A model generated the notes under the pieces. The model searched no databases. It was not told the origin of the DNA and worked only from the letters and a program-made list of their open reading frames with translations. Positions 1-64,000 of a DNA stretch of 64,000 nucleotides are shown in pieces. Positions within the stretch are counted from its first letter, which is position 1; every line of letters starts with the position of its first letter. A program made the translations under genes and the position numbers. The stretch comes from an uncultured Pseudomonadales bacterium (GTDB lineage Bacteria > Patescibacteriota > Microgenomatia > UBA1400 > PJMF01), in contig CAZWWE010000001.1 of assembly GCA_964637295.1 (NCBI GenBank), positions 20,327-84,326 of the forward strand. Reading direction: 5' to 3'.

Positions 1-200
1 AAGGCCAACATCAAAATGCGAGTTGGGGCACACAAATTCGCAATTATGTGCTTCACCCCTATCAATTAATTAAGGATACTCGTACTCAAGTTGAAACCAG
101 TCAAAGCGAAGCAGTTTTAGACGGAGATCTGGACCAATTTGTCTTGAGTTTTATTCGTTCTAGAAAAAACTAGTTATTTTAAGTTAGAATAAAAGGACCT

Positions 201-794
201 ATGTATAAAATGAATTTGCAAAACGAAGAAAATCAAACAGCCGACCAAGAGATCTTGAGTCGCTTGGCAAACGAAAAAGGAGTTTTGGAAAACGAACAGA
301 ACGTTGACGAATTTTCCAATTTGCGTCAAAATCAAGATCTTATGACCAAACAAGCTAAAAAAACCTTTGTTATTATCTGTGCGGTTGCACTCATTGCCGG
401 TACTTTGACCGGACTAGGTGCTTTCAAATTAAAAAACAAAAATACCAATCAACTTGCTTCGGTAGAAAATATTACAGTAGAAAATGCAAACCAAGTCAAA
501 AATGGTGATGTTTTTGGCGTCCAAGATAAAGACACTTTTGCAGATAACGCCACTGGCTACATCGAAGCAGGAGGCATTGATGGTGAAGGCTCTCATAAGT
601 TATTGAGAGAGGGAGGCGCCAGTCAAACCGTTGCTCTGACCTCATCAGTGGTTGATTTGGATAAATTAGTTGGTTTTGAAGTTAAGCTTTATGGTGAAAC
701 TCACAAAGCGGAAAAAGCGGGCTGGTTCATGGATGTTGGTCGAGTCGAAGTCATCAACACGCAGGCAGAAGCTCCTATTCAAACTTTAGACTAA
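201..794 (+). CDS. hypothetical protein with a single N-terminal TM anchor; domain unknown
   Basis: 197-aa ORF. Hydrophobic helix FVIICAVALIAGTLTGLGAF. Sits directly upstream of ftsE/ftsX. No recognisable motif. Confidence 0.45.
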   Translation: MYKMNLQNEENQTADQEILSRLANEKGVLENEQNVDEFSNLRQNQDLMTKQAKKTFVIICAVALIAGTLTGLGAFKLKNKNTNQLASVENITVENANQVKNGDVFGVQDKDTFADNATGYIEAGGIDGEGSHKLLREGGASQTVALTSSVVDLDKLVGFEVKLYGETHKAEKAGWFMDVGRVEVINTQAEAPIQTLD

Positions 795-813
795 ACATGC
801 TTAAATAGACTTC

Positions 814-1602
814 ATGCCCATGATTGTTTTTAAAACTGTCAATAAGTTTTTTGCTGATCAGCCCACCGCCATTGTTGATTTCGACTTGGAAATTGAAGAC
901 GGAGAGTTGGTGGTAATCACTGGTCCCTCTGGCGCGGGCAAAACTACCTTAATGAAATTGTTAATTAGAGAATATTTGCCCACTAGCGGCGAAATTACTT
1001 TTGCCAATTGGCAATTAAATCAGCTCAAAAACTCGCAAGTTCCTGAGTTGCGTCGACAAATCGGCGTCGTTTTTCAAGATTACAAATTAATTGAAGACAT
1101 GAACGTTTGGGAAAATATTGCCCTACCTCTTTATATTAGCGGTAAAAAAGAAGCAGAAATCGAATCAAGAGTCACTGATTTGTTAAATCTAATCGGCTTA
1201 GCTGACAAAGCTCTCAATTTCCCCAAACAGCTTTCTGGCGGAGAAGCTCAACGAGTGAGTATTGCCAGAGCTTTAGCCGTAGCCCCCAAAGTAATTTTTG
1301 CCGATGAACCGACCGGCAACTTAGATAAAGATGCCACTTTGAAAATTACTAGGCTTTTGAAAAAAATCAACGAATTGGGGACCACTTTGCTTTTTGCTAC
1401 TCATGATCAATTAGTTTTAGACGAATTGAAAAATCACAAAATAGTTCACTTAGAAAAACCAGAGAAAAAAGTAGATAAAGTAGAAAAAGACAAAGATCAC
1501 GAAGCTGAGAAAACCAATCCTGCTCATAAAATTGAGTTAAAAAAAACTAAAAAAGAATCAGCCAAGCAAAACAAAGCTAAGGAAAAAAATGAAAGCACTT
1601 AA
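814..1602 (+). CDS. ftsE: cell-division ABC ATPase FtsE with a Lys/Glu-rich C-terminal tail
   Basis: Walker A GPSGAGKTT. ABC signature LSGGEAQRVSIARAL. Walker B IFADEPTGNLD. Adjacent to ftsX. About 45 aa of K/E-rich tail after the H-loop. Confidence 0.85.
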   Translation: MPMIVFKTVNKFFADQPTAIVDFDLEIEDGELVVITGPSGAGKTTLMKLLIREYLPTSGEITFANWQLNQLKNSQVPELRRQIGVVFQDYKLIEDMNVWENIALPLYISGKKEAEIESRVTDLLNLIGLADKALNFPKQLSGGEAQRVSIARALAVAPKVIFADEPTGNLDKDATLKITRLLKKINELGTTLLFATHDQLVLDELKNHKIVHLEKPEKKVDKVEKDKDHEAEKTNPAHKIELKKTKKESAKQNKAKEKNEST

Positions 1603-2458
1603 TTCTGCCCTTGTTGCCATTCGTCGCTCACCTTATCAGAGTACTTTGACGATTTCGATGCTCACCATCACTTTTTTTGTAGCCTATTGTTTTGCCTTAC
1701 TAAGTATTGGCAGCGAGAAAATTTTATCTTTTTTTGAAACTCAGCCTCAGGTCATCGCTTTTTTGAAGCTCGAAGCTAAAACTGAAGATGCAGAGCGCAT
1801 TAGCCAAAATATGCAAACAAAAGCCTATGTCAAAGAAGTGAAGGTGGTTACTCAGGAAGAAGCTCTACAACTTTATCAACAAGAAAACCAAGATGACCCA
1901 CTTTTACTCGAATTAGTGACTGAGGAAATTTTGCCCGCCAGCGTGGAAGTTGCCGCCAAAGATGCTAAAAGTTTAGATGCAATTAAAAACGACCTGCGAG
2001 CAGAAAGCATGGTTGAAGACGTAGCCTTACAAGAAGACGTCATCAATAATCTAGTACGTTGGACTAACGCCATGCGTTTGATCGGTCTGTTTTTATTAAG
2101 CGCTCTGACCTTAACTTCTTTTTTTATGATTATGACCACTATCTCCATGAAAATTTCTGCTAAACGCAAGAATATTCAAATTATGAAATTTGTGGGTGCA
2201 TCCAACACTTATGTCAGTCGTCCCTATTTATTGGAAGCCATGGTTATCAGCAGCGTCGCCAACGTGATGGCTTTTGCAATTTATGGAGCGGCAATTCTTT
2301 ACCTTAATCCTTGGCTAGAAAACTTTTTAAATGGTGTAATCTCATTACCATTGCCTTGGCAGTTTTTTGCATATCAATTTGCTGCTGGATTTGGATTAGC
2401 CATACTGCTTGGTCTGATTGCCAGTCAAAGTGCTGTCGCGCGCATGTTAAAAAAATAA
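1589..2458 (+). CDS. ftsX: cell-division permease FtsX
   Basis: 4-TM FtsX-like topology: one N-terminal TM, a large extracellular loop, three C-terminal TMs. Overlaps the ftsE stop. Confidence 0.8.
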   Translation: MKALNSALVAIRRSPYQSTLTISMLTITFFVAYCFALLSIGSEKILSFFETQPQVIAFLKLEAKTEDAERISQNMQTKAYVKEVKVVTQEEALQLYQQENQDDPLLLELVTEEILPASVEVAAKDAKSLDAIKNDLRAESMVEDVALQEDVINNLVRWTNAMRLIGLFLLSALTLTSFFMIMTTISMKISAKRKNIQIMKFVGASNTYVSRPYLLEAMVISSVANVMAFAIYGAAILYLNPWLENFLNGVISLPLPWQFFAYQFAAGFGLAILLGLIASQSAVARMLKK

Positions 2459-2461
2459 ACC

Positions 2462-3640
2462 ATGAGAAGATTTTTAAGCCTTCTGCTCCTCTCACTAGCG
2501 TTTTTGTTATCTAATTCTAGTCTGGCTTTGGCTGAGGATTGTGATAAAAGATATGATTGTGATGAAAAAAAAGATAACTATGAGAGTTGTCTGGAAAGCT
2601 TGGAAAATTGTTGGCAAACCAAAGTTAATCAAGTTCAATCAGAAGCAAATACTCTTCAATCTGCAATCAATATTTTGAATGGTCAAATTCGTTTGCAAAG
2701 CATTAAAGTTCAGCAAACCGTTGCTGAAATTAATAGCTTGGAAAGAGAAATCACGGAATTATCCGAAAGAATTGAAGGTTTAGGTATTTCCTTAAATCGC
2801 CTTAGCGAAATTTTGATTAAAAGAATTCGGGCAAATTACAAACAAAGTCGCCTGCCCTACAAAAATAACATCTTTGCCTCAGATTCCTTCAATGATTTCA
2901 TTAGCCAACATCGTTACTTAGATTTAGCTCAAGATCAAACACTTGACTTGATGAAAAAAACTGAGCTACAACGTCTTACTTATAATCAACAAAAAGAACT
3001 TAAAGAAACTAAACAACAAACAGTAGAAAAGAAAAGACAAGATTTGCAAAGTCAAAAAAATGTTCTTGATTCTCAAAAAGCAAGTAAAGATAGTTTGCTA
3101 CGAGAGACAAAAAATAGTGAAGCTGTCTATCAACAAAAATTAGCTGAAGCGCGAGCAGAATTAAATGCTATCAGAAATATCGTGGCTGGTTTAGGTACTG
3201 AGACAAAAGTGGGAGAGATAAAAAAGGGCGATAGAATCGCTGCAGTAATTCAAGGAAAATCAGCCTGTTCGACCGGCACGCACCTACATTTCGAAGTTGC
3301 TCAAAGTGGCGCTCGTCGCAATCCATTCGATCTATTAAAGAATATAAGTCTTAAATGGGACAATATTGATCCATCTAAAAATGGCACTGGCGATTGGAAT
3401 TGGCCACTTAATGATCCAATCCGCGTCACTCAAGATTATGGTCATACCTCATATTCACGTCGCTATGCCAATGACATCCACACTGGCATAGATATTGTCA
3501 GTACTAATGCCATTGTAAAAGCTGTTGAAGATGGAGAACTATATAGAGGCAGTATGGCCTGTGGAGGAGGTGTCTTAAAGTACGTCAGAGTCAAACAAAA
3601 AGATAATTTTGACACTTATTATTTACACGTTAATTATTAA
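2462..3640 (+). CDS. secreted coiled-coil / M23 (LytM) peptidase, EnvC-like FtsEX partner
   Basis: Signal peptide. Long heptad-like Q/E/K-rich coiled coil. C-terminal M23 motifs HLHFEV (HxH) and HTGIDI (HxxxD). Gene order ftsE-ftsX-this. Confidence 0.75.
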   Translation: MRRFLSLLLLSLAFLLSNSSLALAEDCDKRYDCDEKKDNYESCLESLENCWQTKVNQVQSEANTLQSAINILNGQIRLQSIKVQQTVAEINSLEREITELSERIEGLGISLNRLSEILIKRIRANYKQSRLPYKNNIFASDSFNDFISQHRYLDLAQDQTLDLMKKTELQRLTYNQQKELKETKQQTVEKKRQDLQSQKNVLDSQKASKDSLLRETKNSEAVYQQKLAEARAELNAIRNIVAGLGTETKVGEIKKGDRIAAVIQGKSACSTGTHLHFEVAQSGARRNPFDLLKNISLKWDNIDPSKNGTGDWNWPLNDPIRVTQDYGHTSYSRRYANDIHTGIDIVSTNAIVKAVEDGELYRGSMACGGGVLKYVRVKQKDNFDTYYLHVNY

Positions 3641-3682
3641 GCTAATCTAGTCAAAAACTAAAAATTTGCTAATATATTACCC

Positions 3683-3988
3683 ATGTCGCAAAGCAAACCC
3701 CAATACCTTGATCAAGCATTTGACGAGGAACTCAAAAAATTATAAAAAATTTTCATCAAAAAACACAAAGATTACGGCAAAGACAATATTTTGGATAATG
3801 GCGAATTAGGCATTATTTTTCGTATTAACGACAAATTACGTCGTTTGCAAAATTTAGCTAGCAAAGGCAGTGAGCCAGAGAATGAAAGTTGCTATGAAAA
3901 TTGGCAAGATATTGCCGTTTACGCAGTTATTGCTTTATTACTACGAGATGGACGCTTTAAAGATTTGGACCTAGATCCACAAAAATAG
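3683..3988 (+). pseudogene. small DUF1599-like protein interrupted by an in-frame TAA at 3743-3745
   Basis: An ATG at 3683 opens 20 codons. A TAA follows, then the same frame continues to 3988 (KDYGKDN...GIIFRINDKLRRLQNL), resembling DUF1599-type small proteins. The ORF tool only found the 3791 TTG-start fragment. Confidence 0.3.
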
Positions 3989-4861
3989 CTAAATTAACTC
4001 GCTATTTTCTTCTTTGGAAACTTCTTTTTTCGATCGCTCCAACACATAGATATCTTGGTGGTAATCATTCTCACCAACAAATTCTGCTTTACCTTGAATA
4101 ATTTTTTCAAAAGGTCGACAAGCAAAGCATCCGGCTTCTCCGTGGGGACATTTGAAACGCTCCAGTTGGCGAGCTAATTTCATTTCTTTGGCAATTTTTA
4201 AAATCTGAGCATGAGCAGTTGCTAAATCAGGCAAAGTTTTTTCAACTATTTTGCCCGTTTCCAGATACCAATAGCTAGCTTTACTAACTTGGCGATGCTG
4301 ACAGTTGTGTACCAAAAGATGATAAATTGGCAACTGCAGGGAGCTTTCATTTTCTTCATTTTTACTGGTTTTAAAATCAATAATATTGACCCCGTCATTC
4401 TCCTTGAGATATTCCAACCAATCAATTTTGCCACAAAGAATAATGCCCTCTTCTTCGGACAACCAGTAGTGTGGCAATTCTTCTTTGATTTTGACTGCTA
4501 AATTTGCTAAAGGACCTGGCTGATCCATCACTTTTTGCAGCATGGCTCGGCCTCTTTCTAGATATAAGGCTTCAACTTCTTGATTAAAAAAACCGCCTTT
4601 TTTTCCAGCAAGCTTTTGCCAGTGACGGTCAAGCTTGACGATTAAAGACTCTTTGAAACGCTCTGGACCAGTTAAAACCGATAAAGATTCCAAAACACTA
4701 TGCACCGCTTGACCCAAAGCCAAGGGAGGCGACATTAGCTGAATTTTGTGACGAGTTTTGGGATCCTTGTAAACATTCTTGAGATAATAGGCGCGTGGAC
4801 ATTGTAAAAAATCGCTAATCGAAGTGTGAGAAACCCAAACTGCAGTGTATTGATCAGGCAT
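3989..4861 (-). CDS. PD-(D/E)XK nuclease, Cas4/RecB-like with 4-Cys Fe-S motif
   Basis: One N-terminal Cys (QCPRAYY) plus a C-terminal CPHGEAGCFAC cluster (C-x5-C-x2-C), typical of Cas4/AddB-type nucleases. No CRISPR array or cas genes nearby. Confidence 0.55.
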   Translation of the reverse strand: MPDQYTAVWVSHTSISDFLQCPRAYYLKNVYKDPKTRHKIQLMSPPLALGQAVHSVLESLSVLTGPERFKESLIVKLDRHWQKLAGKKGGFFNQEVEALYLERGRAMLQKVMDQPGPLANLAVKIKEELPHYWLSEEEGIILCGKIDWLEYLKENDGVNIIDFKTSKNEENESSLQLPIYHLLVHNCQHRQVSKASYWYLETGKIVEKTLPDLATAHAQILKIAKEMKLARQLERFKCPHGEAGCFACRPFEKIIQGKAEFVGENDYHQDIYVLERSKKEVSKEENSELI

Positions 4862-5089
4862 AGACTTACATTTTACTACATTTTGCTGGTTTTCTTGCTA
4901 TAATCTACTGAGAATCGGGCACCTTAATATAGTCACACTCAACAAAAATTGTTTCTCCCTCAAAAAAACAGTTTTTGTTTTGCTCAGTGAAGTCGCTGTT
5001 AAAATACATAATTATGTATTAAACTTGTTTAATCAGAGCTCCTTCAATGGACTATATTAAGATGCCCAATTCTCTAATAAAAAAAGTTT

Positions 5090-6808
5090 ATGTCAGACAC
5101 CACTACTCCCACTGAAAATGTCCCCACTCCTCAATTAAATCAGGTCCTTAAAGAAGAAAAAGTCGTGGAACTCAAAGAGTTGTCGACTTATGCTAAAGAA
5201 TATACTAGACAATACCAAATGGATTGGGAATATCATCATCGAGCCATTATTTCTCCCCTAGAAGTTGACGAATTGGCTTCAAAAATTGCCGCCGCTTATG
5301 AAAAAGTGCGCAAGGTGATCGATTGGAAAGAAGAAAATTTATTGCGTCGTGGTGCCATTGAACGTATTCTTAAGCGTCGCTTAGTTTCTGAGCTCTACGG
5401 AATTAGCATTTTACCAAATCTTAATGCTCAAGAAATGGCTGAGCCCATGATTCTAGAGCTGATGCGCAGCGGCTATTTTGATAACGGTAAAATTGCTAAA
5501 AAACAAATTAAAGAAATTGAGAATATTTTAAACAAATACATTCGCATTTTAGATAGTTCTCGTTTTCCTAAAGCGATCAATAAAAAACACGTTAAAAATA
5601 AAATGGAGTTTTATACTTGGATGTTGGAAATCGCTGCTTGTGAAATTGAGGAAGTACTTGCCCCAGCTTTTAAGGAAAATGCTTTACTCAATTTGATGAC
5701 CAACGTCATTTTCGAGCGCAATCGCATTTTACCAACCGATCGTCTCAGTGCGCTAGACAGATTAGTGCAGACTTACATTGCTTGCATGCGTACTTTATAT
5801 AATTTTGATGATCCCATTATTTCCTATAATGTGATTAAAATTCGTTTTCCTTTTTGGGTTGAGGAAACTGAAGTCAGCATCAATCAAGTCATCGATCAAG
5901 TTCATGACATTCGCCAACAAATTGAAACTGACCTTAACAACGAAGATGGTAAACAATTTTTTAAATTGGCTGGCAAATATGATGCTGCCTATCGTATCAT
6001 CGGCGACGTTTTGGATCAAATTAATAGTACGCCCGCCATCGTCAAAGAAAAATTGGCCAATCCAGATCAATTAAAAAAAATGGTTGAAGAAGTTTATTTT
6101 AAGCGCAAAGCTAGTCTAAAAGGTCGTTTGTTTCGCAGCGCGATTTATTCTACTCTGTCTATTTTTGTGGCCGGCATTGCTAGTTTCATTATTTTTGAAG
6201 GACCAGTGGCCAGATTGGCTGGTTTAGATTTTAGTTGGCTGGCTCTATTCATTGACTTATTAATTCCTAGTTTAGTAATGTTTCTATTGGTTATTTTTAT
6301 TCGTCCACCTAAAGATCAAAACTTAAGAATTGTGCAAAAAGAAATTGCCAAAATTATTTATCAACAAAACAGCGAAGATGTCTACGAAATTGATTTCCGT
6401 CGTCAAAAAAATAAAATTTTAAACGGCATTTTCTTCGGCATTTCAGTTTTGTGTGGTGCAATGAGCATGTGGTTCATTTTTTGGTTATTTGAAATCGGTA
6501 AAGTACCTTGGACTTCGATGTATATTGACACCGTCAATGTAGCCATGGTGGTCTTTGCTGCTATGGCTATCAAACAAAAATCCAAAGAAATTACTATTGA
6601 GGATCACGGCAATTTTATCGAATTTTTGCTAGAGTTGTTTTCTATTCCTCTAGCTAAAATTGGCCAATGGTTTTCTGCTAAATGGAAAAAATACAATATA
6701 TTTTCAGCACTTTTTACGGCTGTGGTTGATCTACCATTTTCTGCTTTAATTCGTATTGTCGAAGACTGGCGCAATTTCTTGAAAGAACGTAGCTCAGAAA
6801 TGCATTGA
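5090..6808 (+). CDS. hypothetical protein: large soluble N-domain plus C-terminal multi-TM region
   Basis: 572-aa ORF. About 340 aa of soluble N-terminus, then several hydrophobic helices. No recognisable catalytic motif. Confidence 0.5.
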   Translation: MSDTTTPTENVPTPQLNQVLKEEKVVELKELSTYAKEYTRQYQMDWEYHHRAIISPLEVDELASKIAAAYEKVRKVIDWKEENLLRRGAIERILKRRLVSELYGISILPNLNAQEMAEPMILELMRSGYFDNGKIAKKQIKEIENILNKYIRILDSSRFPKAINKKHVKNKMEFYTWMLEIAACEIEEVLAPAFKENALLNLMTNVIFERNRILPTDRLSALDRLVQTYIACMRTLYNFDDPIISYNVIKIRFPFWVEETEVSINQVIDQVHDIRQQIETDLNNEDGKQFFKLAGKYDAAYRIIGDVLDQINSTPAIVKEKLANPDQLKKMVEEVYFKRKASLKGRLFRSAIYSTLSIFVAGIASFIIFEGPVARLAGLDFSWLALFIDLLIPSLVMFLLVIFIRPPKDQNLRIVQKEIAKIIYQQNSEDVYEIDFRRQKNKILNGIFFGISVLCGAMSMWFIFWLFEIGKVPWTSMYIDTVNVAMVVFAAMAIKQKSKEITIEDHGNFIEFLLELFSIPLAKIGQWFSAKWKKYNIFSALFTAVVDLPFSALIRIVEDWRNFLKERSSEMH

Positions 6809-6869
6809 GCCCTTTTATTTTGATGAGAAAGAGCAGTTTTCTGTTATAATCACCTAGTATTTTTAACAA

Positions 6870-6954
6870 GGAGGCATCGCATAGTGGCCAATTGCACAGG
6901 TTTGCTAAACCTGACCCCTTTTGGGGTTCCTGGGTTCAAATCCCAGTGCCTCCG
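6870..6954 (+). tRNA. tRNA-Ser (anticodon GCU), type II with long variable arm
   Basis: Hand-folded cloverleaf. Acceptor ggaggca/tgcctcc. 3-bp D stem. Anticodon stem caggt/acctg with loop ttGCTaa. Variable hairpin cccc-tttt-gggg. T arm ctggg-ttcaaat-cccag. Discriminator G. Confidence 0.8.
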
Positions 6955-7054
6955 CAACAATCGAAAAGTTCTGATAGACCCGTCTAATACCCTCAAATGG
7001 GTTGATGGGGCTTGCTAAATTTTCCTGATTTGAACATTTTTTAGTTTAACAGCC
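6955..7054 (+). repeat. repeat A copy 1 (~100 nt), directly after the tRNA-Ser 3' end
   Basis: caacaatcgaaaagttctgatagacccgtctaatacc...gggttgatggggcttgctaa...tgatttgaacatttttt..aacagcc. The same element recurs at 8713, 13738, 15097 (truncated), 32616, with a remnant at 12665. Confidence 0.85.
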
Positions 7055-7132
7055 GTGTAAGTGAGAAAAAATAAATTATTGACATTTATCTCACTTTATT
7101 TACCATTTTTAATAAAAGGAAGTAAATAATTT

Positions 7133-7579
7133 ATGAAAATTGCAGTAGTATTCTCAACGCTATCTGGAACCACATTATTAATTTCAGAAAATATTGTGAG
7201 TTACTTAAAAGATAGCAACCATAAAGTAAAATTATTTGATGCCATGAGTGTAGATCCGGATGATTTAAAAGACTATGATTTAGTTTTTTTTGGAAGTTCT
7301 ACCTATGGCAATGGCGATTTAAATCCTATTACAGAGTTATTTCTTTCCACAGCAGATTCACAGAGGCATAATTGCAATAATACACGTTTTGCTTTTTTTT
7401 CACTTGGAGACTCCAGTTACCCAAATTTTTCTACAAGTGGTCAATTAAGTAGTGAAAAAATTTCATCAATGAATGGTAATGTTCTTAAACCAATTTTTAA
7501 GATTGATGGATACCCGAATGAGGATACTTTTAAAGGAGTAAGAGAATGGGTTGAAAGTATTATTGAACAACTTAAATAA
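7133..7579 (+). CDS. flavodoxin (short-chain)
   Basis: N-terminal MKIAVVFSTLSGTT phosphate-binding loop and overall flavodoxin layout. 148 aa. Confidence 0.7.
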   Translation: MKIAVVFSTLSGTTLLISENIVSYLKDSNHKVKLFDAMSVDPDDLKDYDLVFFGSSTYGNGDLNPITELFLSTADSQRHNCNNTRFAFFSLGDSSYPNFSTSGQLSSEKISSMNGNVLKPIFKIDGYPNEDTFKGVREWVESIIEQLK

Positions 7580-7607
7580 ATATAATGTGAGTGATAAAAT
7601 CACAACT

Positions 7608-7937
7608 ATGACAGAACCAATCAGTACTCTCACAACTCACCCTCACAAGACTGCCACATTAGTCTCTTATCAAGAAGGATCAGTTGTTAGCCGAGAGATT
7701 GTGAGAACCCCCAAAACTACCATTACCGCATTTGCCTTTGCCAAAGGACAGGGATTGAGTGAACACACCACCCCTTTTACTGCTTTTGTGCAAATACTAG
7801 AGGGGGAAGCAACTATTTCAGTAAATGGAAAAGCTCATCTGGTAAAAGAAGGTGAAGCACTTATCATGCCGGCAAATTCCCCTCACGCATTAAAGGCAAC
7901 CCAGCAATTCAAAATGTTGCTTACTATGATTAAGTAA
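7608..7937 (+). CDS. cupin-domain protein
   Basis: Cupin_2-like core (GxxxxH...EGEA...G....P...PH). I placed the start at the internal Met after the flavodoxin stop. Confidence 0.55.
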   Translation: MTEPISTLTTHPHKTATLVSYQEGSVVSREIVRTPKTTITAFAFAKGQGLSEHTTPFTAFVQILEGEATISVNGKAHLVKEGEALIMPANSPHALKATQQFKMLLTMIK

Positions 7938-8018
7938 GATTGCTAAATAAATTTTCACTGTAGGCGAGTTTAGTTGCACAGATGTTGATAAGTAATAAAA
8001 ATTTTTATTACAACGCAT

Positions 8019-8381
8019 ATGATGAAAAACCTTATTGTTAGACGTATTTATGATGACTTTAGTGAGAACAATTACCATCGAATCTTGGTAGATCGGTTTT
8101 GGCCTCGAGGTATTAGCAAAAAAGACGTTTGTATTGATAGATGGGAGAAGGAAATTGCCCCACCGCGAGAGTTGGTTGTTTGGTTTCATCAAGACAAAGA
8201 GAAAAGGTTTGAAGAATTTGAAAAAAAGTATACAACTTATTTAGAAGACCATGCTAATTTAGTTGCGGATATAACTCGTAGAGAGGGAGGTGTGGCTCTA
8301 ATAACTGCTGTTAAAGATATAGAACACTCCCATATTCCGTCTTTGCTGCGATACATTAAAAACATGCATAATCTTTATTAG
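8019..8381 (+). CDS. DUF488 (YeaO-like) family protein
   Basis: N-terminal IxRIYD and RILVDRxWPRGxxK pattern characteristic of DUF488. Confidence 0.6.
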   Translation: MMKNLIVRRIYDDFSENNYHRILVDRFWPRGISKKDVCIDRWEKEIAPPRELVVWFHQDKEKRFEEFEKKYTTYLEDHANLVADITRREGGVALITAVKDIEHSHIPSLLRYIKNMHNLY

Positions 8382-8618
8382 TGTCATTTACTAACTTGCA
8401 AAGTATGCTCTTCTCAAAATTATTTACTCGCACTGATGGTAGTTATAATTATTCTGACTAGTTCTTTAGCAATGTACTTTTAATCCATAAGAACAGAAAT
8501 TATTGTTGATCTAAATATAACCAACGCTGTCAGCCATTTTTCTTTAGAGGTTATCATTAAAGTGCTTGCACAAATTCCTATTATAAAAAGACAAGCTATT
8601 TCTTACTCAAATTTTAAT

Positions 8619-8711
8619 GCTTCGCAAGGTCAGAAAATGAGCTAAAATGGCTCTTAGACCTATAACTACTTGAGGTAAATGTCGTGCGGTACAAATCCCT
8701 TCGTCCCCGCA
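8619..8711 (+). repeat. repeat B copy a: tRNA-3'-end-like element (T-loop-like ggtacaaatcc + ...ccccgca) lacking a 5' acceptor strand
   Basis: gcttcgcaaggtc..gagctaaaatggctcttagacctataactacttgaggtaaatgtcgtgcggtacaaatcccttcgtccccgca. Near-identical copies at 12570 and 34309. Immediately followed by repeat A. Confidence 0.75.
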
Positions 8712-8712
8712 T

Positions 8713-8809
8713 CAATCGAAAAGTTCTGACAGACCCGTCTAATACCGCTAAATGGGTTGATGGGGCTTGCTAAAATTGCTCGGTTTGAACATTTTTCGTT
8801 TCAACAGCC
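8713..8809 (+). repeat. repeat A copy 2
   Basis: caatcgaaaagttctgacagacccgtctaataccgctaaatgggttgatggggcttgctaaa...ggtttgaacattttt..aacagcc. Confidence 0.85.
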
Positions 8810-8850
8810 TCGTAAGGTGTGGCAAATGCAGTTACAAGGATAATTTCTTT

Positions 8851-9540
8851 CTATTTTTTATTTTTCTTCACTAATTTATCTGCAATGATATTTCCATCTT
8901 CTAGCTCTATAATTCTGTCCGCCACTTGTGCATATTCTGGTTCGTGAGTCACCATGACAATAGTCTGACCTTCTTGATTGAGTTTTTTAAAAATTTCTAA
9001 AATTATTTCTGAAGACTCCGTATCCAAATTAGCAGTTGGTTCATCTGCAAACAAAATTTTGGGGTTGTGAGTGATGGATCTAGCAATACTAACCCGTTGT
9101 TGTTGTCCTCCTGAAAGTTGATTGGGTAAGTTATCTGCTTTATCTTCTAGTCCCACTTTTTTCAAAGCTTCTTCAGCTCTCTCCATTGCAGTTTGCTGAT
9201 CAATTCCCTTCATGATCATCGGTAGAGCTATGTTCTCACTAGCAGTCAAAGAAGGTAGGAGTGCATAATCTTGGAAAATATAACCAATATTATTACGACG
9301 AAAAACAATCTTCTGATCTTCTTTGAGAGCAATGATATCGTTTTCATCGATAGATATTTCTCCAGAGTTCGGTCTGTCAAGTAAACTCATTTGATAAAGA
9401 AGAGTACTTTTACCAGATCCTGACTTACCAGTAATAGCCACAAATTGACCTTCTGGAATGCTAAAGATTAGTTCTTTGAGAGCAGTTAGTTCTGTATCTC
9501 CCATCTGGAATTTTTTTATTAAATTTTTGACTTTAATCAT
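8851..9540 (-). CDS. ABC transporter ATP-binding protein (MacB/LolD-type)
   Basis: Walker A GKSGSGKST. Signature LSGGQQQRVSIAR. Walker B ILFADEPT. Followed by an FtsX-like permease. Confidence 0.85.
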   Translation of the reverse strand: MIKVKNLIKKFQMGDTELTALKELIFSIPEGQFVAITGKSGSGKSTLLYQMSLLDRPNSGEISIDENDIIALKEDQKIVFRRNNIGYIFQDYALLPSLTASENIALPMIMKGIDQQTAMERAEEALKKVGLEDKADNLPNQLSGGQQQRVSIARSITHNPKILFADEPTANLDTESSEIILEIFKKLNQEGQTIVMVTHEPEYAQVADRIIELEDGNIIADKLVKKNKK

Positions 9541-9543
9541 ATT

Positions 9544-10806
9544 TTATTTTCCTAAAATTGAATCGAGAGTGTTTTGTCTAGTTACCAATCTCGCTGGGAT
9601 GAATCCAGATATTAGAGAAGTAATAATTAGAATTATACCCCTAGTTAAAATGTCTCCATTGGTAACAGCCAGTCTTCCTTCTGCGATGGGTAAAACTAAA
9701 GGGTGAATGTCTAAATATGGCTTCAAAAATCCCATAAGAAATAAGCTAGCCAGTAACACTCCAGACAAAGCATAAAACAAAGATTGAATGACATAAGAAA
9801 TCTCAATTGCCTGGGCAGAAATACCAATTCCTTTCAGAATCCCAATATATTTTCTTCTAGTGATGGCATTCACAAAAATAACAATAAAAATCGTAATTGC
9901 TCCCACAATCAAGGCAATAACACCCACCAAGTTACCTAGTAATTTAAAAGTTTTAGTGATATCAGCGCTACTACCAGGCACCGCCTCATCCGCTGTTTGA
10001 ATGGTGATATCTTGATTTTTTTCTAAAATATTTTGTAAATATGATCTGGACTCATTCACTAAATTAGCAGAGGTCAACTTAATGGCAATTTCATTTACAT
10101 CTAAATTCTCTTGATTTTTCATCTCTCTAGCAGCCACATCTACTACAAAAATCCTTGAGTCAATAGTATTATTGCCAGTTCCAACAATTCCTTTAATAAT
10201 AAATTCTTTTTGGGTTTTGCCGACTATGATATTGATCACAGAGCCCACTTCAGCATTTTTTAGTTTTTGTTCTGTACTACTATCAGGCCGATTGGAATAT
10301 TTTTCAAATAAATTTTTACCCACCAAAACTGAGTTAAAATCTGTATCACTTAAATATTCACCCTCAATAACTTTTTTTGATAAATCTGTCACTTCATTCT
10401 CTTGCGCAAAATTTATCCCGGTCAAAACAGCTTGTGAGTTTTCTACGATATCGGTTGTTTCTGTTCGAGTACGATGACCGTATTCAACTTTAGCAGGGGT
10501 AGTTATTCTAAGTGTGTAACTGTCTAAATTTGGAATTGTTTCAACCGCAGAAGTAATATCTTGGGTTTGTTCAATAATTGATTTTTCAGTACTTGGAGTA
10601 ATAAAAAGATCTGCTGAGTAATATTGTTTAAATGAACCAATCATGCCTTGAGCTAGACCTAGCAGTAGTCCTCCGATCAAGACCATGTTTAAAAAGGTTA
10701 AAGACATTACAAAAATAATCAGTAGTGTAGTCCAAGGATTGCTGCGTTTTAAATCCCTGATTGCTAAAAAACGGCCGACAGTAAATGATGCATTTGTTTT
10801 ATTCAT
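9544..10806 (-). CDS. ABC transporter permease, FtsX/MacB-like with large periplasmic domain
   Basis: N-terminal TM, about 250-aa extracytoplasmic domain, C-terminal 3-TM FtsX domain. Adjacent to the ATPase. Confidence 0.75.
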   Translation of the reverse strand: MNKTNASFTVGRFLAIRDLKRSNPWTTLLIIFVMSLTFLNMVLIGGLLLGLAQGMIGSFKQYYSADLFITPSTEKSIIEQTQDITSAVETIPNLDSYTLRITTPAKVEYGHRTRTETTDIVENSQAVLTGINFAQENEVTDLSKKVIEGEYLSDTDFNSVLVGKNLFEKYSNRPDSSTEQKLKNAEVGSVINIIVGKTQKEFIIKGIVGTGNNTIDSRIFVVDVAAREMKNQENLDVNEIAIKLTSANLVNESRSYLQNILEKNQDITIQTADEAVPGSSADITKTFKLLGNLVGVIALIVGAITIFIVIFVNAITRRKYIGILKGIGISAQAIEISYVIQSLFYALSGVLLASLFLMGFLKPYLDIHPLVLPIAEGRLAVTNGDILTRGIILIITSLISGFIPARLVTRQNTLDSILGK

Positions 10807-10819
10807 GTTTTTGTTTTAA

Positions 10820-12055
10820 CTAATCAGTAACAGCTAAAATTTCTAAACCCTCTGGTAACTCGCTAGCGATCTCTGTCTTTGTCAATCCTTGGTAACCCAA
10901 ATTAACTTTTACTAAATCTTCTTGCTTATTTGCCTTTTTTAAATAAGCCTGATTATCTTGATATAAAATTGCTGAATTGGGCACACTCACCACATCATTT
11001 TTTTCATAAGTGTTAATAGTAATGGTAGCTGTCATGCTCGGTTTAATTTCTGATGAAGTGAAATCAGTTAATTCAATACGAACGTCATAAGTGGTTATCC
11101 CAGCAGTTGTAGTACCGATAGTATCAATTGCTGTAATTTTCCCAGTAAAAATAGTTTTTTTATCTGCATCAAATACTATTTGAGCTTCTTGGCCTTCTTT
11201 GAGACGAATGACATCAATTTCACTAGCCTTAGCAATGATCGAAGGTGTTTCTATGTTGCTTACTAATAGAACCGGTTGACCACCCACTTGACTAGCTACA
11301 CCATCGCCAACACTCTTCAATAAATTGACCACTTTCCCGCTGGCGGGAGAGTATACGGTTTTACTTTTTGTGGCATCCAATGCGAGTTTGGCGGAATTAA
11401 CTAATGCTTGAGCAGAAGCAATGTTTTGGTCGGCCTGTTTATACTGATTTTCTGTATTTTCAAATTCTTTGCGAGTTGTAGTTACCGCTGACTTTATGCT
11501 CTCAATTTCAAGTTGTGTATATGGTTCTTTTGTAGTTGGGTTATCACCACTTTCTGCTAAACGATCGTTCATCAAGTTTAAATTATTTTCAGCATCTAAA
11601 AGTGCTTTTTGTTTGACCCACATGGTAGCATCAGCGGTTTCTTTGGCTTGTTTTGCAGTTTGTAAAGCGGTCACAGCTTGTTGATAATTGGTGTTTGCAG
11701 CAGCCTTTTCATCATCAGAGGCTGTGCTCTCAACATAAAAAAGAGGATCACCTTTTTGCACAGTGTCCTGGTTAGAAACAAAAAATTGAGAAATGACTCC
11801 ATTTGTGGGAGAGAATACCTCTGTTTGAGAGGAAGCATTATAAGTGCCTGTTATTTTTACGGTTTCTGATAACTGACTTTTGTGTATAGTGTAAGTCAAT
11901 CTTTCATCAGGCTGACGAAGAATTACTGATCTCAAAATTAGTAAGCCAATTAGTATTGCTAAAATTATTAGGTAGGAGCGATACTTTTTAATGGAATTCA
12001 TATCTAATTTGATTTTGCTAAATTTATTTTTCATATTTTTGTAAAAAGTCTTCAA
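10820..12055 (-). CDS. HlyD/MacA-family membrane-fusion (periplasmic adaptor) protein
   Basis: N-terminal TM. Long coiled-coil hairpin region. C-terminal beta-barrel-like segment. Clustered with the ABC ATPase/permease. Confidence 0.7.
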   Translation of the reverse strand: MKTFYKNMKNKFSKIKLDMNSIKKYRSYLIILAILIGLLILRSVILRQPDERLTYTIHKSQLSETVKITGTYNASSQTEVFSPTNGVISQFFVSNQDTVQKGDPLFYVESTASDDEKAAANTNYQQAVTALQTAKQAKETADATMWVKQKALLDAENNLNLMNDRLAESGDNPTTKEPYTQLEIESIKSAVTTTRKEFENTENQYKQADQNIASAQALVNSAKLALDATKSKTVYSPASGKVVNLLKSVGDGVASQVGGQPVLLVSNIETPSIIAKASEIDVIRLKEGQEAQIVFDADKKTIFTGKITAIDTIGTTTAGITTYDVRIELTDFTSSEIKPSMTATITINTYEKNDVVSVPNSAILYQDNQAYLKKANKQEDLVKVNLGYQGLTKTEIASELPEGLEILAVTD

Positions 12056-12461
12056 AAATGCTTACTACTGTTTCTAAATCCTTTGCTGAAATCGGAGCTA
12101 AAATTTGATTAGCTTTTTGTTCCATTCTTTTCAAAATTGAAGCCAAATGCTCTTCGCCATCACTAGTTAAAGATAAAAGAATTAAGCGACGATCATTCTT
12201 GTCATTTTTCCTAGAAATAAACTTGGATTTGATTAATCTATCAGTCATTTGAGTCAATGCTGATGGGGACATTTGCAATCTTAATGCTAGTTCACTGGCA
12301 GTAATAGGTGAATTTTCCTTAATGGTTTTTAATGTCTGCACTTGCAACATGGTTGGAATATTATCTTCATCACTATCATCCAATGTTTGATCTAGTATCT
12401 TTCTCATTTTCAGCATGGTATTGAAAAACTTAGAAAAATCTTTTTGTTGATTTGTTTTCAT
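12024..12461 (-). CDS. MarR-family transcriptional regulator
   Basis: Winged-HTH MarR layout (…ASELALRLQMSPSALTQMTDRLIKSKFISRKNDKNDRRLILLSLT…). First gene of the efflux operon. Confidence 0.75.
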   Translation of the reverse strand: MKTNQQKDFSKFFNTMLKMRKILDQTLDDSDEDNIPTMLQVQTLKTIKENSPITASELALRLQMSPSALTQMTDRLIKSKFISRKNDKNDRRLILLSLTSDGEEHLASILKRMEQKANQILAPISAKDLETVVSIFEDFLQKYEK

Positions 12462-12569
12462 ATTAGGATTGGTTTAAAATTATTTCATGTAATTAATATT
12501 TTATGTCATAAAGTAATTTTGTCAAGACTGTTTTTTTAAAACATAACTCTTGAATTAGTTTAGAAGTGA

Positions 12570-12664
12570 ATCTTCGCAATACCCCGAATGTAAGTTAAAA
12601 TGGCTCTTAGACCTATAACTACCAGAGGTAAATGTGTTGCGGTACAAATCCCTTCTTCCCCGCA
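12570..12664 (+). repeat. repeat B copy b
   Basis: atcttcgcaa...taaaatggctcttagacctataactaccagaggtaaatgtgttgcggtacaaatcccttcttccccgca. Followed at 12665-12679 by tcctaagatttgaac, a remnant of the 3' part of repeat A. Confidence 0.75.
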
Positions 12665-12880
12665 TCCTAAGATTTGAACTATAGTGACAGTCACTCAAAA
12701 TATTTTTTTCGTATATCTTGATTAGTCCTCATTTTAATGTTATAATGACGTTACAAACGCACATTAAAATCATGTGGTTTGTGAATGAATCATAGTAAAT
12801 TTATGTATGCTGTTTATTATGATTCATCCACAAGCTATTTGCAGCTCAAAGGATGAAAATCTTTTTGTAGGAGGGCCAAG

Positions 12881-13198
12881 ATGGCCAAGTATTTTTATAA
12901 CGGAAATGGGGATGCACTCCCCACCTCTTATGTAGAGGATGTTCAACAAGAATACAAAGGCACCACCATGGATGGAGATGCGGTCTACCACGTGACGTTT
13001 TTTGACGCACGTCGCCGCAAACACATCTCCTACGATACGGTTGTTTACCGTGGAGAACACGAGTATATCCCTGGCAGTGGTCACGAGCGTGATCATGGCA
13101 GTGAGAATATTTCTCGTTGGGACTCCGGCAATCGTGTAACTTGGCAAGAAGCGCTTCGCAGTCACACTCGCGATTTACTGCCATATAGCAGACGCTAA
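12881..13198 (+). CDS. orphan small protein in a visibly G+C-richer patch
   Basis: 105-aa ORF (MAKYFYNGNGDALPTSY...). Composition is clearly richer in G/C than the flanks. Both strands are open here, so strand is uncertain. I chose plus because a GC-rich hairpin follows the stop. Confidence 0.4.
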   Translation: MAKYFYNGNGDALPTSYVEDVQQEYKGTTMDGDAVYHVTFFDARRRKHISYDTVVYRGEHEYIPGSGHERDHGSENISRWDSGNRVTWQEALRSHTRDLLPYSRR

Positions 13199-13207
13199 TT
13201 GTCAAAA

Positions 13208-13232
13208 GGGGTCAGCCCGAAAGGGCTGACCC
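13208..13232 (+). terminator. GC-rich hairpin gggtcagccc-gaaa-gggctgaccc after the orphan gene
   Basis: Perfect 10-bp stem with GAAA tetraloop. No clean U-tract follows. Confidence 0.45.
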
Positions 13233-13262
13233 AATTCAAAACAAATAGCTTATAATCAAAGT

Positions 13263-13631
13263 ATGTTATTAAAAGAAAACTACTCCTTTATTCATTTTCC
13301 AGTTACCAACAAAAATCCTGAAGAAATACTTTCTCTTTATTCTGAAGAATTCGCAATCAATAAACCAGAAACAATAACTCAGATAAAAACGATATTTGCT
13401 AATGCACTTCGAGATTATTTATCAGGAAAAATTGGAGAGTGGGAGCTAGGATCTCTTGCCTTTTCTTTGTCAGCTGATAAACAATTATCCTCCATAGTTA
13501 AACAAGATCAAAAACTTAGTAAGATTATTTTTGAATGTGTTGATATCAAATGGTTATCTGAAGGAAAAAATTTTGATCAATATAAAAAAGAATTACAAAA
13601 TTTCTTAAATTCTATTACTAGTAATAAATAA
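13263..13631 (+). CDS. hypothetical protein; possible immunity/partner protein of the preceding orphan gene
   Basis: 122-aa ORF with no recognisable motif. Confidence 0.45.
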   Translation: MLLKENYSFIHFPVTNKNPEEILSLYSEEFAINKPETITQIKTIFANALRDYLSGKIGEWELGSLAFSLSADKQLSSIVKQDQKLSKIIFECVDIKWLSEGKNFDQYKKELQNFLNSITSNK

Positions 13632-13699
13632 GTAAAGCTTTTTTATACTGTCCCATTCGTCCCATTTCAAGATATAATTCTTGTTATAAAAGTTACATT

Positions 13700-13737
13700 T
13701 ATAACGACGCACGGGTTCCAGACCCATCTGCTCCGCA
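13700..13737 (+). repeat. repeat C copy 1: tRNA-3'-end-like element ending gctccgca
   Basis: tataacgacgcacgggttccagacccatctgctccgca. Recurs at 15058. Immediately followed by repeat A. Confidence 0.7.
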
Positions 13738-13835
13738 ACGATCGAAAAGTTCTGACAGACCCGTCTAATACCGCTAAATGGGTTGATGGTGCTTGCTAAT
13801 TTTCCTTAGTTAGAACATTTTTCGCTTTAACAGCC
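13738..13835 (+). repeat. repeat A copy 3
   Basis: acgatcgaaaagttctgacagacccgtctaataccgctaaatgggttgatggtgcttgctaa...ttagaacattttt..aacagcc. Confidence 0.85.
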
Positions 13836-13873
13836 GGTGTAACAAATTAAACCGAGAGTTGTAATCATCTCAA

Positions 13874-14856
13874 ATGAGACTACCAAAGAATTGCGTTTCT
13901 TTATTAGAAAAAGCTCGAGACTCAGCAACGCAAGCAATTTCTAAATATAATGACCCAAGAAGCATATTTAGAACGGGGAACTTCTCGGTTCTCATGATTA
14001 TAGCTTGGACAGCATTGCTTCATGCCTATTTTGAAAAAAATAAAACTAAGTACTTTTACAAAAAGAATCAATACAGATATCAAATAATTGATGGCGAAAA
14101 AAAGCTTGGGATTTGCAAAAGTGCTTGAATGAAATTTTTGATGAAAATAATCCCATACGTAAAAATATCGAGCTCTTCATAAGGTTAAGAAATAAGATTG
14201 AGCATAGAAATTTACCCGGTCTTGATCCTGAACTTGTCGGTGAATCACAGGCACTTGTTTTAAACTTTGAAGAATGGATAGCTCAAGAATTTGGTGAGAA
14301 ATATTCATTATTGGAAACTATTTTTGTTCCAATTCAATTAACTTCTGCTCAGAGATCTCTTCCAAAAACTAAAATTGAAGAAAATGTTCTCAAGTTCATT
14401 CAAACTTATAGGAATGTTCTTGAGACAAATGTCATAAATTCGCTAAAGTACACTTTCAAAGCTTATCTCGTTCCCAAGATTGGTAACCACAGAACCTCAT
14501 CAGATATGGCTATTGAATTTGTAAAATATGATGAAAGCAATCCTGAGGAGATAGAAAAATACAACAAGGCTATTGTTGCAATAAAAGAAAAAGTTATTCC
14601 TGTTGCAAACCTGAATCACTACAAACCAACTCAGGTGTTAGAGAAATTGGTAGAACGTGATTTTAGCAAAAACCAACACTGGCACGTGACTATGTGGAAA
14701 AAGTATAAGGTCGGGCCAGAACCAAATGCGATTAATAAATCAAACTGCAAATCAGAATACTGTATTTATGATAGCGCTCATTCTGATTATTTATACACTG
14801 ATGCTTGGATAGACATGCTCATTGCAGATCTTCAAGGAAAAATGAATCTCTTGTAA
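13874..14856 (+). pseudogene. HEPN-containing Abi_2 (AbiD/AbiF)-like abortive-infection gene, frameshifted at an A7 homopolymer
   Basis: Two overlapping ORFs (13874-14128 frame 2; 14113-14856 frame 1) join at gaaaaaaag (~14095). The downstream part carries an Rx4H HEPN motif (LRNKIEHRN). Combined length ~325 aa fits Abi_2. Confidence 0.45.
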
Positions 14857-15057
14857 AGAGAAAGAATTATTTATCCTGGAAATATAATAACTAATGATTG
14901 CGCAAAACAAAACACTCCTTTTTTATAAGGTCACATTTGTCTCATTTTTTCTCCGTTAGCCTGGTGATACAATTGATCATTGACGCGACTTTCTAGGTCT
15001 CATTTGTCCCGTTTTTGCTAAAATTACTCTAGAAGCCAGATTTTGGGAATGGGACAG

Positions 15058-15096
15058 CTATAACGACGCACGGGTTCCAGACTAGGATGCTCCGCA
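15058..15096 (+). repeat. repeat C copy 2
   Basis: ctataacgacgcacgggttccagactaggatgctccgca. Confidence 0.7.
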
Positions 15097-15135
15097 ACAA
15101 TCGAAAAGTTCTGATAAACCCGTCTAATATCGTTA
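15097..15135 (+). repeat. repeat A copy 4 (5' part only, truncated)
   Basis: caacaatcgaaaagttctgataaacccgtctaatatcg, then unrelated sequence. Confidence 0.7.
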
Positions 15136-15239
15136 AAAGTTTGATTTATTAGTTTTCATATAGAAATTTGATAAATGGTGAATAATAAAGTATCTAAAAA
15201 CTATATGTCTGTGTTATTATAACTAAGAAAAATATATCT

Positions 15240-16211
15240 ATGAAAACATTTGTTGTTATACCCACTATTAGAAATCTCGATATTCTGAAAAGTTGGGCAG
15301 AGGAGCTGGCTGCATGCCACCTTATTGTTATCGAAGATCATGATAATAAGGAGATTAGAATTCCAGAAGTTAAGTGTTTGAGTATTCAGCATTATTCCAG
15401 AATCGATATCAAAAAAGAATTTGGAAATGATTCTTGGATCTTTCCTCAACAATCTTCAGCTATTAGATCGTTTGGATTTTGGAAAGCATACTCACAAAAA
15501 GCTGATCTTATTGTTACTTTCGACGACGATTGCGCTCCAAAAACACTTGATTTTATTAGAAAACATCAAGAAAATATTGCGTCAACATTTTCACACTCAT
15601 GGATACCAACGTATCCCTATCGAAAGTATTTGTTCACGAGAGGATTTCCTTACACGAATAGAAAAGAAATGCCGACAAAACTTAGTCACGGACTCTGGAC
15701 CAATGTTCCTGACCTTGATGGTATGACACAAATCATGAAATTTGATAAACCTGTAACAAATCTACCAGACGTTTTATACCAATTTCCTAGAAGTATGTAT
15801 TTTCCAATGAGCGTAATGAATCTTGCCTTCACGAGCGACGTTGCGGTATTACTTTATCAATTATTAATGGGCTATAGTATAAAAGATGGTAAATACTGGG
15901 GCTACGAAAGATTTGATGATATTTGGTCAGGTATCTTTATGAAAAAGGTGTTTGATCATTTAGAATTTGCTGCCGTCAGTGGCTCTCCCTATGTTTATCA
16001 TTCTAGAGCTTCAAGCATGTTTGCAAATTTACAAAAAGAAGCACGAGGCATTGAGCTAAACGAAACTCTCTGGAAAGAAGTAGACGCTATTAAGCTTAAA
16101 TCAAATACTCCTAAAGAGTGTTACATTGAAATTGCTAAAAAAATGAGTAAAATAAATCCATATTTTAAAACCACTACCAAAGCAATGCAGATATGGGCAG
16201 AACTATTTTAA
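15240..16211 (+). CDS. RGP (reversibly glycosylated polypeptide) / GT75-family glycosyltransferase
   Basis: The N-terminus VVIPTIRNLDILKSW...HLIVIEDHD...TFDDDC closely parallels the RGP/UDP-arabinopyranose-mutase family signature (IVIPTIRNLDFLEMW...HLIIVQDGD...DDDC) as I recall it. Confidence 0.65.
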   Translation: MKTFVVIPTIRNLDILKSWAEELAACHLIVIEDHDNKEIRIPEVKCLSIQHYSRIDIKKEFGNDSWIFPQQSSAIRSFGFWKAYSQKADLIVTFDDDCAPKTLDFIRKHQENIASTFSHSWIPTYPYRKYLFTRGFPYTNRKEMPTKLSHGLWTNVPDLDGMTQIMKFDKPVTNLPDVLYQFPRSMYFPMSVMNLAFTSDVAVLLYQLLMGYSIKDGKYWGYERFDDIWSGIFMKKVFDHLEFAAVSGSPYVYHSRASSMFANLQKEARGIELNETLWKEVDAIKLKSNTPKECYIEIAKKMSKINPYFKTTTKAMQIWAELF

Positions 16212-16874
16212 AAATTTAGTTGAAAATGTGATAGATTGATATTGATACATTTGCTATTTGATTGTTTTGGCTTAAAAAAAATATCAGTTCTTCTTTTGTT
16301 TGCTAATAGCTTAATATTTGTCATATAAAACATGTGAAACTAACATTTGCTGTTTTTCCAGCTAAAAGAAGCGCTGTTTTTTACGGCAGCAAGTCTTAAA
16401 AAATAATCAAATATAATTCCAATTTCTTTTCGTCCTCACAAATGTCGCAATATGGAAACCAACCCACTTGTACTAATAAAGATCTGTCGCCTTAGAAAGG
16501 CTTCATTAGTTTGAGTAAAGAAAGAATCTATCCAATCCTAAAAAAGTATTGTGCAAAGTTAAAACTAGCTTTACCTGCTACGTCTACGATTAGAAAAAAA
16601 TAATTACTAAGAATCATCTTTCCTTTTCCAAAGCTAACTACTGATAGCACAATCCAAATAGAAAACAACTAGATCTGAGCAAGAGATCTAGAGTCAAGTA
16701 CGCTCCAAAACCAGAGATTGGCGGTCATGTTGAATTAGATACAATTGAAATTAGAATCACCAATGTTAAACGCTATAACAGAAATAGCCATTGATATCAA
16801 ATTAAAAATTGCCTATGCTCAAACTTTCAAAATTTATTTTTTGATGCACTTCAAATTAATACAAATGCGAAAGT

Positions 16875-18962
16875 TTAAGCAACCTCAGTTCTTGATGCAG
16901 GATGGTGACAATTGATACATATACTTTTTGAAAAAATATACCATGGTCTTTCATCTTTGGGTGATTTTTGTTTATTTAATATCAATCTTTTAGTTTTTTT
17001 TAAAACCATTGTCAACAAGTATTTGTACATTTGATATCGATAAAAGTCACCAGTAAAATGCATGAATACTACAGGTGTTATCGATTTTCCCAATAGTTTA
17101 TGTTCGGGAAAAACTTGATATCTATTTTTATCTAAACGAAAACTAGGAATAATTTCTGCTATCAATACGTGAAGCGATTGTTCAATAATAGGAAACACTA
17201 ATTTTAATTCTATGTTAGCATGATGATCATAATCACGTCTTTGTTCGTTTAATTGCAGTATTAATTTAATAAAATCATCAATTTTTTTTACTGAAATATG
17301 TCTATGAAAAAGTGGTAAAGAAAACATTAGTAATCCTGAGTTGAGATGCTCAACTGTATGAGGCCGTTTTAATATGAAATCTGTTTCGGGAAAAGAAATA
17401 ACTGAAAAATTAGCGTAATCAGATAAAAAACCCATTTTGTTAGATTTGTTTTTTAGCCATTCTAAAATTTCTGTTGGTTTTTCAACAAAAAGCGTATCAC
17501 TATCAATTAATATTGACTTCCCGTTTTTTTCAAAAAAGAGAGGAATAAAAAACTTTTTACCTGACCAACCATAATTAAAAAATGCTTTTGCATAAGAAAA
17601 ATTTTTAATTTCTGGCAAGATCTTATCTTCAACTTCTCTTATTTTAAGTATTGAAATTCTAACCCTCTTAGTAAAGAGTTTTTCTATTATAAATTTATTG
17701 AAATGATTAAGACTAAAATCAAAATATAAATAATAGCGCAATCCTGGGATGAAATGGTTCAAGCTCAACATTGAAAAAATCGATATAAAAAAGTCTCTTT
17801 TTGAGATCACATAATATATTTTTGCCTCAGAAAATGAACTTGGTTTAGAAAGATAACTTTTTTCAAAAATTATCTGTAATAAAATTGCAAACTCACTGAT
17901 TATTCTTGCAATAAAAAGAAAAACGGAGAATCTCACAACAAAAAAGGTTGCAACTATTTTTGATTTATAAAACAGTTTCTTTAATTGATAAAAATCTGCT
18001 TGAATAAAATTCTTTTTTATTTGTAGTTTATAAAATATACTGAGTATATTTATCAAAAAAAGTGAATTATGTTTCAGTGGATATTTCGCTCTGTTTTTAC
18101 CAATACTATCAGCAAGTTTCAAATTATTTAACCATTTGTCGTAGTAAATAGACTCAGGATTGTTCCAAGGTTTGTCAATTTTCTCAGAACTAGCAAAGTG
18201 AAGTACTGGAGCTTTGCTTGAGACTATTCGTTTTTGAGAATCACTACTAGTTAAATTATAACAATAATTAAAAAGCATCGGAAGTTTTTGCCACTTCTTG
18301 GTAAAAACTAAATTAAATGCACCTTGCATTCCGTAGGCAGAAATTTGAGCAAACCGAGCCGAAGTATTAATTAACCTTTTGTGTAAAGATAAATTGATAA
18401 TATCTGTTGATAAAGCAAATACTCCAGCATTAAACGCAGTTTGATTCAAGTCATATTCAATCTTAAGCTCTTTCAATAATTGAAGACTAGAGGACATATC
18501 CAACTGAAGATTCTTTCTGAGAGTCGATCTTTTAATTCCAGAAATTATTTCAGTGCGAGATAAAAATTGATTTTCAAGTTTAGGGAATGCAATATCGGAA
18601 ACAGCAGCAAAACCCTTAACTTTAGTAAGATAATCTAAGCTGCCTTGAATAATAATGTCACTTTCTATAAAAACGACTTGTTTCCATTTCTTAAAATAAG
18701 GAGTGAAAACATCAAAAGCATTAAGGTAAACTGACGGAAACCACTTTGTACTAGGATGATCGCGATGCTGGAGCTGTTTAACTATTATGTTGTGAGACCT
18801 AAACCATTTTAACTCCTCCTTAGGTGCTTTGTTAACAATAAACAGGAAGTCTCCGTCCCAACCGCCAAAGTGATATGCGCTCGAAAAAAGTTGTTTTACC
18901 TGAGAAAGGTAATTACCGTCACCCATAGTAACTAGCAATTTATCTTTGGCAACATTAGGCAT
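16875..18962 (-). CDS. two-domain GT8-family (LgtC/glycogenin-like) glycosyltransferase
   Basis: 695 aa, very AT-rich. The N-half has ...IESDIII... plus NAGVFAL. The C-half has a second GT8-like ...LIDSDTLFV... plus HLNSGLLMF (DxD + NSG motifs twice). Confidence 0.6.
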   Translation of the reverse strand: MPNVAKDKLLVTMGDGNYLSQVKQLFSSAYHFGGWDGDFLFIVNKAPKEELKWFRSHNIIVKQLQHRDHPSTKWFPSVYLNAFDVFTPYFKKWKQVVFIESDIIIQGSLDYLTKVKGFAAVSDIAFPKLENQFLSRTEIISGIKRSTLRKNLQLDMSSSLQLLKELKIEYDLNQTAFNAGVFALSTDIINLSLHKRLINTSARFAQISAYGMQGAFNLVFTKKWQKLPMLFNYCYNLTSSDSQKRIVSSKAPVLHFASSEKIDKPWNNPESIYYDKWLNNLKLADSIGKNRAKYPLKHNSLFLINILSIFYKLQIKKNFIQADFYQLKKLFYKSKIVATFFVVRFSVFLFIARIISEFAILLQIIFEKSYLSKPSSFSEAKIYYVISKRDFFISIFSMLSLNHFIPGLRYYLYFDFSLNHFNKFIIEKLFTKRVRISILKIREVEDKILPEIKNFSYAKAFFNYGWSGKKFFIPLFFEKNGKSILIDSDTLFVEKPTEILEWLKNKSNKMGFLSDYANFSVISFPETDFILKRPHTVEHLNSGLLMFSLPLFHRHISVKKIDDFIKLILQLNEQRRDYDHHANIELKLVFPIIEQSLHVLIAEIIPSFRLDKNRYQVFPEHKLLGKSITPVVFMHFTGDFYRYQMYKYLLTMVLKKTKRLILNKQKSPKDERPWYIFSKSICINCHHPASRTEVA

Positions 18963-19425
18963 AAATTATTTTTCTCAAAATTTTTACAATGAAGACCTAT
19001 CTATAAATTAAACATTTTCAAGTTACCATATTCTTGACGAAGTATAACATATAAAGCGATGATCAATGATCATATCATGAAACAAGTATTTTAATCTAAT
19101 TCAACATATAATAAACAACGCATAATTGAACTACTTTTAACTACTGTGTTATAAAGTTCCAATTTTTAGTGATATGTAATATAATTTAGCGACGGTTTAC
19201 CAGAAAGAATTTCTTCACCTGAAGTTGGCAGGGTAATCGAAAATTTAGAAGTCGAAACCGTTGCAAAAGTTTTAAACCAACAGCTTGCAAATGAACCCAC
19301 AAGTATTCACTGCCAAAAAAATGTACTTTGCGATTGGCGCATCGCTGCTATAGACATCATCACCGCTTATTATCAACATTTAAGAACAAAGCTCACTAAC
19401 TAAAAATTAAATGTTATATTAATTT

Positions 19426-20385
19426 GTGCATAAAAACTCAGTTCTATCAACCGAAGCTAGCAATTTTCTCAAAGGTTTAGCGATCCTTTTAGTCATATTG
19501 GTGCACACCCTCTCTAGTTTTCAAGAATCAGTGTTTGTCGGTTTTCATGGACGCTTTCAAACTTTAGCCGTTTTGATCGATAAAATCTGTCGATTTTCAG
19601 TGCCTTTATTCGTGGCTCTTTCTGGTTACGGTCTCAGTCAAAGATACTTCCAAAAACCACTCCATTTTGGCGAATTTTTGCGTCATCGACTATGGAAGCT
19701 AATCCCCAAATATTTACTCTGGTCTGCAATTATGATTTTGGCCGTCAAAATCATTCCTGCTTGGCACTCGGATCGCCCTAGTCCGCCTTTATCATTACTT
19801 TTGCTTTTGGGCTATGCTGACTATCATTTATATTTTGTGCCGATGATTTTGCAACTTTATTTATTATTTCCCATCTTGCGCTTTTTTTATGGAAGATGGC
19901 CCAATTTAACTTTATTTTTAGCTTTATTAATTCAAATTATGTGGTTTGCCAGCTTTAGTTATCAACAAAAATTACCTTTTAATTGGTCGATTTTTGCGGC
20001 TGATCACGAGCAATATCTGTGGGCCAGTAATTGGATTTTTTATTTTGTTTTGGGCATGGCTCTGCCAAGAATTTTAATTTGGCTCAGACAAAAAACCTTT
20101 GTTTGGAATTTAATTCTAATAACCTGCCTACTAATTGGCTGGCTCGCTTTAAGCATCAATGCGATTGCTCGTATTCAGATGGGCATTGATCCTTTATTAG
20201 TTTTGCGTTTTACTCAGTACAGCATGATTGCTTGGGTAAGTTTAGGCATTATTAGCTTGAGTTTTTTTGCCAGTCAATTAAAAACTGTGCCCAAAATCAT
20301 GCTTTGGCTTGGTCAAAAATCTTATGATCTCTATCTAAGTCACACCCTTTTACTTCGCCTCGTTTTTAGCTTCTTTGTTTGGTAA
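19426..20385 (+). CDS. acyltransferase-3 family membrane O-acyltransferase
   Basis: About 10 TM helices. N-terminal LKGLAILLVILVHT pattern typical of the Acyl_transf_3 (OatA/OafA-like) family. Confidence 0.7.
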   Translation: MHKNSVLSTEASNFLKGLAILLVILVHTLSSFQESVFVGFHGRFQTLAVLIDKICRFSVPLFVALSGYGLSQRYFQKPLHFGEFLRHRLWKLIPKYLLWSAIMILAVKIIPAWHSDRPSPPLSLLLLLGYADYHLYFVPMILQLYLLFPILRFFYGRWPNLTLFLALLIQIMWFASFSYQQKLPFNWSIFAADHEQYLWASNWIFYFVLGMALPRILIWLRQKTFVWNLILITCLLIGWLALSINAIARIQMGIDPLLVLRFTQYSMIAWVSLGIISLSFFASQLKTVPKIMLWLGQKSYDLYLSHTLLLRLVFSFFVW

Positions 20386-20434
20386 AATACAAATTGTTTC
20401 AAGACTAGTTTCACTTGGTAGTCTTTAAAAAAAT

Positions 20435-21265
20435 ATGAGAAAAAAAATTAAATTAGTGGCCTTGTTTTTATTACTTTTAGTTTTTGGTGTTGCCGGGTTT
20501 TTATATAGCAAAAAAAAGCCCTCCAAGCAAACACCGAATGACCAAGCTGTGCCTAATCAAGTCGCACAAAAAAAAACAGAATCAACTTATTTAATTGACG
20601 GCTTTCCACTAGAAGAAATTCCTTTGTATCAGCTCAACAAAATCAGTTCAAGCAAAATTTTCATCAATACTGATCCAAAAAACACTTCTGTTTTCGACGA
20701 AAGTAATTTTGCTTATTACAATGTCGTCTTTGATTCAAATGCTAGTCAAGAAGAATTGCTTAATTACTATCGCGGCTTAATGACTCAAAAATTGGAGGAG
20801 GGCTCTAGTCAAGAAACAGTAAGAGGCTCTATCGGAGCCTATAAGGTGTCAATTAGCCATTACGGAGATCAAACTGCTTATTTACAAGTGCATTTACCCG
20901 ATTATCAAGATGCTCGCTTGACTCAATATTTTACTGAATTTCCCAAGATTTTTGAGGTAAATGAAACTCTGCTTAGTGAAGCTGAAAAATCTTATGGACT
21001 GCTCAATCAAAAAGGTGGAGAACTTGAATTTACTAAATATTTTACTGTAATTGACAGTGGTGATCAAAATCAAGACGGGCAAGACGATGTGGACGAGTTT
21101 GCTCTGTTGCTCAAAGAAGCTCAAGAAAAAAATCAAGCTAAAACCAATTACACTTTTGATGAAAAAACTGCTACTATGCAGTGGTCAGAACAAAACTTTA
21201 ATATTACCCTGGCTTTTGCCAAAAATCATCAGCGCCTCTACCTAATGCTACGTCAAAATATCTAG
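20435..21265 (+). CDS. hypothetical membrane-anchored extracellular protein
   Basis: N-terminal TM/signal anchor (LVALFLLLLVFGVAGFL), then a hydrophilic domain. No recognisable motif. Confidence 0.45.
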   Translation: MRKKIKLVALFLLLLVFGVAGFLYSKKKPSKQTPNDQAVPNQVAQKKTESTYLIDGFPLEEIPLYQLNKISSSKIFINTDPKNTSVFDESNFAYYNVVFDSNASQEELLNYYRGLMTQKLEEGSSQETVRGSIGAYKVSISHYGDQTAYLQVHLPDYQDARLTQYFTEFPKIFEVNETLLSEAEKSYGLLNQKGGELEFTKYFTVIDSGDQNQDGQDDVDEFALLLKEAQEKNQAKTNYTFDEKTATMQWSEQNFNITLAFAKNHQRLYLMLRQNI

Positions 21266-21482
21266 AAAGACCAAAAACAATGATAGAAATAGGTGGAAAA
21301 AAACCAACATTGGAACAAGCCACGAAGGAAGAAATTATTGCTGCTTATCAACAACTTTGTGCCGGTGATAAGAGCAACAACAAAGCAATTGAAATACTCA
21401 TTGAGAGGTTTGGAGAAGAAGCGGTTATTGAAGTCATGCCCAAGATCTTTAAATAGATGAAGAGTTAAAAAAAATTTGATTA

Positions 21483-21567
21483 GGAGAGATCGCATAGTGG
21501 CCGAGTGCAGCGGTTTACTAAACCGCCATAGCGCAAGCTATCCAGGGTTCGAATCCCTGTCTCTCCG
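21483..21567 (+). tRNA. type II (Ser-class) tRNA with apparent anticodon ACU
   Basis: Acceptor ggagaga/tctctcc, discriminator G. 3-bp D stem. Anticodon stem gcggt/accgc with loop ttACTaa. Long variable arm. T arm caggg-ttcgaat-ccctg. Confidence 0.65.
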
Positions 21568-21871
21568 CAAAGATCTGAAGCTTAATAAAACCGATAGCAC
21601 TTGTTAAAAGTAAAGTGTTTCTCATTCTTTCGCTAAACTTACTTCCTCAAGAATAACATCGTCTATCTCAATAGTTTCTTTTGTGAAATCGCGAATCTCT
21701 TTAGATAAAGATATTTTAAAAACAAAATTATTTAAAGTAGCCAAGTTAGATAAAACTTCTCCAGTGATAGTGAAAATGCCTACAATCGTTGACGAAACAA
21801 AAATACTTGTTGCTGAAAAGTATGGTAAAAATATTTCTCCAATTCTCCTGTGTATATCTGCTCTCTACAAA

Positions 21872-22957
21872 CTAGCCCTCTCGATTTTTGACAAAACTAA
21901 ACAAATCTAGCAATAATTTTTTTGCCTCCAAGTTAAGACTTGTTTGATCAAGCAGACTCATAAAATTTACTTCATATTGCTCAATCATCTGAGTAATTTT
22001 TTGGACAATCTTTAGATCACGCAGGGCTTTTTGCGTGGCTTCAATTTGTTTTTGGCTCAGTTTAGTTTGGCCAAAATATTGGAGCACCTGTCGATAAGCT
22101 TGATTTTTATTTTGGCGCAAAGCTTGGGTTAAAAAATAAAGATGAAAAGTTTTTTTATTTTCAATAATGTCGTTGCCTAAATTTTTACCCGTGATTTTAG
22201 GGTCGCCAAATAAGCTTAATTGATCATCAGTGATTTGAAAAACCATACCTAAGGCTTCAGAGGCTTGGTCTAACAAAATCAAATCTTTTTCTGGCAAATC
22301 AGCTAATAAGGCGGCTAAAATAATTGGCACCGTAAAGGTGTAGCGGGCAGTTTTATATTGATAAATGGTTTTAATGGCTTTTAAGTTTACGCGACTTTGC
22401 TTTTTACCTAGAAGCACTTCTTCCCACTGTGCGAAGCCGAGATGACTATATTCTTGCGACAATAAATTGAAAATGGCTTGTCGTTTTTGATCAACTGATT
22501 TGGCAATTTCACCAAAAGCAATAAAAAAACACACATCGGTGGCACATAATAAAGCACTGGTAGCATAGTGCTTTGGATTTTTAATCTGTTGCAAACGCGC
22601 CAAGCGCAATCTTTGACTAAAGAAAGTAATCATGCCGCGTCTTTGACTATCCTGATCCATATAATCGTCTTGAATTAATAAACTGCTGTGAATCAGTTCT
22701 AGAGCCGCAGCAATCGGCAAATATTGCTTCATTTTGCTTTTCAGATCAGGCTTCACGACACTTAGAAATTCCAAGAAAAGCCCACCGCGCACGGTTTTAC
22801 CAGCAATTAAAAACTGATCCAAGTAATCAAAAGTTGCTTTAGCCACGGAATGCTGATTATAAATTTCTCTTTGTTCATTAATTAATTGCTTGATATATAG
22901 ATCTATTTGCTTTTTTCTCTTTTCAAGAAAAATTAATTGTTTTTTTGCCATAAACAC
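21872..22957 (-). CDS. polyprenyl diphosphate synthase (GGPP/FPP synthase family, CrtE/IspA-like)
   Basis: First Asp-rich motif LLIQDDYMDQD. Second motif GMVFQITDDQLSLFGD, matching the GxxFQxxDDxxD consensus. Confidence 0.7.
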   Translation of the reverse strand: MFMAKKQLIFLEKRKKQIDLYIKQLINEQREIYNQHSVAKATFDYLDQFLIAGKTVRGGLFLEFLSVVKPDLKSKMKQYLPIAAALELIHSSLLIQDDYMDQDSQRRGMITFFSQRLRLARLQQIKNPKHYATSALLCATDVCFFIAFGEIAKSVDQKRQAIFNLLSQEYSHLGFAQWEEVLLGKKQSRVNLKAIKTIYQYKTARYTFTVPIILAALLADLPEKDLILLDQASEALGMVFQITDDQLSLFGDPKITGKNLGNDIIENKKTFHLYFLTQALRQNKNQAYRQVLQYFGQTKLSQKQIEATQKALRDLKIVQKITQMIEQYEVNFMSLLDQTSLNLEAKKLLLDLFSFVKNREG

Positions 22958-23606
22958 TTTTTAAAATTAATAAATAAAACATCATTCCATAAATAAAATC
23001 TTCCAGTGGAATGGTCAAAATCATTAAGCCACTTTTATAAATTGGATTATAAGTCACAATTGGCAAAGCTGTTAAATAATAATTAAAAATTAAAGTCATG
23101 AAAACAGTAAACAGCAAAGCCAAAAATTCTGCTTTGCTTAAATTCAATAAATCTTTTAGCAAGATCAACATCAGCAACAACATACTAGCGGAGTACCACC
23201 ACGATTGACTCAAGGCAAATAACAATAAAATTGCTAAAACTAGATACAAAATAAATAAGCACAAGTGATTTTTACTTTGCCAAGCTTTTTGGCTCAAATT
23301 TTGCCAATTTAATAAAGGCAAATTTTCCAAAAAAGTTAATAAACCAAAAGGCACAGTGATAAAAAACAAAATTTCTTCGATGGGCAGTTTAAAAATTTTT
23401 GGCAAAGGCAAAACATAAAAATCATTAAAAAACCACCAATGATTGCTAACCAAAGCATCATTGAGCACAAAAAGCAAAGTTACTGGCAAAATTTTGGGTA
23501 AAAGCTTGATTGGCAAAGTCATTTTTCTATAAAAAAGTTTGGCTACTAAAATTGAGCCCAAAACTAAAATATGAAAGAATAAATAAGAAAAATTGTTGAA
23601 TTGCAT
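22923..23606 (-). CDS. lycopene cyclase domain protein (fused CrtYcd-type)
   Basis: Multi-TM protein with two PxEE-type motifs (LPIEEILFFITVPF and TIPLEDFIYGMMF), diagnostic of the heterodimeric-type carotenoid cyclase domain. Confidence 0.55.
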   Translation of the reverse strand: MQFNNFSYLFFHILVLGSILVAKLFYRKMTLPIKLLPKILPVTLLFVLNDALVSNHWWFFNDFYVLPLPKIFKLPIEEILFFITVPFGLLTFLENLPLLNWQNLSQKAWQSKNHLCLFILYLVLAILLLFALSQSWWYSASMLLLMLILLKDLLNLSKAEFLALLFTVFMTLIFNYYLTALPIVTYNPIYKSGLMILTIPLEDFIYGMMFYLLILKSVYGKKTINFS

Positions 23607-23610
23607 ATTT

Positions 23611-24468
23611 CTAATACCTTAAACATAAAAAAACATTTTTAAGTAGAGTCAAGAAAACGATCAATTTCGAAGGCTTAATTTTTTGTTCAAAAACCTTTAG
23701 CGGTTGCTTGGCAATGCGTCTTGCTGTCCACTGATATAAATCAGCGGTGGTTTTGATAGGCACTAAACTTAAATAAGGAATATAAGCATAACCTCGCTCT
23801 GCAAATTTTTGTTTAGCCTGATAAAGTTTAATTTCAAAACGAATCAAAGCAATGATTTTTTTTCGCTCTGTCTCATCACCAAGATTGAGTGAGCAAAAAT
23901 TTTTTAATTGAAATTTTTGCAAATCAGACACAGGCAAATACTGTCTTTGTAATTCGCAGTCTTCTTTGAGATCACGAATAAAATTGATGTGTTGCATCGC
24001 TGCTCCCAAAGCACGAGCGTAAACGAAAGCTTGTTCATTTAGCTCTAAAATTTTTGCCATCATCAACCCAATAGTTTCAGCGCTGCCATGGACATATTTA
24101 GCGAGCTCTGCTTCATTTTGATAAATCAGCCATTGCTTGGGTTTTTGTAAATCACTGGACATGGAATGAAAAAAAGCCTCAACCCAAGCAAGATCAAAGT
24201 TTTTAACTTTGGCTAATTTAACGAAACGCTGAATATATAAATTATGATCGTTGGCGATCATTTTTTTGCCTTGAAAACAGGCGCGAGTGTTATTAATAAA
24301 AAGGGTTAAGTTTTTTCGATCCTGAGGTATTTGATCCACAAAATTATCAGCAATTCTCACAAAAGCGTATAAATCTCTAACTTGTTGGAAAATCTTTTTC
24401 TGAAAAAACAAACTACTGTAATAATAGGTTGTGCTAGAATTTTTAAATACTTCTTGACTCTCGTTCAT
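23611..24468 (-). CDS. phytoene / dehydrosqualene synthase (CrtB/CrtM family)
   Basis: YAFVRIADNFVD corresponds to the first YAFCRxxDDxxD motif, with a D->N change. MQHINFIRDLKEDCELQRQYLP corresponds to the second motif (RDxxED...GRxYLP). Confidence 0.7.
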   Translation of the reverse strand: MNESQEVFKNSSTTYYYSSLFFQKKIFQQVRDLYAFVRIADNFVDQIPQDRKNLTLFINNTRACFQGKKMIANDHNLYIQRFVKLAKVKNFDLAWVEAFFHSMSSDLQKPKQWLIYQNEAELAKYVHGSAETIGLMMAKILELNEQAFVYARALGAAMQHINFIRDLKEDCELQRQYLPVSDLQKFQLKNFCSLNLGDETERKKIIALIRFEIKLYQAKQKFAERGYAYIPYLSLVPIKTTADLYQWTARRIAKQPLKVFEQKIKPSKLIVFLTLLKNVFLCLRY

Positions 24469-25958
24469 GTTGACGATTCATTGGTAATTAAATCTGCGAC
24501 GTATTTGGCAGATAAAAGCACCATTGGCACTCCCACACCGGGTTGGGTAAATTGCCCAGTATAGTATAAACCGCGCAAATGCTTGGATTTCATATTGGGC
24601 CGCAAAAAAACGCTCTGACTTAAACGATGACTGAGACCCAAAGCATTCCCCCCGTAAGCAAAATAGTCCTTCGCGAAATCATTTTGCGCATAAATTTTTT
24701 GATAGATAATATTCTGTATAAATTTTTCACCAATTTTATTCTCCACATGAACTAAGGTTCTGGCCACATAGGCTTCCAGGTCTTGGGTAGTGGTTTTAAT
24801 GCTCACCGGCACTAGTAAAAATAAATTCTCTTGATTTGCCGGAGCGATACTGGGATCAGTGATTGAGGGAGCAGACAGGTAAAAATTGGGTTCCTCTGGC
24901 CAATGACTGCTTTTTTGAATGGTGGTGAAGTGCTGATTCCAGTTTTTTTGAAAATAAAAATTATGATGTCTCAAGCGGGTTAACTTTTTACTTATTCCTA
25001 GATAAACTAAAACGCAGGCAATCGAAAAATCCTTTTGCTGCCAATATTTTGCTGGATATTGCTGTTGATCGCTCGTTAATAAATTTAATTCCGTAAAAGG
25101 ATAATCAGCACTGGAAACAACGATATCGGCTGCGAGATGTAGTTTTTGCTTTTGGTAAAGATAATCTATACCATCGACTTTTTTTGTTTGCAATGTGCTA
25201 GTGATTTTTTGCACGGTCGCTTCTTTGATGATTTTGACCCCATGTTGCAAACAAATTTGTTCCAGAGCTTCAACTAATTTAATCATGCCGCCCATGGGAT
25301 ACCAAATTTTTTCTCGAAAATCAGCACTAATCAAAATGCTGTAGAGCGCCGGTGTAGAAAATGGTTCACCACCCAAAAAAACTGTTTGAAATTCAAAAAT
25401 TTTTTGCAAAAAAGGATCTGACACGTATTTTTTAACTAAGCGATGATAGTTTTGCAGAGGATTAAAAATTGAACAAATTTTTAAAAAATTAACCAGCAAG
25501 GAAAAATTAAAAAAATCACTGATTTTTAAATACGGTTGATCAAGAAAATGATTAACTGCTAAATCATAAACTTGATCAGTTTTACGAAGTAATTGACGAA
25601 TTTTTAGACTACTGCCTGGAGCAAGTTTTTCAAAAATCGCTAAATTCTGTTGCAAATCAGACACAAAGTCAACTGGCGCCACATCATCAACAAACACTCG
25701 ATATTTGTTTTTTAACTCTTGCAGAGTAAAAAATTTTTTAGTACTCGTGCCCAATGCTTGAAAAATGCTTTCAATCACTTCTGGCATCATGTACCAAGAA
25801 GGACCCATGTCAAAAAGAAAGCCCTTGTCTTTTAGCGCTCTAGCTCGCCCGCCCAAAGTAGCATTTTTTTCCAACAAAGTAACTTGGTGACCTTTTTTGG
25901 CCAAAAAAGCGCTTGTTGCCAAACCACTTAATCCTCCACCGATCACGGCAATTTCCAT
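24465..25958 (-). CDS. phytoene (or diapophytoene) desaturase, CrtI/CrtN family
   Basis: N-terminal FAD fold MEIAVIGGGLSGLATSAFLAKKGHQVTLLEKNATLGGRA. Length ~500 aa. Translationally coupled to the synthase. Confidence 0.75.
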   Translation of the reverse strand: MEIAVIGGGLSGLATSAFLAKKGHQVTLLEKNATLGGRARALKDKGFLFDMGPSWYMMPEVIESIFQALGTSTKKFFTLQELKNKYRVFVDDVAPVDFVSDLQQNLAIFEKLAPGSSLKIRQLLRKTDQVYDLAVNHFLDQPYLKISDFFNFSLLVNFLKICSIFNPLQNYHRLVKKYVSDPFLQKIFEFQTVFLGGEPFSTPALYSILISADFREKIWYPMGGMIKLVEALEQICLQHGVKIIKEATVQKITSTLQTKKVDGIDYLYQKQKLHLAADIVVSSADYPFTELNLLTSDQQQYPAKYWQQKDFSIACVLVYLGISKKLTRLRHHNFYFQKNWNQHFTTIQKSSHWPEEPNFYLSAPSITDPSIAPANQENLFLLVPVSIKTTTQDLEAYVARTLVHVENKIGEKFIQNIIYQKIYAQNDFAKDYFAYGGNALGLSHRLSQSVFLRPNMKSKHLRGLYYTGQFTQPGVGVPMVLLSAKYVADLITNESST

Positions 25959-26002
25959 AGCTATATGATAACAAAATCTTTACATTTCTGCCTCTCTGAT
26001 CC

Positions 26003-26725
26003 ATGATTAATCGATCTATGTCTTCACCATTCACTAGCTTACAACACAAGTTGCTTCAAAACGCTGATTCAAAAACTCAAGAATCTGGTCAAAGATTTTT
26101 TAAAGAAAAAATCAAAATATATGGCGTCAAAACCGCTACTGTGGGAAAAATTGGTAAAGAAATTTTTAAAGAAATTAAAGACGAAAATAAAAAAGTTGTT
26201 TTTGATTTCTGTGAAGAGCTTTGGCAATCAGGCTATATGGAAGAAACCTTTATCGCTTGTAACTGGTCATATAATGTCTGGAAACAATATGAAAAGGATG
26301 ATTTTGCAATTTTTGAAAGATGGATCAATCAATACATTAATAACTGGGCATCTTGTGATACTTTTTGTAACCACACTATGGGCAAATTTATCGAATTATT
26401 TCCGGAATATATTAATAAACTAAAAAAATGGACTCAGTCAAAAAATCGCTGGGTCAAAAGAGCTAGCGCCGTCTCCCTTATTATTCCTGCGAGAAACGGC
26501 CAATTCTTAAAAGATATTTTTGAAATTGCTGATAGTTTATTATTAGACCCAGACGATATGGTACAAAAAGGCTATGGCTGGTTGCTTAAAGTAGCTAGTC
26601 AAGCTCATCAACAAGAAGTTTTTGCTTACGTCATGAAGAATAAAACAGTAATGCCACGAACCGCTTTGCGTTATGCCATCGAAAAAATGCCAACCAAACT
26701 AAAGAAAAAAGCTATGGCTAAGTAA
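26003..26725 (+). CDS. DNA alkylation repair enzyme-like (HEAT-repeat AlkD/AlkC family)
   Basis: All-helical ~240-aa protein. Pattern resembles the pfam DNA_alkylation family. Moderate confidence by eye. Confidence 0.45.
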   Translation: MINRSMSSPFTSLQHKLLQNADSKTQESGQRFFKEKIKIYGVKTATVGKIGKEIFKEIKDENKKVVFDFCEELWQSGYMEETFIACNWSYNVWKQYEKDDFAIFERWINQYINNWASCDTFCNHTMGKFIELFPEYINKLKKWTQSKNRWVKRASAVSLIIPARNGQFLKDIFEIADSLLLDPDDMVQKGYGWLLKVASQAHQQEVFAYVMKNKTVMPRTALRYAIEKMPTKLKKKAMAK

Positions 26726-26729
26726 AACT

Positions 26730-27227
26730 TTAGATTGAAACTAATTCCAAAGCTTTTCTAACATTTTCGTTGTGTGCAAAAACATCACACTCTAAAGCTA
26801 GAATTTCTACCTTACTCATCCATAGCGCTCCAAAAATATCTTCCAGTTTGGCAGGATTTTTATTTATATCTATTACCTGTTCACCAGATAACTCACACTG
26901 ATACCCCATGCAAATAATCTGCACACTAGAACTTGGGTCTTCAAAGCTAGGAATCACAAAATCCCAATTACCAACTGGTCTGCCTATTTTAATTTGTAAA
27001 CCAACTTCTTCCATTACTTCACGCTTCAGGGCTTCTTCTAGTTTTTCACCCGGCTCAATTCCACCACCTGGCAAATCATAAATAATCGTTTCTTCACCAA
27101 AACGCTTTACTCGTTCTTTAACTACTAAAATTTTACCATCATGCACAATGAAAGCTTTTATTCCAGGACGAATAAATTTGACTGGCAGACTAGAATTTGG
27201 TGAAAAATTATTCTCCATCAACGCCAT
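26730..27227 (-). CDS. NUDIX hydrolase
   Basis: Nudix box GGGIEPGEKLEEALKREVMEEVGL (Gx5Ex7REUxEExGU). Confidence 0.75.
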   Translation of the reverse strand: MALMENNFSPNSSLPVKFIRPGIKAFIVHDGKILVVKERVKRFGEETIIYDLPGGGIEPGEKLEEALKREVMEEVGLQIKIGRPVGNWDFVIPSFEDPSSSVQIICMGYQCELSGEQVIDINKNPAKLEDIFGALWMSKVEILALECDVFAHNENVRKALELVSI

Positions 27228-28002
27228 AATCTTTCATCATTTGTTCTAGCTCTGCTTGAGAAGGCATCTTGCCACCCTCTACAGCACTGCCATCTGGCGC
27301 ATCAAACATCGGCATTTCTTTAATAGGTGATGGCTTAGAAATCTGCACTGTTTCATATTTGTATTCCATCACATTAGATCCACCCTCAAAACTGAATTCC
27401 ATTTTACGAGCCAAGTGTTCTTTGGTATCAATCCAAACATAACTTTTGCTGCCATCTTCGCCCATCGTATCAATGATTTCATACTTATCACAGGTCAAAT
27501 TACCACAAGCCTCACTGCCAATTTTGTTAATCTGCATATCTAGATTATCTTCATTATAAGTAGCTTGAATCTCTACTAAACTTTCTTTAGGATCACTAAA
27601 ATTACCATCAGCATCACCTACAGAATACCAAGCATTGTCCTTTAGATCTTTAAAATAAGTTACTCCGCCAAAAGAAATCATGCTGGATTCTAATTGGCCA
27701 TCTTTATAGCTATTAACTTCCATGTCACTACCCAGCATTTTCATTTCGCTAGTACTCGTACCATATTGACCCAAGTTGGCCACTGTCTTAATGATGACGC
27801 CTTTTTCCATGGCTTTGGCTTGAGCGACAAAATAAGCACAAACATCTTTATCATATTTACAATCAGCTAGCATTTCAGTTACAACAGCTTTTTCTGCGGC
27901 TTTTTCTACTACTGACGGCTGTTTTTTTTGACTCAAAAAATAATAAGCAGCTCCAGCCAAAATCAATGTTAATAATAAAATAAGGGGAAGTTTTTGCTTC
28001 AT
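27208..28002 (-). CDS. hypothetical membrane-anchored extracellular protein
   Basis: N-terminal anchor LPLILLLTLILAGAAYYFL. The rest is hydrophilic. No motif. Confidence 0.45.
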   Translation of the reverse strand: MKQKLPLILLLTLILAGAAYYFLSQKKQPSVVEKAAEKAVVTEMLADCKYDKDVCAYFVAQAKAMEKGVIIKTVANLGQYGTSTSEMKMLGSDMEVNSYKDGQLESSMISFGGVTYFKDLKDNAWYSVGDADGNFSDPKESLVEIQATYNEDNLDMQINKIGSEACGNLTCDKYEIIDTMGEDGSKSYVWIDTKEHLARKMEFSFEGGSNVMEYKYETVQISKPSPIKEMPMFDAPDGSAVEGGKMPSQAELEQMMKDYGVDGE

Positions 28003-28109
28003 TTGAAACCTTTTTAGTTAATAGCTATCTAAGGCCTCATTCTAAGGAAGAAGAGTTGTTTTGTAAAGCACATTGACTCAAACTGAACCCAGAGGTTATA
28101 GTAAATCAT

Positions 28110-28532
28110 ATGCAATGGATTCTTTTCGCTAGCTTATCTGCTATTTTTGCCGCTTTAACTGCTATTCTCGCCAAAATTGGGATTAAAGACGTCAATTCAA
28201 ATTTAGCCACTGCCATTCGTACTACGGTAATTTTAGTTTTTAGCTGGGGTATTGTAGCGGCTCAAAAAAATCTTGGACAAATCGCCCATATCAGCAAGCA
28301 TTCGATGCTGTTTTTAGTTTTATCTGGCTTAGCTACCGGTCTTTCTTGGTTGTTTTACTTTCGTGCTCTGCAACTCGGCGAAGCCAGCAAAGTCGTTCCG
28401 ATCGACAAATTAAGTTTGGTGATCACGCTCATTTTTGCCGCCATTTTTCTTAAAGAACAATTTACTCTTTACACCGCTTTGGGAGCAATTTTAATGACCG
28501 CTGGCGCTTTAATAATTGCTTTTGCCAAATAA
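28110..28532 (+). CDS. small EamA-like (DMT superfamily) transporter
   Basis: 140 aa, four hydrophobic helices, EamA-like pattern. Confidence 0.55.
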   Translation: MQWILFASLSAIFAALTAILAKIGIKDVNSNLATAIRTTVILVFSWGIVAAQKNLGQIAHISKHSMLFLVLSGLATGLSWLFYFRALQLGEASKVVPIDKLSLVITLIFAAIFLKEQFTLYTALGAILMTAGALIIAFAK

Positions 28533-28646
28533 TTTCCTCTTGTTAGCACTATTTGACAAAGACTGCTAAATTTGCTTTAATACTACTTAGCAATCGACTA
28601 TAGCGATTGCCAAAAATTATTAATTAGTTTAAAAAAGGAGCAAATT

Positions 28647-29054
28647 ATGTCAATTGTTAGATATAGTCCACTATCAGCCATGTTAAGCCGTTGGCCAGAT
28701 ATTTGGGATGAGGACGTTTTTGATCAAAGCAATAGTCATCTCAATGTTTATGAAAGTAAAAACAAAGTCGTGGTCGAAGCCAATGTCGCTGGCGTCGCTG
28801 ATGAAGACGTCGACCTTACCTTTGAAAAAGGCGTGCTCTGGATCCAGGCTAAAAAACAAGAGGAAAAAACCGATGAAGAACGCAAATATTACAGCCGCTC
28901 ATCTTTTTCCTACTCATACAAGGTCGCTATTCCAGGAGACGTCGATTTGAGCAAGGAACCAGAAGCAGAAATTAAAAACGGCGTACTCAAAGTAGAATTC
29001 CAAAAATCTGCTCTCGCTCAACCCAAAAAACTAAAGATTAAAAGTGGTAAATAA
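28647..29054 (+). CDS. Hsp20 / alpha-crystallin small heat-shock protein
   Basis: Alpha-crystallin domain layout (…DVYESKNKVVVEANVAGVADEDVDLTFEKGVLWIQAKK…GVLKVEF). Confidence 0.8.
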   Translation: MSIVRYSPLSAMLSRWPDIWDEDVFDQSNSHLNVYESKNKVVVEANVAGVADEDVDLTFEKGVLWIQAKKQEEKTDEERKYYSRSSFSYSYKVAIPGDVDLSKEPEAEIKNGVLKVEFQKSALAQPKKLKIKSGK

Positions 29055-29076
29055 ATTTCCTAACCGCTGATGAATC

Positions 29077-29108
29077 AAAACCCCGTCTTACGACGGGGTT
29101 TTTGGTTT
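29077..29108. terminator. bidirectional intrinsic terminator between hsp20 and metK
   Basis: aaaaccccgtc-ttac-gacggggttttt hairpin with flanking A/T runs. Confidence 0.7.
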
Positions 29109-30230
29109 TTATTTATTTGCAATGATTTTTTCCCAACTAAATTCTGCTCTGCCAAAATGGCCATAAGCGGCAGTTTGAGCAAAAACTGGCTGGCGCAAAG
29201 CCAGCTGATTAATGATGTTTTGCACTGACATATCTAGTAAGCCCAAGGCATATTTTTTAATTTCCTGATCACTGACTTTGCCAGTTCCAAAAGTTTCTAT
29301 ATTAAGAGAAACTGGTTTGGCTTGACCGATGACATAAGCCACTTGCAATTCACAGCGCCTGGCTAAACCCTGAGCAACAATGTTTTTGGCCAAAAATCGA
29401 CAAGCATAAGCTGCGCTACGATCAACTTTGCTAGGATCTTTACCAGAAAAACAGCCACCGCCATGACGACCCATGCCACCATAAGTATCAATGATAATTT
29501 TGCGACCAGTAAGACCGGTGTCAGAAGCTGGTCCGCCAATTTCCCAAGCTCCAGTCCCATTGATAATTAACTTAATTTTATTTTGATCCAAGATTTGCTT
29601 TGGGAAATATTTTTTCACTGCAGGAACAATCACTTTGCTCCACAAATCTTGTTCTAACTGGTCTTTACTAATTTGCGGATCATAAGGTACGGCCATAATA
29701 ATCGTCGAGACTTGATCAGGTTTACCATCTAAATAATCAATCACTACCTGAGCCTTGCCATCCGGCCTCAAATAGGAAATCACTAAATTTTCGCGAGCCT
29801 GATCCAGATTAAACATTAATTGGTGAGCCAACATAATCGGCATTGGCATCAACTCGGGTGTTTCATCGCAAGCATAGCCAAACATCATGCCCTGATCACC
29901 AGCGCCGCCCCCATCTACGCCCATGGCAATATCCTGAGATTGCTGATGAATGTAAACTTCAATGTCTGCTTGGTCAGAAAAGCCCCAAGCAGGATTGGTG
30001 TAGCCGAGCTTTTTAATCGTTTGACGGGCGATTTTTTCATAGTCGATTTTGCCAGCACTAGTCACCTCACCAGCTAAAATCACTTTATTGGTGGTCACTA
30101 AAGTTTCCATTGCCACTCGACTATGAGGATCAATTTTCAAACAAGCATCAACGATGCCATCGGAAATTTGATCGCAAATTTTATCAGGATGACCTGCAGC
30201 CACTGATTCTGAAGTAAATTGTTCGAACAT
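29109..30230 (-). CDS. metK: S-adenosylmethionine synthetase
   Basis: N-terminal FTSESVAAGHPDKICDQISD. GGGAFSGKD-like motif. Full-length MAT. Confidence 0.9.
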   Translation of the reverse strand: MFEQFTSESVAAGHPDKICDQISDGIVDACLKIDPHSRVAMETLVTTNKVILAGEVTSAGKIDYEKIARQTIKKLGYTNPAWGFSDQADIEVYIHQQSQDIAMGVDGGGAGDQGMMFGYACDETPELMPMPIMLAHQLMFNLDQARENLVISYLRPDGKAQVVIDYLDGKPDQVSTIIMAVPYDPQISKDQLEQDLWSKVIVPAVKKYFPKQILDQNKIKLIINGTGAWEIGGPASDTGLTGRKIIIDTYGGMGRHGGGCFSGKDPSKVDRSAAYACRFLAKNIVAQGLARRCELQVAYVIGQAKPVSLNIETFGTGKVSDQEIKKYALGLLDMSVQNIINQLALRQPVFAQTAAYGHFGRAEFSWEKIIANK

Positions 30231-30560
30231 ATTTTACCCTTCCAAAAAAAGATTAACCTTCTATTAATGTGGGGAGAAAATAAAAAAACACTCCGCCAAG
30301 AGTGTTTGATAGATCCCCCCTATGCGAATAAAAATTGATTGTTAATTCATCATATATTTATGGATTTTTGGAGACAGAGATTCACGATAGTAGCTTTGCC
30401 TACTTGAGTGAAGCTCTAACGTACAAAAAGACATAAATAGATGTGAAAGAACTGTTTATTCTTATTCGCAGAGAGGGGGATCTTGCTTTCTCAAACGAGC
30501 GAATCTCCCTCTTGCGAGCTAGATTTAGCACCGTATTTTTTCAAATATTTTGAAATAAAA
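30231..30560 (-). promoter_or_regulatory. structured metK 5' leader with intrinsic terminator; candidate SAM-responsive riboswitch/attenuator
   Basis: On the metK strand, a terminator hairpin (aaacactc-ttggcgg-agtgttt + U-run) sits ~45 nt upstream of the ATG. A 20-nt long-range inverted repeat (30311-30330 vs 30463-30483) can form an alternative pairing. An AAGAGGGAGA segment resembles part of the SAM-I core. Confidence 0.4.
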
Positions 30561-30661
30561 TCGGTTGCTGAATGGGTCAAAAGGCTAGTTCCCTCACCAT
30601 TTCTCTTGATTTAATTTGTTAATCAAAACAATTTTAACAAAAAACTGTTAAAATGTCAGTC

Positions 30662-31240
30662 ATGAAAAAAATTCTGGTAATTCTTGGTCATCCTTCAGAA
30701 AAAAGTTTCAATGGCACTATTTTCAAACACTATATTAAACAAGCGCGCTTAGCGGGTCATCAGGTGCGTAGTTTATCTCTTGGCAAATTAAGTTTTGATT
30801 TAATTTCTCGCCAAAACAAAACTAAGCCACAATTACTTGAACCAGATTTGCAAAAAGCACAAAAAGCAATTTTATGGGCTGAACACCTGGTATTTATTTA
30901 TCCCATTTGGTGGGGTAATCTGCCAGCTTTACTCAAAGGCTTTATAGATCGTGTTTTTATTTCTGGTTTCTCACATCGCTACTTGGGCAAGCGTCGCTAT
31001 GTTAAATTGTTGACTGGTAAAAGTGCAGAACTGATCGTTACTATGGATGCTCCTGCAATTTTTGAAAGTTTTCTCCTTTGTGGAGCAGCTACGCGTCGAG
31101 TGATGCAACAAGCAGTTTTAGAATTTTGTGGCATTAAGCCAGTTAAAATTACTCGTTTCGCCCAATTGCGCACCAAAAATGCTCAACAAAGAGTCGCAAT
31201 TCTAGATCAAATTAGCCAACAAATAAAGAAATTGCGCTAA
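30662..31240 (+). CDS. flavodoxin-like fold NAD(P)H-dependent FMN oxidoreductase
   Basis: MKKILVILGHPSEKSFNG... Flavodoxin_2 / NAD(P)H dehydrogenase (quinone)-like pattern. Confidence 0.6.
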   Translation: MKKILVILGHPSEKSFNGTIFKHYIKQARLAGHQVRSLSLGKLSFDLISRQNKTKPQLLEPDLQKAQKAILWAEHLVFIYPIWWGNLPALLKGFIDRVFISGFSHRYLGKRRYVKLLTGKSAELIVTMDAPAIFESFLLCGAATRRVMQQAVLEFCGIKPVKITRFAQLRTKNAQQRVAILDQISQQIKKLR

Positions 31241-31337
31241 AATTTGATTAACACTATCTAATTTATCAATTCAAGATATAATGTCTTTCAGTATTAATTG
31301 TCTTGGACGAAGAGTCCAGGAAAGAAGAGTCCATTTT

Positions 31338-31694
31338 ATGTCAGATCAAAATGACAACATGGAAAACAAGAAAAAAATCTTCGTGGGTAATTTGCCTTTC
31401 AGCATGACCCAAGATGCTTTGCAAAATTTGTTTTCCGAATTTGGCGAAATTACCCAAGTCAGTTTAATTACTGATAGAATGACCGGCCGTTCTAAGGGTT
31501 TCGCTTTTGTAGAATTTGCCGAAGAAGCTAGTGCACAAGCTGCCATTGATAAAATGTCAGGTACAGCAGTAGAAGAGAGAGAGTTGGTAGTTAATATCGC
31601 TCGACCTCGTGAACCAAGAAACGATCGTTTCCCTCGTAGAGACAATCGCGGTTTTGGTGGTGGAAGACCACAAAATAGAGATCGTAGATATTAA
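31338..31694 (+). CDS. RRM-domain RNA-binding protein with Arg/Gly-rich C-terminal tail
   Basis: RNP-2 IFVGNL and RNP-1 KGFAFVEF. C-terminus RPREPRNDRFPRRDNRGFGGGRPQNRDRRY. I placed the start at the Met preceding the RRM, not the upstream ORF-tool start. Confidence 0.75.
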   Translation: MSDQNDNMENKKKIFVGNLPFSMTQDALQNLFSEFGEITQVSLITDRMTGRSKGFAFVEFAEEASAQAAIDKMSGTAVEERELVVNIARPREPRNDRFPRRDNRGFGGGRPQNRDRRY

Positions 31695-31713
31695 TCTTTA
31701 GATCAAAATTTAG

Positions 31714-31741
31714 AAACGCCAGGTTATTACCTGGCGTTTTT
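31714..31741 (+). terminator. intrinsic terminator after the RRM gene
   Basis: aaacgccagg-ttatta-cctggcgttttt. Confidence 0.7.
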
Positions 31742-31787
31742 GGATTTGCAGAACCATTTTTTCAAGAGAGATGGTAAAATAACCTTT

Positions 31788-32453
31788 ATGTCTTTTGCAA
31801 CAGAAAATTCTGGCACTAATAGACCTGCTTCACATCCAACAAACCCTGCTGGATTAAATCCAGATTGGCAGTTTAATACACCTCAACCATCGATGGGTGA
31901 GGCAGTTTTGGATGCTGTCAAAGATGTTGTGGGTCTGTATATTGATTCATTAACTAACTGTCACAATCGCGCATTTTTAAGAAAATTTTTAGAAACTCAA
32001 TTTGATCCAAAAAAAGATGACGGTAAACTAGCCATTGTCTTTATTGACTTTAATAAACTAAAAGAAATGAACGATCAATTTGGTCATGACTTCGGAAATA
32101 GAGCAATCATTGAATTAATTGAATTAATTAAAAAAATGGTCAAATCTCAAGATCTGATTGTTAGATATGGAGGAGACGAATTTATAGTGATCTGTCGAAC
32201 AGATGTTTTAGGTGAGAAAAATTTTCTTGAATCATTGAACGAGAGATTTAAAGCCATACAAAGACTAATCAGCCAACATAATCAACAAATCGGCAGAAAA
32301 GAGCCAGAACAACTTAATTTTGCTTTTGGCGCTGCATTATACGAACGCAGCACTGACAGCGAGGATTTGGAAGCGACAATTAAGCGCGCAGATGCTTTAA
32401 TGTATCAAAATAAAAAAGCAATGAAAAAAAGAAAAGAAAAGTGGAATTTTTGA
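31788..32453 (+). CDS. GGDEF-domain protein (diguanylate cyclase-like)
   Basis: Intact RYGGDEFIVI motif and upstream ...DLTNCHNRAF... start of the GGDEF domain. The ORF-tool start at 31740 is a TTG inside the terminator. I used the ATG at 31788. Confidence 0.65.
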   Translation: MSFATENSGTNRPASHPTNPAGLNPDWQFNTPQPSMGEAVLDAVKDVVGLYIDSLTNCHNRAFLRKFLETQFDPKKDDGKLAIVFIDFNKLKEMNDQFGHDFGNRAIIELIELIKKMVKSQDLIVRYGGDEFIVICRTDVLGEKNFLESLNERFKAIQRLISQHNQQIGRKEPEQLNFAFGAALYERSTDSEDLEATIKRADALMYQNKKAMKKRKEKWNF

Positions 32454-32532
32454 TTTGCTTAACAAATTATCTATTCGGATACGAAGTGTTTTCGAATAAA
32501 TTGAAAGCAATTCTTCTTTAACAATAAACTAT

Positions 32533-32615
32533 GGAGGTGTCGCATAGTGGTCAATTGCACACGCTTGGAAAGCGTGAGCCGCAAGGCTTCGCAGGTTCGA
32601 TTCCTGTCACCTCCG
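32533..32615 (+). tRNA. tRNA-Ser (anticodon GGA), type II
   Basis: Acceptor ggaggtg/cacctcc, discriminator G. 3-bp D stem. Anticodon stem cacgc/gcgtg with loop ttGGAaa. Variable hairpin. T arm with ttcgatt loop. Confidence 0.8.
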
Positions 32616-32715
32616 CAATAATTGAAAAGTTCTGATAGACCCGTCTAATATCGCTGAATGAGTTGATGGGGCTTGCTAAATTTCCTTGATTTAAACATTT
32701 TTTGGTTTAACAGCC
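32616..32715 (+). repeat. repeat A copy 5, directly after tRNA-Ser(GGA)
   Basis: caataattgaaaagttctgatagacccgtctaatatcgctgaatgagttgatggggcttgctaaatttccttgatttaaacattttttggtttaacagcc. Confidence 0.85.
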
Positions 32716-32828
32716 AAAAGGGTTTTGTTATAAAATAGTCTTCAGAAAAGTAAGCTCTTTAGTTAAAAGCGCAAAAATTTTGGCAACAACTTTGAATATA
32801 TGGATGTTATCACTTTAGGAGTAAAAAT

Positions 32829-34295
32829 ATGAATGATCAAGAAACAAGAAGCAACCTCTCTATGTTAGATTTTGAAACCCAAAAGGGACAAAATCATTTG
32901 GAAGAGGTTTCAGAATCAAAAAAAGAACGCCAATTTTCTTTACAATCGGACAAACTGGAAGAAATAAAAAGAGAACTTTTTAAAAACTTATCTGAGATGG
33001 ATCCAAGCCTATTGCTTGATGCAAATTCAAGACAACAAATTTTTAATGAATTTTCAAATAAAATTACTGAAATGTTTCCAGAGATCGCGCTATTTACATC
33101 TGAGGGGCAAAAAGCCTCTGAGTTCTCGCCCAAGCCAGTTGAAGTTGAGCACAAAAAAACCGTCGCATCGCTTTATTACTTGTTGCTTCTCACTTCTAGT
33201 GACACACCTATTCAAAACAAAGATGATGTTAGGTTTAAAATTTTAGTTCCAACTTTTTTCCAAGAAAAGCTCGGCCCACAAATACTTGAGGAGCAACGAA
33301 GAGTGGTGAATACCCTTTTAGGTGATAAAAATAAAATGTGTATGATGGCTTCGATGTTAGCTATACACGACATGGCAAAATTAGAAAGCGTTTTAAGTAT
33401 TATTGATTCAATTAGGACAGAAAACGGGCAGCAACATACTTCTGATCATGATGTAGCTTTGCAGTCACTACTCAATAATGAGCAAAAAACATCAGAAATT
33501 CTACCTACGATGGCTGCTTTACCAAAAGAAAAACAAGAGTTAATTAAGCTAATTTTGAAAGCTGGATCAGAAATAAACATTGGTCAAATTGGTCAAGCAT
33601 TAGAAGGCAATCCAAGTCAAATTGAGGCGATATCTAGAGTGGAACTTTCCCCAGAAGACATTGGTTTTTGGTTTATTGAAAATTTAGCTGATACAGCCAG
33701 TGCTGCTGGCACGGCAGATGGCTCAGCACTAGTCATGTCTCAAGAATCAGTGTGGAATGCTTGGAAATGGGCAGTTGATTCTTTAATAAAAGTTAAAAAA
33801 GAAGGTGTTGATTCAGTTGAAGCATATCTAAACTTACTCAGTCATGAGGCCAACGCTTTAGGCATTACTTTTGACAGAAAAGATAATGAGCAAGTAACTA
33901 GTTTGCGTATTTGTATGGCTTTACAAACCACTGATAAAAGCCTCTATCAAAAAATCCTTAGTTTTATTCAGGACCAACCAAATACAATAACTGACCTATT
34001 TGGAATGGAAGGTATGACTGGAGAACAAACATATCGTCTATACTATTCTCCTTCTATACTGCGTAAGGTTAGTCAAATTTTGAGTCCAGAAGCAGCGATG
34101 AACTTCTTAAATAAAATTACTAACATTTGTAAAGAGAAAATTGATGGTGGTAAAAATTTACAGAATGGTGAAATTACTTTTCAACTATCAAGCATTGATG
34201 CTGCAATCAATCCAAAAATGCCAGCTGATGAACTAACTGCACTTTTAGATAAGAGCTTGACGATTGACGATAATCTTTATGTTAAATTTCAGTAG
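32829..34295 (+). CDS. orphan 488-aa acidic cytoplasmic protein of unknown function
   Basis: No signal peptide or TM. Predicted helical. No recognisable catalytic motif. Bounded by tRNA-Ser(GGA)+repeat A on the left and repeat B on the right. Confidence 0.5.
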   Translation: MNDQETRSNLSMLDFETQKGQNHLEEVSESKKERQFSLQSDKLEEIKRELFKNLSEMDPSLLLDANSRQQIFNEFSNKITEMFPEIALFTSEGQKASEFSPKPVEVEHKKTVASLYYLLLLTSSDTPIQNKDDVRFKILVPTFFQEKLGPQILEEQRRVVNTLLGDKNKMCMMASMLAIHDMAKLESVLSIIDSIRTENGQQHTSDHDVALQSLLNNEQKTSEILPTMAALPKEKQELIKLILKAGSEINIGQIGQALEGNPSQIEAISRVELSPEDIGFWFIENLADTASAAGTADGSALVMSQESVWNAWKWAVDSLIKVKKEGVDSVEAYLNLLSHEANALGITFDRKDNEQVTSLRICMALQTTDKSLYQKILSFIQDQPNTITDLFGMEGMTGEQTYRLYYSPSILRKVSQILSPEAAMNFLNKITNICKEKIDGGKNLQNGEITFQLSSIDAAINPKMPADELTALLDKSLTIDDNLYVKFQ

Positions 34296-34308
34296 AAAAT
34301 TGGTTTTA

Positions 34309-34402
34309 GATCTTCGCAAGGTCTAAAAATGAGCTAAAATGGCTCTTAGACCTATAACTACTTGAGGTAAATGTGCCGTGGTTCAAATCCCATGCTCCGC
34401 CA
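34309..34402 (+). repeat. repeat B copy c
   Basis: gatcttcgcaaggtctaaaaatgagctaaaatggctcttagacctataactacttgaggtaaatgtgccgtggttcaaatcccatgctccgcca. Confidence 0.75.
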
Positions 34403-34435
34403 AAGTCTTGCCATTAAAAATTTATCAATTGAAAA

Positions 34436-36046
34436 TCAATTGGTCAATTGTGCCGGATCGCTGGCGGCTCGAACTTCCAATTTGTATCCACCAAATTGGT
34501 TTACATCGACAACAACTGAAAAGTCATTCTGTCTTTTGATAAATTGTTGATAAATATCACCCAACACTAGCACTTCGGGTTCTTCGATAAAAAAATGCAA
34601 TTTTTCAATCGAATTTTTTTGTGTTAAGATTTCTGCACCAAACTTTCCCAACTGGCTACTCCCAAAATAACTTGGTTTATAGCCATATTTTTTGAAGCCA
34701 TGCCAATTATATAAATAGGCCCAAGTGATGTAATATTCATAAGGTGCAGTCCAAACAGAAATAGAAAAAGGTTGACCTTGAGCAAGTGCGTAAGTTTTCT
34801 CAATTAATTCTAATTCTCTGGCCAAAGTTACTCCAGTTTGATAAGTAAAAATATTAGTATTCTGCACTCTCATTAACTTAAGAGCTTTAATTTGCGTCCA
34901 TACGTACATGCTTAACAAGCAAATTAGTAATAAACGTCCAAAAAAGACTTTTTGACTAAAAAGAGTATGAAGCAAAAAAGCAAATAACAATAAAATTAAA
35001 TATTCCATACCCATTAACATGTGAGGACTATCGCGAAATTGAATTACAAATAACCACAAAGGCGCCAGCGCCCAACTTAAGAAAAAATATTTAACCGCTT
35101 GACTTGGCTGATGTTTCAAGCAAATCAATAAAGTTAATAGAAAAATAAAAAGCGCATATAAAGTCATTTGCGGAGCTAGAGTTTGAATAATTTTTTGTAA
35201 ATAAAAATCCAAAAAATCACTAAGCACTGTCAAATCTACTAGTTCTTTGCTTTGACCGATTGCCTTGAAAAAAGTTTCTAAACTGAAAATTCCAACTCTA
35301 AATAATTTATACTGCGTTAACAACATGGTGAAAATCGTTGCTAAAAAACTTAATAAAAAAGCAGCCATTTGTTTAAGATTAAATAGCTGATAAAAAGCTA
35401 GCTTTTTTTGATTAGTTAAATAAAACACAGCCACTAAAATCACTCCAATAAAATACAGGGCGTAAAAAGCACTTTGTTCAATCAAGCCCAGAGAAACGCC
35501 CAAGATCATGAATAAATATAAAGATTGGCTTTTTTGATATTGGTAAAATATTTTCCAAATCAGCAAAAAGAAAACCAGAAGCGGTAGTAGGCCCATCATC
35601 GGATTGGATAACCAAGTTGAATACTGGGCATGTTCGAAATTAAGCGCTAATAAAAAAGCGCCTAACAAAGCCATGGTCTTATTTTTAAAAATAGCATTGA
35701 TTAAAAAATAAAGCAGAAAAACTGCTGCAGAATTAATAAGCGCCATAATTATCGTTACTAGAAATGGATCACCAGCAAAAACAGTGTAAAAGAAACCAAT
35801 GAAATAATAATAAAAAACTCCATGATAAATAGTGTCATTGGTACCACTGGCCGAAGGGCCCTGAATTTTTAAGTCGCGCTCTAAATAAATTTGCTGAGCT
35901 AAATAAGCATCTCTGGCCTGATCATACCAGAAGTAAATATGTTGATCGGCGATTAACCAGTAACGAAAAGCGAAGGCGAGTAAAAAAATGACCAGCAAAA
36001 TTAGACGAGGATTTTTTAATTTTGAAGAAAATTTTGACTTGAACAT
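34436..36046 (-). CDS. GT-C fold membrane glycosyltransferase (ArnT/PMT-like), paralog 1
   Basis: About 11 TM helices plus a C-terminal soluble domain. First-loop motif FWYDQARDAY...IQGPSASG, paralogous to the 36124 gene. Confidence 0.55.
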   Translation of the reverse strand: MFKSKFSSKLKNPRLILLVIFLLAFAFRYWLIADQHIYFWYDQARDAYLAQQIYLERDLKIQGPSASGTNDTIYHGVFYYYFIGFFYTVFAGDPFLVTIIMALINSAAVFLLYFLINAIFKNKTMALLGAFLLALNFEHAQYSTWLSNPMMGLLPLLVFFLLIWKIFYQYQKSQSLYLFMILGVSLGLIEQSAFYALYFIGVILVAVFYLTNQKKLAFYQLFNLKQMAAFLLSFLATIFTMLLTQYKLFRVGIFSLETFFKAIGQSKELVDLTVLSDFLDFYLQKIIQTLAPQMTLYALFIFLLTLLICLKHQPSQAVKYFFLSWALAPLWLFVIQFRDSPHMLMGMEYLILLLFAFLLHTLFSQKVFFGRLLLICLLSMYVWTQIKALKLMRVQNTNIFTYQTGVTLARELELIEKTYALAQGQPFSISVWTAPYEYYITWAYLYNWHGFKKYGYKPSYFGSSQLGKFGAEILTQKNSIEKLHFFIEEPEVLVLGDIYQQFIKRQNDFSVVVDVNQFGGYKLEVRAASDPAQLTN

Positions 36047-36123
36047 AGATCGATTTAATTAATGCTTAATCAGCTTAACTGAAAGAGCTTGCTTTAGCAA
36101 TTACATGCTATGATTAAAACATC

Positions 36124-37704
36124 ATGAAATTTAAGTTCAATCGACAAATTTTGGCTTGGCTGATAATTATTTTGATAGCGATCTTTTTACGTTTTTATAA
36201 TTATGCAAATTTTCTTTATTTCATTAACGATCAAGGTCGCGATGCGCTTAAATTGAAAAGCATCGTTGAAGGCGATTTAACTTTAATTGGTCCCACTAGT
36301 GGCTTGCCGGGATTTTTCTTAGGGCCACTCTGGTATTATATTGGTTTACCAGGATATATGTTAAGCGATGGCAGTCCTCATGGGATTGCACTGTGGTACA
36401 TTTTTTTAGCTACTTTAGCCATCCCATTTTTTATTTTAATTGTTAAAAAATTATTGCCAAAAGAACAAATATGGCAATATTTGGGCTTTGGTTTTTTGGT
36501 TTTTTTACCAGCTAGCCTTAATGGTGCCACTTTTATTTGGAATCCATTATTGTCTATACCGCTGATGGCGGCCGCACTTTATTTTTTATTTGCCGCTCGT
36601 TCTTCTAGACTTGCCTTATTTTTAGCATTTTTAATGCTCGCTTTGATACTCCACTCTGAATTTGCTTACGGCATTTTTCTTTTGCCCATTTTATTTATTT
36701 TAATTTTTTGGATCAGAAAAAAATTTGCTCTTTTAGATTATGTAATTGCTGCTAGTGCTATTATTATTACCTTACTACCACAAATTCTTTTCGAAGTAAA
36801 AAATAATTTTTTAATGAGCAAATCCCTAATTCAAGGAGTAATTTCAGGAGAAACGGCTGTTTCACTATTTGCTTTGTGGACGCGTAGACCAAGCCAATTA
36901 TTTTCAAGCACACAAGAATTATTTTTTGGTCGTTCCTCGGCTGCCTTTATCCCCATGCTTCTCATTGGAGCTTTCATCATCTATGGAATGCATCAAGCAT
37001 TTAAGAAAAAAAACTATGAATGGCAAATAATCGCTTTAATTGGAGCCATTCCTTACATTGGCTACATGTTTTGGAAAGGAAATTATGGCAATTTTTTTTC
37101 CTATTACATCACTCCTCACTTTATTCCCCTAGCACTGATTTTCATCTATGGATTAAAAAATTTTTTTGCTCAACAAAAAAACAAAAATGCAAGCTATTTA
37201 CTTGGAGCTCTGATCGGTCTCATCTTGGCTTTTAGTCTCAATAATGCCTATGCTAGCACTCTCAAACCTGATAATGAAGCTGGACTACGCACCATTCTCT
37301 CTGCCAATCGAAAAGTTTTAGATTATCAAATCGCTGACCAGCAAGCAGTCGCCTTAACTACTGGCACCAGCTATTCTTCTTCGGTTTTGACCTTTACGCC
37401 CAATTACCTGACTGCCCAATATGATTTTGCAATGCAGTGGTTAGCCAAAGAACTCAATCTGCCAATTCCTAATACAGAATTGCGACCTACTGATCAAATG
37501 GTTTACATCATCGTTGAACCTGATCGAGAAATTCCTGAAAAAAGATTTTTGCCCTGGTATCAAAAAGTCACTGAAAATAGAGTTCGTTTGAGAAAAGAAA
37601 AAGTCGGCATTTTATTACTAGAAACTTGGGCGAATGCCGATTTTGCCCTACAAAATCAATTAGCAATTTATCAGGAAAACATCACTGAAAAAATGTGTTG
37701 GTAA
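36124..37704 (+). CDS. GT-C fold membrane glycosyltransferase, paralog 2
   Basis: FINDQGRDALKLKSIVEGDLTLIGPTSGLPG matches the same pattern as the 34436 gene. Multi-TM plus C-terminal domain. Confidence 0.55.
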   Translation: MKFKFNRQILAWLIIILIAIFLRFYNYANFLYFINDQGRDALKLKSIVEGDLTLIGPTSGLPGFFLGPLWYYIGLPGYMLSDGSPHGIALWYIFLATLAIPFFILIVKKLLPKEQIWQYLGFGFLVFLPASLNGATFIWNPLLSIPLMAAALYFLFAARSSRLALFLAFLMLALILHSEFAYGIFLLPILFILIFWIRKKFALLDYVIAASAIIITLLPQILFEVKNNFLMSKSLIQGVISGETAVSLFALWTRRPSQLFSSTQELFFGRSSAAFIPMLLIGAFIIYGMHQAFKKKNYEWQIIALIGAIPYIGYMFWKGNYGNFFSYYITPHFIPLALIFIYGLKNFFAQQKNKNASYLLGALIGLILAFSLNNAYASTLKPDNEAGLRTILSANRKVLDYQIADQQAVALTTGTSYSSSVLTFTPNYLTAQYDFAMQWLAKELNLPIPNTELRPTDQMVYIIVEPDREIPEKRFLPWYQKVTENRVRLRKEKVGILLLETWANADFALQNQLAIYQENITEKMCW

Positions 37705-37710
37705 AATCAG

Positions 37711-39456
37711 ATGCCTTGGACAAAATTTTTTATTCCTTTTTTAATTTTCATCATCGCGGCTTTGATACGCATACCTAATTTGAAAAATTTGCCAGATGGA
37801 TTTTTTACAGATGAAGCTGCTCTTGGATATAATGCTTGGTCGATTTGGAAAACTGGCAAAGACGAATGGAATCAATTTTTACCATCCACCCTACAAAGTT
37901 TTCATGATTATAAACCAGCGGTCTACGCTTATTTAGCTATTCCTTTTGTGGCAATTATGGGTTTGACCGAAGCTGCTACTCGCACACCCGCCGCCCTTTT
38001 TGGCAGCATCTTGCCAGTAATAGTTTATTTTTGGCTATTGAGCATTTTCAATGAACAAAAAAAGACCAAAAAACATGCTCTAGCTGTAGCTAGTTTAACT
38101 GCGCTTATTATTACTTTCACTCCATGGCATTGGGAAGTTTCTCGCACCGCCATTGAGGCCGGAGTAGCTATTTGTTTTACCATGATGATCTTTCTGCTTT
38201 TGCGTTTCCAAAAACGATGGTGTTTAGTTTTAGCCATCATCCTTTCTCTGATTACTTTAAATACTTATCACACTGCGCGCTTGATTTTACCGATTTTATT
38301 GTTTTTTGCCGCACTTTTAAATCAAGTAAAATTTAAAAAAATAGTTGGTTTATGGGCAATTTTAATATTTGGTTTGGGAATTTTTCTTTCCTTCACTGGT
38401 AGTAAAGAAAGGTTTTACCAGATTAGTCTCTTCAATGACACACAAGTTTTGGCTCTCAGAGAAGAAGCCATTCGTGAAGATGGAGGTATTGGAGTTACTC
38501 CTTTATGGTTAACTCGTCTCTCTCATAACAAACCGATGAGCTTAGTTTTTGCTTTTGTTGATAATTATTTAACTAATACTTCTCTTGGTTATTTATTTGT
38601 TGGCGGAGTTCAACCACAAAGAACTGCCATTCCAGGAACCGGCCAATTTTTACTGTTTTTATTGCCATTTTTTCTATGCGGTTTAATTTTCACTATTAGC
38701 CAAGTCAAAAATAATAACTTCCAACGCTGGCTTTTAATATCTTTATTAATTGCTCCCATCCCAGCTTCCATTACTTATCCAGAACTACCACATGCTTATC
38801 GTACTTTGTTTTTATTAGTCCCCATTAGTATTGTTATCGCTCAAGGAATTGTTTTCACTTTTGAATTTTTAGAACAAAATTTTATTAAAATTAAAGGTGT
38901 TCCTAAAACAATTTTAAAAAAATGGCAAAAACCACTTTTAGTTTTGAGTAAAATTGCGCTTGTTTTGTTACTTGCTTGGAATGTGATACAAGCTTGGCAT
39001 CAATATGCTCGTCATCAACAAGTACACCAACCATGGCATCGTACCTCTGGTTATTTACCCATGGTTAATTATCTTAATCAGATTACAAATCGAGAAAATC
39101 GTCGTATTGTGATTACTGATATCTACATGGAGCCCTATATTTTTATTTTATTTTATAACCAAATCGCACCAGAAAAGTACCAAGCCTTAAAACAAAAGCG
39201 CCTTTCTAGATATGAGTTAGACGTGAAAAAAATGATTGAGTGGCAAATGTTTGAGTACACTTTTAGTCGTAAAAAATGCCCTCATGATCCTTTAACTAAT
39301 CTCAATCTGGATAATATTTACTTAGTAGATTTGGGTTGTGACATTCCTCTTGGTTACAAACGCATCGACAGCATTGATTTTGCCGATGGTGTACCCATGT
39401 TTCATGTCGATGTACCAGATCCTTTATATCGAGAGAACTTAGCTATCAGTCAATAA
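37711..39456 (+). CDS. GT-C fold glycosyltransferase, GT39/GT83 (PMT/ArnT)-like
   Basis: The N-terminal loop FFTDEAALGYNAWSI carries the DE motif characteristic of PMT/ArnT-type GT-C enzymes. About 12 TM plus C-terminal domain. Confidence 0.6.
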   Translation: MPWTKFFIPFLIFIIAALIRIPNLKNLPDGFFTDEAALGYNAWSIWKTGKDEWNQFLPSTLQSFHDYKPAVYAYLAIPFVAIMGLTEAATRTPAALFGSILPVIVYFWLLSIFNEQKKTKKHALAVASLTALIITFTPWHWEVSRTAIEAGVAICFTMMIFLLLRFQKRWCLVLAIILSLITLNTYHTARLILPILLFFAALLNQVKFKKIVGLWAILIFGLGIFLSFTGSKERFYQISLFNDTQVLALREEAIREDGGIGVTPLWLTRLSHNKPMSLVFAFVDNYLTNTSLGYLFVGGVQPQRTAIPGTGQFLLFLLPFFLCGLIFTISQVKNNNFQRWLLISLLIAPIPASITYPELPHAYRTLFLLVPISIVIAQGIVFTFEFLEQNFIKIKGVPKTILKKWQKPLLVLSKIALVLLLAWNVIQAWHQYARHQQVHQPWHRTSGYLPMVNYLNQITNRENRRIVITDIYMEPYIFILFYNQIAPEKYQALKQKRLSRYELDVKKMIEWQMFEYTFSRKKCPHDPLTNLNLDNIYLVDLGCDIPLGYKRIDSIDFADGVPMFHVDVPDPLYRENLAISQ

Positions 39457-39524
39457 ATTATAAAAACTAGCAAATCAAAAAACTTTATTTCGTTTCACAG
39501 TTTTTTGTGCTAAGATCAAATTCT

Positions 39525-40190
39525 ATGTCTATTATCGATCAAATCATCGCTTGGTTAGAGCATTTGTCACAAACCATTAATTTACAATTGTTTGTGGTGA
39601 TTGGTTCATTTTTGGAAGAAATCATTGCTCCTATTCCTTCACCTTTTGTGATGACGACAGCTGCTGCCATTGCTCAGGCACAAAACTATCTTTTTGCCCA
39701 ATTAGCTATTTTGGTGATCGTGGCTTCCTTTGCTAAAACTGTCTCAAGTTATTTGATTTACGTTGCTTTCGATAAGTTGGAAGACGTGATGATCAATAAA
39801 TTTGGTAAACACGTCGGCTTAAGTCATAAATTAATTGAACAAATCGGCGCTTTTTTAACTGGCACTTGGGTAGATGATTTTTTAATGATTTTAGCTAGAG
39901 CTTTGCCATTTATCCCAACTATTTTGATTTCAGCTGGCGCTGGAGTCATTAAATATCATAAAAAATCTTTTATTATTACCACTTTTCTGGGAGTGGTGAT
40001 TAGAAATGCTTTTTATCTATGGGTCGGCTATGTGGGTTGGAGTCAGATTGAACATTTGTGGTTGGCAAATCGAGACAATCCTTGGTTTATTGTCTTGCTC
40101 ATCGTCAGTGGTCTCATTTTATTAAAAGCTTTGATCAAAATTAAAGATCATCTTTTTGATCGTTTTATCAGTCTTAAACAGAAAGGTTAA
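39525..40190 (+). CDS. DedA/VTT-family membrane protein
   Basis: GSFLEEIIAPIPSPFVM matches the DedA F(L/V)E..P.PSE motif. Four to five TM helices. Confidence 0.55.
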   Translation: MSIIDQIIAWLEHLSQTINLQLFVVIGSFLEEIIAPIPSPFVMTTAAAIAQAQNYLFAQLAILVIVASFAKTVSSYLIYVAFDKLEDVMINKFGKHVGLSHKLIEQIGAFLTGTWVDDFLMILARALPFIPTILISAGAGVIKYHKKSFIITTFLGVVIRNAFYLWVGYVGWSQIEHLWLANRDNPWFIVLLIVSGLILLKALIKIKDHLFDRFISLKQKG

Positions 40191-40191
40191 A

Positions 40192-40575
40192 ATGCTAGAC
40201 TTAGCTCAAAAAAATTTTCAGCGCTGGAACAGCGCTTTACAAACTGGTGACGCCAGTCAGGTCGCTGCTCTTTATACTGCGAACAACACTTTTTTGCCCA
40301 CCTTATCTCCCGAATTTAAACAAGGTATTCAAGGAGCAGAGGAATATTTTACCCATTTTTTACAAAAACAACCGGTAGGAACTGTGATCGCCGAAGAAGT
40401 GCAAAGCTTAAGTGAGAAAATTTACATTCACTCTGGCTTATACAATTTTGCGGTTGGACCAAGCGAACAAAGAAGCATCGCTGAAGCAAGATTTACTTTC
40501 GTTTGGATTAAAGAAGATGATGGTCAATGGAAAATTGCTCATCACCATTCATCACTTAAACCCCAGGCGGATTAG
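40192..40575 (+). CDS. SnoaL-like / NTF2-fold (DUF4440-like) protein
   Basis: About 128 aa. WNSALQTGDASQVAALYT...FTFVWIKEDDGQWKIAHHHSS is typical of the NTF2-like DUF4440/SnoaL_3 family. Confidence 0.5.
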   Translation: MLDLAQKNFQRWNSALQTGDASQVAALYTANNTFLPTLSPEFKQGIQGAEEYFTHFLQKQPVGTVIAEEVQSLSEKIYIHSGLYNFAVGPSEQRSIAEARFTFVWIKEDDGQWKIAHHHSSLKPQAD

Positions 40576-40605
40576 CTTAAATTCGCTTACCATCTGTAAA
40601 CAATT

Positions 40606-41640
40606 TTACTGAATCACTCCGCCACCAAGCACGAGATCTCCCTGATAAAAAACCGCTGATTGACCAGCAGTTACCGCTCGCTGTGGAGTTTTAAATTCGA
40701 CTTTTAATAAATTCTCTTTTTGTGGAATCAAAATAGCTTCAGCCTCTCTGGCTCCATATCTTATTTTGACACTTGCCTGAGTTGCTTCGCTTAATTGATC
40801 GACTGGAATAAAATTCACATTTTTGACTATTAAACTTTTGAATAAAATGTCTTCTTCATCGCCCAGAACAATCACGTTGCTTTCTACGTCAATCTTAGAA
40901 ATAAAAATTGGCTTACCAGTAGCAATGCCCAAGCCTTTGCGCTGACCGATAGTGTATTTATAAATACCCTTATGCTGACCCAAAATATTGCCACGCTTGT
41001 CAACAAAATTACCATAACGCATTTTGATGCCAGTTCTTTCTTCAATAAATTTAGCATAGTTATTATTGGTAATAAAACAAATGTCCTGACTATCCGCCTT
41101 GTTGGCTACTTCTAAATTAAAATCTTGCGCCACTTTTCTTACTGTAACTTTATCGTAATCAGCTAAGGGAAACATAATATTGGCTAATTGTTGTTGAGTT
41201 AAATGATAGAGAGGATAAGTTTGATCTTTGTTACTACTTTGGCTTTTTTTAAGTAGATAGCGACCATCTTTCTGAACTATTTTGGCATAATGGCCAGTGG
41301 CAAGATAGTCAGCTCCCATTGATTTGGCCCAATCAAGCAGAGCACCAAATTTAATCTGATGATTACAAGTCACACAAGGATTGGGAGTTCTGCCTAATAA
41401 ATATTCGTTGGTAAAGTAAGTAATTATTTCTTTTTCAAAAACTTTTCTAAGATCGACGACATGATGAGGAATGTTCAATCTTTTAGCTACTGCTTTAGCA
41501 TCCTTAATAGCCAAATCTTGAGTATCTTGCCAAACTTGCATGGTTACACCAAAGACATCGTAGCCTTGTTTTTGCAGTAAAGCTGCGACAACAGAGCTAT
41601 CCACTCCACCACTCATGGCTACGGCAATTTTTTGTTTCAT
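40606..41640 (-). CDS. mnmA: tRNA 2-thiouridylase MnmA
   Basis: PP-loop IAVAMSGGVDSSV. Catalytic Cys context. Length 344 aa. Confidence 0.85.
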   Translation of the reverse strand: MKQKIAVAMSGGVDSSVVAALLQKQGYDVFGVTMQVWQDTQDLAIKDAKAVAKRLNIPHHVVDLRKVFEKEIITYFTNEYLLGRTPNPCVTCNHQIKFGALLDWAKSMGADYLATGHYAKIVQKDGRYLLKKSQSSNKDQTYPLYHLTQQQLANIMFPLADYDKVTVRKVAQDFNLEVANKADSQDICFITNNNYAKFIEERTGIKMRYGNFVDKRGNILGQHKGIYKYTIGQRKGLGIATGKPIFISKIDVESNVIVLGDEEDILFKSLIVKNVNFIPVDQLSEATQASVKIRYGAREAEAILIPQKENLLKVEFKTPQRAVTAGQSAVFYQGDLVLGGGVIQ

Positions 41641-41876
41641 TTTTTGGCTCCGAATTTTTTATTTAGTTCTTGTATCAATTCTTCTATTTCATCTTCTTCT
41701 AAACCATGAGACATAGCGCCGGCTTCTAAAGTATCAAAACCTGCGGCGGCGCAGCCGCCGCAATAAAGTCCATATTCATAAAGCACCTCATTCATTTCTG
41801 GATCATTTTCAATTAATTCAGCGATATTGGTGTTTTTATCAATTTTAGTTTTTTTCATATTTGTCCAAAGCCTCAT
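41637..41876 (-). CDS. DUF1858 (hybrid-cluster-protein-associated redox disulfide) small protein
   Basis: IAELIENDPEMNEVLYEYGLYCGGCAAAGFDTLEAGAMSHG fits the DUF1858 CxxC signature. Sits at the end of the suf operon. Confidence 0.55.
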   Translation of the reverse strand: MRLWTNMKKTKIDKNTNIAELIENDPEMNEVLYEYGLYCGGCAAAGFDTLEAGAMSHGLEEDEIEELIQELNKKFGAKK

Positions 41877-42228
41877 GCAAAGCCTTTAACGTCAAAGTGG
41901 CGCAAGCAACACGACTAGTACTTAAGTTTAAATTAATTAATTCTAATAATCTTTTTTGATCGATTTTTCTTACCTCTGCTATACTTTTACCAATAATTTC
42001 TTCTATTAATAATTCAGCACCGATAATGCTGACAAAACACAAGCCACCCTCAAACTTAGCATCTTCAATAATATGATTTTTTATTTTTAAAGTTAAATGA
42101 AGATGGTCACCACAAAAAGTATTTTGTTTTTCAGTAGCGATAGACGGATCGGAAAGATGACCTCTGTGAACAGGGTCTTTATAAATTTCCATGAGTTCAC
42201 TACGATAAAGATCATCCATAGTAAGCAA
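41845..42228 (-). CDS. sufU: SufU/IscU-like Fe-S scaffold (NifU N-terminal domain)
   Basis: Three conserved Cys contexts (FCGDHLHL, GGLCFV, RVACATL). Follows sufS. Confidence 0.65.
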   Translation of the reverse strand: MLTMDDLYRSELMEIYKDPVHRGHLSDPSIATEKQNTFCGDHLHLTLKIKNHIIEDAKFEGGLCFVSIIGAELLIEEIIGKSIAEVRKIDQKRLLELINLNLSTSRVACATLTLKALHEALDKYEKN

Positions 42229-43426
42229 TTGCCTTTTCTAAATTACTAAGTAAAAACTCCAAGTCCTGTTCACTATTATACAAATAATAAGAAGCTCTTA
42301 GTGTCGCTTCACAATTGCGACTTTGATGAAGAGGCATGCTGCAGTGAAAACCAGCTCTTAGCGCTAAACCATTTTTAGCTAAAAAGTCACTTAAATCATG
42401 AGCGTGAATTCCATCAACATAAAAAGAAACTAAACCAGTGCGTTCTTTGGCATCAGCGGTGCCTAATAATTTAATTCGTTTTATTTTTGCTAAACCATTT
42501 AATAGATATTCACTTAATTTAATTTCATGCGCTCTAATTTCTGCTAAACCAATTTGAGATAAATAATTTATCGCTTCGGCTAAAGCAACTGCTCCTGCCA
42601 CATTGGGCGTACCCGCCTCAAACTTTTCTGGATATGGAGCATAAATAGTTTCATTCATAGAAACTGACTCAATCATTCCTCCACCTAATTGATAAGGAAG
42701 CATCTTGGCTAAGATTGTTTCTTTAACATAAAGAACACCAATACCCATTGGGCCTAACATTTTATGACCACTGAAAGCATAAAAATCACAATCTAAATCT
42801 TGCACATCAACTGACAAATGAGGAATGGCTTGCGCTCCATCAACTACTAAAACTGCTCCGACACTGTGAACCATTTTAGCAATTTTTTTAATATCATTGA
42901 TTGTTCCTAAAACATTGGAGGCGTGAGCGATGGCAACTATTTTAGTTTTTTTACTTAATTTATTTTGCCATTCTTTTTGGCTAATAAAACCTGCTTGATC
43001 ACTATTTAAAATTTTTAAAGTCGCGCCAGTTTTTTTACCAAGCATTTGCCAAGGTAAAAAATTACTATGATGTTCAAAATCAGCGACTATAATTTCGTCC
43101 CCAATTTTCAAATTTTCCAAAGCATAACTTTGCGCCACTAAATTTAGTGATTCAGTGGTTCCTTTAGTAAAAATTATTTCTTGACTACTTTTAGCTCCAA
43201 TAAAATTGGCTACTTTTTGTCTAGTTAAATCATAGGCTTCACCGGCTTGTTCACTCAGAGGATAAACACCACGATGGACATTGGCGTTTTCACTACTGTA
43301 AAATTCGGCGATCCTATCAATGACTGCTTGTGGTTTTTGACTAGTGGCCGCATTATCCAAATAAATTAAATCTTTATGCTTAGTAAAAATGGGAAAATCA
43401 GTTTTTATTTTTTTTACATCTAACAT
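42212..43426 (-). CDS. sufS: cysteine desulfurase SufS (class V aminotransferase)
   Basis: PLP-Lys context SGHKMLGPMGIGVLY. C-terminal active-site Cys RAGFHCS. 404 aa. Confidence 0.85.
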   Translation of the reverse strand: MLDVKKIKTDFPIFTKHKDLIYLDNAATSQKPQAVIDRIAEFYSSENANVHRGVYPLSEQAGEAYDLTRQKVANFIGAKSSQEIIFTKGTTESLNLVAQSYALENLKIGDEIIVADFEHHSNFLPWQMLGKKTGATLKILNSDQAGFISQKEWQNKLSKKTKIVAIAHASNVLGTINDIKKIAKMVHSVGAVLVVDGAQAIPHLSVDVQDLDCDFYAFSGHKMLGPMGIGVLYVKETILAKMLPYQLGGGMIESVSMNETIYAPYPEKFEAGTPNVAGAVALAEAINYLSQIGLAEIRAHEIKLSEYLLNGLAKIKRIKLLGTADAKERTGLVSFYVDGIHAHDLSDFLAKNGLALRAGFHCSMPLHQSRNCEATLRASYYLYNSEQDLEFLLSNLEKAIAYYG

Positions 43427-44007
43427 AGATAGCTTTCAATTAGTTTATGCGCCAGCTTTATTTTAATCGACTCTAAAACTTGATTAAAAAAAGCTTCTTC
43501 TAAAATCTTTGCTGCCTCAGCTTTTTTAAAACCGCGACTCATCAAATAAAAAAGGTCAGCTTCATTTAACCTACTACTACTAGCGCTATGCGAAGCCTTA
43601 ACTTGATGATTAAAAATTTCTAAAATTGGGCGGGAACGATTATAAGTAGCGCTACCCAAAATTAAACTTTGTTCTTGTAAAAATGATTTGGTTTGAGAAG
43701 CTAAACGATCAATATATATTTGGCCAAAATAATCAACTCTTGATGCATCAGCTTGACTTAAATAAACCTCAGTTAAACAACTTGTTCTTGATGCAAAATG
43801 TTTTGTATTACTTTCTAATTGCCAACTACTATTATCTTTCAATCGACCAAGGAAAAGTAATTGACAGCTAACAGCGGCTTTTCTGAAAGACAAATCAACT
43901 TTGATTTTGCCTTGCTCTGTATTTTTATCTAACAAAACCAAATAGAAAGTATCTGACTTGGGTTCCAAAATAAATTCGCTTTGTTTTTCCAATAGAACAA
44001 CTTGCAT
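43420..44007 (-). CDS. sufD: short SufD-like protein (C-terminal half only)
   Basis: 195 aa. C-terminal NEADLFYLMSRGFKKAEAAKIL matches the SufB/SufD C-terminal motif. About half the usual SufD length. Confidence 0.6.
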   Translation of the reverse strand: MQVVLLEKQSEFILEPKSDTFYLVLLDKNTEQGKIKVDLSFRKAAVSCQLLFLGRLKDNSSWQLESNTKHFASRTSCLTEVYLSQADASRVDYFGQIYIDRLASQTKSFLQEQSLILGSATYNRSRPILEIFNHQVKASHSASSSRLNEADLFYLMSRGFKKAEAAKILEEAFFNQVLESIKIKLAHKLIESYLC

Positions 44008-45416
44008 TAGCCAACGCTCCCTTCCATTTCCAATTCAATCAAGCGATTGAGTTCCACAGCGTATTCTAGTGGCAACTCTTTCACAATTGGCTCAATAAAA
44101 CCTGCAACCAATAAAGTCATGGCTTCGGTTTTATTCAAACCGCGACTCATTAAATAGAAAAGTTTTTCTTCTTCGATTTGGCTCACGCTAGCTTCATGTT
44201 CCATGACGGCATTTTCTCCAGAAATTTTCATATCTGGATAAGTACAGGTCGCAGAATTTTTATCTAAAATTAAAGCGTCACATTCAACTTTACTTTTACA
44301 ATGACTGGCATTTTTAGCAATATAAACCAAACCACGATAATTACTTTGTCCACCAGCAAGACTGACTGATTTAGCAATAATTTTTGAAGCAGTATTTTTA
44401 GCTAAATGTAGCATCTTGGCACCAGTATCTTGAATTTGATTATTTTTAGCATAGGCAATAGAAAGCATTTCTCCATAAGCTCCTTCTTCTGCTAAATAAC
44501 AACTAGGATATTTCATGGTGGTTTTGGCTCCCAAATTACCATCAATCCATTCCATCACCCCATTTTGAAAAACTTTAGCACGTTTAGTGACTAAGTTGTA
44601 AATATTCCCTGACCAATTTTGAATAGTCGTGTAACGAAAACGAGCCTTTTTTTTGACAAAAACTTCAACCACTGCAGCGTGCAAAGAGTATTCGCTATAA
44701 ACCGGGGCAGTGCAACCTTCTACATAAGTGGCGCTAGAACCTTCATCGGCAATAATGAGCGTTCTCTCAAACTGACCCATGCGCGCCGCGTTAATCCGAA
44801 AATAGCTTTGTAGCGGTCTTTTAACGTGTGTATTGGGTGGAATATAAACAAAAGAACCACCTGACCAAGCCGCGCTATTGAGAGCAGCAAATTTATTATC
44901 AGCGACAGGCACCAATTTAGCAAAATATTCTTTGAAAAGACCACTGTGTTTTTGCAGCGCTTCTTCCATCGAACAAAAAATCACTCCCTGTTCATCTAAT
45001 TCTGCTTGCAGAGAAGAATAGGCCACTTCACTATTGTATTGAGCTTTTACTCCAGCCAGAAATTCTTTTTCTGCTTGGGGCACTCCCAAACGATCAAAGG
45101 TTTCTTTGATTTCATCTGGCACTTCTGCCCAAGTTTTCTTTTCCACATCGGTGTCTTTAATAAAATAACGAATTTTTTCAAAGTCGATTTTTGCTAAACT
45201 TGGCCCCCAATTGGGCATTTTCATTTTTTTAAAAATTTGCAAAGATTTTTGACGGAATTCTCTCATCCACATTGGTTCATTTTTACTAGCAGAAATATCA
45301 GCAATAATTTTTGTAGAAAGTCCAAAGTCAAAACTCAAAATAGAATTTTCTGGCATCGCAAAACCAAATTTATTTGTATAGGCATCATTGAGTTTTTTGA
45401 GATTAGCTCGTTTCAT
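44007..45416 (-). CDS. sufB: Fe-S cluster assembly protein SufB
   Basis: 469 aa. C-terminal EEEKLFYLMSRGLNKTEAMTLLVAGF motif. Between sufC and sufD. Confidence 0.85.
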   Translation of the reverse strand: MKRANLKKLNDAYTNKFGFAMPENSILSFDFGLSTKIIADISASKNEPMWMREFRQKSLQIFKKMKMPNWGPSLAKIDFEKIRYFIKDTDVEKKTWAEVPDEIKETFDRLGVPQAEKEFLAGVKAQYNSEVAYSSLQAELDEQGVIFCSMEEALQKHSGLFKEYFAKLVPVADNKFAALNSAAWSGGSFVYIPPNTHVKRPLQSYFRINAARMGQFERTLIIADEGSSATYVEGCTAPVYSEYSLHAAVVEVFVKKKARFRYTTIQNWSGNIYNLVTKRAKVFQNGVMEWIDGNLGAKTTMKYPSCYLAEEGAYGEMLSIAYAKNNQIQDTGAKMLHLAKNTASKIIAKSVSLAGGQSNYRGLVYIAKNASHCKSKVECDALILDKNSATCTYPDMKISGENAVMEHEASVSQIEEEKLFYLMSRGLNKTEAMTLLVAGFIEPIVKELPLEYAVELNRLIELEMEGSVG

Positions 45417-45425
45417 GTAATATTT

Positions 45426-46163
45426 TTATGCTTTAAGAAAATTTGCAAAACCCTTTTTTTCAATTTCGGTGACTAAATCAGCACAACCAGTTTTGATAAT
45501 TTTTCCCTTGCTTAGAATGTGCACCCGATCAATGTCTAAAAAAGATAAAATTCTGGAATAATGAGTAATTAATAAAACCGAAGTTTGTTTTTCTTTTTTC
45601 AAAAAATTTATCGCTTGAGCCACCGCCTGAATGGCATCAATATCCAAGCCACTATCAATTTCGTCCAAAATAATCAACTTTGGTTCCAAAACTAACATTT
45701 GTAAAACTTCCATTTTCTTTTTTTCTCCACCCGAAAAACCGTGGTTTAAAGATCTTTTTAGCAGTTCTTCATTAAAATTCAAAATTGCCATTCTTTCTCT
45801 TAAAAATTCTCTGAATTTAAGTGGGGTAAGTTTTTTTTCATGACTGGTTTTGTAAAGTAATTTCAAATAATCATAGATTTTCACTCCAGGAATTTCTAAA
45901 ATTTGCTGAAAAGATAAAAATATACCAAGCTTAGCTCTTTGCTGTGGATTTAAGTTTAATAAATTCTGTTTAGCAAAAATTATTTCACCTTTTACTGAAT
46001 AATTTGGATTACCCATAATGCTTTGGGCAAGCGTGCTTTTGCCAGCCCCATTCTGACCCATTAAAATATGTGTCTCACCTTTTTTGATGGATAAATCAAT
46101 TTTATCTAAAATAATTTTTTTATTTAATGAAACTTGAACATTTTTTATTTTAAGCACAAGCAA
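45426..46163 (-). CDS. sufC: Fe-S cluster assembly ATPase SufC
   Basis: Walker A GQNGAGKST. Signature FSGGEKKKMEVLQM. Walker B LIILDEIDSGLD. Confidence 0.85.
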   Translation of the reverse strand: MLVLKIKNVQVSLNKKIILDKIDLSIKKGETHILMGQNGAGKSTLAQSIMGNPNYSVKGEIIFAKQNLLNLNPQQRAKLGIFLSFQQILEIPGVKIYDYLKLLYKTSHEKKLTPLKFREFLRERMAILNFNEELLKRSLNHGFSGGEKKKMEVLQMLVLEPKLIILDEIDSGLDIDAIQAVAQAINFLKKEKQTSVLLITHYSRILSFLDIDRVHILSKGKIIKTGCADLVTEIEKKGFANFLKA

Positions 46164-46176
46164 TCCTTTGATAAAT

Positions 46177-46458
46177 TCAATTAGAGAAATTCATTTGTTT
46201 AAGCAAACAAAGCTTTTCATGATGAGGACAATTTTCGTTAACTTGATAGTAGATTTTTTTACCCATTCTTTTTTTTGACAAAAGACCATCGGCTTCCATG
46301 GTTTTGAGATGATAAGAAACAGTGGGCTGACTTAAAATCGTTTGCTGCACAATTTTTGAAACTGTTTGTTGACCATTATCTTTTAAATACATAAAAATTT
46401 TCATTTTAGTATCAACTGCTAAATTAGCGAAGCAGTGGCTGCAAAGACAACTTGACAT
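46177..46458 (-). CDS. ArsR/SmtB-family HTH regulator with Cys pairs (SufR-like role inferred)
   Basis: HTH ...TVSKIVQQTILSQPTVSYHLKTMEADGLL... N-terminal CLCSHC and C-terminal CPHHEKLC cysteines. First gene of the suf operon. Confidence 0.65.
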   Translation of the reverse strand: MSSCLCSHCFANLAVDTKMKIFMYLKDNGQQTVSKIVQQTILSQPTVSYHLKTMEADGLLSKKRMGKKIYYQVNENCPHHEKLCLLKQMNFSN

Positions 46459-46552
46459 ATCATATAGATGATAATCTATTTATTTGAAATTATCAAGTCA
46501 TCGACTTGATTGGTGAAACTTTCTTGTAAACTGAAAATAGCATAATGGAAAG

Positions 46553-47296
46553 GTGCAAAATATTTTAATCAATGAAGTTCACCCCAATCCCAATGATGGA
46601 CATGAGTGGATCGAATTATATCTCAATGATGATAACGAGCCCAATTCGACACTTGAAAACTATAGTTTATTTGATAACGCCAAAAGAATTTATCTTTTTA
46701 GCAATGAGCAATTTGTTAATCAATTTTTGGTAGTAGAAGTTAGTGGCTTAAATAATGATGCCGATCAAGTATTGCTCAAAAATTCTTTGGGTGAAATCGT
46801 GGATGAAATGGCTTATCAGTCCACACAAAAAGCGCAAAGTTGGTCAAGAATAGAAAATTCCACTCAATTTGTCTTAAGCCCAGCCACCGCGTGGACTGAA
46901 AATTTTTCCAGTCAAATTACGCCTACTTCTTCTATTAGTCCAACTCCATCAACCAGTGCTACCCCTTCTTATACTCTTAGTCCTACGCCCACCAATGTAA
47001 AACAGAGTAATGAAGATCCTAATTCTTTAGTTACAACAGAAGAAAAAAAGATACAAAATATAAAATCTGACTCTAAAAACGCAAAACTCAAAAAGTGGTT
47101 TGTAGAAAATTATCATTTAGAACAAATTCAACTGACTGATGCTCAAAAACCTCATCAAGAAAAATTATTGCGCCTAGTGATTCTGGGTCAAAACTTAGTC
47201 AAAGAGCCAACCATTAATGCTATAATTGGAGGACTATTGATTATTTCAGCTTCTCTTCTATTACTTTATGTCAAAATTAAAAACAAACACTTTTAA
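46553..47296 (+). CDS. lamin-tail-domain (LTD) surface protein with S/T/P-rich linker and C-terminal TM anchor
   Basis: N-terminal ILINEVHPNPNDGHEWIELYLN matches the LTD signature. STP-rich low-complexity segment. C-terminal hydrophobic helix. Confidence 0.55.
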   Translation: MQNILINEVHPNPNDGHEWIELYLNDDNEPNSTLENYSLFDNAKRIYLFSNEQFVNQFLVVEVSGLNNDADQVLLKNSLGEIVDEMAYQSTQKAQSWSRIENSTQFVLSPATAWTENFSSQITPTSSISPTPSTSATPSYTLSPTPTNVKQSNEDPNSLVTTEEKKIQNIKSDSKNAKLKKWFVENYHLEQIQLTDAQKPHQEKLLRLVILGQNLVKEPTINAIIGGLLIISASLLLLYVKIKNKHF

Positions 47297-47660
47297 AAAT
47301 TATGTGTTTGCTTATCTACCTCCTTCATTATGGGCCTTAGTGATTTTCTTTTTATCAAATCAAGAAGTTTTACCTGGTTTTACCGTTTCAATCTATGATT
47401 TTATTTTCAAAAAAGCTGCTCACATGTTTGTTTATGCTATTCTTTATCTGTTGTTGTTTAGAGCTTACCTGGTCACTCAAAGCAGTCATGCTAATAGCAA
47501 AAAGCAATACCTCATTCCCATCGCGCTTGGCCTGGTTTATGCCATTACTGACGAACTGCACCAAAGCTTAGTCCCCGGTCGTCATGCCAGTCCTAGAGAT
47601 TTGCTTTATGATTCACTCGGCATGACAACTGTCTTGTTGCATCAATTAAAATTGATCTAA
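47268..47660 (+). CDS. VanZ-like family membrane protein
   Basis: KKAAHMFVYAILYLLLFRA...DELHQSLVPGR is typical of VanZ. Confidence 0.6.
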   Translation: MSKLKTNTFKNYVFAYLPPSLWALVIFFLSNQEVLPGFTVSIYDFIFKKAAHMFVYAILYLLLFRAYLVTQSSHANSKKQYLIPIALGLVYAITDELHQSLVPGRHASPRDLLYDSLGMTTVLLHQLKLI

Positions 47661-47755
47661 TTACTCCTTGACTTAATCAAGTAAAATAGTAAACTTGAGA
47701 AACAATATCAACGGGTTCATCAAGCAAAATGAACAAATTTTTATAGAAAGGCATC

Positions 47756-48031
47756 ATGACTAAATCAGATTTAATCAATGTTGTTGCTAAAAAAGCTCAT
47801 CTGACCAAAAAAGCTTCTTTTGAAGCTGTGGAAGCCATGTTTGAAGAAGTGATTAGAAGTTTGAAAAAGGGTGACAAAGTTGTTTTATCTGGCTTTGGCA
47901 CTTTTTATGTAAACAAAGTCAATGATAAACACGTTGAGCCTTTCGGTGATAAAGCTAAGAGACAAGTCGTCAAAGCTCATAAAGTGATTAACTTCCGTGT
48001 TGGCAAACCTTTGAAAAAAGAGATTTGGTAA
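47756..48031 (+). CDS. hup: HU/IHF-family DNA-binding protein
   Basis: MTKSDLINVVAKKAHLTKKASFEAVEAMFEEV...GFGTFYV...F..GK is typical of HU. 91 aa. Confidence 0.8.
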   Translation: MTKSDLINVVAKKAHLTKKASFEAVEAMFEEVIRSLKKGDKVVLSGFGTFYVNKVNDKHVEPFGDKAKRQVVKAHKVINFRVGKPLKKEIW

Positions 48032-48082
48032 GCTTTGCTTTTTATAGCACCTAAGGCTTTGTCACACTAGACTAAAAATTGA

Positions 48083-48111
48083 AAAAACCCGCTTAAAAAA
48101 GCGGGTTTTTT
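48083..48111. terminator. bidirectional intrinsic terminator between hup (+) and rpsI (-)
   Basis: aaaaacccgc-ttaaaaaa-gcgggttttt. Confidence 0.75.
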
Positions 48112-48149
48112 GATTACAAAAAAATAAGTTTTAACGCGAAAAATATATT

Positions 48150-48665
48150 TTAACGCTTTGGAGATTGACGCTTTCTACGAGCTTTGCCACCCATTCCAAT
48201 TTTGCGCGTTTCTTTCATACGATCATCTCTTGAAAGTAAACCAGCTGGTTTCAAAAAAGTACGAAATTCAGGATTAAATTTTGTTAGAGCTCTGGCTACA
48301 CCATTTAAAAGGGCGTCAAGTTGAGCTTCAATTCCAGATCCAGAAATTTTAGCACTCACTGCAAACTTGCCTTTAGTGCCGGTTAGCTCAAAAGGTTTCA
48401 TGTACAAAGTTGCTACGTTTCTGATGTTGGCAAAATATTCAGATACCAAACTATTATTGACCACAAAATCACCTTGACCTTCATAAATACGCACTCTAGC
48501 CGTAGCCACTTTACGACGGCCGATGCCTTCTGTGTATTTGGTTTTAGGAAATTTGAAATTCTTTTCAACTTCAGCAGTTTTTTTATGAATACTAACAGCT
48601 GGTGTAATAATTTTCTTAATTACTTTTTTTGCCTTAGTATTTTTCTTATTCATTCTTATTGCCAT
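48150..48665 (-). CDS. rpsI: 30S ribosomal protein S9 with ~40-aa Lys-rich N-terminal extension
   Basis: C-terminal S9 core ...GGGFTGQAGAIRHGIARAL equivalent (KISGSGIEAQLDALLNGVARAL...KARRKRQSPKR). Confidence 0.8.
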   Translation of the reverse strand: MAIRMNKKNTKAKKVIKKIITPAVSIHKKTAEVEKNFKFPKTKYTEGIGRRKVATARVRIYEGQGDFVVNNSLVSEYFANIRNVATLYMKPFELTGTKGKFAVSAKISGSGIEAQLDALLNGVARALTKFNPEFRTFLKPAGLLSRDDRMKETRKIGMGGKARRKRQSPKR

Positions 48666-48666
48666 A

Positions 48667-49101
48667 TTATTTTGCCTTTTTAATCATTCCTTGATATGGA
48701 TTTTCGCTGCCCAAAACAATTTTTAATCTATTCAAACGCTCACTGCGCAAACGATTTTTAGGCAACATGTTTTTGACTGCGTGTTTAATCAATTTTTCAG
48801 GATTTTTAGCCAACATTTCAGTAAAATTACGTTGTTTGAGACCGCCTGGAAAACCACTGTGCCAAGAATAAATCTTGTTTTGAGCTTTATTTCTAGTCAC
48901 TTCAATTTTACTAGCATTGAGCAGCACTACGTAGTCTCCGCCATCAACATTGGGCGTATAAGTGACTTTATGCTTGCCAATTAATTTCTCCGCAATTTCT
49001 GTGGCCAAGCGACCCAAAACTTTACCGGTCGCATCATACTCGAGCCACTCTCGTTGCACAGTTTCTTTTTTTTGAATAAAAGTCTTTAATTTTTGAAACA
49101 T
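48667..49101 (-). CDS. rplM: 50S ribosomal protein L13
   Basis: WLEYDATGKVLGRLATEIAEKL N-terminus typical of L13. Operon position. Confidence 0.85.
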   Translation of the reverse strand: MFQKLKTFIQKKETVQREWLEYDATGKVLGRLATEIAEKLIGKHKVTYTPNVDGGDYVVLLNASKIEVTRNKAQNKIYSWHSGFPGGLKQRNFTEMLAKNPEKLIKHAVKNMLPKNRLRSERLNRLKIVLGSENPYQGMIKKAK

Positions 49102-49628
49102 TATTTTTTCTCCTCTGATTTTTTGGCTTTGCTAGCAACAACTTTCTTAGCTGGAGCTTTTTTGGCTGAAACCTTCTTAGCTGGAACTTTTTTAGCTGGA
49201 GCCTCGACTTTAGTTTCAATTTTTTGATCAGCAATTTTTTCTTTTTTCAAAGAAGTTAGTTTGAGATCTCCAGTTAACAACGATAGTTTGAAAACAACAG
49301 TGTTATCTCCACGTCTGGGAGCTAGTTTTTCTAAAGCAGTAAAACCAGACTTTTTACCACCAAAGCTCGGAGCAATTTTGTCCACCAAAGTATTGACTAC
49401 ATCTCTTCTGCCAAAAAACTTGTGCAATTCACGACGGGCAGCTAAAGTATTTTGTGAAGCTAGCGCAATTAATTTATCTGCCAATCTTCTCACTTCTTTT
49501 GTTCTAGTTTCGCTAGTTTTAATTTCTCCATGCTTAAATAAATCGCGCAAAAGATTTTTCAACAAAGCCTTACGACTTGAATTATCTCGATTGAAATGTT
49601 TAGCTTTTACTCTGTGTTTCATAATCAA
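49101..49628 (-). CDS. rplQ: 50S ribosomal protein L17 with Lys/Ala-rich (histone H1-like) C-terminal tail
   Basis: L17 core (MKHRVKAKHFNRDNSSRKALLKNL...). Tail KVEAPAKKVPAKKVSAKKAPAKKVVASKAKK. Confidence 0.8.
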   Translation of the reverse strand: MIMKHRVKAKHFNRDNSSRKALLKNLLRDLFKHGEIKTSETRTKEVRRLADKLIALASQNTLAARRELHKFFGRRDVVNTLVDKIAPSFGGKKSGFTALEKLAPRRGDNTVVFKLSLLTGDLKLTSLKKEKIADQKIETKVEAPAKKVPAKKVSAKKAPAKKVVASKAKKSEEKK

Positions 49629-49639
49629 CTTTCAAAAAA

Positions 49640-50611
49640 TTAATCGGTAAGAACAACTCCTTTTTTGCTTAAAGCCTCTTCAATTAAATCAATACTTTTA
49701 CCGCCCAAGTTCTTAACTCGAGAAATTTCATCTTTAGGTGATCTGGTTAAATCTGCCACCGTTTCAAAACCACCTTTGCGAAGAGCGTTGGCAATTCTAG
49801 TAGGTAAGTCAAGTTCTTCTACTGTGAGTTTCATCGTCTCTACTTCTTCTGGACTCATGCTGATTAATTCTTCCTCAGTTGCCTTGACCACTGGATTTAC
49901 AATTTGATTAAATTGGGCGATTAAAATTTGTGCAGCTTGTTGGATCGCTTCTAAAGGCGAAATAGAACCATTGGTTTCAATATCAAAAACAATTTTATCA
50001 AAATCAGTGCGACGACCAACGCGGGTAGCCTCCACTTTGTAAGAAACTTTAATGACTGGCGAAAATAGAGCGTCAACTGCCATTTGACCAACCGTTTCGG
50101 TTTCAATTTCATTGGCCAATTTATAGCCAACGCCAGATTCCACGATCATTTCAACATTCAAAGCTTTGCCTTTGGCTAAAGTGGCTAGGTGCAAATCTGG
50201 ATTCATAATCTCGAAACCAGCCTCACACTCTACATCAGCAGCACTAACTTCTTTAGGCCCTTTGACATTAAGGCGTAAAATCCCACTTTCCGCCTCATCG
50301 GCTTTGATACGAATTTGTTTAAGATTTAAAATAAATTCCACCACATCTTCAGTCATGCCTTCAAAAGAAGTAAATTGATGAGTAACTCCATCAATACTAA
50401 CCTTAGTGATGGCAACACCAGGCAAAGAAGTTAGTAAAACTCGACGCAAAGCGTTTCCCAAAGTGTGTCCGTAACCACTTTCCAAAGCTTCGATCACGAT
50501 AGTGGATCGATATTGATTACTTTCGACTTCCACTACACTAAAATTGGGGTTCATGACTGCATAATTTTTAATTTTATTTGACATATTTTCCTTTGTTTCA
50601 TCTCTCTCCAA
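49640..50611 (-). CDS. rpoA: DNA-directed RNA polymerase alpha subunit
   Basis: N-terminal domain ...LESGYGHTLGNALRRVLLTSLPG. C-terminal domain. Position between rpsD and rplQ. Confidence 0.85.
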   Translation of the reverse strand: MERDETKENMSNKIKNYAVMNPNFSVVEVESNQYRSTIVIEALESGYGHTLGNALRRVLLTSLPGVAITKVSIDGVTHQFTSFEGMTEDVVEFILNLKQIRIKADEAESGILRLNVKGPKEVSAADVECEAGFEIMNPDLHLATLAKGKALNVEMIVESGVGYKLANEIETETVGQMAVDALFSPVIKVSYKVEATRVGRRTDFDKIVFDIETNGSISPLEAIQQAAQILIAQFNQIVNPVVKATEEELISMSPEEVETMKLTVEELDLPTRIANALRKGGFETVADLTRSPKDEISRVKNLGGKSIDLIEEALSKKGVVLTD

Positions 50612-50643
50612 AGTGGAGAAATCCGTTTCCGTAATTGATAATT

Positions 50644-51249
50644 TTATCTATTGTAATATTCGACGATCAACTGTTCATTGATTTTTTCTGTCACATCTTC
50701 ACGATTAGGTAATTTACTAACGTGGGCAGCTCCATTTTTGGCTTCTAACCAACTGGGCAGCTTCACTTCTTGTTTCATGGCTTCTGCCACTGCCGGAATT
50801 TTAGCAGTTTTGGCTTTCATGGTTAAAACATCACCCACTTTTAGCTGATAAGAAGGAATATTCATCTTCTTACCATTGACGGTAAAATGGTCATGATTGA
50901 CTAATTGACGCGCTGCTGCTCGAGTAGGAGCCCAACCCAAACGATAAACCACATTGTCGATTCTTCTCTCCAAGAAACTCAACATAGCGGTACCAGTTGC
51001 AGCTGGATTTTTACTGGCTTTCTCATAAATAGCGTGCAATTGTTTCTCAAGAATACCATAAATATATTTCAATTTTTGTTTTTCCTTGAGTTGCTCACCA
51101 TAATTAGATAATTTGCGATGTCCTTTAGCTCCATGCTGACCAGGTCGATTAGCTAAACGACGAGCAGTTTTGAGCGCATTGGTCTTGAGACCTAAATCTT
51201 CGCCAATTTGTCTCTGTAGTCTTTGTTTTGGGCCAATATATCTTGCCAT
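50644..51249 (-). CDS. rpsD: 30S ribosomal protein S4
   Basis: MARYIGPKQRL start (I trimmed the upstream ORF extension). S4 domain. Confidence 0.8.
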   Translation of the reverse strand: MARYIGPKQRLQRQIGEDLGLKTNALKTARRLANRPGQHGAKGHRKLSNYGEQLKEKQKLKYIYGILEKQLHAIYEKASKNPAATGTAMLSFLERRIDNVVYRLGWAPTRAAARQLVNHDHFTVNGKKMNIPSYQLKVGDVLTMKAKTAKIPAVAEAMKQEVKLPSWLEAKNGAAHVSKLPNREDVTEKINEQLIVEYYNR

Positions 51250-51250
51250 A

Positions 51251-51646
51251 TTAGTGTCTAGCCTTTCTTGAGCGAGTGCCATTGTGAGGCACTGGAGTCA
51301 GGTCAGCGATCATGGAAACTTTAATACCTTGAGCGCGTAAAACTCTGAGCGCCACATCTCTACCTGGACCTGGACCTTTAATGAAAACATCCATCTTGTT
51401 CATTCCATAATTTTTGGCTTTATTAATGGCATTTTCTAAAGTCACCGTAGCAGCGTAAGGAGTTGATTTACGAGAACCAGAAAAACCAGCTTCACCGGTG
51501 CTAGCCCAACATAAAACCGCGCCTTGTTCATCAGTAATACTTACCAAAGTATTATTAAAAGTAGCACTCACATAAAGTCTACCCGATGGAACCACGCGAG
51601 TGACTTTCTTTTTTTGATTTTTCTTGATTTGTTTAGCCATAGCCAT
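51251..51646 (-). CDS. rpsK: 30S ribosomal protein S11
   Basis: ...GRLYVSATFNNTLVSITDEQGAVLCWASTG...PGPGRDVALRVL. Confidence 0.85.
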   Translation of the reverse strand: MAMAKQIKKNQKKKVTRVVPSGRLYVSATFNNTLVSITDEQGAVLCWASTGEAGFSGSRKSTPYAATVTLENAINKAKNYGMNKMDVFIKGPGPGRDVALRVLRAQGIKVSMIADLTPVPHNGTRSRKARH

Positions 51647-51660
51647 TGTTTAATTAATTA

Positions 51661-52059
51661 TTATTTTTTAGCTTCTTCAACTTTAGCCGCTGCCTCTTTA
51701 CTCAAGGCACCGATTGTTTTCTTTGCACCTCTTTTAGTACGCGCATTGGATTTGGTTCTTTGTCCTCTGACTGGCAAACCAGCGATGTGACGTAAACCAC
51801 GATAAGCATGAATTCTTTTGAGACGAGAAATATTGTCATTGATTTCTCTGCGCAAATCACCTTCAATCATAATTTTATCCAAAGCTGCTTGAATACGATT
51901 GATTTCTTCAGAACTTAATTCATTAGCTCTTTTATCAGGATTGATTTTGGTTTTAGCCACAATTTCATCGGCTATTTTTGGACCCACACCAAAAATATAA
52001 CGCAGTGCGTAAGGCACTTTTTTATGATCAGGTAAATCTTGTCCAGCAATACGTGGCAT
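51661..52059 (-). CDS. rpsM: 30S ribosomal protein S13
   Basis: MPRIAGQDLPDHKKVPYALRYIFGVG. I placed the start at the internal Met, not the ORF-tool start at 52107. Confidence 0.8.
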   Translation of the reverse strand: MPRIAGQDLPDHKKVPYALRYIFGVGPKIADEIVAKTKINPDKRANELSSEEINRIQAALDKIMIEGDLRREINDNISRLKRIHAYRGLRHIAGLPVRGQRTKSNARTKRGAKKTIGALSKEAAAKVEEAKK

Positions 52060-52063
52060 ATTT

Positions 52064-52177
52064 TTATCCTTGTCGTTGTTTGTGCTTAGGATTACTACAA
52101 ATAACAAAAAGCACTCCTTTGCGCTTCACGAACTTGCAATTAATGCACATTTTCTTTAATGATGCTTTAACTTTCAT
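52064..52177 (-). CDS. rpmJ: 50S ribosomal protein L36
   Basis: Hand translation of the minus strand gives [37 protein letters not shown] (37 aa). It was missing from the ORF track because it is under 60 aa. Confidence 0.75.
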
Positions 52178-52269
52178 AATAATAACAATAGGCTTTGCAA
52201 TATACCTCATAAAAGTGACTTTTTGAAGAGGCAATTGCAAGCCAATTAAGTTCTGCTTTATCGCTTAAT

Positions 52270-52593
52270 TTATATTTTTTCTTTGCTACTTCGATAAGTA
52301 ACTTTACACTTAGTCAAATCATATTTGGAGACATAGCCTTTGACATAATCTCCAGGCATGACTCTAATACGATATAAACGCATCTTACCAGCCAAAGTGC
52401 CCAGTAGCATTCGGTCTACCATTTGTGCAACAGTCGACTCAAGCACTTTGATGCGAAACATGGTGTTTGGTAAACAGTCCACTACTTCGCCCACTATTTC
52501 AAAACGATCAGTCTGGCTATCGGCGCTATGAAGCGTAAAATCAACTTGTCTTTTGACTTTTGAGCTTCTCTTGTGATCCTGTACTTTTCCCAT
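52270..52593 (-). CDS. infA: translation initiation factor IF-1 with ~30-aa N-terminal extension
   Basis: S1-like core ...FEIVGEVVDCLPNTMFRIKV...GKMRLYRIRVMPGDYVKGYVSKYDLTKCKVTYRS. 107 aa, versus about 72 aa typical. Confidence 0.75.
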   Translation of the reverse strand: MGKVQDHKRSSKVKRQVDFTLHSADSQTDRFEIVGEVVDCLPNTMFRIKVLESTVAQMVDRMLLGTLAGKMRLYRIRVMPGDYVKGYVSKYDLTKCKVTYRSSKEKI

Positions 52594-52664
52594 AGATTTA
52601 TTTTTTCAAAGTAACCGAAGTATTATACCAGATTTGAAAAAAAAATCACAATGGCTTCAAGAAA

Positions 52665-53228
52665 TTACTCTTTTTTAGCGCTAATTTTTTCAACTTTTTC
52701 GACAATTTGTGCGAAAACTTCTTCAACTGATTTCTCTCCATCTACTACGGCCAAATGTTTACGTTCGGCATAATAATCTAAAACTTTGGAGGTTTTTTCA
52801 TGAAATAAATCAATTCTTTTGCGGATCGCCTGGAGAGTTTCATCTTCACGATCACTCACTCTGCCAGAAATTCTCCATAGAGCTTCTTTATCTGATACAT
52901 CAAGTAAAATAGTAATTTCTTCACCTTTGGTGAATTGCTGGAAAGCTTCTGCTTGTGGAACGGTGCGTGGAAAACCATCTAGAATAAAACCGTTTTTATA
53001 TTCACTCTTTTGCAAATACTCCATTACTATATCGACAGTTTTGTCGTCAGGAATTAAATAACCAGCATTGAGAGTTTCTTTGAGGAAACGTCCAAGAGCT
53101 GTTTTTTCTTTGGCCATTTCTCTAAACACGTGACCAGAAGATAAATAAGGCACTTGATATTTCTCTGAAAGCAAATTTCCTTGAGTCGATTTACCGGCAC
53201 CTTGAATACCTACTAAAACTAATTGCAT
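52665..53228 (-). CDS. adk: adenylate kinase (short LID type)
   Basis: P-loop GIQGAGKSTQ. ...GFILDGFPRTVPQAEAF. 187 aa without a zinc-finger LID. Confidence 0.85.
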   Translation of the reverse strand: MQLVLVGIQGAGKSTQGNLLSEKYQVPYLSSGHVFREMAKEKTALGRFLKETLNAGYLIPDDKTVDIVMEYLQKSEYKNGFILDGFPRTVPQAEAFQQFTKGEEITILLDVSDKEALWRISGRVSDREDETLQAIRKRIDLFHEKTSKVLDYYAERKHLAVVDGEKSVEEVFAQIVEKVEKISAKKE

Positions 53229-53257
53229 ATTAGTGACTCCTTTGTGGACTTAATATT

Positions 53258-54544
53258 TTAGGAATATTTCTCATAATTTTCACTTAATAATTGCGCATTA
53301 ATTTGCTTCGCAGTTTCCAAAATTACAGACACTACGATCAAAACACTGGTACCACCAATCGCCAAAGATTGAATATTGGTTAGAATCTGAGCCAAGTTTG
53401 GTAAGATCGCAATGGTCGCCAAAAAAAGTGCTCCAGCAAAAGTAATTCTGGTCACTACAAATTCGAGAAATTTCTTGGTAGGATTGCCTGGTCTAATACC
53501 AGGAATAAAAGCGCCGCTTTTCTTAAGCTCTGAAGCAATGTCGCCTGCATTAAAGAAAATAATCGCAGAAAAAAAGCTAAAAACAAAGACCAAACAAAAA
53601 TAACTAAGCAAATAAGCAGGTGAACTTTGGCTCAGGTGCACTGTGATCCATTCACCAATATTGACCAAAGTGGAATTCTTGGCCAAAACCAATAGTCTGC
53701 CAGCAAAAGCAGGTAACATCATTAGCGAAACTGCAAAAATTATTGGCATTACTCCGGCAACATTAACTTTGATTGGTAAATGAGTTTGCTGGCCACCATA
53801 TTGTTTACCTCCTCTAATTCTCTTGGCGTATTGAATTGGCACCTTGCGCACCGCCTCATTCATGAAAACCACTGTCCAAATGACGGCCACCAATAAAAAA
53901 AGTGTCACTGCTAAGGAAACTAAATCAATCGTATCGATTAAAGTAAAAAATGAAGCCAAACTAGAGGGAATTTGGCTCACAATACCTGCTAGCAAAATCA
54001 TGGAAATACCATTACCAATGCCTTTTTCATTAATGACTTCACCAAGCCACATCATCACCATGGCTCCAGCCACCAAAGTAGCAACTACTACAATCATGTT
54101 GGCTAAATTGGCTTGCACCAAAAGATTTTGTGAATTGAGTAAAGCAATCACTGAAATGGCTTGCACTACGGCAATTGGCACAGCCGCCAGACGCATATAT
54201 TGATTGAGCTGAGCGCGAGACGCTTCGCCTTCTTTTTGCATCTCTTTGATTTTGGGAATCACCATGCCTAAAAGCTGCATAATGATCGAGGCAGTGATAT
54301 AGGGATTGATCCCCACTGCAACAATCGAAAAATTAGCCAAAGTGCCACCAGAAAAAATATTCAAAAAATTTAAAAATTGACTGGAAGCAAATAGAAATTT
54401 AAGTTGAGAAATATCTACCACTGGCACTGGCACGTGAGCTAAAACTCTGGTAAGAGCAAAAATAGCTAGAGTAAATAAGAGCTTGTTTTTAAGCTGCGGA
54501 TTGGCAAGAATCGCTTGAATTTTATTTAAAAATTTTTCCATCAA
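53258..54544 (-). CDS. secY: preprotein translocase subunit SecY
   Basis: 10-TM SecY layout. Position after rplO. Confidence 0.85.
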   Translation of the reverse strand: MMEKFLNKIQAILANPQLKNKLLFTLAIFALTRVLAHVPVPVVDISQLKFLFASSQFLNFLNIFSGGTLANFSIVAVGINPYITASIIMQLLGMVIPKIKEMQKEGEASRAQLNQYMRLAAVPIAVVQAISVIALLNSQNLLVQANLANMIVVVATLVAGAMVMMWLGEVINEKGIGNGISMILLAGIVSQIPSSLASFFTLIDTIDLVSLAVTLFLLVAVIWTVVFMNEAVRKVPIQYAKRIRGGKQYGGQQTHLPIKVNVAGVMPIIFAVSLMMLPAFAGRLLVLAKNSTLVNIGEWITVHLSQSSPAYLLSYFCLVFVFSFFSAIIFFNAGDIASELKKSGAFIPGIRPGNPTKKFLEFVVTRITFAGALFLATIAILPNLAQILTNIQSLAIGGTSVLIVVSVILETAKQINAQLLSENYEKYS

Positions 54545-54599
54545 TACTACGATGAGCTTTGTATTTTAAAACAAAAACTAGTACAAAAGCAAGTACTTT

Positions 54600-55046
54600 T
54601 TAAGACTCAATTGTGCCACCCAAATCTTCAATCGCTTTTTTAGCAGCGGCGGAAACAGCAATTCCTTTTAAATTAATTTTTTTGTTTAATTTGCCTTTGC
54701 TGATGACCTTAACTTTTTTGAAACGTGAATCAATAAGGCGATTTAATTTTAAAGAATCTACTGTCAAATCGGTTAATTCAATTTTATTTAAATCATCGAA
54801 AGTTAATTCGGCGCAAGCGCTTAAACTCTTGAAACGGCCTTTACCTCGCCACATTGGAATTCTTTTAGAAAGTGGTAACGCACCACCCTCGAACCACAAT
54901 GGCACTTTAGAACCAACGCGAGATTTTTGACCCTTCTGACCTCTAGAGGAAGTGTGTCCACCTTTACCAGAACCATAACCGCGACCCAAGCGTTTTTTGC
55001 TTCTAGTAGTAATTTTGGTCAGTGAACTTAATATTGACATGATCAA
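54600..55046 (-). CDS. rplO: 50S ribosomal protein L15
   Basis: ...KKRLGRGYGSGKGGHTSSRGQKGQKSR... Confidence 0.85.
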   Translation of the reverse strand: MIMSILSSLTKITTRSKKRLGRGYGSGKGGHTSSRGQKGQKSRVGSKVPLWFEGGALPLSKRIPMWRGKGRFKSLSACAELTFDDLNKIELTDLTVDSLKLNRLIDSRFKKVKVISKGKLNKKINLKGIAVSAAAKKAIEDLGGTIES

Positions 55047-55049
55047 TCC

Positions 55050-55679
55050 TTATTTAGCAGCAGCTTTTTTAACCGCTGGTTTTTTAACAACAACTTTTTT
55101 AGCTGTTACTTCATTTTTAGCAGCTGTTTCTTTGGCCTGTTTTTGCAATTCTTCCATCTTCTTACGTTCTTCTTCTTCAATATCTGAAATCGAACGTAAT
55201 TTAATCCCTTTAATCTCCACAATTTTAGAAATTTGCTTCAGGGCTTCAAAAGTTGCGTATACGCTGGAAGCCTGATTATCACTGCCCATGATTTTGCAGG
55301 TGATATCTCTAACTCCAGCTGCTTCAACTACGGCTCGAACTGGACCACCAGCAATCACCCCAGTCCCTTTACTTGATGGTTTTAGCATCACTCTTCCAGC
55401 ACCTTTCTTGACGGTAATGGCAAAAGGAATAGTGGTGCCATCAAGAGGAATATTAATTAATTTTTTCTTGGCTTTTTTAACAGATTTTTTAATAGCAGCT
55501 AAAACATCACCAGCTTTGCCCAAGCCCACACCAACCCTGCCTTTTTTATCACCCACCACCATCAACACGGAAAAACCAACTTTATTACCACCTTTGGTTT
55601 TTTTAGATACTCTAGAAATTTGAATAACTTTCTCTTCAAATTCCTTAACTTCTGGTTTACCGAAATTATCTCTGGACAT
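55050..55679 (-). CDS. rpsE: 30S ribosomal protein S5 with Lys/Ala-rich C-terminal tail
   Basis: S5 dsRBD plus C-domain. Tail ...AAKNEVTAKKVVVKKPAVKKAAAK. Its stop directly abuts the rplO start, so there is no rpmD. Confidence 0.85.
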   Translation of the reverse strand: MSRDNFGKPEVKEFEEKVIQISRVSKKTKGGNKVGFSVLMVVGDKKGRVGVGLGKAGDVLAAIKKSVKKAKKKLINIPLDGTTIPFAITVKKGAGRVMLKPSSKGTGVIAGGPVRAVVEAAGVRDITCKIMGSDNQASSVYATFEALKQISKIVEIKGIKLRSISDIEEEERKKMEELQKQAKETAAKNEVTAKKVVVKKPAVKKAAAK

Positions 55680-55681
55680 AT

Positions 55682-56041
55682 TTATAATTTGATTCCACCT
55701 TCACGAAGAGTTTCAGCCACGGCTTTGACTCTACCATGATATTTATAATAAGAACGATCAAAAACCAAACTTGAAATCTTAGCTTTTTTAAGAGCAGCCA
55801 ATAAAACTTGACTGGTTGCCACAGCGCTGGCGGTTTTAGTAACTTTGTCTTTAGCATGCTTACTTAAATCGCTAGCACTAGCCAAAGTTTTGCCTGCTTG
55901 ATCATCAATCACTTGCAAGGAAATGTGTTGATTGGAACGAAAAACAGTCAATCGAGGACGTAAACTAGTGCCTACAATTTTGGCTCTAATACGTTTTTGA
56001 CGCTTAATTCTTTGTTTGTTTAATAATTTAATCTCTGACAT
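55682..56041 (-). CDS. rplR: 50S ribosomal protein L18
   Basis: ...RIRAKI.GT..RPRLTVFRSNQHISLQVIDD... Confidence 0.85.
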   Translation of the reverse strand: MSEIKLLNKQRIKRQKRIRAKIVGTSLRPRLTVFRSNQHISLQVIDDQAGKTLASASDLSKHAKDKVTKTASAVATSQVLLAALKKAKISSLVFDRSYYKYHGRVKAVAETLREGGIKL

Positions 56042-56057
56042 GTTCTAGTTCCTCTGA

Positions 56058-56597
56058 TTATTTAGCAGCAGCTTTGCCTGGTTTCTTTTTGACAACTTCA
56101 TCGCTATAGCGAATACCTTTGCCTAAATAAGGTTCTGGTGGCTTAAGACCTCTAATGTTGGCTGCCACTTGGCCAACTAATTGTTTATCAATTCCTTCGA
56201 CATGAATGGTGTCATTACCTTCGACTTTGAAAGTCACTCCAGCAATGGCAGCCACATCAACTACGTGAGAAAAACCAAGCGTCATTGATAAGCCTGCACC
56301 TTTGGCGGTAACTCTATAACCTGTACCCACAAGTTTCAAAGTTTTGCGATAAGCATTGGCTACACCCTCAATATTGTTGGCCAATAAACTTCTCATTAAA
56401 CCATGATTAGCTCTGGTTTGCTGTTCATTGTTGGTACGAGAAAGAGCAATGCTATTATTTTCAATCTTAAGCAAAATATTGGGCATCATCGCCAATTTCA
56501 ATTCACCTTTTGGTCCCTTAGCGATAATTTGATCATCCGTGATCGTAACAGTCACTTGACTTGGAATGCTGATGATTTTTTTACCAATTTTTGACAT
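56058..56597 (-). CDS. rplF: 50S ribosomal protein L6
   Basis: MSKIGKKIISIPSQVTVTI... two-domain L6. Confidence 0.85.
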   Translation of the reverse strand: MSKIGKKIISIPSQVTVTITDDQIIAKGPKGELKLAMMPNILLKIENNSIALSRTNNEQQTRANHGLMRSLLANNIEGVANAYRKTLKLVGTGYRVTAKGAGLSMTLGFSHVVDVAAIAGVTFKVEGNDTIHVEGIDKQLVGQVAANIRGLKPPEPYLGKGIRYSDEVVKKKPGKAAAK

Positions 56598-56612
56598 ATT
56601 TTTTTAAAAACT

Positions 56613-57002
56613 TTACCAGATTTGGCAAAGCACCTCTCCACCAACCTTATTTTTGCGTGCACTTTTACCATCCATAATTCCCTGATTAGTAGATAAAATC
56701 GTTAAACCATAACCATTGAGGGTGTTAGGAATTGCACTAGCATTTCTATAAACACGACAACCAGGTTTTGAAATTCTTTTGACACCACTAATTACTGGTG
56801 ATTTGGCAAAATATTTAAGCGTAATTTTAATTTGTTTAAAAGCTGTCGTCTCTATAACTGCACAGTCTTCAATGTAATTAAATTCTTTCAAAATTCTTGC
56901 AATAGCAAATTTCACTTTAGAATGAGGCACTAGCAATTCTTTGCGTCCTGCCATCACGCTGTTCTTTATTCTGATAATCATGTCTGCAATAGGATCGGTC
57001 AT
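56613..57002 (-). CDS. rpsH: 30S ribosomal protein S8
   Basis: MTDPIADMIIRIKNSVMAGRK. Confidence 0.85.
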   Translation of the reverse strand: MTDPIADMIIRIKNSVMAGRKELLVPHSKVKFAIARILKEFNYIEDCAVIETTAFKQIKITLKYFAKSPVISGVKRISKPGCRVYRNASAIPNTLNGYGLTILSTNQGIMDGKSARKNKVGGEVLCQIW

Positions 57003-57013
57003 ATTTTTTATTT

Positions 57014-57244
57014 TTATTTACTGGTTTTTACTACGCCTGGCAGTTCACCTCGAACTGCTAATTCTCTGAAGGTCAAACGACTTAAACCAAAAAATCTCAT
57101 GTAACCTTTTGGGCGACCCGTAATTTTACAACGATTTACGCCTCTAGTCGAGACTCGATTTACTTTTTTCACTCCTGCTTTAAACAAAATTTCTTGTTTA
57201 GCTAGAATTTTTTTAGATTTAGCGATTTTTGATTTTTTAGCCAT
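57014..57244 (-). CDS. rpsN: 30S ribosomal protein S14, short form with a single Cys (non-zinc)
   Basis: [13 protein letters not shown]...[39 protein letters not shown]. The ORF-tool start at 57403 overlaps rplE, so I trimmed to the internal Met. Confidence 0.7.
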
Positions 57245-57323
57245 ACAGCTCGCGTTTTGATTTTTCTCCTCAGTTATCTCTTGAGCGAAGATATTCGCTG
57301 CGGTGATTTCATGCCTCGAAAAA

Positions 57324-57896
57324 TTAAAATGCTCCTTTCTCAGTTTCCTCTTTTTTAAATGGCATTCCCAATAACTCCAACAAACGAAATGCTTCTTGAT
57401 CATTTTTGTTACTAGTTACGATGTTGATTTGCAAAGGTCGAATGTGATCGATTTGATCAAATTCTATTTCAGGGAAAGAAATTTGTTCTTCGATGCCTAA
57501 ACTATAGTTGCCTTGACCATCAAAGGCGGTTCTGCTGACTCCGCGAAAATCTTTGACCCGAGGCAAAACGATCGAAATTAGTCTGTCCAAAAACTCCCAC
57601 ATCAAAGTGCCACGTAAAGTAACCATCACTCCCATCGGGTCGCCAGCTCTTAACTTAAAATTTGAAACAGCTTTACGAGCCTTTGTCACTTGAGGATGTT
57701 GACCAGTAATCGCTTCAAATTGTTTAACGATTAGAGGCATCACTTTTTCTCGAGCATGAGGATCTTGCGGCTCAGCTACACCCATATTAAGCACGATTTT
57801 TTCAATTTTGCTAGCTTGCTGAGCATTTTGGTAAGCAAATTCCTTCATTAAGGTTTTAAGCACTTCTTGCTGGTATTTTTCTTTCAAACGATTCAT
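57324..57896 (-). CDS. rplE: 50S ribosomal protein L5
   Basis: [12 protein letters not shown]... L5 fold. Operon position. Confidence 0.85.
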
Positions 57897-57898
57897 AT

Positions 57899-58237
57899 TT
57901 ATTTTTTCTTCTGAGCCTTAGCTACTTTTTCAGTTTTAATGATTTGACCAGTTTTTTTAAAAATTCTTTCTTTTTGACCAGCAGCAGTAGCTCGATAGGC
58001 AATGCGATCTGCTTGATCCTTGTCATTCAAAATCGCTACTTTCGCCACAGACATCGGTCTTTCTCTTCTCACTTTTTCGCCTTTGCGATCCATAAAGGGC
58101 TTAACATGTTTGAAATACATGTTGACATCTTTGACTAAAACTTGATCTAGAGCAGGATAAACTGCGATTATTTCGCTTTTTTTACCCTTATCTTTACCGG
58201 CAGTCACCAAGACTTTGTCGCCAATTTTTAATTTCAT
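57899..58237 (-). CDS. rplX: 50S ribosomal protein L24
   Basis: [19 protein letters not shown] (KOW motif). Confidence 0.85.
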
Positions 58238-58608
58238 AAAACCTCCGGTGCTAAACTTGCAATTTTATTATATCCTTGATCTTTAACTTCACGAGCAATC
58301 GGTCCAAACACACGTGTGCCGACTGGTTCTTTGTTATTTCTGGCTTGCACAATTACAGCGGCGTTTTCATCAAAACGAATATATTCGCCACTAGTTCTTT
58401 TTTGTTCTTTGCTGGTGCGCACAATCACTGCTCGAACTTTTTCACCCTTTTTCAAAGTCCCATTGGTGTCGGCAGCAATCACTGATGCGATGACCATATC
58501 GCCTACGCCGCCAAATTTTCTTCTAGAACCACCATAAACCTGAATGACTCTGATTTTTTTGGCGCCGCTATTGTCAGCAACATTAAGAACTGATTTAAGT
58601 TGTATCAT
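58234..58608 (-). CDS. rplN: 50S ribosomal protein L14
   Basis: [18 protein letters not shown]. Confidence 0.9.
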
Positions 58609-58610
58609 GA

Positions 58611-58850
58611 TTATTTTCCAATTTTCTTAGTTACTTTAAATCTTTTAGATTTGCTAAGTGGACGAGTTTCTTCGATTTCCACCATATCTGCTAAAACAAG
58701 TGGCATATTTTTTTGATCGTAGGCACAAGCATATTTTTTACTACGTCTCACCAATTTTTGGTAAAGAGGATGAGCAAATTTGCGTTCCACGCGCACAATC
58801 GCAGTGTCTTGCATTTTCAAAGAAGTAACTTTACCCTGTAACTTTTTCAT
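58611..58850 (-). CDS. rpsQ: 30S ribosomal protein S17
   Basis: ...[20 protein letters not shown]... Confidence 0.85.
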
Positions 58851-58851
58851 A

Positions 58852-59058
58852 TTATTTATTCTGTAATTTCTTTTCTGTCAGAATGGTTTTAATTCTGGCA
58901 ATATGATCACTTAAGTTTTTCAATTTAGCGACACTACTTAATTTTCCAACTTTTTTTTGCAAACGCATGTTGGCTAAATCGTGATTTAAGCCGACTAGAC
59001 TTTTTTCTAATTCCGCCACAGTTTGTTGATGTAGTGCTTGCAAATCATTTTTTTTCAT
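58852..59058 (-). CDS. rpmC: 50S ribosomal protein L29
   Basis: 68 aa, helical. Position between rplP and rpsQ. Confidence 0.8.
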   Translation of the reverse strand: MKKNDLQALHQQTVAELEKSLVGLNHDLANMRLQKKVGKLSSVAKLKNLSDHIARIKTILTEKKLQNK

Positions 59059-59466
59059 TTAATTTTTCTTTACAAATTCGGTTTTAACTGCTAATTTAGC
59101 GGCTGCTTTTTGCAAAGCGGCTTTGGCCATTTCCTCACTTACACCGCCAATTTCAAACAAAATGAAACCAGGCTTAACTAAAGCAACATATTGTTCAATC
59201 GCCCCTTTGCCTGAACCCATTTTGACACCCAACGGCTTTTGAGTTAAAGGCTTGTGAGGGAAAATTTTAATCCAGTATTTGCCCTCTCTTTTAGTGGCAT
59301 AAGTAATTTTTTTACGCGCTGCCTCAATCTGACGAGCAGAAATTTCTCCCAAACCTAAAGCTCGTAAACCATATTCGCCAAAGACAATCTCACAGCCTTT
59401 TAAGGCTTTACCTCTGTTCTTCCCTCGAAAGGTCTTGCGGTATTTTACTTTTTTCGGTTGTAACAT
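59059..59466 (-). CDS. rplP: 50S ribosomal protein L16
   Basis: [19 protein letters not shown]. Confidence 0.9.
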
Positions 59467-59468
59467 GG

Positions 59469-60119
59469 CTAAATAATTTCACCTTTATAAATCCATACTT
59501 TTATGCCCACAAAGCCAGATCTCGTTTTGGCTGGAGCTTCATAATAATCAATATTGGCTCTTAAGGTCTGAGTAGGAATACTACCTTGAAAATATTTCTC
59601 GCTACGAGCAATTTCTGCACCAGCTATTCTACCAGAAAGTTGAATTTTTACACCTTTAGCGCCTGCGGCCATGACTCTTTCCATCGCTTGACTGACTGCG
59701 CGACGATGTGGGAATCTAGCTAGTAGTTGTGAAACAATTTTTTCCACCACTAGCTTAGCACTTAAATCTGGTTTTTTAACTTCTTCAACTTTTAATTCAA
59801 TTCTAGCCTTATCTTTTTTATCTTTGGCTACGTTGACCACTCTTTCCACTCCTTGTTTTACTTTATCTAAATTGGCTCCTCCTTTGCCAATTACCACACC
59901 TGGTCTGGCTACTGATAAAATTAACAACAGTTTATTGATGGATCTCTTAATCTCGACATCAACTAAACCAGCATTGGCCAAACTTTTTTCTAAGTATTGA
60001 CGCAAGCGAAAATCTTCTAAAACTTTATTGGCGTAATCTGCTTTGGACGCAAACCAAAGAGATTTCCAATTAAAAATCCCGCCTGTTCTAAAATTGATTG
60101 GATTAACTTTTTGTCCCAT
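59469..60119 (-). CDS. rpsC: 30S ribosomal protein S3
   Basis: [11 protein letters not shown]... KH domain plus S3 C-domain. Confidence 0.9.
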
Positions 60120-60123
60120 ATCT

Positions 60124-60672
60124 TTACTTAGATCCCTTTTTTTGACTTTGTATTAATTTATTAGCTTGCCCTTTACCTGCGCTCTGCAGTTTAACGGCTT
60201 GGCTTTTACTGCGATCTAACTTAATTGCTTCTTGAGCTTTTTTGGCAGTTTCTTTTTTAATTTCAACTTTGGCTTCATTTTTGACTGAAGCTTTTTGGAC
60301 AACTTCAGTTTTTTTAGCAAGCTCAGAGGTCTTGATTTCTTTTTTGGTTCTCAAATCAACTCTGACGTGACAAGTCCTCTTTAAAATAGTGTGAGCTCGA
60401 CCACGACTGACAGCGCGCCATCTTTTCAGTGCTGGACCATCATTCACCCAAATTTTATCAATTTCTAAATCAGTTACAGCTAAACCAAAGTTATTGGTGG
60501 CATTAGCAGTAGCTTGACGTAAAACCTTCAATACTAAAAGACTAGATTTACGATTGATGGTAGCTAAATGTTTAATCGCATCAACGATGCTCATTTTTTT
60601 AATCACATCAGCTACTAAACGTACTTTACGTGCTGGCTGTCTGGTGTTTTTTTGCTCTGCTTTAATTATCAT
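60124..60672 (-). CDS. rplV: 50S ribosomal protein L22 with Lys-rich C-terminal extension
   Basis: L22 core, then ~70 aa of K/E/A-rich tail. Confidence 0.8.
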   Translation of the reverse strand: MIIKAEQKNTRQPARKVRLVADVIKKMSIVDAIKHLATINRKSSLLVLKVLRQATANATNNFGLAVTDLEIDKIWVNDGPALKRWRAVSRGRAHTILKRTCHVRVDLRTKKEIKTSELAKKTEVVQKASVKNEAKVEIKKETAKKAQEAIKLDRSKSQAVKLQSAGKGQANKLIQSQKKGSK

Positions 60673-60693
60673 GTTAATTTTTCCAAAAAAAGT

Positions 60694-60978
60694 TTAAGTT
60701 TTAGTCAACAATCTCTTCACAATTTTGCCATGACCTCTAAAGGTTCTAGTAGGCGCAAATTCTCCTAAATTATGACCGACCATCATTTCAGAGACAAACA
60801 CTTCCACAAAGTTTTTGCCTTGATGAACCATAAAAGTATGGCCAACAAATTCTGGAGCAATCACGCAAGCGCGACTCCAAGTTTTGATTGCTTTATTCTC
60901 CCCACTGGCTTTCTGTGCCATCACTTTTTTTAGAAGTTTTGGGTCGATGTATGGTCCTTTTTTACTTGATCTAGACAT
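60694..60978 (-). CDS. rpsS: 30S ribosomal protein S19
   Basis: [19 protein letters not shown]...[15 protein letters not shown]. Confidence 0.9.
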
Positions 60979-60997
60979 ATTGTAACATTACCTTTTA

Positions 60998-61834
60998 TTA
61001 GTTTTTAGCTCGACGATCTCTAACTAAAAAACGATTAGATTTTTTAACACTTCTAGTTTTTCTTCCTGGTGCCACATTTTGACCCCATGGAGATTTGGCG
61101 TGTTTCAAACCTACGCCGCTACGGCCTTCACCACCGCCATGTGGATGACTATCAGGATGTTGAGCAGTACCTCTAACGGTGGGCCTAATACCCATCATTC
61201 TCTTGCGGCCAGCTTTACCTAACTTAATGTTTTTCCACTCTTGATTACCCACCCGACCAATGGTCGCTAAACATTCTAAATTTACCAAACGCTGTTCCTT
61301 AGAAGGTAGAGCAATAATAGCGTATTTCGCTTCTTTGGATTGAATAATCGCTCCAAGACCAGCTCCTCTAACAATTTGAGCTCCTTTGCCATGGCGCAGT
61401 TCAATATTATGAATTTCTACACCAATAGGAATGTTTTTAAGTTGCATGCAGTTGCCAACTTTAATATCAGTTTTTTCTTCCGCAATGATTTCAGCTCCAA
61501 TCTCTAAACCTTCTGGTGCTAAAATATATCTTTTTTCACCATCTCTGTAAAAAAGCAGAGCCACATTGGCGCTGCGCATTGGATCGTATTCAATTCTTTT
61601 GACAATCGCGGGCACACCAATTTTGTCACGACGAAAGTCAATCACTCTCATTTTCTTTTTGACTCCACCACCACGATGTCTCATCGAAATATGACCACTA
61701 GCATCTTTGCCTTGTCGTTTCTTATGACCTTTGGCTAATAGTGATTTTTCAGGCTTACCCTTGTGCAATTGTGCACGATCGAGATCTAAGCGATGTCTTT
61801 TGGCGGGGGTAGTGCCCTTCATCTTTTTTAACAT
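60998..61834 (-). CDS. rplB: 50S ribosomal protein L2
   Basis: ...GRNNRGVITMRHRGGGHKK-like core (ISMRHRGGGVKK). C-terminal ...HPHGGGEGR. Confidence 0.9.
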   Translation of the reverse strand: MLKKMKGTTPAKRHRLDLDRAQLHKGKPEKSLLAKGHKKRQGKDASGHISMRHRGGGVKKKMRVIDFRRDKIGVPAIVKRIEYDPMRSANVALLFYRDGEKRYILAPEGLEIGAEIIAEEKTDIKVGNCMQLKNIPIGVEIHNIELRHGKGAQIVRGAGLGAIIQSKEAKYAIIALPSKEQRLVNLECLATIGRVGNQEWKNIKLGKAGRKRMMGIRPTVRGTAQHPDSHPHGGGEGRSGVGLKHAKSPWGQNVAPGRKTRSVKKSNRFLVRDRRAKN

Positions 61835-62133
61835 TAGCTTTCTCCTCCTACATCAAATAGATCGATATGATTATCAGCAGCCAAAGTCACGTAAGCTTTC
61901 TTGGTCTTTGGACTAAGGGTGTTGATTCTTTTTTTACCAGTTTTCTTTTTAACTCGATGTCTAACCACAGTGTTGACTGACAAAACTTTGACGCCAAAAA
62001 CAGTGGCAACTGCCTCTTTAATTTGACCTTTGTGAGCACTCATTTCGACTTCAAAAGTATAGACGTGCTCTTTTTTAGCTAAGCTAAGAGATCTTTCAGT
62101 CACAACTGGTTTTTTGATTAGATAAGCATTCAT
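61834..62133 (-). CDS. rplW: 50S ribosomal protein L23
   Basis: 99 aa. Position between rplD and rplB. Confidence 0.8.
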   Translation of the reverse strand: MNAYLIKKPVVTERSLSLAKKEHVYTFEVEMSAHKGQIKEAVATVFGVKVLSVNTVVRHRVKKKTGKKRINTLSPKTKKAYVTLAADNHIDLFDVGGES

Positions 62134-62135
62134 GA

Positions 62136-62780
62136 TTATTTCTTAAGAGTTGTTTTTTTAACTTTTAATAATCTTTCTTCTAAAATTTTTAAAGCGGCTA
62201 AATCAATCACAATTTTATCAGCCATAGCCACATGTAAGGCATTAATACGATCAGCAGTCATCACTAAAACGTTTTCCATATTGCGTAATGATCGTAAAAC
62301 TAGCTCAGAATTTTTTGCTAAAACAACCAAAACCTTTTCATTTTTTGTACTTGCTGCTGACAAAAGCTTGGTCGCTTCGGCAGTTTTTCCTTTCAAAGAA
62401 GCAATATCTTTACTTAAAAAAAGATTACTTTTTTGAGCACTAAAAGCTAATTTAAGAGCCAAAAGCTTGCTTTTGACAGTTAAGGTTTTGACCCAATTTT
62501 CAATCCCTCTTGGACCATGAGAAACACCGCCACCCACAAAAATATTGGGGGTACGAGCACCATGACGAGCATTGCCAGTTCCTTTTTGTTTGTACCATTT
62601 TTTCTTAGTACGATTAATCTCAGATCTAGTTTTAGTGTGACTAGTGCCCTGTCTTAAATTACTCAAATAAACTCTAATCGCTTGAGTCAACAAAAGTTTA
62701 GAAGTAGCACTAGCAAACAAAGCATCGCTTACTCTGACTTTTTCATTTTTGCTGGTAGAGTCAATGACGGTTAATTGCAT
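62136..62780 (-). CDS. rplD: 50S ribosomal protein L4
   Basis: 214 aa. ...QKGTGNARHGARTPNIFVGGGVSHGP... Confidence 0.85.
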   Translation of the reverse strand: MQLTVIDSTSKNEKVRVSDALFASATSKLLLTQAIRVYLSNLRQGTSHTKTRSEINRTKKKWYKQKGTGNARHGARTPNIFVGGGVSHGPRGIENWVKTLTVKSKLLALKLAFSAQKSNLFLSKDIASLKGKTAEATKLLSAASTKNEKVLVVLAKNSELVLRSLRNMENVLVMTADRINALHVAMADKIVIDLAALKILEERLLKVKKTTLKK

Positions 62781-63526
62781 TATGACTTACTTTCTTCTTT
62801 GACCGATTCGGTTGCTGCTTGATTCTCAACACTCTCAATGTTTTCAGTTAAACCTAAGTTTTTTAAATTTAATTTGATATTTTTACTGTTGCCAGTTTTA
62901 CTAATTGCTACAGTAGCACTGCGATAACCTGGCACTGGACCATTGACCCACAATTCATTGTTTTTTTGATCAAGATAAACGATCACTAAACCAGATACGG
63001 TCTTAGTTTCACAACCATAATGGCCAGGCATTCTTTTGCCTTTCCAAATACGACCTGGTGTAGTACCAGAACCAATAGAACCCACTGCACGAGCTCGATC
63101 TGATTGACCATGAGTTTTGGGGCCACCATGAAAACCATGACGTTTCATGGCACCAGCGAAACCTCGACCTTTGGTTGAACCCTGAATTTCAACGATGTCA
63201 CCTACTTGAAAAATCTCACTAAGTGATAAGGTTTGACCAACTTGCACTTGCTCAGTGCTTTCTTCAGCAGCTAATTTAACCCCTCGAACTTGCTTCAAAC
63301 CAAAAGAAAAACCACTTTTCTCAATTTTTGATCTAAGTGGTTTATCGACATTCTTTAATTTTTTCAGACCGTAGCCAATTTCCAAAGTAATTTGTTTATC
63401 TTGGGTTTCTTTTTTAGACAAAACCACATTGTTATCCACCTTAAGCTTGGTGATTGGCAAACGCTTGCCCTCTTCTGACCAGGCTTGCGACATTTCCATC
63501 TTGGTAGCAAATATTGTTTTTATCAT
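62780..63526 (-). CDS. rplC: 50S ribosomal protein L3 with ~40-aa C-terminal extension
   Basis: ...[37 protein letters not shown]... core. Confidence 0.85.
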   Translation of the reverse strand: [248 protein letters not shown]

Positions 63527-63583
63527 GGTTTTTTATCAAAAAAATAAACTTTGGGTTCACCCAATTCCTTCTGCCTTCATGAA

Positions 63584-63904
63584 CTACATTTTGATTTGAA
63601 TATCCACACCAGCAGGTAGTTCCAAGTGCATTAGAGAGTCGATGGTTTTATTGGTTGGATCGATAATATCAATCAAACGTTTGTGCGTACGAATCTCGTA
63701 ATGCTCTTGAGCATTTTTGTCAGTATGAGGTGAAATCAAAACCGTAAAAGATTTTTTATGAGTTGGCAATGGCACTGGACCAATAATCTTGGCGCCTGTA
63801 GACAGAGCTGTTTGTAAGATCTTACGAGAAGCCTCGTCGATGACGCGGTGATCGTAAGATTTAAGTCTCACTCTAATCTTGTATGAGTTTTGATTTTTAG
63901 TCAT
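63584..63904 (-). CDS. rpsJ: 30S ribosomal protein S10
   Basis: ...[22 protein letters not shown]...[12 protein letters not shown]... Confidence 0.9.
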
Positions 63905-63960
63905 ACTATTTTTAATTTATTGCTTTCTTTAGCTTGTGATCTCTTAAATCACAAAACGCG

Positions 63961-63990
63961 ATTATATCCAATTCCCGCCTGCTTGTACAG
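63961..63990 (-). promoter_or_regulatory. candidate sigma-70-type promoter of the ribosomal protein operon
   Basis: On the minus strand, cTGTACA-N17-TATAAT about 60 nt upstream of rpsJ. Confidence 0.35.
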
Positions 63991-64000
63991 AGGAAATTTT

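Follow-up and report, generated by a model that had tools for sequence, protein, structure and literature searches.

Two parts of the 64-kb stretch of DNA analysed here (the window), 6870-15143 and 32533-34401, quite probably form a composite island of tandem cassettes that carry no recombinase and are bounded by attP-like arms of large serine recombinase (LSR) elements. The comparison of related loci shows a putative mobile unit composed of a left arm (repeat A), cargo and a right arm (repeat B or C), for which the insertion site would be the ...CYCCGC(A) 3' end of a tRNA-Ser gene, whatever its anticodon. Given the cassettes are bounded by both halves of an attachment site, the region can be read as a record of repeated site-specific insertions, with the enzyme encoded elsewhere. 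The LSR found in related loci appears to be the enzyme catalysing these insertions, and cassettes without an LSR were probably mobilised in trans. The family of LSR elements is widespread in Microgenomates (Patescibacteria), the Patescibacteria host being an ultra-small bacterium. An earlier note on this DNA had proposed, as one of two readings, that site-specific insertions followed one another at a tRNA 3' end and left att-like scars, and this reading is upheld by recurring units, homology breaks exactly at CCGCA and an A-linked LSR in relatives.

Repeat A is approximately 107 nt long and is present in five copies within the window. Its 30-mer core matches at 6960, 8715, 13741 and 15100 and at a fifth site, 32621, while zero matches were obtained among 100 shuffles. 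The four copies previously placed at 6955, 8713, 13738 and 15097 are recovered by both core matches and nhmmer, and the fifth, behind tRNA-Ser(GGA), had been missed. Full-length copies in the window present pairwise identities of 79-84%, and all repeats share one orientation, beyond chance expectation. Among 48 tRNA-Ser genes examined, 34 have A directly 3' (anticodons GCU, GGA, CGA, UGA and ACU) and 14 are empty, with trailers unrelated to A; A was never found behind tRNAs other than tRNA-Ser. The DNA that comes after terminal right arms is not A, which indicates A is part of the element and not of the host. Sequence variants of A move together with the cargo, and those specific to the second copy begin at the first base past CCGCA.

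The array is anchored at tRNA-Ser(GCU) (6870-6955; ARAGORN, Rfam), an occupied site on the attL side, where A begins with the base that follows ...CTCCGC. This and the following features lie on the + strand unless stated otherwise. Cassette 1 has the left, P'-like arm A1 (6956-7062; nhmmer E=8e-34), flavodoxin, cupin and DUF488 genes (7133-8381; Pfam) and the right, P-like arm B1 (8613-8710; nhmmer). A1 and its downstream flank have an identical counterpart in locus L025, behind tRNA-Ser(ACU), and positions 6864-8210 present 97.6% identity to that locus. Cassette 2 has the left arm A2 (8711-8817; nhmmer), genes for a MacB-type ABC ATPase, an FtsX permease, an HlyD-type fusion protein and MarR on the - strand (8851-12461; Pfam), and the right arm B2 (12566-12664; nhmmer). 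From the junction onward, A2 is 100% identical to L014, where it lies behind an intact tRNA-Ser(CGA). Cassette 3 (12665-13641) opens with a left arm of another kind, A' (TCCTAAGATTTGAACTATAGTGAC...), also found in L066, and contains two orphan ORFs (12881-13198 and 13263-13631) with no Pfam matches, before its right arm C1 (13642-13736; nhmmer). The supposed remnant of A at 12665 is this arm, which is not detectably A and recurs in other genomes. Cassette 4 has the left arm A3 (13737-13843; nhmmer E=1e-29), a frameshifted DUF3644 gene (13874-14856; Pfam) with profile positions 2-68 and 73-182 in two overlapping ORFs, and the right arm C2 (14997-15095; nhmmer), whose junction was confirmed by the independent Logan contigs L053-L056. 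It is followed by A4 (15096-15143; nhmmer), truncated to 48 nt and matching model positions 1-49 only. Given the frameshift in cassette 4 and the truncation of A4, at least part of the array is decaying and not active.

After the truncated A4 comes a glycosylation block (15240-21265, no strand assigned; Pfam) with RGP-type, GT8 and acyltransferase genes. Neither a B or C arm nor CYCCGCA was found anywhere before 21483 in this segment. As no right arm is recognisable, the block cannot be demonstrated to be a cassette, and we leave undecided whether it is one or is native DNA. The tRNA at 21483, which had been taken as the end of the array, is rather a separate target: tRNA-Ser(ACU) (21483-21568; ARAGORN, Rfam) is followed by the trailer aagatctgaagc and not by A, and in this strain is an empty attachment site, while in L059 it carries cassette 3. 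A further cassette, beyond the array noted earlier, lies at 32617-34401, behind the second occupied attachment site, tRNA-Ser(GGA) (32533-32616). It consists of the left arm A5 (32617-32715; 30-mer core match, nhmmer), a gene for a DUF6829 protein (32829-34295; Pfam) and the terminal right arm B3 (34305-34401; nhmmer). As for the swings in composition previously described, they are weak: the GC content of the cassettes (0.344-0.364) is near that of the window (0.358), and only the glycosylation block departs from it (0.324).

Every B or C copy stops precisely at the start of A or of unrelated DNA, and the exact coincidence of B/C end and A start holds in the window and in approximately 50 loci. 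The ...CYCCGCA junction is present at seven of seven sites in the window. Both results agree with what had been noted of a conserved junction and of a sequence like a tRNA 3' end directly before each A. The earlier view of B and C as fragments and not whole tRNAs is also borne out, as they yielded no ARAGORN call and no Rfam match even at E<=1. A promoter scan of B1 gave the promoter-like motif TTCGCA-N16-TAAAAT, with a degenerate tail resembling a tRNA 3' end; in the form CTTCGCAA-N16/17-TAnnAT, the motif is kept in all 27 distinct B copies, with a variable spacer sequence, and may be a working promoter. The junction of the terminal B3, ...ctccgcCAaagtc, retains the original trailer including the encoded CCA, and reads ctccgcCAaag, in comparison with ctccgcAAtaa at the occupied tRNA-Ser(GGA). 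The exchange point may lie inside CCGC, in which CC is the sole non-self-complementary dinucleotide; the putative half-sites, when consensus sequences were compared by hand, present weak dyad symmetry. In L073, the terminal B has a 3' tail that matches the final 24 nt of the adjacent tRNA-Ser(GGA) without a difference; some exchanges further 5', or gene conversion, could account for this.

The comparison set comprised approximately 140 related loci from Patescibacteria (Microgenomates), numbered with the prefix L. Whole units of A, cargo and B or C recur in other genomes at 90-100% identity, after intact tRNA-Ser genes or other cassettes, and wherever the context changes the homology stops exactly at a CCGCA junction. 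The MarR-MacAB unit (8707-12664) is found at 90-100% identity in L014, L015, L022/L029/L030, L024 and L028, with five distinct left neighbours, two of which are intact tRNA-Ser(CGA) genes. Its right flank is common to L028 and L022/L030, in which the left flank differs, and its homology to five other loci stops at 12664. Among the various left neighbours, whether tRNA, B or another arm, no extended homology is shared. The orphan unit (12665-13736) lies directly behind tRNA-Ser(ACU) in a sister strain (L059-L064), with 99.3% identity (L059/L060/L062). In L059, its C arm is followed not by A but by a sequence like the trailer of tRNA-Ser(ACU), resembling the empty ACU site of the window. Across relatives, identical cassettes are present in differing contexts, with breaks exact to the junction. 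Twenty-four complete cassettes were found in the first loci, measuring 1.25-6.8 kb (~1.3-7 kb), with compact cargo such as Ala racemase, LD-carboxypeptidase, NUDIX/HIT, GNAT and efflux pumps, among others. Gene content per cassette is 1-9, on either strand.

No recombinase or transposase was found in the 64-kb window, in which all ORFs of at least 100 aa were either Pfam-scanned or ribosomal proteins, and a tblastn search of the window with the A-linked serine recombinase returned nothing; the earlier statement that no such gene is present thus stands. In related loci, an LSR of approximately 435 aa with Resolvase, Recombinase and Zn_ribbon_recom domains is encoded on the opposite strand (convergent), 0.4-1.4 kb from A. 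Of the 51 loci retrieved with the A motif (L002-L052), 15 have it near A and two more have LSR fragments. The LSR also sits inside elements bounded by A and C, complete examples of which measure 11.4 kb (L066) and 2.4 kb (L073, within a five-cassette array). The 11.4-kb element contains ParB-methylase, HTH and SduA_C (Shedu-type) defence genes, and longer incomplete LSR elements also have a weak terminase-like gene. More than 120 protein clusters are at least 62% identical to the LSR; the few with a named source are from Woese-, Levy-, Shapiro- or Roizmanbacteria or the Patescibacteria group. Relatives of the LSR (42-72% identity) are encoded by 67 IMG/VR viral contigs; in 17 of these, a tRNA gene (Ser, Gln, Glu, Asp, Asn, Arg or Trp) lies on the other strand, immediately past the 3' end of the LSR gene. 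Identity to characterised phage serine integrases is only about 25%.

In the proposed mechanism, the left arm (A or its variant A') and the right arm (B or C) would be the P' and P arms of an attP-like site. The element would recombine with the ...CYCCGC end of tRNA-Ser, i.e., the 3' strand of the acceptor stem, the discriminator G and the next base, keeping the tRNA body whole and replacing the trailer alone, including the encoded CCA where present. As the tRNA end would still be a target once occupied, new insertions would shift older cassettes downstream, and B|A junctions, which are attP-like, would be left inside the array. The recombinase would be supplied in trans by autonomous relatives with the same arms, such as the 11.4-kb element, the longer elements and the 2.4-kb LSR cassette. 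The outward promoter-like motif of arm B would read over the junction into the next cassette.

It is unlikely that the cassettes are fossil remnants of full LSR elements, produced by internal deletions and inert, so that the short units never moved as such. The window without an LSR, the frameshifted DUF3644 gene and the truncated A4 fit that view, and integrated elements commonly decay, as tycheposon remnants exemplify (10.1101/2020.12.28.424599). However, compact two-armed units at 90-100% identity occur in up to five contexts, including near-identical strains, and none of the 24 complete cassettes contains an LSR, a fragment of one or phage-gene debris; the repeated origin of one same unit is not expected from independent deletions. 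We consider very unlikely an exchange by homologous recombination, in which A, B and the tRNA end would be homology anchors and cargo would be exchanged with that of taken-up DNA without the help of a site-specific enzyme. In its favour, there is no local recombinase gene, and the arms of approximately 100 nt are 80-90% conserved, with A (107 nt) and B (100 nt) far exceeding the ~50 bp needed by characterised serine integrases. Yet the breaks fall exactly at CCGCA and are not scattered in A or B, with A2-specific bases starting at the first post-core position, and cassette 3, which has no A, moved between two tRNA-Ser sites with a shared core on the left of just 5 nt. The absence of extended common homology among left neighbours and the tight linkage of A to the LSR also argue against it.

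A position directly 3' of a tRNA, where co-transcription is expected, and a B motif that faces the junction would suit a functional RNA or native tRNA-Ser trailer, A behind B or C then belonging to duplicated tRNA-like transcription units. This is also very unlikely, as RNAalifold on 51 copies of A gave -0.55 kcal/mol, the covariation of a hairpin drawn by hand in A was not above shuffles, the transcribed part of B presents no covariation, and A matches no Rfam family; moreover, 14 tRNA-Ser genes and the terminal junctions lack A, and its variants follow the cargo. An array of unrelated cassettes with a recurring separator and no recombinase within them also recalls an integron, a likeness raised in the earlier note that holds as an analogy only. 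A true integron or a relative of integrons, in which a tyrosine recombinase would act on folded attC sites, is almost certainly not the case: no Phage_integrase or IntI was found in the window or annotated related loci, A has neither an attC-like fold nor hairpin symmetry, cassettes have up to nine genes on both strands, and the anchor is a tRNA gene and not attI.

Considered as a composite island of arm-bounded cassettes, the region shares features with several known systems. The phages mv4 (10.1101/2023.11.06.565760) and φRSM both integrate at tRNA-Ser 3' ends, with enzymes that differ from the LSR described here; arrays of recombinase-less cassettes are not known for either. φRSM uses a small resolvase-like serine recombinase without Recombinase and Zn-ribbon domains, and mv4 Int is a tyrosine recombinase. 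Integrons are alike in having unrelated cassettes without their own recombinase and possible expression from an upstream promoter, and differ in that here there is no IntI and no folded single-strand attC, while the cassettes are multigene, on both strands, and anchored at a tRNA. The CIMEs of Streptococcus thermophilus (ICESt1/ICESt3) are att-flanked units without recombination genes that build up next to an autonomous element in tandem arrangement and can be moved by its integrase, and thus resemble the accretion described here. Unlike these cassettes, they depend on tyrosine integrases, target the fda gene and are tied to conjugative elements, and they are not known to be as numerous or compact.

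The closest analogues, as far as such likeness goes, are SCC/ψSCC islands and tycheposon arrays. In SCC, LSRs place elements at the very 3' end of a conserved gene, which stays functional, successive insertions produce composite islands of tandem units with short direct repeats between them, and some units without recombinase genes (ψSCC) rely on Ccr in trans (PMC10581047 and general knowledge). Here, in comparison, the host belongs to Patescibacteria, the targets are the 3' ends of tRNA-Ser genes in place of rlmH, each genome offering a choice of five isoacceptors, and the units are much smaller, with conserved arms of approximately 100 nt against the ~18-bp repeats of SCC. Tycheposons and the tRNA-anchored islands of Prochlorococcus likewise place cargo elements at tRNA genes, with partial tRNA copies between tandem elements and degenerate remnants that build variable islands (10.1101/2020.12.28.424599). 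Their repeats are true partial tRNAs of ~40 nt, many have replication modules, and 910 of 937 elements have tyrosine recombinases and a few have LSRs, with an own integrase per tRNA (10.1101/2020.12.28.424599). In the present system, by contrast, a single LSR clade would serve all tRNA-Ser isoacceptors, exchange would take place at the last few tRNA bases, and most units lack any integrase.

Repeat A, the left arm of the cassettes, was mapped in the window together with the tRNA-Ser genes, which ARAGORN and Rfam place at 6870-6955 (GCU), 21483-21568 (ACU) and 32533-32616 (GGA). A 30-nt core of the repeat matches the window at five positions (6960, 8715, 13741, 15100 and 32621), against 0 matches in 100 shuffles. 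The four copies listed in the earlier note are thus borne out by core matches, but a fifth, directly behind tRNA-Ser(GGA), had been overlooked. The nhmmer models place A at 6956-7062, 8711-8817, 13737-13843, 15096-15143 (which stops after 48 nt) and 32617-32715; the right arms are repeat B, at 8613-8710, 12566-12664 and 34305-34401, and repeat C, at 13642-13736 and 14997-15095. The last base of every B or C copy in the window abuts the first base of A or of unrelated DNA, and the conserved junction previously reported for the cassette borders was recovered, with CYCCGCA found at all junctions. As had been supposed, B and C are not complete tRNAs: they receive no ARAGORN call and no Rfam match, and alignment to real tRNA-Ser genes confines their T-loop/acceptor-like similarity to the final ~30 nt. 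The absence of an encoded recombinase from the 64 kb was likewise confirmed, given that a survey of all ORFs of at least 100 aa, each either Pfam-scanned or a ribosomal protein, yielded none, nor any copy of the large serine recombinase (LSR) described below.

A semi-conserved motif, GTAAG-N14-17-(G)TTATAAG(G)A, follows most A copies in many loci, approximately 15-35 nt past the end of A (e.g., window 8836-8846 and 13866-13874), with a variable spacer sequence. The idea that it marks a promoter just beyond A was rejected, since it misfits the sigma-70 consensus and was missed by the promoter scan.

A 27-mer from A was used to query the GTDB species representatives, the JGI and ENA metagenomes, and IMG/VR. 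This yielded 26 stretches in the GTDB representatives, mostly Woese-, Pace- and Microgenomates-type Patescibacteria MAGs, and 25 further stretches in the JGI and ENA metagenomes; all 51 together are the A-motif loci L002-L052. The exact scan of IMG/VR gave 0 matches, and B|A DNA had no match among GenBank phages. When these loci and the window are considered, A begins right after ...CCGC in 34 of 48 tRNA-Ser genes (GCU 13, CGA 7, UGA 6, GGA 5, ACU 3) and behind no non-Ser tRNA. The occupied genes are intact, ARAGORN still calling all of them; the 14 empty ones have unrelated trailers, often terminator hairpins. Many GenBank records of these loci (L002, L006-L008, L013, L015-L017, L019-L021, L024, L025 and L027) are titled "uncultured Pseudomonadales bacterium", a label at odds with the genes they hold and with how near-identical proteins are named; they are probably mislabelled.

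The tRNA-Ser(ACU), with A at position 34, is kept in several Microgenomates genomes (L025 2839-2924, L031 3768-3853, L032 3111-3198 and L086 15917-16004, in addition to the window gene), where it coexists with a normal tRNA-Ser(GCU). Apart from tRNA-Arg(ACG), bacteria seldom have a tRNA with A34, and its presence suggests inosine modification or an odd decoding arrangement. In the window this gene is followed by a carotenoid-type cluster (21872-25958, minus strand) of polyprenyl synthetase, lycopene cyclase domain protein, phytoene/squalene synthase and CrtI-like amine-oxidase genes, a pathway that is unexpected for a reduced Patescibacteria genome. Further on, a SAM (S-box) riboswitch (30498-30615, minus strand; 45.1 bits, Rfam gathering threshold 44.4) sits upstream of an S-adenosylmethionine synthetase gene (29109-30230, minus strand), an ordinary arrangement.

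The homology limits of the cassettes were obtained from BLASTN of the window against the related loci, and delimit [A - cargo - B/C] as the putative mobile unit. The block encoding MarR and the MacAB-type pump is found at 90-100% identity in L014, L015, L022/29/30, L024 and L028, with homology running from 8707, the junction before A, to 12664, the final base of B. What stands to its left varies: in the window it is repeat B, L014 and L028 have an intact tRNA-Ser(CGA), and L015/L024 and L022/L030 have two further arms of degenerate tRNA-like sequence; L028 and L022/L030 have the right flank in common and differ in the left one, i.e., a polymorphic insertion. In both the window and L014, the bases specific to this second A copy (ATCAATC...) come directly after CCGC, and given that only ~5 nt are common at the junction, the assembler could not have made the join. 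The window junctions are also reproduced in Logan contigs at 100% identity. The flavodoxin block lies behind tRNA-Ser(GCU) in the window and behind tRNA-Ser(ACU) in L025 (97.6% identity).

The most telling case is that of near-identical strains. The ENA contigs L059-L064 are 99.3% identical to window 12641-13744, and carry the unit 12665-13736 directly behind tRNA-Ser(ACU), reading '...ccctgtctctccgca|tcctaagatttgaac'; behind their C arm comes 'gatcgtgaagc', similar to the window's empty ACU trailer 'aagatctgaagc'. Hence, the stretch at 12665, formerly taken for a remnant of A, is instead the variant left arm A' of a separate cassette, the third, which consists of A', two orphan ORFs and C and which, to judge from these contigs, has moved between two tRNA-Ser sites. 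The A' arm is present in L066 too. A cassette order conserved in all relatives would have spoken against mobility; the same cassettes in fact have different neighbours and different tRNA-Ser sites. Within the third cassette, upstream of the two orphan ORFs, lies a 21-nt inverted repeat (12779-12833) that is 90% complementary, with a 13-nt loop.

Across 52 mapped sources (the 51 loci and the window), 24 complete [A...B/C] units of 1.25-6.8 kb were found, all in one orientation, with no mixing of orientations in any source. Their cargo is compact and varied, and includes alanine racemase; an LD-carboxypeptidase, whose cassette recurs in three loci; NUDIX, HIT and 2-phosphosulfolactate phosphatase; a GNAT acetyltransferase with a hydrolase; a sigma factor with a MacB pump; AAA_13 with DUF2130; and a DUF4143 ATPase. 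Neither phage debris nor a recombinase was found in the 24 units. Anti-phage defence genes, known or candidate, are frequent as cargo, both beside the LSR and in small cassettes, e.g., SduA_C (L066 2140-3519), ThsB_TIR (L070 11313-11873), AAA_13 + DUF2130 (L003 567-4130) and DUF3644 (window 13874-14856).

The visible swings in composition that had been claimed between cassettes are weak, given that cassette GC (0.344-0.364) is near that of the whole window (0.358) and only the AT-rich glycosylation block departs from it (0.324). For this fifth block no right end was found, there being neither a B/C arm nor a CYCCGCA between 15143 and 21483, and exact-protein look-ups brought up no contigs other than ones identical to the window. 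Some cassette borders, in genomes otherwise of ~35% GC, show short stretches of very high GC (L059 1129-1230; L015/L024 upstream of A, at L015 ~170-256; L051 ~13025-13090), with examples such as gcgctcgctgcgggggcgggcgcggcgagcgcc and repeated GAAGCG/GCGAGC motifs; these may be another recurring border element.

When the ORFs of the related loci were clustered, a single family was linked to A: an LSR of ~435 aa with Resolvase, Recombinase and Zn_ribbon_recom domains, present in 15 of the 51 A-motif loci. Its gene is always 0.4-1.4 kb from A and convergent with it, its members are 72-100% identical among loci, and the small genes in between vary (DUF2726, an S24 CI/LexA-like protein or a ThsB-TIR protein). 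In loci fetched by looking up the LSR itself, it adjoins A in eight of nine cases, the ninth contig ending before. The family comprises more than 120 clusters at 62% identity or above, and the few with a named source are from Woese-, Levy-, Shapiro- and Roizmanbacteria or the Patescibacteria group.

Complete LSR elements were obtained from look-ups with 10-kb flanks. In L066-L069 the order is tRNA-Ser(GGA), an A'-cassette-C unit, and then A - 263 aa - LSR - 476 aa - 136 aa - ParB/methylase - ... - HTH - ... - SduA_C - MerR - C and the flank, the LSR-bearing element spanning 11.4 kb. In L073/L074 a five-cassette array lies behind tRNA-Ser(GGA), and the LSR is carried by a single cassette of ~2.4 kb (A - 155 aa - LSR - 89 aa - C). 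L066-L074 showed neither a primase nor a helicase; the LSR of L019/L033 has ParB-methylases and a weak terminase-like gene beside it. A search of IMG/VR with one LSR sequence found nothing, and an LSR profile retrieved 67 viral contigs with relatives at 42-72% identity. Of these 67, 17 have a tRNA gene (Ser 8, Gln 4, Glu 2, and Asp, Asn, Arg and Trp 1 each) immediately 3' of the LSR and on the strand opposite to it, from which the clade as a whole appears to be a tRNA-3'-end-targeting integrase family of Patescibacteria (pro)phages. Identity to the closest phage integrases in GenBank is ~25%.

The simplest reading of these data is conservative site-specific recombination between an attP-like site, with B/C as P and A/A' as P', and the tRNA-Ser end. 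Terminal right arms run into non-A host DNA, and empty tRNA-Ser genes have no A, which together indicate that A belongs to the element rather than to the host. At its terminal junction, the GGA cassette has the sequence ctccgcCAaagtc, in which the encoded CCA of the original gene is kept, and the occupied tRNA-Ser(GGA) now reads ctccgcAAtaattg. CCGC is common to all junctions and all 14 empty sites, and the exchange point would lie inside it. The first 34 nt are the most invariant part of A, which fits a recombinase half-site. Every insertion would regenerate the tRNA|... target, so that new cassettes would enter next to the tRNA and older ones shift outward. Internal B|A joints, being attP-like, could recombine with other tRNA-Ser genes of the same chromosome, and this would account for the shuffling observed between the GCU and ACU sites. 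Cassettes devoid of an LSR would be moved in trans, as their reappearance in the form of exact units suggests. A dyad symmetry at the attP-like junction was also considered and rejected, hand comparison of the consensus sequences giving only a weak AAG(A) motif 14-17 nt from the centre on both sides.

In the five-cassette array of L073, the last 24 nt of the terminal B (2992-3088, minus strand) are identical to the 3' end of tRNA-Ser(GGA) (L073 17771-17854), unlike the internal B copies, whose tails have diverged. This could reflect gene conversion or, in some events, an exchange point further 5'. A motif within B, CTTCGCAA, a spacer of 16-17 nt and TAnnAT, is kept in 27 of 27 distinct copies; the spacer is fixed in length and variable in sequence, and the motif points at the junction. 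We infer that it is promoter-like: in an array, the cassette that follows could be driven by it, as could, in a circular form, the element's own genes through A.

Other explanations account less well for these arrays. An integron-like array, the other option offered in the earlier note, is excluded by the lack of IntI (neither the window ORFs nor the annotated related loci have a Phage_integrase domain), by the lack of an attC-like structure, and by a different cassette make-up. Folding bears on a second possibility as well, namely that A or B is a structured RNA, which is not supported: RNAalifold gives A -0.55 kcal/mol on 51 copies, a value that argues against both a structured RNA and a folded attC, a hand-drawn double hairpin shows covariation not above shuffles, and no Rfam family matches A at gathering or E-value thresholds; for B, RNAalifold on 17 copies found no covariation. 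A pseudo-tRNA or minihelix RNA transcribed from B's own promoter was similarly rejected, given the absence of covariation and a solid tRNA-Ser similarity limited to the last ~30 nt.

Homologous recombination, with A and B serving as anchors, does not fit breakpoints at a 5-nt core, nor a third cassette that has no A. Parts of the window array may possibly be inert remnants of full-length elements, as a frameshifted DUF3644 gene, the cut-off fourth A copy and the absence of a local LSR would suggest, yet this leaves identical units in several contexts unexplained. Site-specific recombination at the tRNA-Ser end is the reading retained here.

Tentatively, and with somewhat less than even confidence, these observations may be extended to a general system of serine-recombinase cassette exchange on tRNA-Ser genes in Microgenomates, with the LSR acting in trans and the right-arm promoter driving the next cassette. 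Compact, recombinase-less cassettes with ~100-nt arms would be taken up, stacked one behind another and exchanged among the genome's five tRNA-Ser genes and between species, and the LSR would be supplied in trans by (pro)phage-like relatives. If true, this would be a functional analogue of integrons built on a different enzyme family, and a tRNA-gene-targeting serine integrase clade in a phylum with scant mobile-element knowledge. Patescibacteria genomes are tiny; to our knowledge, almost nothing is known of their mobile-element biology, and little of how they gain and lose accessory genes. The arrays appear to be a common route of such flux, carrying efflux pumps, cell-wall enzymes and defence genes, with the same cassettes in different species and at different tRNA-Ser sites. 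A large LSR clade using the last bases of a tRNA would widen the known target range of serine integrases, and an LSR whose short, defined target is present in all genomes of the group is a candidate tool for genetics in organisms where manipulation is very difficult. In Microgenomates MAGs, repeats A, B and C could serve directly as markers for the limits of variable islands, and they explain contig breaks at these sites.

The literature searched on Patescibacteria/CPR recombinases, prophages and genomic islands yielded no description of a tRNA-Ser cassette/LSR system. In comparison with LSR-type integrative and composite islands, the related loci, although not the window itself, likewise have the LSR at one end of an autonomous element. 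As in these islands and in staphylococcal cassette chromosomes (SCC), the attachment site is at the end of a conserved gene that is left intact, and the units are in tandem, in one orientation, each flanked by the same short core. By analogy, the closest counterparts in way of working are the composite islands of SCC and ψSCC, the latter lacking a recombinase of their own: these combine an LSR, a conserved gene targeted at its 3' end, and tandem units, some without a recombinase (PMC10581047). SCC proper, however, has a Ccr-clade recombinase and targets rlmH, whereas the target here is tRNA-Ser; the resemblance lies in the way of working only, and the region is not an SCC. The arrays are also close to the tycheposon arrays at tRNA genes (10.1101/2020.12.28.424599), with which they share tandem elements anchored on a tRNA and set apart by partial tRNA copies; here, only the last ~30 nt of B/C are tRNA-like, and the recombinase is an LSR instead of a tRNA-specific tyrosine recombinase clade accompanied by replication modules. 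A Prochlorococcus-type island was itself rejected, the host being a Patescibacterium, and the tycheposon is kept as an analogue only. Given that target, recombinase clade and arm structure all differ, the region belongs to neither the SCC nor the tycheposon family.

Follow-up and report, generated by a model that had tools for sequence, protein, structure and literature searches.

CPR bacteria are usually pictured as metabolically minimal and dependent on a host for lipids. Carotenoid genes have nevertheless already been published in Patescibacteria (PMC9948471, PMC11484240), including bacterioruberin-type clusters (crtD/crtI-lyeJ-cruF) that are also known from haloarchaea and Arthrobacter (PMC9948471; PMC11946383). 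The closest described system to the locus analysed here is the heterodimeric-type lycopene beta-cyclase pathway of actinobacteria and haloarchaea (crtE-crtB-crtI-crtYc/crtYd, or with fused CrtY), which matches it in its four enzyme families and in a predicted product of beta-carotene. A more distant comparison is the Staphylococcus CrtM/CrtN C30 pathway, whose head-to-head synthase shares a fold and aligned DxxxD motifs with the synthase described below. In the whole 64-kb stretch of DNA that we analysed (the window), a four-gene operon of a CPR bacterium probably encodes a functional, self-contained route to a cyclic C40 carotene. It differs from the actinobacterial and haloarchaeal pathway in its gene order (crtI-crtB-crtY-ids), in its CPR host and in that all of its proteins score below the curated equivalog cutoffs. 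Where bacterioruberin-type clusters have an elongase and a hydratase it has a cyclase, and it is therefore expected to yield a cyclic C40 carotene and not an acyclic C50 product.

A preliminary description of this DNA had proposed a complete, compact four-gene carotenoid cluster at 21872-25958. The cluster is real: four intact, tightly packed minus-strand ORFs with significant family matches encode, in order, CrtI, CrtB, a fused CrtYc/Yd-type cyclase and a polyprenyl diphosphate synthase. The features of the locus are as follows.

21483-21568, plus strand: tRNA-Ser(ACU), found by ARAGORN and Rfam; bounds the variable slot on the left and is conserved
21569-21871, no strand: 303-bp spacer from the tRNA to the ids stop codon, with no nucleotide homology in relatives and only a weak 75-aa ORF
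21872-22951, minus strand: ids, trans-polyprenyl diphosphate synthase, predicted to make GGPP; 359 aa with the ATG start
22923-23606, minus strand: crtY, CrtYc/Yd-type lycopene cyclase of two fused domains; 227 aa, about six transmembrane segments
23611-24468, minus strand: crtB, phytoene-synthase-like head-to-head prenyl synthase (SQS_PSY); 285 aa, PF00494 match
24465-25958, minus strand: crtI-family carotene desaturase, first gene of the operon; 497 aa, N-terminal FAD fold VIGGGLSGLA
25959-26002, no strand: 44-bp divergent intergenic region from the crtI start to the alkD start, the presumed promoter region
26003-26725, plus strand: alkD, for DNA alkylation repair; bounds the slot on the right and is conserved; PF08713, 215 bits

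The genes had been called overlapping, which holds for crtI/crtB (4 nt) and crtY/ids (29 nt), but crtB and crtY are separated by a 4-nt gap. An alternative GTG start at 22957 would extend ids to 361 aa (21872-22957); the ATG start is the one called in an independent assembly. Promoter and terminator signals for the operon did not rise above chance.

The desaturase belongs to the CrtI family (TIGR02734, 416 bits over residues 4-495, cutoff 238.1; PF01593 is also assigned) and has its GxGxxG motif at residues 7-12. Its best-scoring model is the bifunctional CrtI/CrtD equivalog NF058655 (CrtID; 517 bits, below the cutoff of 640), which places it nearer to the haloarchaeal bifunctional model than to classical CrtI and in the same broad clade as the desaturases of bacterioruberin-type clusters. 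Haloarchaeal matches reach 35% identity, and among solved structures it matches CrtI (4dgk, 164 bits) and CrtD (4rep, 161 bits). Haloarchaeal bifunctional members carry out phytoene desaturation (PMC11946383), and CrtI requires O2 or quinone as electron acceptor (PMC3382138). The cyclase is of the CrtYc/Yd type, matching TIGR03462 in two stretches (53.9 bits, cutoff 39.4) and PF18916 in two domains. Each half carries one motif, PIEE at residues 75-78 and PLED at residues 200-203, and both are conserved in 22 homologues; the preliminary description had the cyclase type and the first motif right, whereas the second of its two PxEE motifs is in fact PxED. Haloarchaeal CrtY is likewise a fusion of a pair of lycopene-cyclase domains that carry PxE(E/D) motifs, as in the ~227-aa membrane protein of the window.

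The synthase falls within the PF00494 superfamily (132 bits against 26) but scores only 53-64 bits with CrtB equivalog models whose cutoffs are 480-550. Its Mg-binding DxxxD motifs, DNFVD at residues 41-45 and DLKED at 166-170, align with DDSID and DVGED of CrtM, the first of them with CrtM D48-D52. The sequence ADNFVD is present at residues 40-45 as first described, and the accompanying worry that its asparagine might impair Mg2+ binding is unfounded: DxxxD is intact, both aspartates are invariant among 68 homologues, and the asparagine is a natural variant of the x position (D, E and N in 29, 26 and 13 homologues, respectively). The prenyl synthase matches PF00348 (130 bits against 27) and falls below the GGPP-type equivalogs CrtE (58 against 460), GGPP_syn (72 against 500) and IdsB (77 against 475). 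Of the two Asp-rich motifs claimed for it, the first stands as DDYMD; the second is DDQLS, which lacks the third aspartate and is not DDxxD. Its best PDB match, of modest similarity, is the Corynebacterium glutamicum GGPP synthase 3lk5 (72.5 bits, E = 4.3e-19, residues 63-347), which likewise shows small residues ahead of its first Asp-rich motif and, in DDLLG, a second motif without the third aspartate. Ser/Leu at positions -5/-4 relative to DDYMD, in place of the Phe-Phe of human FPP synthase, would permit a product of C20 or longer.

From the gene families, motifs, synteny and distribution observed, we infer chain lengths, a final product and a physiological role for the operon. The prenyl synthase would convert IPP and DMAPP to GGPP (C20), and the CrtB-like synthase would join two GGPP to phytoene. 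A single CrtI-type FAD desaturase would then take phytoene to lycopene, possibly with an extra 3,4-desaturation, and the fused membrane cyclase would form a ring at one end or at both, for a product of gamma- or beta-carotene, or of torulene if five desaturations occur. Because the CrtB, CrtE and CrtID models all score under their NCBIfam equivalog cutoffs, these substrate and product assignments depend on a small number of residues and on context. Genes of the IPP/DMAPP pathway were found neither in the 64-kb window nor beside related clusters. The pigment would most likely be a membrane component that protects against light, acts as an antioxidant or stiffens the membrane, in a habitat exposed to oxygen and light; we count as a link to light the photolyase gene that is adjacent in 11 related loci. 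An intact pathway of this kind suggests that some CPR lineages invest in membrane isoprenoids of their own, probably as a provision for living in light and oxygen.

Whether the pathway is C30 or C40 had been judged impossible to tell by eye, yet the question can be answered from the sequence, and the answer points to C40. A CrtM/CrtN-type diapocarotenoid pathway from FPP could be argued from the best-scoring solved structures of the synthase, 5iys (deposited as 'Phytoene synthase') and S. aureus CrtM, from the breadth of TIGR02734, which spans the wider CrtI family, and from matches of the prenyl synthase to FPP-synthase models. In the alignment to CrtM and 5iys, however, Ser19 and Arg31 of the synthase replace the CrtM gates Phe26 and Trp38. 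Substitution of Phe26 by Ala, Ser or Leu makes C40 phytoene possible in CrtM, and these steric barriers are absent from PSY (PMC13304436, PMC4510654). Of the CrtM entries, the best match is itself the F26A mutant chain 3ae0, and 5iys has Phe at this gate, whereas all 68 homologues of the window's synthase have Ser or Thr. The synthase shows the combination expected of CrtB, two DxxxD motifs with small residues at the Phe26 and Trp38 positions. These replaced gates, a prenyl synthase without aromatic stops at -4/-5 whose best match is a GGPP synthase, and the presence of a lycopene cyclase together favour C40 over C30 and set the operon apart from the Staphylococcus pathway, making a C30 product highly improbable. 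Lycopene cyclases are not known to act in C30 pathways. A squalene/hopanoid-type (HpnC/D/E) or other non-carotenoid system is more improbable still, to the point of being almost negligible. The top NCBIfam matches of the synthase, HpnD (93 bits) and HpnC (78 bits), do score slightly above the CrtB models, but lie far below their cutoffs of 278.6 and 250.45, and the oxidase that scores 416 bits with the crtI_fam model reaches 41 bits with HpnE (cutoff 283), over the N-terminal FAD fold. All three Hpn assignments thus fall short; the Hpn route requires two SQS_PSY genes where the operon has one, and a lycopene cyclase is present where a squalene-hopene cyclase is absent.

The cyclic C40 assignment also has to be weighed against a CrtYe/Yf-like cyclase that makes a cyclic C50 carotenoid with a lycopene elongase encoded elsewhere. 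A related CPR locus (L007) has a UbiA-type elongase and a cyclase together, crtYf is annotated in a published Saccharimonas MAG (PMC11484240), and in 38 related loci a UbiA prenyltransferase adjoins crtI. This reading is nonetheless very unlikely: the window contains no UbiA-family ORF, members of the window's own clade (L003-L005, L174) carry this four-gene set without an elongase, and 20 of 21 loci with a cyclase called beside crtI lack an adjacent one. Another proposal is that the pathway mainly supplies beta-carotene for retinal and rhodopsin, of the bacterium or of its host. Rhodopsins and heliorhodopsins do occur in some CPR, Saccharibacteria that bear rhodopsins have no retinal synthesis (PMC9296517, PMC9166423), and the product of a beta-cyclase would suit as precursor. 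The retinal-precursor idea of the preliminary description finds no local support, however, as rhodopsin and blh/brp-like dioxygenase genes are absent from the 64-kb window, and neither rhodopsin nor blh turned up in the surroundings (+/-10 kb) of 80 related clusters, where 47 multi-TM ORFs were examined; most CPR rhodopsins in the literature come from Saccharimonadia and not the window's lineage (PMC9166423), and we regard a mainly retinal-directed role as quite unlikely. A broader scenario, speculative and unlikely, would make the CPR episymbiont an autonomous beta-carotene producer with a portable four-gene 'sunscreen/membrane' cassette exchanged among CPR, DPANN, Asgard and haloarchaea, which could donate provitamin A or a retinal precursor to rhodopsin-bearing partners or, alternatively, supply a lipid-ordering molecule. 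If true, such donation would reverse the host-to-symbiont direction proposed for Saccharibacteria, and the lipid-ordering alternative would serve cells unable to make their own fatty acids.

The markers support the CPR host raised as a possibility at the outset and identify it as a Microgenomates/Woesebacteria-like member of the Patescibacteria. In the ribosomal operon, S5 (55050-55679) and L15 (54600-55046) lie 3 nt apart and uL30 is missing, a protein reportedly often absent in CPR (PMC9297842). Named relatives of SecY are Woesebacteria (78%) and Patescibacteria/Pacebacteria (62-65%), and one relative with conserved synteny, GCA_018817305.1, is catalogued at NCBI as a 'Patescibacteria group bacterium' MAG. 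Several related MAGs are titled 'Pseudomonadales' or 'Gammaproteobacteria', which might suggest a binning or assembly artefact that joined a crt cluster from a non-CPR organism to this genome. Such an artefact has hardly any probability: the cluster shares one contiguous sequence with the CPR-type ribosomal operon, it agrees with the host in composition and codon usage, the cluster with its alkD-crtI junction was found again in an independent Logan assembly (L001), and one 'Pseudomonadales' protein (P0154) is called Woesebacteria in nr.

For a CPR bacterium, this operon is ordinary and not exceptional. The preliminary description overstated its case in calling the cluster unexpected, since some 70 GTDB species genomes, Patescibacteria for the most part, share the crtI-crtB core, in addition to the prior literature. 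Patescibacteria clusters come in two flavours, a cyclase type and a LyeJ/CruF bacterioruberin type, across dozens of species genomes, and with the operon a cyclase-type (beta-carotene-like) variant joins the bacterioruberin-type genes reported in this group. Among related loci of CPR and archaea, the UbiA elongase lies beside crtI-crtB in 38 and CruF in 17. The understanding of carotenoid biosynthesis is unchanged by it, and its practical value is modest, although at 4.1 kb the compact operon is open to direct testing in E. coli.

The new detail is the position of the cassette in a variable slot between tRNA-Ser(ACU) and alkD. On the tRNA side, nucleotide identity to relatives is 96-97% and stops at the tRNA 3' end; on the other, alkD retains 79-82% amino acid identity and its downstream synteny. 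Four syntenic loci of close relatives (L169-L172, of which L172 seems to be an assembly that overlaps L171) retain tRNA-Ser(ACU) and alkD-NUDIX-...-metK but lack the crt genes, and their slot is empty or holds other cargo. No integrase ORF or att-like repeats were found at the cassette, which does not qualify as a tRNA-targeted genomic island, and the cassette shows no foreign composition; loss of the crt genes in the relatives is for these reasons an alternative to gain in the window's bacterium. CrtI identity falls from 100% to 63%, and SecY has dozens of relatives at 79-89%. The same four-gene order recurs in other genomic contexts (L003, L005 and L174), and the four genes appear to behave as a portable cassette, an accessory and mobile module at a tRNA-adjacent slot.

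Four ORFs arranged head-to-tail on the minus strand make up the carotenoid operon, at the positions first reported, and all four proteins score well above the Pfam and NCBIfam cutoffs for their families. An independent Logan assembly recovers the cluster and also the point where it joins alkD, the gene next to it. The operon is real and intact and, as judged from sequence, probably functional for a cyclic C40 carotene in a CPR (Patescibacteria) genome.

Genes of the carotenoid operon (ORF calls)
24465-25958, minus strand: crtI, desaturase
23611-24468, minus strand: crtB, SQS_PSY synthase
22923-23606, minus strand: lycopene-cyclase-domain protein
21872-22957, minus strand: polyprenyl synthase; ATG at 22951, called in the independent assembly, is the likelier start

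The preliminary description had all four genes overlapping, which holds for crtI and crtB (4 nt) and for the cyclase and prenyl synthase genes (29 nt), whereas crtB and the cyclase gene are separated by a 4-nt gap. Of the two Asp-rich motifs noted in the prenyl synthase, the second is corrected here to DDQLS, and the motifs described as two PxEE in the cyclase are PIEE and PLED. A promoter and terminator scan of 21300-26300 returned signal counts at or below the shuffled expectation.

Whether the pathway is C30 or C40 had been considered impossible to tell by eye, and three independent grounds now favour C40. In Staphylococcus aureus CrtM, the steric gates Phe26, Trp38 and Phe233 restrict the enzyme to C15 substrates, the substitutions F26A/S/L allow phytoene (C40) to be made, and such barriers are absent from PSY (PMC13304436, PMC4510654). 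Alignment places Ser19 and Arg31 of the window synthase at the Phe26 and Trp38 positions, the F26A mutant 3ae0 is its top-scoring CrtM chain, and the Phe26 position is Ser or Thr in every synthase homologue collected (68/68). Among solved structures, the prenyl synthase is closest to the Corynebacterium glutamicum GGPP synthase 3lk5, with which it shares an unusual second motif lacking the third Asp, and it carries Ser/Leu at −5/−4 before DDYMD where human FPP synthase has Phe-Phe. Finally, the operon itself encodes a lycopene cyclase of two domains, in which the PxEE/PxED motifs are conserved. Because of these gate residues, the GGPP-synthase-like prenyl synthase and the cyclase, the predicted chain length is C40. 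Of the NCBI models, that for the bifunctional CrtI/CrtD of haloarchaea fits the desaturase best, at 517 bits and so short of its cutoff of 640; members of that family desaturate phytoene (PMC11946383). The pathway would run from GGPP through phytoene and lycopene to gamma- or beta-carotene, and a fifth desaturation, if any, would give torulene; we found no accompanying hydroxylase, ketolase, glycosyltransferase or elongase in the window. Since none of the four operon proteins reaches an NCBIfam equivalog cutoff, we infer both chain lengths and product.

An Asn in the synthase motif ADNFVD had raised concern about Mg2+ binding. In the alignment with CrtM, D48-D-S-I-D52 corresponds to DNFVD and DVGED to DLKED. 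Both Asp residues of DxxxD are invariant across the 68 homologues, and the Asn sits at the variable second position (Asp in 29, Glu in 26, Asn in 13). On this comparison the Asn belongs to the normal variation of the motif and does not damage it, and the concern falls away.

A host outside CPR would have refuted the preliminary description, and that objection falls: the host is a CPR bacterium and probably belongs within Microgenomates. The S10-spc-alpha ribosomal operon occupies 48-63.5 kb of the window on the same strand, and S5 and L15 are spaced by 3 nt with uL30 absent between them; uL30 is described as often missing in CPR (PMC9297842). Named SecY relatives are from Woesebacteria (78% identity), the ‘Patescibacteria group’ (63-65%) and Pacebacteria (62%), and an NCBI MAG titled ‘Patescibacteria group bacterium’ (GCA_018817305.1) is a syntenic relative with flanking proteins 76-87% identical. 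In the ribosomal operon of the window (52665-53228) and of loci L083-L088, infA comes directly after adk, the map gene being absent, and uL30 is missing between S5 and L15. Several loci from the CrtI scan, including L003, L004 and L005, carry ‘Pseudomonadales’ or ‘Gammaproteobacteria bacterium’ titles; for the CrtI homologue P0154 (isolate HK-STAS-PATE-16), from one such MAG, nr gives the name ‘Candidatus Woesebacteria bacterium’. It looks as if CPR MAGs had been given wrong taxon names in the public records.

The operon lies in a slot between tRNA-Ser(ACU) (21483-21568, plus strand) and alkD (26003-26725, plus strand), a setting that is a new detail. A trial of metK as a synteny probe of metagenome contigs was abandoned, the patterns having matched universally conserved motifs (best match 60%), and we traced the slot by alkD protein search and contig look-ups instead. 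Four syntenic loci of close relatives (L169-L172) retain tRNA-Ser(ACU) at 96-97% nucleotide identity and alkD-NUDIX-264 aa-(EamA-HSP20)-metK-RRM-GGDEF-tRNA-Ser(GGA) at 76-96% amino-acid identity, and crt genes occur in none of the four. L171 and L172 come from sibling samples and have identical gene content, so the four loci amount in effect to three independent relatives.

Content of the slot, with position of tRNA-Ser(ACU) in each relative
Window: four-gene cassette
L169 (9134-9219): about 780 bp, no called gene
L170 (7562-7647): 215-aa ORF and Band_7 gene
L171 (9297-9382): 122-aa ORF
L172 (2117-2202): 122-aa ORF

Nucleotide homology to the relatives ends at the tRNA 3′ end (21569-21571) and restarts within alkD at about 26057. 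The identical four-gene order appears in unrelated contexts (L003, L005 and L174), the nearest CrtI (63%) adjoins a Znu transporter, and CrtI identity drops from 100% to 63% whereas dozens of SecY relatives stand at 79-89%. Slot variability, the other contexts and this identity gap together characterise the operon as a cassette that is accessory and transferable. Loss of the cassette in the relatives, as opposed to gain here, keeps a small residual likelihood. Neither an integrase nor att-like direct repeats were found around the cassette, and we do not call it a classical genomic island. Foreign composition as a sign of recent transfer was likewise rejected: GC3 and codon usage of the four genes fall within 1 s.d. 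of 40 host genes, and the hydrophobic amino-acid content of the cyclase accounts for the low overall GC of its gene. Given host-like composition without integrase or att repeats, transfer of the cassette was either old or from a compositionally similar CPR donor.

A CrtI scan with one genome per GTDB species yielded 80 loci, mostly from Patescibacteria (Roizman-, Dojka-, Levyi-, Woese-, Doudna-, Nomura- and Vogelbacteria, Paceibacteria and Saccharibacteria), with an archaeal minority (Halovenus, Salinibaculum, Promethearchaeota, Hodarchaeota, Woesearchaeota and Bathyarchaeota).

Genes beside crtI (cluster counts take in the window wherever one of its genes is a member)
crtB: 67/80 loci (68 with window)
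Prenyl synthase: 50/80 loci (51 with window)
Cyclase: 21/80 loci (22 with window)
UbiA prenyltransferase (LyeJ-like): 38 loci
CruF: 17 loci
Photolyase: 11 loci

By these neighbour counts, CPR carotenoid clusters come in two flavours, one with a cyclase, to which the window belongs, and one resembling bacterioruberin clusters. This second flavour has already been reported in Lake Baikal Patescibacteria (PMC9948471), and a Saccharimonas MAG has been noted to carry crtB, crtE and crtYf (PMC11484240). The view that such a pathway is unexpected in CPR was therefore overstated, and a carotenoid operon is not very unusual there. Our literature search found no paper on a cyclase-type four-gene operon in Microgenomates, and a paper search on sample accessions SRR9878565, SRR9860464, ERZ724085 and SRR36368357 returned nothing. 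In a descriptive neighbour-joining tree of CrtI without support values, the window groups with L003-L005, all of cyclase type. Archaeal sequences fall in among CPR elongase-type clades of this tree, a pattern suggesting that CPR and archaea have exchanged carotenoid genes. Asgard loci (L050 and L062; Hodarchaeota/Promethearchaeota) carry crtY-crtI-cruF and a second crtB-crtI pair; the observation on Asgard loci and archaeal CrtI sequences also takes in L032, L034, L063, L079 and L082. Nine CrtI homologues at 39-44% identity (P0181, P0193, P0197, P0205, P0208, P0233, P0236, P0240 and P0254) combine PF01593 and PF00494 in single proteins of 756-838 aa and appear to be natural CrtI-CrtB fusions.

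The pigment most likely protects against light, acts as an antioxidant or orders the membrane, in habitats that are oxic and lit. As electron acceptor CrtI requires O2, or quinones when O2 is absent (PMC3382138), photolyase genes often stand next to the cluster, and many source MAGs, by their titles, appear to come from lakes, rivers or surface waters. The proposed link to retinal and rhodopsin found no support: a transmembrane screen of window ORFs and Pfam searches of nearly all those of at least 110 aa revealed no rhodopsin, heliorhodopsin or Blh in the 64 kb. In related loci, inspection of candidate 5-7-TM neighbours and a Pfam batch of 47 multi-TM ORFs gave no rhodopsin, heliorhodopsin or Blh among the 25 of 39 families listed, a weak single match being possible; the candidates were transporters and similar proteins. 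The 64 kb also hold no MEP or mevalonate genes. A photolyase (about 454 aa, PF00875) is the immediate neighbour of the carotenoid genes in 11 of the related loci (L014, L020, L039, L040, L041, L047, L048, L065, L069, L072 and L076). The window has no photolyase, and its cassette is flanked by alkD, NUDIX and HSP20 genes.

The tRNA-Ser beside the slot is class II, with a 7-nt anticodon loop (TT-ACT-AA) that gives the anticodon ACU, which is unusual, since bacteria seldom have A34. This tRNA coexists with tRNA-Ser(GCU) (6870-6955) and tRNA-Ser(GGA) (32533-32616), and the commonest Ser codon in window genes is AGT (274 versus 156 AGC). A SAM riboswitch (RF00162; 30498-30615, minus strand; 45.1 bits, just over the gathering score) precedes metK (29109-30230, minus strand). 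Relative to L170 and L171, about 6900-21300 is a large variable region, and in these loci other genes connect tRNA-Ser(ACU) with the conserved 572-aa gene. Part of the region is low in GC (28.6% at 16-18 kb) and has genes for glycosylation: a ‘reversibly glycosylated polypeptide’ family protein (15240-16211; PF03214, 193 bits), a 695-aa GT8 protein (16875-18962) and a DUF3644 protein. Three large proteins encoded side by side, each with 8-9 TM segments, match no Pfam family (34436-36046, minus; 36124-37704, plus; 37711-39456, plus); the L169 homologue of the first, 53% identical, is a PMT_2-type glycosyltransferase.

Follow-up and report, generated by a model that had tools for sequence, protein, structure and literature searches.

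A gene for a 488-aa protein stands alone between two repeats of about 100 nt, A and B, directly behind the tRNA-Ser(GGA) gene of a CPR bacterium. This arrangement raises the question of what the repeats are and by which mechanism the gene came to lie there. CPR bacteria (Patescibacteria) are tiny, uncultured and streamlined, and their mobile elements are poorly known. We analysed the unit in its window, a stretch of 64,000 nt, together with related loci in other genomes and metagenomes.

Organisation of the unit at tRNA-Ser(GGA)

The order of tRNA-Ser(GGA), repeat A, an acidic 488-aa ORF and repeat B, as proposed in a sequence-only reading of this DNA, was recovered with ARAGORN, Rfam and nhmmer (Table 1). 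The acceptor stem of the tRNA (GGAGGTG/CACCTCC) pairs perfectly, A starts immediately after the terminal ...CCGCA, and the ORF is preceded by an AGGAG ribosome-binding site 8 nt upstream. The promoter-like site is directed into the cargo gene and has its -35 hexamer within the conserved end of A; the region has 12 promoter-like sites where 6.1 would be expected at random. The same reading had likened the unit to the cassettes of an array at 7-21 kb, and the layouts are indeed equal, with A and B delimiting the segments 6957-8711 and 8712-12664 of that array.

The unit contains no recombinase or transfer genes, only the single DUF6829 ORF between both arms. A tblastn search of the 64-kb window with a large serine recombinase (LSR) as query gave a best match of only E = 8.7, and the 13-kb locus of a relative (L001), searched with the LSR, also lacked an LSR gene. 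Both arms agree with the profiles of their families and have cores that agree with the consensus. The unit looks like an attL-cargo-attR cassette, a recombinase-less and non-autonomous member of a family of LSR elements.

Table 1. Features of the unit and further copies of A and B in the window
Feature	Position	Strand	Evidence or remark
tRNA-Ser(GGA) gene, intact	32533-32616	+	ARAGORN; Rfam RF00005, 56.9 bits
Putative chromosomal (B) half of attL: final ~24 nt of tRNA-Ser(GGA)		+	GGTTCGATTCCTGTCACCTCCGC
Repeat A, putative element-side P' arm of attL	32617-32717	+	nhmmer E = 7e-29 at 32620-32717
Presumed LSR half-site: first ~34 nt of A			ATAATTGAAAAGTTCTGATAGACCCGTCTAATAT
Rest of A, ~65 nt			conserved blocks GGCTTGCTAAA, AACATTTT, TTTAACAGCC
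Promoter-like site TTAACA-18-TAAAAT	32707-32736	+	consensus match only, 10/12 positions
Cargo ORF, 488 aa, DUF6829	32829-34295	+	sole substantial ORF between A and B
Repeat B, putative element-side P arm of attR	34304-34402	+	nhmmer E = 2.5e-24 at 34310-34400
Chromosomal flank (B' side of original attB)	34403-34435	+	up to stop codon of convergent glycosyltransferase-like gene, 536 aa
Further copies of A	6957-7061, 8713-8816, 13739-13838, 15097-15144 (truncated)		nhmmer
Further copies of B	8617-8711, 12571-12664		nhmmer
Sister cassette 1, behind tRNA-Ser(GCT)	A 6957-7061 to B 8617-8711	+	flavodoxin, cupin, DUF488
Sister cassette 2, also behind tRNA-Ser(GCT)	A 8713-8816 to B 12571-12664	+	MacB-like ABC, FtsX, HlyD, MarR

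Position and conservation of the repeats

Copies of A and B were searched for with nhmmer (the profile of A was built from 46 copies), and the alignments comprised 65 copies of A, including the diverged ones beside LSR genes, and 21 copies of B. Identity among copies was 80-95% across ~100 nt. A adjoined real tRNA-Ser 3' ends or pseudo-tRNA ends at 42 CPR genome loci, and the tRNA-Ser genes that precede it in dozens of CPR genomes had the anticodons GCT, GGA, TGA, CGA and ACT. The proposal of a common insertion mechanism directed at Ser tRNA 3' ends is borne out by the location of A after ...CCGCA of these five anticodon types and by the DUF6829 cassette of a relative, which lies at tRNA-Ser(TGA).

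We also considered A as a native tRNA trailer and rejected this, as the fetched loci contain 86 distinct tRNA-Ser genes, at 56 of which close-family A was undetectable. Many of the tRNA-Ser genes without A had terminator hairpins downstream instead, and some that lie beside distant LSRs had a diverged A-like motif only. A is an arm of a mobile element and not a native tRNA trailer.

The junction of tRNA and A forms an imperfect inverted (symmetric) site of 50 bp: measured from the end of CCGC, it extends 24 nt back to the start of GGGTTC and 26 nt forward to the end of GACCC, the latter distance being kept in 61 of 62 copies of A. A length of 50 bp is usual for LSR att sites. The sequence common to the tRNA end and the B end is limited to CCGC(C)A, at most 6-7 nt. 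An 8-nt variable spacer after CCGCA moves together with A, and the tRNA 3' parts before A are host-specific even for identical or related cassettes. Both the tRNA-A and the B-flank junction are present in the window as well as in L001. In another strain (L136) the flank of the window recurs behind a different sequence, likewise with CCGCCA at its end, and the two strains diverge exactly to the left of CCGCCA.

The final ~30 nt of B (34371-34402, GTGCCGTGGTTCAAATCCCATGCTCCGCCA), on which the sequence-only reading had not remarked, are a decayed look-alike of a tRNA T-arm and acceptor and end in CCGCCA; Rfam made no tRNA call on this end.

Association of A with a large serine recombinase

The three domains of an LSR (Resolvase, Recombinase and zinc ribbon) were the top Pfam families among the 98 ORFs within 5 kb of A (11, 10 and 9 members), and no recurrent tyrosine integrase was found among these ORFs. 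The LSR gene is the most recurrent gene beside A and lies 0.4-2.5 kb from it at 12 of the 42 genome loci. Its product is short (~435 aa) and homologous to SprA of SPbeta and the integrases of TP901-1 and A118, with at most 26% identity to deposited phage integrases, and its clade has at least 575 relatives in metagenomes. At 37 of 80 metagenome loci fetched with the LSR, a tRNA gene was found within 3.5 kb downstream of the LSR stop codon, in all 37 cases on the strand opposite to the LSR and in 24 of them a tRNA-Ser; the LSR gene was always oriented toward the tRNA. An A-like motif begins right after 20 of these 24 tRNA-Ser genes and has diverged in step with the LSR, and sister subclades of the LSR have other tRNA targets (Glu, Gln, Trp, Lys, Asp, Leu, Arg).

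The helper element is phage-like, with TerS, TerL (PHROG E = 1e-79) and ParB-type methyltransferases, and in integrated LSR elements the stretch from A to the LSR gene holds cargo genes that vary. B abuts A beside an LSR gene in two distinct sequences on three contigs (L055 and L058/L059). The junctions in L055 and L058 could be intact attP-like sites or, the contigs being short, array junctions instead of free attP. With a regex for tRNA 3' ends no P arm was found up to 10 kb upstream of integrated LSRs, so that the autonomous elements probably extend beyond the fetched loci or have P arms that are too diverged. A complete LSR element with A and B at opposite ends was not recovered in the fetched loci, a scan of IMG/VR with the core of A gave no match, and no circular cassette form was seen. 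From the association of gene and repeat we infer that the LSR acts on the A and B arms. Judged by sequence, A and B are the putative P' and P arms of attP of phage-like LSR elements in Microgenomates-type CPR bacteria.

Distribution and relocation of cassettes

The DUF6829 cassette of L001, arms included, lies in a different neighbourhood, at tRNA-Ser(TGA) instead of tRNA-Ser(GGA), and is 82.7% identical to the unit in the window over 1873 nt, from the tRNA through the end of B (the blastn alignment ends at 34398); beyond this the sequences are unrelated. Two other homologues of the cargo gene (55-57% identity) were found in unrelated neighbourhoods, with no adjacent tRNA-Ser and no match to A or B. 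In none of the three other homologue contigs examined did the gene stand with its flanks in a syntenic, repeat-free arrangement.

We found 17 distinct cassettes bounded by A and B and devoid of LSR (16 besides the unit in the window), measuring 0.9-5.8 kb with one to five genes, often with a gap of 3-25 nt between the last ORF and B, and occurring in both orientations. For instance, the ABC cassette of the array is 100% identical over 1,090 nt, from CCGCA onward, to a copy in L030 that has tRNA-Ser(CGA) upstream, the sequences before CCGCA being unrelated, and its alignment with L045 extends exactly to where B ends. Other cassettes were 97.6-100% identical in different contexts, and copies of one cassette can have different B-end subtypes (L031 and the window). 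These alignments show that whole cassettes apparently relocate between tRNA-Ser genes and between genomes.

An unoccupied site would read tRNA-Ser(GGA) followed directly by AAGTCTTGCC. Searches for such a site with the 536-aa neighbour (a membrane protein) yielded relatives of at most 61% identity at non-syntenic positions, and those with the GGDEF neighbour no homologue but the protein itself. Among contigs with identical proteins, L135 had the same arrangement and L136 the other CCGCCA-ended sequence, and neither had an empty site.

The cargo protein

The cargo was initially thought to have no recognisable domain, which is incorrect: it is a member of DUF6829 (Pfam E = 5.5e-20, 71.9 bits, cutoff 27), with residues 147-423 aligned to positions 77-353 of the 408 in the model, and its homologues also carry PF20717. 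The protein is acidic (pI 4.84), soluble, all-alpha and without a hydrophobic segment. Structure prediction, which had been recommended, was successful in so far as it gave a confident AlphaFold model (pLDDT 92) and unsuccessful in that no significant fold match followed from it, Foldseek returning nothing below E = 0.3 from the PDB and BFVD. Sequence searches of the PDB, whether the query was the single protein or a profile, returned nothing but noise. Weak repeated Foldseek matches to the catalytic domains of PDE3A (TM ~0.2) were not significant. Conserved polar residues include HDMAK (180-184), DHD (206-208), E107, E259 and D288; the HD-like motif HDMAK...DHD...D is a lead only. The suggested role in defence or host interaction found no support in the fold comparison or in PADLOC, which gave no match at E <= 0.01. 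We describe the cargo as a soluble DUF6829 protein that is possibly a metal-dependent enzyme, encoded by a mobile, accessory and horizontally acquired gene and not by a core gene.

Proposed mechanism and alternative explanations

The unit is probably an integrated, recombinase-less cassette of the LSR family that is mobilised in trans by an autonomous phage-like element, most likely through the LSR of that other element. Autonomous members would possess the LSR, the small and large terminase subunits and DNA methyltransferases, and their attP would be the junction of B and A, in which the end of B, a decayed tRNA-Ser 3' part, is followed by A. The LSR would recombine this attP with an attB of ~50 bp that has the extreme 3' end of a tRNA-Ser gene at its centre. 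If the crossover falls within the invariant CCGC or immediately behind it, the products would be tRNA-A on one side and B-flank on the other, and the tRNA would be left intact. The DUF6829 cassette, which has both arms and lacks its own LSR, would be integrated and excised by the LSR of a co-resident or infecting element. Excision in trans would also require a recombination directionality factor, for which no candidate was identified, and the cassette would behave like a cis-mobilizable element or a satellite, with the cargo protein as a passenger that takes no part in mobility.

Canonical LSRs do not integrate into attL or attR, so that the internal B-A junctions of the arrays call for a further assumption, namely a relaxed requirement for B', cointegrate circles, or homologous recombination. 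A more far-reaching idea, which we consider doubtful, is that the tRNA-Ser genes of Microgenomates CPR bacteria are multi-locus platforms of an integron-like cassette system run by LSRs. Cassettes of one to five genes with a composite B-A junction of ~200 bp would then be captured, stacked and exchanged singly, across tRNA-Ser isoacceptor genes and across genomes. Such capture would be possible through an enzyme that recognises chiefly the tRNA-like half-site, and an occupied tRNA-A site or a tRNA-mimicking B end would stay a target, against canonical LSR directionality.

The unit could instead be an immobile remnant, i.e. an LSR prophage that lost its recombinase and phage genes through internal deletion and is now fixed. 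A deletion from the variable cargo (between A and the LSR) to B would leave exactly A-cargo-B, and the absence of an LSR from the window is in line with this; nevertheless, we regard it as unlikely, since the same cassette with its arms lies at another tRNA-Ser in the relative, an identical ABC cassette occurs in a different context in another MAG, both arms have kept their consensus core, and the compactness of all 17 cassettes, with their often very short gaps before B, is hard to obtain from independent random deletions. A remnant origin would, moreover, be compatible with later mobilisation in trans. Still less probable is a shuffling of cassettes by RecA-dependent homologous recombination across A and B, the arms being merely leftover homology. 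The genomes contain recA, the copies are similar over ~100 nt, the differing B-end subtypes of one cassette suggest mosaicism inside B, and one crossover in A or B would leave the internal B-A junctions that canonical LSR rules do not predict. This explanation is at odds with the left boundary of the ABC cassette, which lies exactly after CCGCA with full identity on one side and unrelated sequence on the other, and with the lack of A/B homology for a first insertion behind an unoccupied tRNA-Ser; the spacer that travels with A fits a fixed crossover point.

That A and/or B are functional RNAs (a small RNA, a leader or a tRNA-like 3' processing signal) is very improbable. The conservation of A over ~100 nt does far exceed what an LSR half-site needs, its conserved blocks survive in diverged copies, and A lies directly downstream of the tRNA on the same strand. 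Against this, RNAalifold found no consensus fold on either strand of the 65 copies of A or the 21 of B, and Rfam gave no match to A or B even at E <= 1, which fits protein-binding DNA, as does the block-wise character of the conservation. An RNA reading of A would be compatible with an att role for its first ~34 nt. Hardly credible at all is an island of a tyrosine integrase that replaced the tRNA 3' part, with the pseudo-tRNA end of B as the displaced host fragment, even though B ends in a T-arm and acceptor remnant (nearly identical to real tRNA-Ser 3' ends in L013, L019 and L026) and islands of this type commonly form tandem arrays at tRNA genes. Tyrosine recombinases do not recur in the neighbourhood of A, and one and the same cassette is found behind tRNAs with differing T-arms and acceptor stems, each of which pairs perfectly with its own 5' half, so that the tRNA 3' part must be host-derived and the crossover must lie 3' of it. 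In addition, the commonest B ends, ...CATCCTCCCCGCA and ...CTTCTTCCCCGCA, are unpairable with the GGAG/GGAA-type 5' acceptor strand of the tRNA-Ser genes studied here, and neither was seen at the end of a tRNA-Ser from the fetched loci.

Mobilisation in trans by an LSR, if correct, names a concrete mechanism of gene flux for CPR bacteria. The data show that these small cassettes, among them those with the ABC exporter, flavodoxin/cupin and DUF6829, pass from one genome to another at tRNA-Ser genes. The analysis also points to a large and distant LSR clade for which attP (the B-A junction) and attB (the tRNA 3' end) are predictable from sequence alone; LSRs with known sites are sought-after tools for genome integration. 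The arrays with internal attP-like junctions raise a question on site selection and directionality of LSRs.

Comparison with known systems

The kind of element described here is already known, the closest precedents being the ssrA islands of Dehalococcoides, CIMEs and tycheposons, whereas the LSR-cassette family in CPR bacteria itself appears to be undescribed. The Dehalococcoides islands, of which 15 out of 31, without an integration module, were put forward as cis-mobilizable (McMurdie et al. 2011, PMC3146451), resemble it in their insertion at the 3' portion of a gene for a small stable RNA, with tandem islands downstream, in a reverse-strand gene for a serine-recombinase integrase beside attL, and in a module that combines a ParB-domain protein with a DNA-modification gene (PMC3146451). 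They differ in that they use a single tmRNA gene, crossed over in the T-loop, and a 20-bp direct repeat, whereas the target here is tRNA-Ser, at several isoacceptors and loci per genome, with the crossover at the extreme 3' end and only CCGC(C)A common to the ends. The arms here are conserved blocks of ~100 nt, of which B is a decayed tRNA copy, a small DsiA-like partner recombinase was not seen, and the helper has terminase genes, a short LSR (~435 aa) and CPR hosts.

Classical CIMEs depend on ICE tyrosine integrases and are bounded by identical direct repeats. Like the cassettes, CIMEs are flanked by the att sites of a related autonomous element, lack recombinase and transfer genes and are found in tandem. 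The cassettes differ from them by the LSR enzyme, non-identical hybrid sites and a very small size, down to one gene. The concept of CIMEs and accretion comes from the ICE-related islands of Streptococcus (cited in PMC3146451 and PMC5704250). Tycheposons of Prochlorococcus, of which 27 out of 937 elements have an LSR (Hackl et al., bioRxiv 10.1101/2020.12.28.424599), likewise integrate at tRNA genes of a streamlined genome, with newer integrations pushing older ones outward, degenerate remnants and partial tRNAs scattered in islands, and adaptive cargo genes. They have mainly tyrosine recombinases, replication modules and flanks of partial-tRNA repeats, in contrast to the LSR-based, tRNA-Ser-specific system with long conserved arms and many recombinase-less single-gene cassettes found here.

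With integron cassettes the units share compact recombinase-less arrays of one to a few genes, a conserved composite junction and a fixed platform, but IntI, an attI/Pc platform and an attC-type folded palindrome are absent, both cassette orientations occur and there are several tRNA-Ser platforms per genome. The LSRs of phages (phiC31, Bxb1, TP901-1, A118 and SprA of SPbeta) have the same architecture of Resolvase, Recombinase and zinc ribbon and an imperfectly symmetric site of ~50 bp in which attP and attB have no extended identity; their int gene lies beside attP, and the LSR gene here beside the putative attP. Most of the characterised LSRs act on protein-coding genes or intergenic sites. 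The clade found here, in contrast, targets tRNA 3' ends with a putative attP whose left arm is tRNA-derived, and its arrays with internal attP-like junctions are unexpected under canonical LSR directionality.

Organization of the tRNA-Ser(GGA) unit

The layout proposed by the sequence-only reading, a tRNA-Ser gene followed by repeat A, a single ORF and repeat B, was confirmed by ARAGORN, Rfam, nhmmer and the ORF call. The repeat A copies in the window were recovered by nhmmer with E-values from 1e-31 to 2.5e-9. The terminal ~30 nt of repeat B (GTGCCGTGGTTCAAATCCCATGCTCCGCCA) resemble a decayed tRNA T-arm and acceptor, a tRNA call on this 3' end being rejected by both ARAGORN and Rfam. The GGDEF protein encoded 5' of the unit retrieved only itself at E <= 1e-30 in a collection of 5.8 billion proteins.

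Features of the unit, its surroundings and the related array in the window
Feature	Position	Remarks
SAM (S-box) riboswitch	30498-30615 (-)	45.1 bits, Rfam gathering 44.4; upstream of minus-strand gene 29109-30230
RRM-type RNA-binding protein	31281-31694 (+)	directly 5' of the tRNA-Ser(GGA) region
GGDEF protein, small, stand-alone	31740-32453 (+)	directly 5' of tRNA-Ser(GGA)
tRNA-Ser(GGA) gene	32533-32616	ARAGORN and Rfam agree
Repeat A, ~100-nt block	32617-32717	immediately 3' of tRNA end ...CACCTCCGCA
ORF, 488 aa	32829-34295	AGGAG ribosome-binding site; pI 4.84; no hydrophobic segment
Repeat B	34304-34402	starts 8 nt past the ORF stop codon
Other A copy	6957-7061	nhmmer; after tRNA-Ser(GCT)
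Other A copy	8713-8816	nhmmer
Other A copy	13739-13838	nhmmer
Other A copy	15097-15144	nhmmer; truncated
Other B copies	8617-8711, 12571-12664	nhmmer
Second att-like end family	12665-13735, 13840-15095	interleaved in the array
Right ends of second family	13695-13735, 15054-15095	pseudo-tRNA ACGGGTTCCAGACCCATCTGCTCCGCA; A copy after each
tRNA-Ser(ACT), A at position 34	21483-21568 (+)	ends the 7-21 kb array

The cargo protein

The 488-aa protein had been taken to lack a recognisable domain, which was wrong, as it matches Pfam DUF6829 (71.9 bits, cutoff 27). This family has 88 cluster representatives among 1.84 billion proteins and is present among the CPR in Collierbacteria and among protists in Perkinsus (one cluster member, at >=90% identity, is named inositol oxygenase), as well as in fusion with DUF1152 and within giant proteins. 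In an alignment of 39 sequences the polar residues E107, D181, K184, H207, D208, N250, Q253, Q256, E259 and D288 are (nearly) invariant, and the conserved residues include an HD-like pattern (HDMAK ... DHD). AlphaFold confidently predicts an all-alpha protein (pLDDT 92, pTM 0.88), for which no significant structural neighbour was found in PDB or BFVD. One may reasonably guess at an enzyme with a metal site. The suggested role in defence or host interaction found no support, PADLOC giving no match.

Linkage of both repeats to a large serine recombinase

A scan of genomes for the A core yielded 42 true loci, all from Microgenomates-type Patescibacteria; the label 'Pseudomonadales' on several of them was taken as a mislabel because the locus content matches that of CPR loci. 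In every one of the 42, A starts 8-9 nt past ...CCGCA, which is the end of a true tRNA-Ser (anticodons GCT, GGA, TGA, CGA and ACT), once of a tRNA-Asp, or of a pseudo-tRNA belonging to one of a few recurring types.

When all ORFs of the A loci were clustered, the commonest neighbour was a large serine recombinase (LSR), a protein of ~435 aa that combines Resolvase, Recombinase and Zn_ribbon_recom domains. The same three domains topped an unbiased Pfam census of the 98 ORFs within 5 kb of A, in which no recurring tyrosine integrase was found. Homologues of the LSR include SPbeta SprA and the integrases of TP901-1 and A118; its identity to any deposited phage integrase is at most 26%. Its gene lies consistently on the strand opposite A, at 0.2-2.5 kb, and is followed by genes for both terminase subunits (small and large) and for ParB-type DNA methyltransferases; the autonomous element is therefore phage-like.

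An independent test was made with 80 metagenome loci fetched by the LSR, which has at least 575 relatives. In 37 of the 80 a tRNA gene lies no more than 3.5 kb from the LSR stop codon, and all 37 are convergent with the LSR. Twenty-four are tRNA-Ser genes. LSRs further removed in sequence face tRNAs for Glu, Gln, Trp, Lys, Asp, Leu and Arg, suggesting that LSR subclades were retargeted to other tRNA species. A-like sequence follows the tRNA in 20 of the 24 Ser cases, keeping the blocks GTTC...GACCC.TCTA.TA, GGCTTGCTAAA and AGCCTGTAA, and its divergence parallels that of the LSR. In three contigs (L055, L058/L059) B directly abuts A beside the LSR gene (...GCGGTACAAATCCCTTCTTCCCCGCA joined to ACAGTTGAAAAGTTCTGATAGACCC...), a junction with the look of an attP site. 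From the LSR linkage, the co-divergence and this junction, we infer that A and B are the P' and P arms of the attP of this LSR family, the tRNA-A junction being attL and the junction of B with its flank attR. LSRs at 48-62% identity were seen facing non-Ser tRNA 3' ends in L072, L079, L080, L116-L120, L124, L126 and L129, and at the distant, non-Ser loci often just 75-190 nt separate the LSR stop codon from the tRNA.

Probable crossover point and geometry of the att sites

Related or identical cassettes follow tRNAs with differing T-arms and acceptor stems, each fully paired to its own 5' half, which identifies the 3' part of the tRNA as host DNA and places the exchange point at the invariant CCGC or 3' of it. 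The variable 8-mer 3' of CCGCA moves together with A, and the 'CA' following CCGC in the attR sites of DUF6829 cassettes plausibly stems from an original, CCA-encoding tRNA end. Measured from the end of CCGC, the T-stem GGGTTC begins 24 nt upstream (25 cases) and GACCC finishes 26 nt downstream (61 of 62). The two bound an imperfect inverted site of 50 bp with the tRNA 3' end at its centre, a length known from LSR att sites. Unrelated terminator hairpins are found 3' of the tRNA in attR flanks and at many tRNA-Ser genes that are unoccupied, so the sequence of the B' half-site (of attB, not repeat B) is not conserved.

For an LSR half-site some 34 nt at the start of A would suffice; the remaining conserved blocks could be for accessory-factor binding, could be a promoter or could mark the 3' terminus of the int transcript. 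A promoter-like match (TTAACA-18-TAAAAT) in the A region is directed into the cargo. No RNAalifold consensus structure was found on either strand in 65 A or 21 B copies, nor any Rfam match for A or B at E <= 1. By inspection of the alignment, repeat B looks like what is left of the 3' two-thirds of a tRNA-Ser(GCT) gene after decay, in which a remnant of the anticodon loop (GCTAAA), a long variable-arm region, a T-arm and the 3' strand of the acceptor can be made out.

Relocation of whole cassettes

The closest homologue of the DUF6829 protein (84% identity) is found on metagenome contigs of 150-610 kb in a neighbourhood unlike that in the window (RecA, AhpC, SecG), directly 3' of a tRNA-Ser(TGA) and again in the order tRNA, A, gene, B. 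Window positions 32530-34398 share 82.7% identity with this locus over 1873 nt (blastn), and the similarity ends where B ends. A metagenome locus, L136 (SRR26638155, 4013-4075), corresponds to window 34373-34435, with an identical 536-aa neighbour gene and the flank AAGTCTTACC... (AAGTCTT.CC...) kept. To its left lies other sequence (...TTTTCAAACAGACACCGCCA), also ending in ...CCGCCA, with 30 nt to the contig end; the break falls exactly after CCGCCA, and the site is thus polymorphic between strains.

The array cassettes behave like the unit, having boundaries at CCGCA and the end of B and different tRNA-Ser contexts. Four further MAG loci carry the ABC/FtsX/HlyD/MarR cassette (8712-12664); their alignments begin at CCGCA and finish exactly on the last base of B where the locus extends far enough (L031, L045). 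One copy, behind a tRNA-Ser(CGA) in a 'Candidatus Microgenomatus' MAG (L030), is 100% identical over 1090 nt (window 8707-9796, L030 1-1090), and the flavodoxin/cupin cassette is 97.6% identical to a MAG copy (L048, aligned with window 6864-8210) after another tRNA-Ser; both matches point to very recent exchange between genomes. The fetched loci contain 17 distinct cassettes bounded by A and B (0.9-5.8 kb, 1-5 genes, tightly packed), which lie in either orientation and of which none has a recombinase gene.

In the relative with the closest DUF6829 cassette (L001), the sequence past the cassette (7573-7784) holds a terminator hairpin and then ~170 nt of GC-rich DNA without Rfam match, the last 14 nt of which copy the tRNA-Ser(TGA) 3' end exactly (CCGCCCCTTCCGCA). 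Akin to it are GTGCATGTGAGCGA...AATCGTAAATCCC ends upstream of A elsewhere (L010 ~300-337, L033 ~2590-2626).

Proposed mechanism and formation of arrays

The unit probably belongs, as a non-autonomous cassette, to an element family that is driven by an LSR and targets tRNA-Ser. The data show its architecture, a linkage of A and B with the LSR that is both physical and evolutionary, sharp boundaries and the relocation of whole cassettes. By the proposed mechanism, the LSR would recombine the B-A site with the 3' end of tRNA-Ser. The DUF6829 unit, with consensus arms and no recombinase of its own, would be integrated and excised in trans by a helper LSR and a putative directionality factor, and would thus resemble a cis-mobilizable element or satellite.

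The B-A junctions inside arrays are attP-like. Canonical LSRs recombine attP with attB only, so that successive integration does not produce these junctions, which raises a puzzle of LSR directionality. The tRNA-A junction might still be a target if the B' requirement were relaxed; alternatively, cointegrate circles might integrate, or RecA-dependent crossover might occur inside the ~100-nt arms. Mosaic B ends (L031 compared with the window) suggest that some homologous exchange takes place. That tRNA-Ser genes serve as multi-locus, integron-like platforms, at which the LSR captures, stacks and exchanges compact cassettes, seems rather unlikely.

The second att-like end family also occurs in L024 (6454-7495); its left end, TCCTAAGATTTGAACTATAGTGACAGTCAC, stands directly after B at 12665 and 3' of a tRNA-Ser(gga) in L024. 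The tRNA-Ser(ACT) is also present in related CPR MAG loci (L008, L025, L041, L048, L051, L085); A34 tRNAs other than tRNA-Arg(ACG) are unusual in bacteria.

Comparison with known systems

The core of the sequence-only reading, one insertion mechanism placing cassettes at tRNA-Ser 3' ends, was right. Literature searches found no description of this element family in CPR. The finding gives a view on CPR gene flux and delimits an LSR clade that is large and whose att sites can be predicted. It does not represent a new category: integrative elements that insert site-specifically and have tandemly arrayed satellites lacking a recombinase are already known. As an integron cassette the unit was rejected, IntI and a folded attC being absent from this family, which shares the array logic of integron cassettes. 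Tycheposons (bioRxiv 10.1101/2020.12.28.424599) have a common ecology (tRNA-anchored islands in streamlined genomes, successive integrations, remnants) but are overwhelmingly tyrosine-recombinase elements.

The closest described system is that of the ssrA-specific genomic islands of Dehalococcoides (PMC3146451). Common to both are a serine recombinase (CcrB-like there) on the reverse strand beside attL, a module that also includes genes for a ParB-domain protein and for DNA modification, tandem islands (there 3' of the tmRNA gene) and members without integration module; 15 of the 31 Dehalococcoides islands lack it and were proposed to be cis-mobilizable (PMC3146451). In contrast, the CPR family targets tRNA-Ser at several loci per genome, has its crossover at the extreme 3' end without a 20-bp direct repeat, and combines long, conserved arms (the P arm tRNA-derived) with a helper carrying terminase genes, very small cassettes and CPR hosts.
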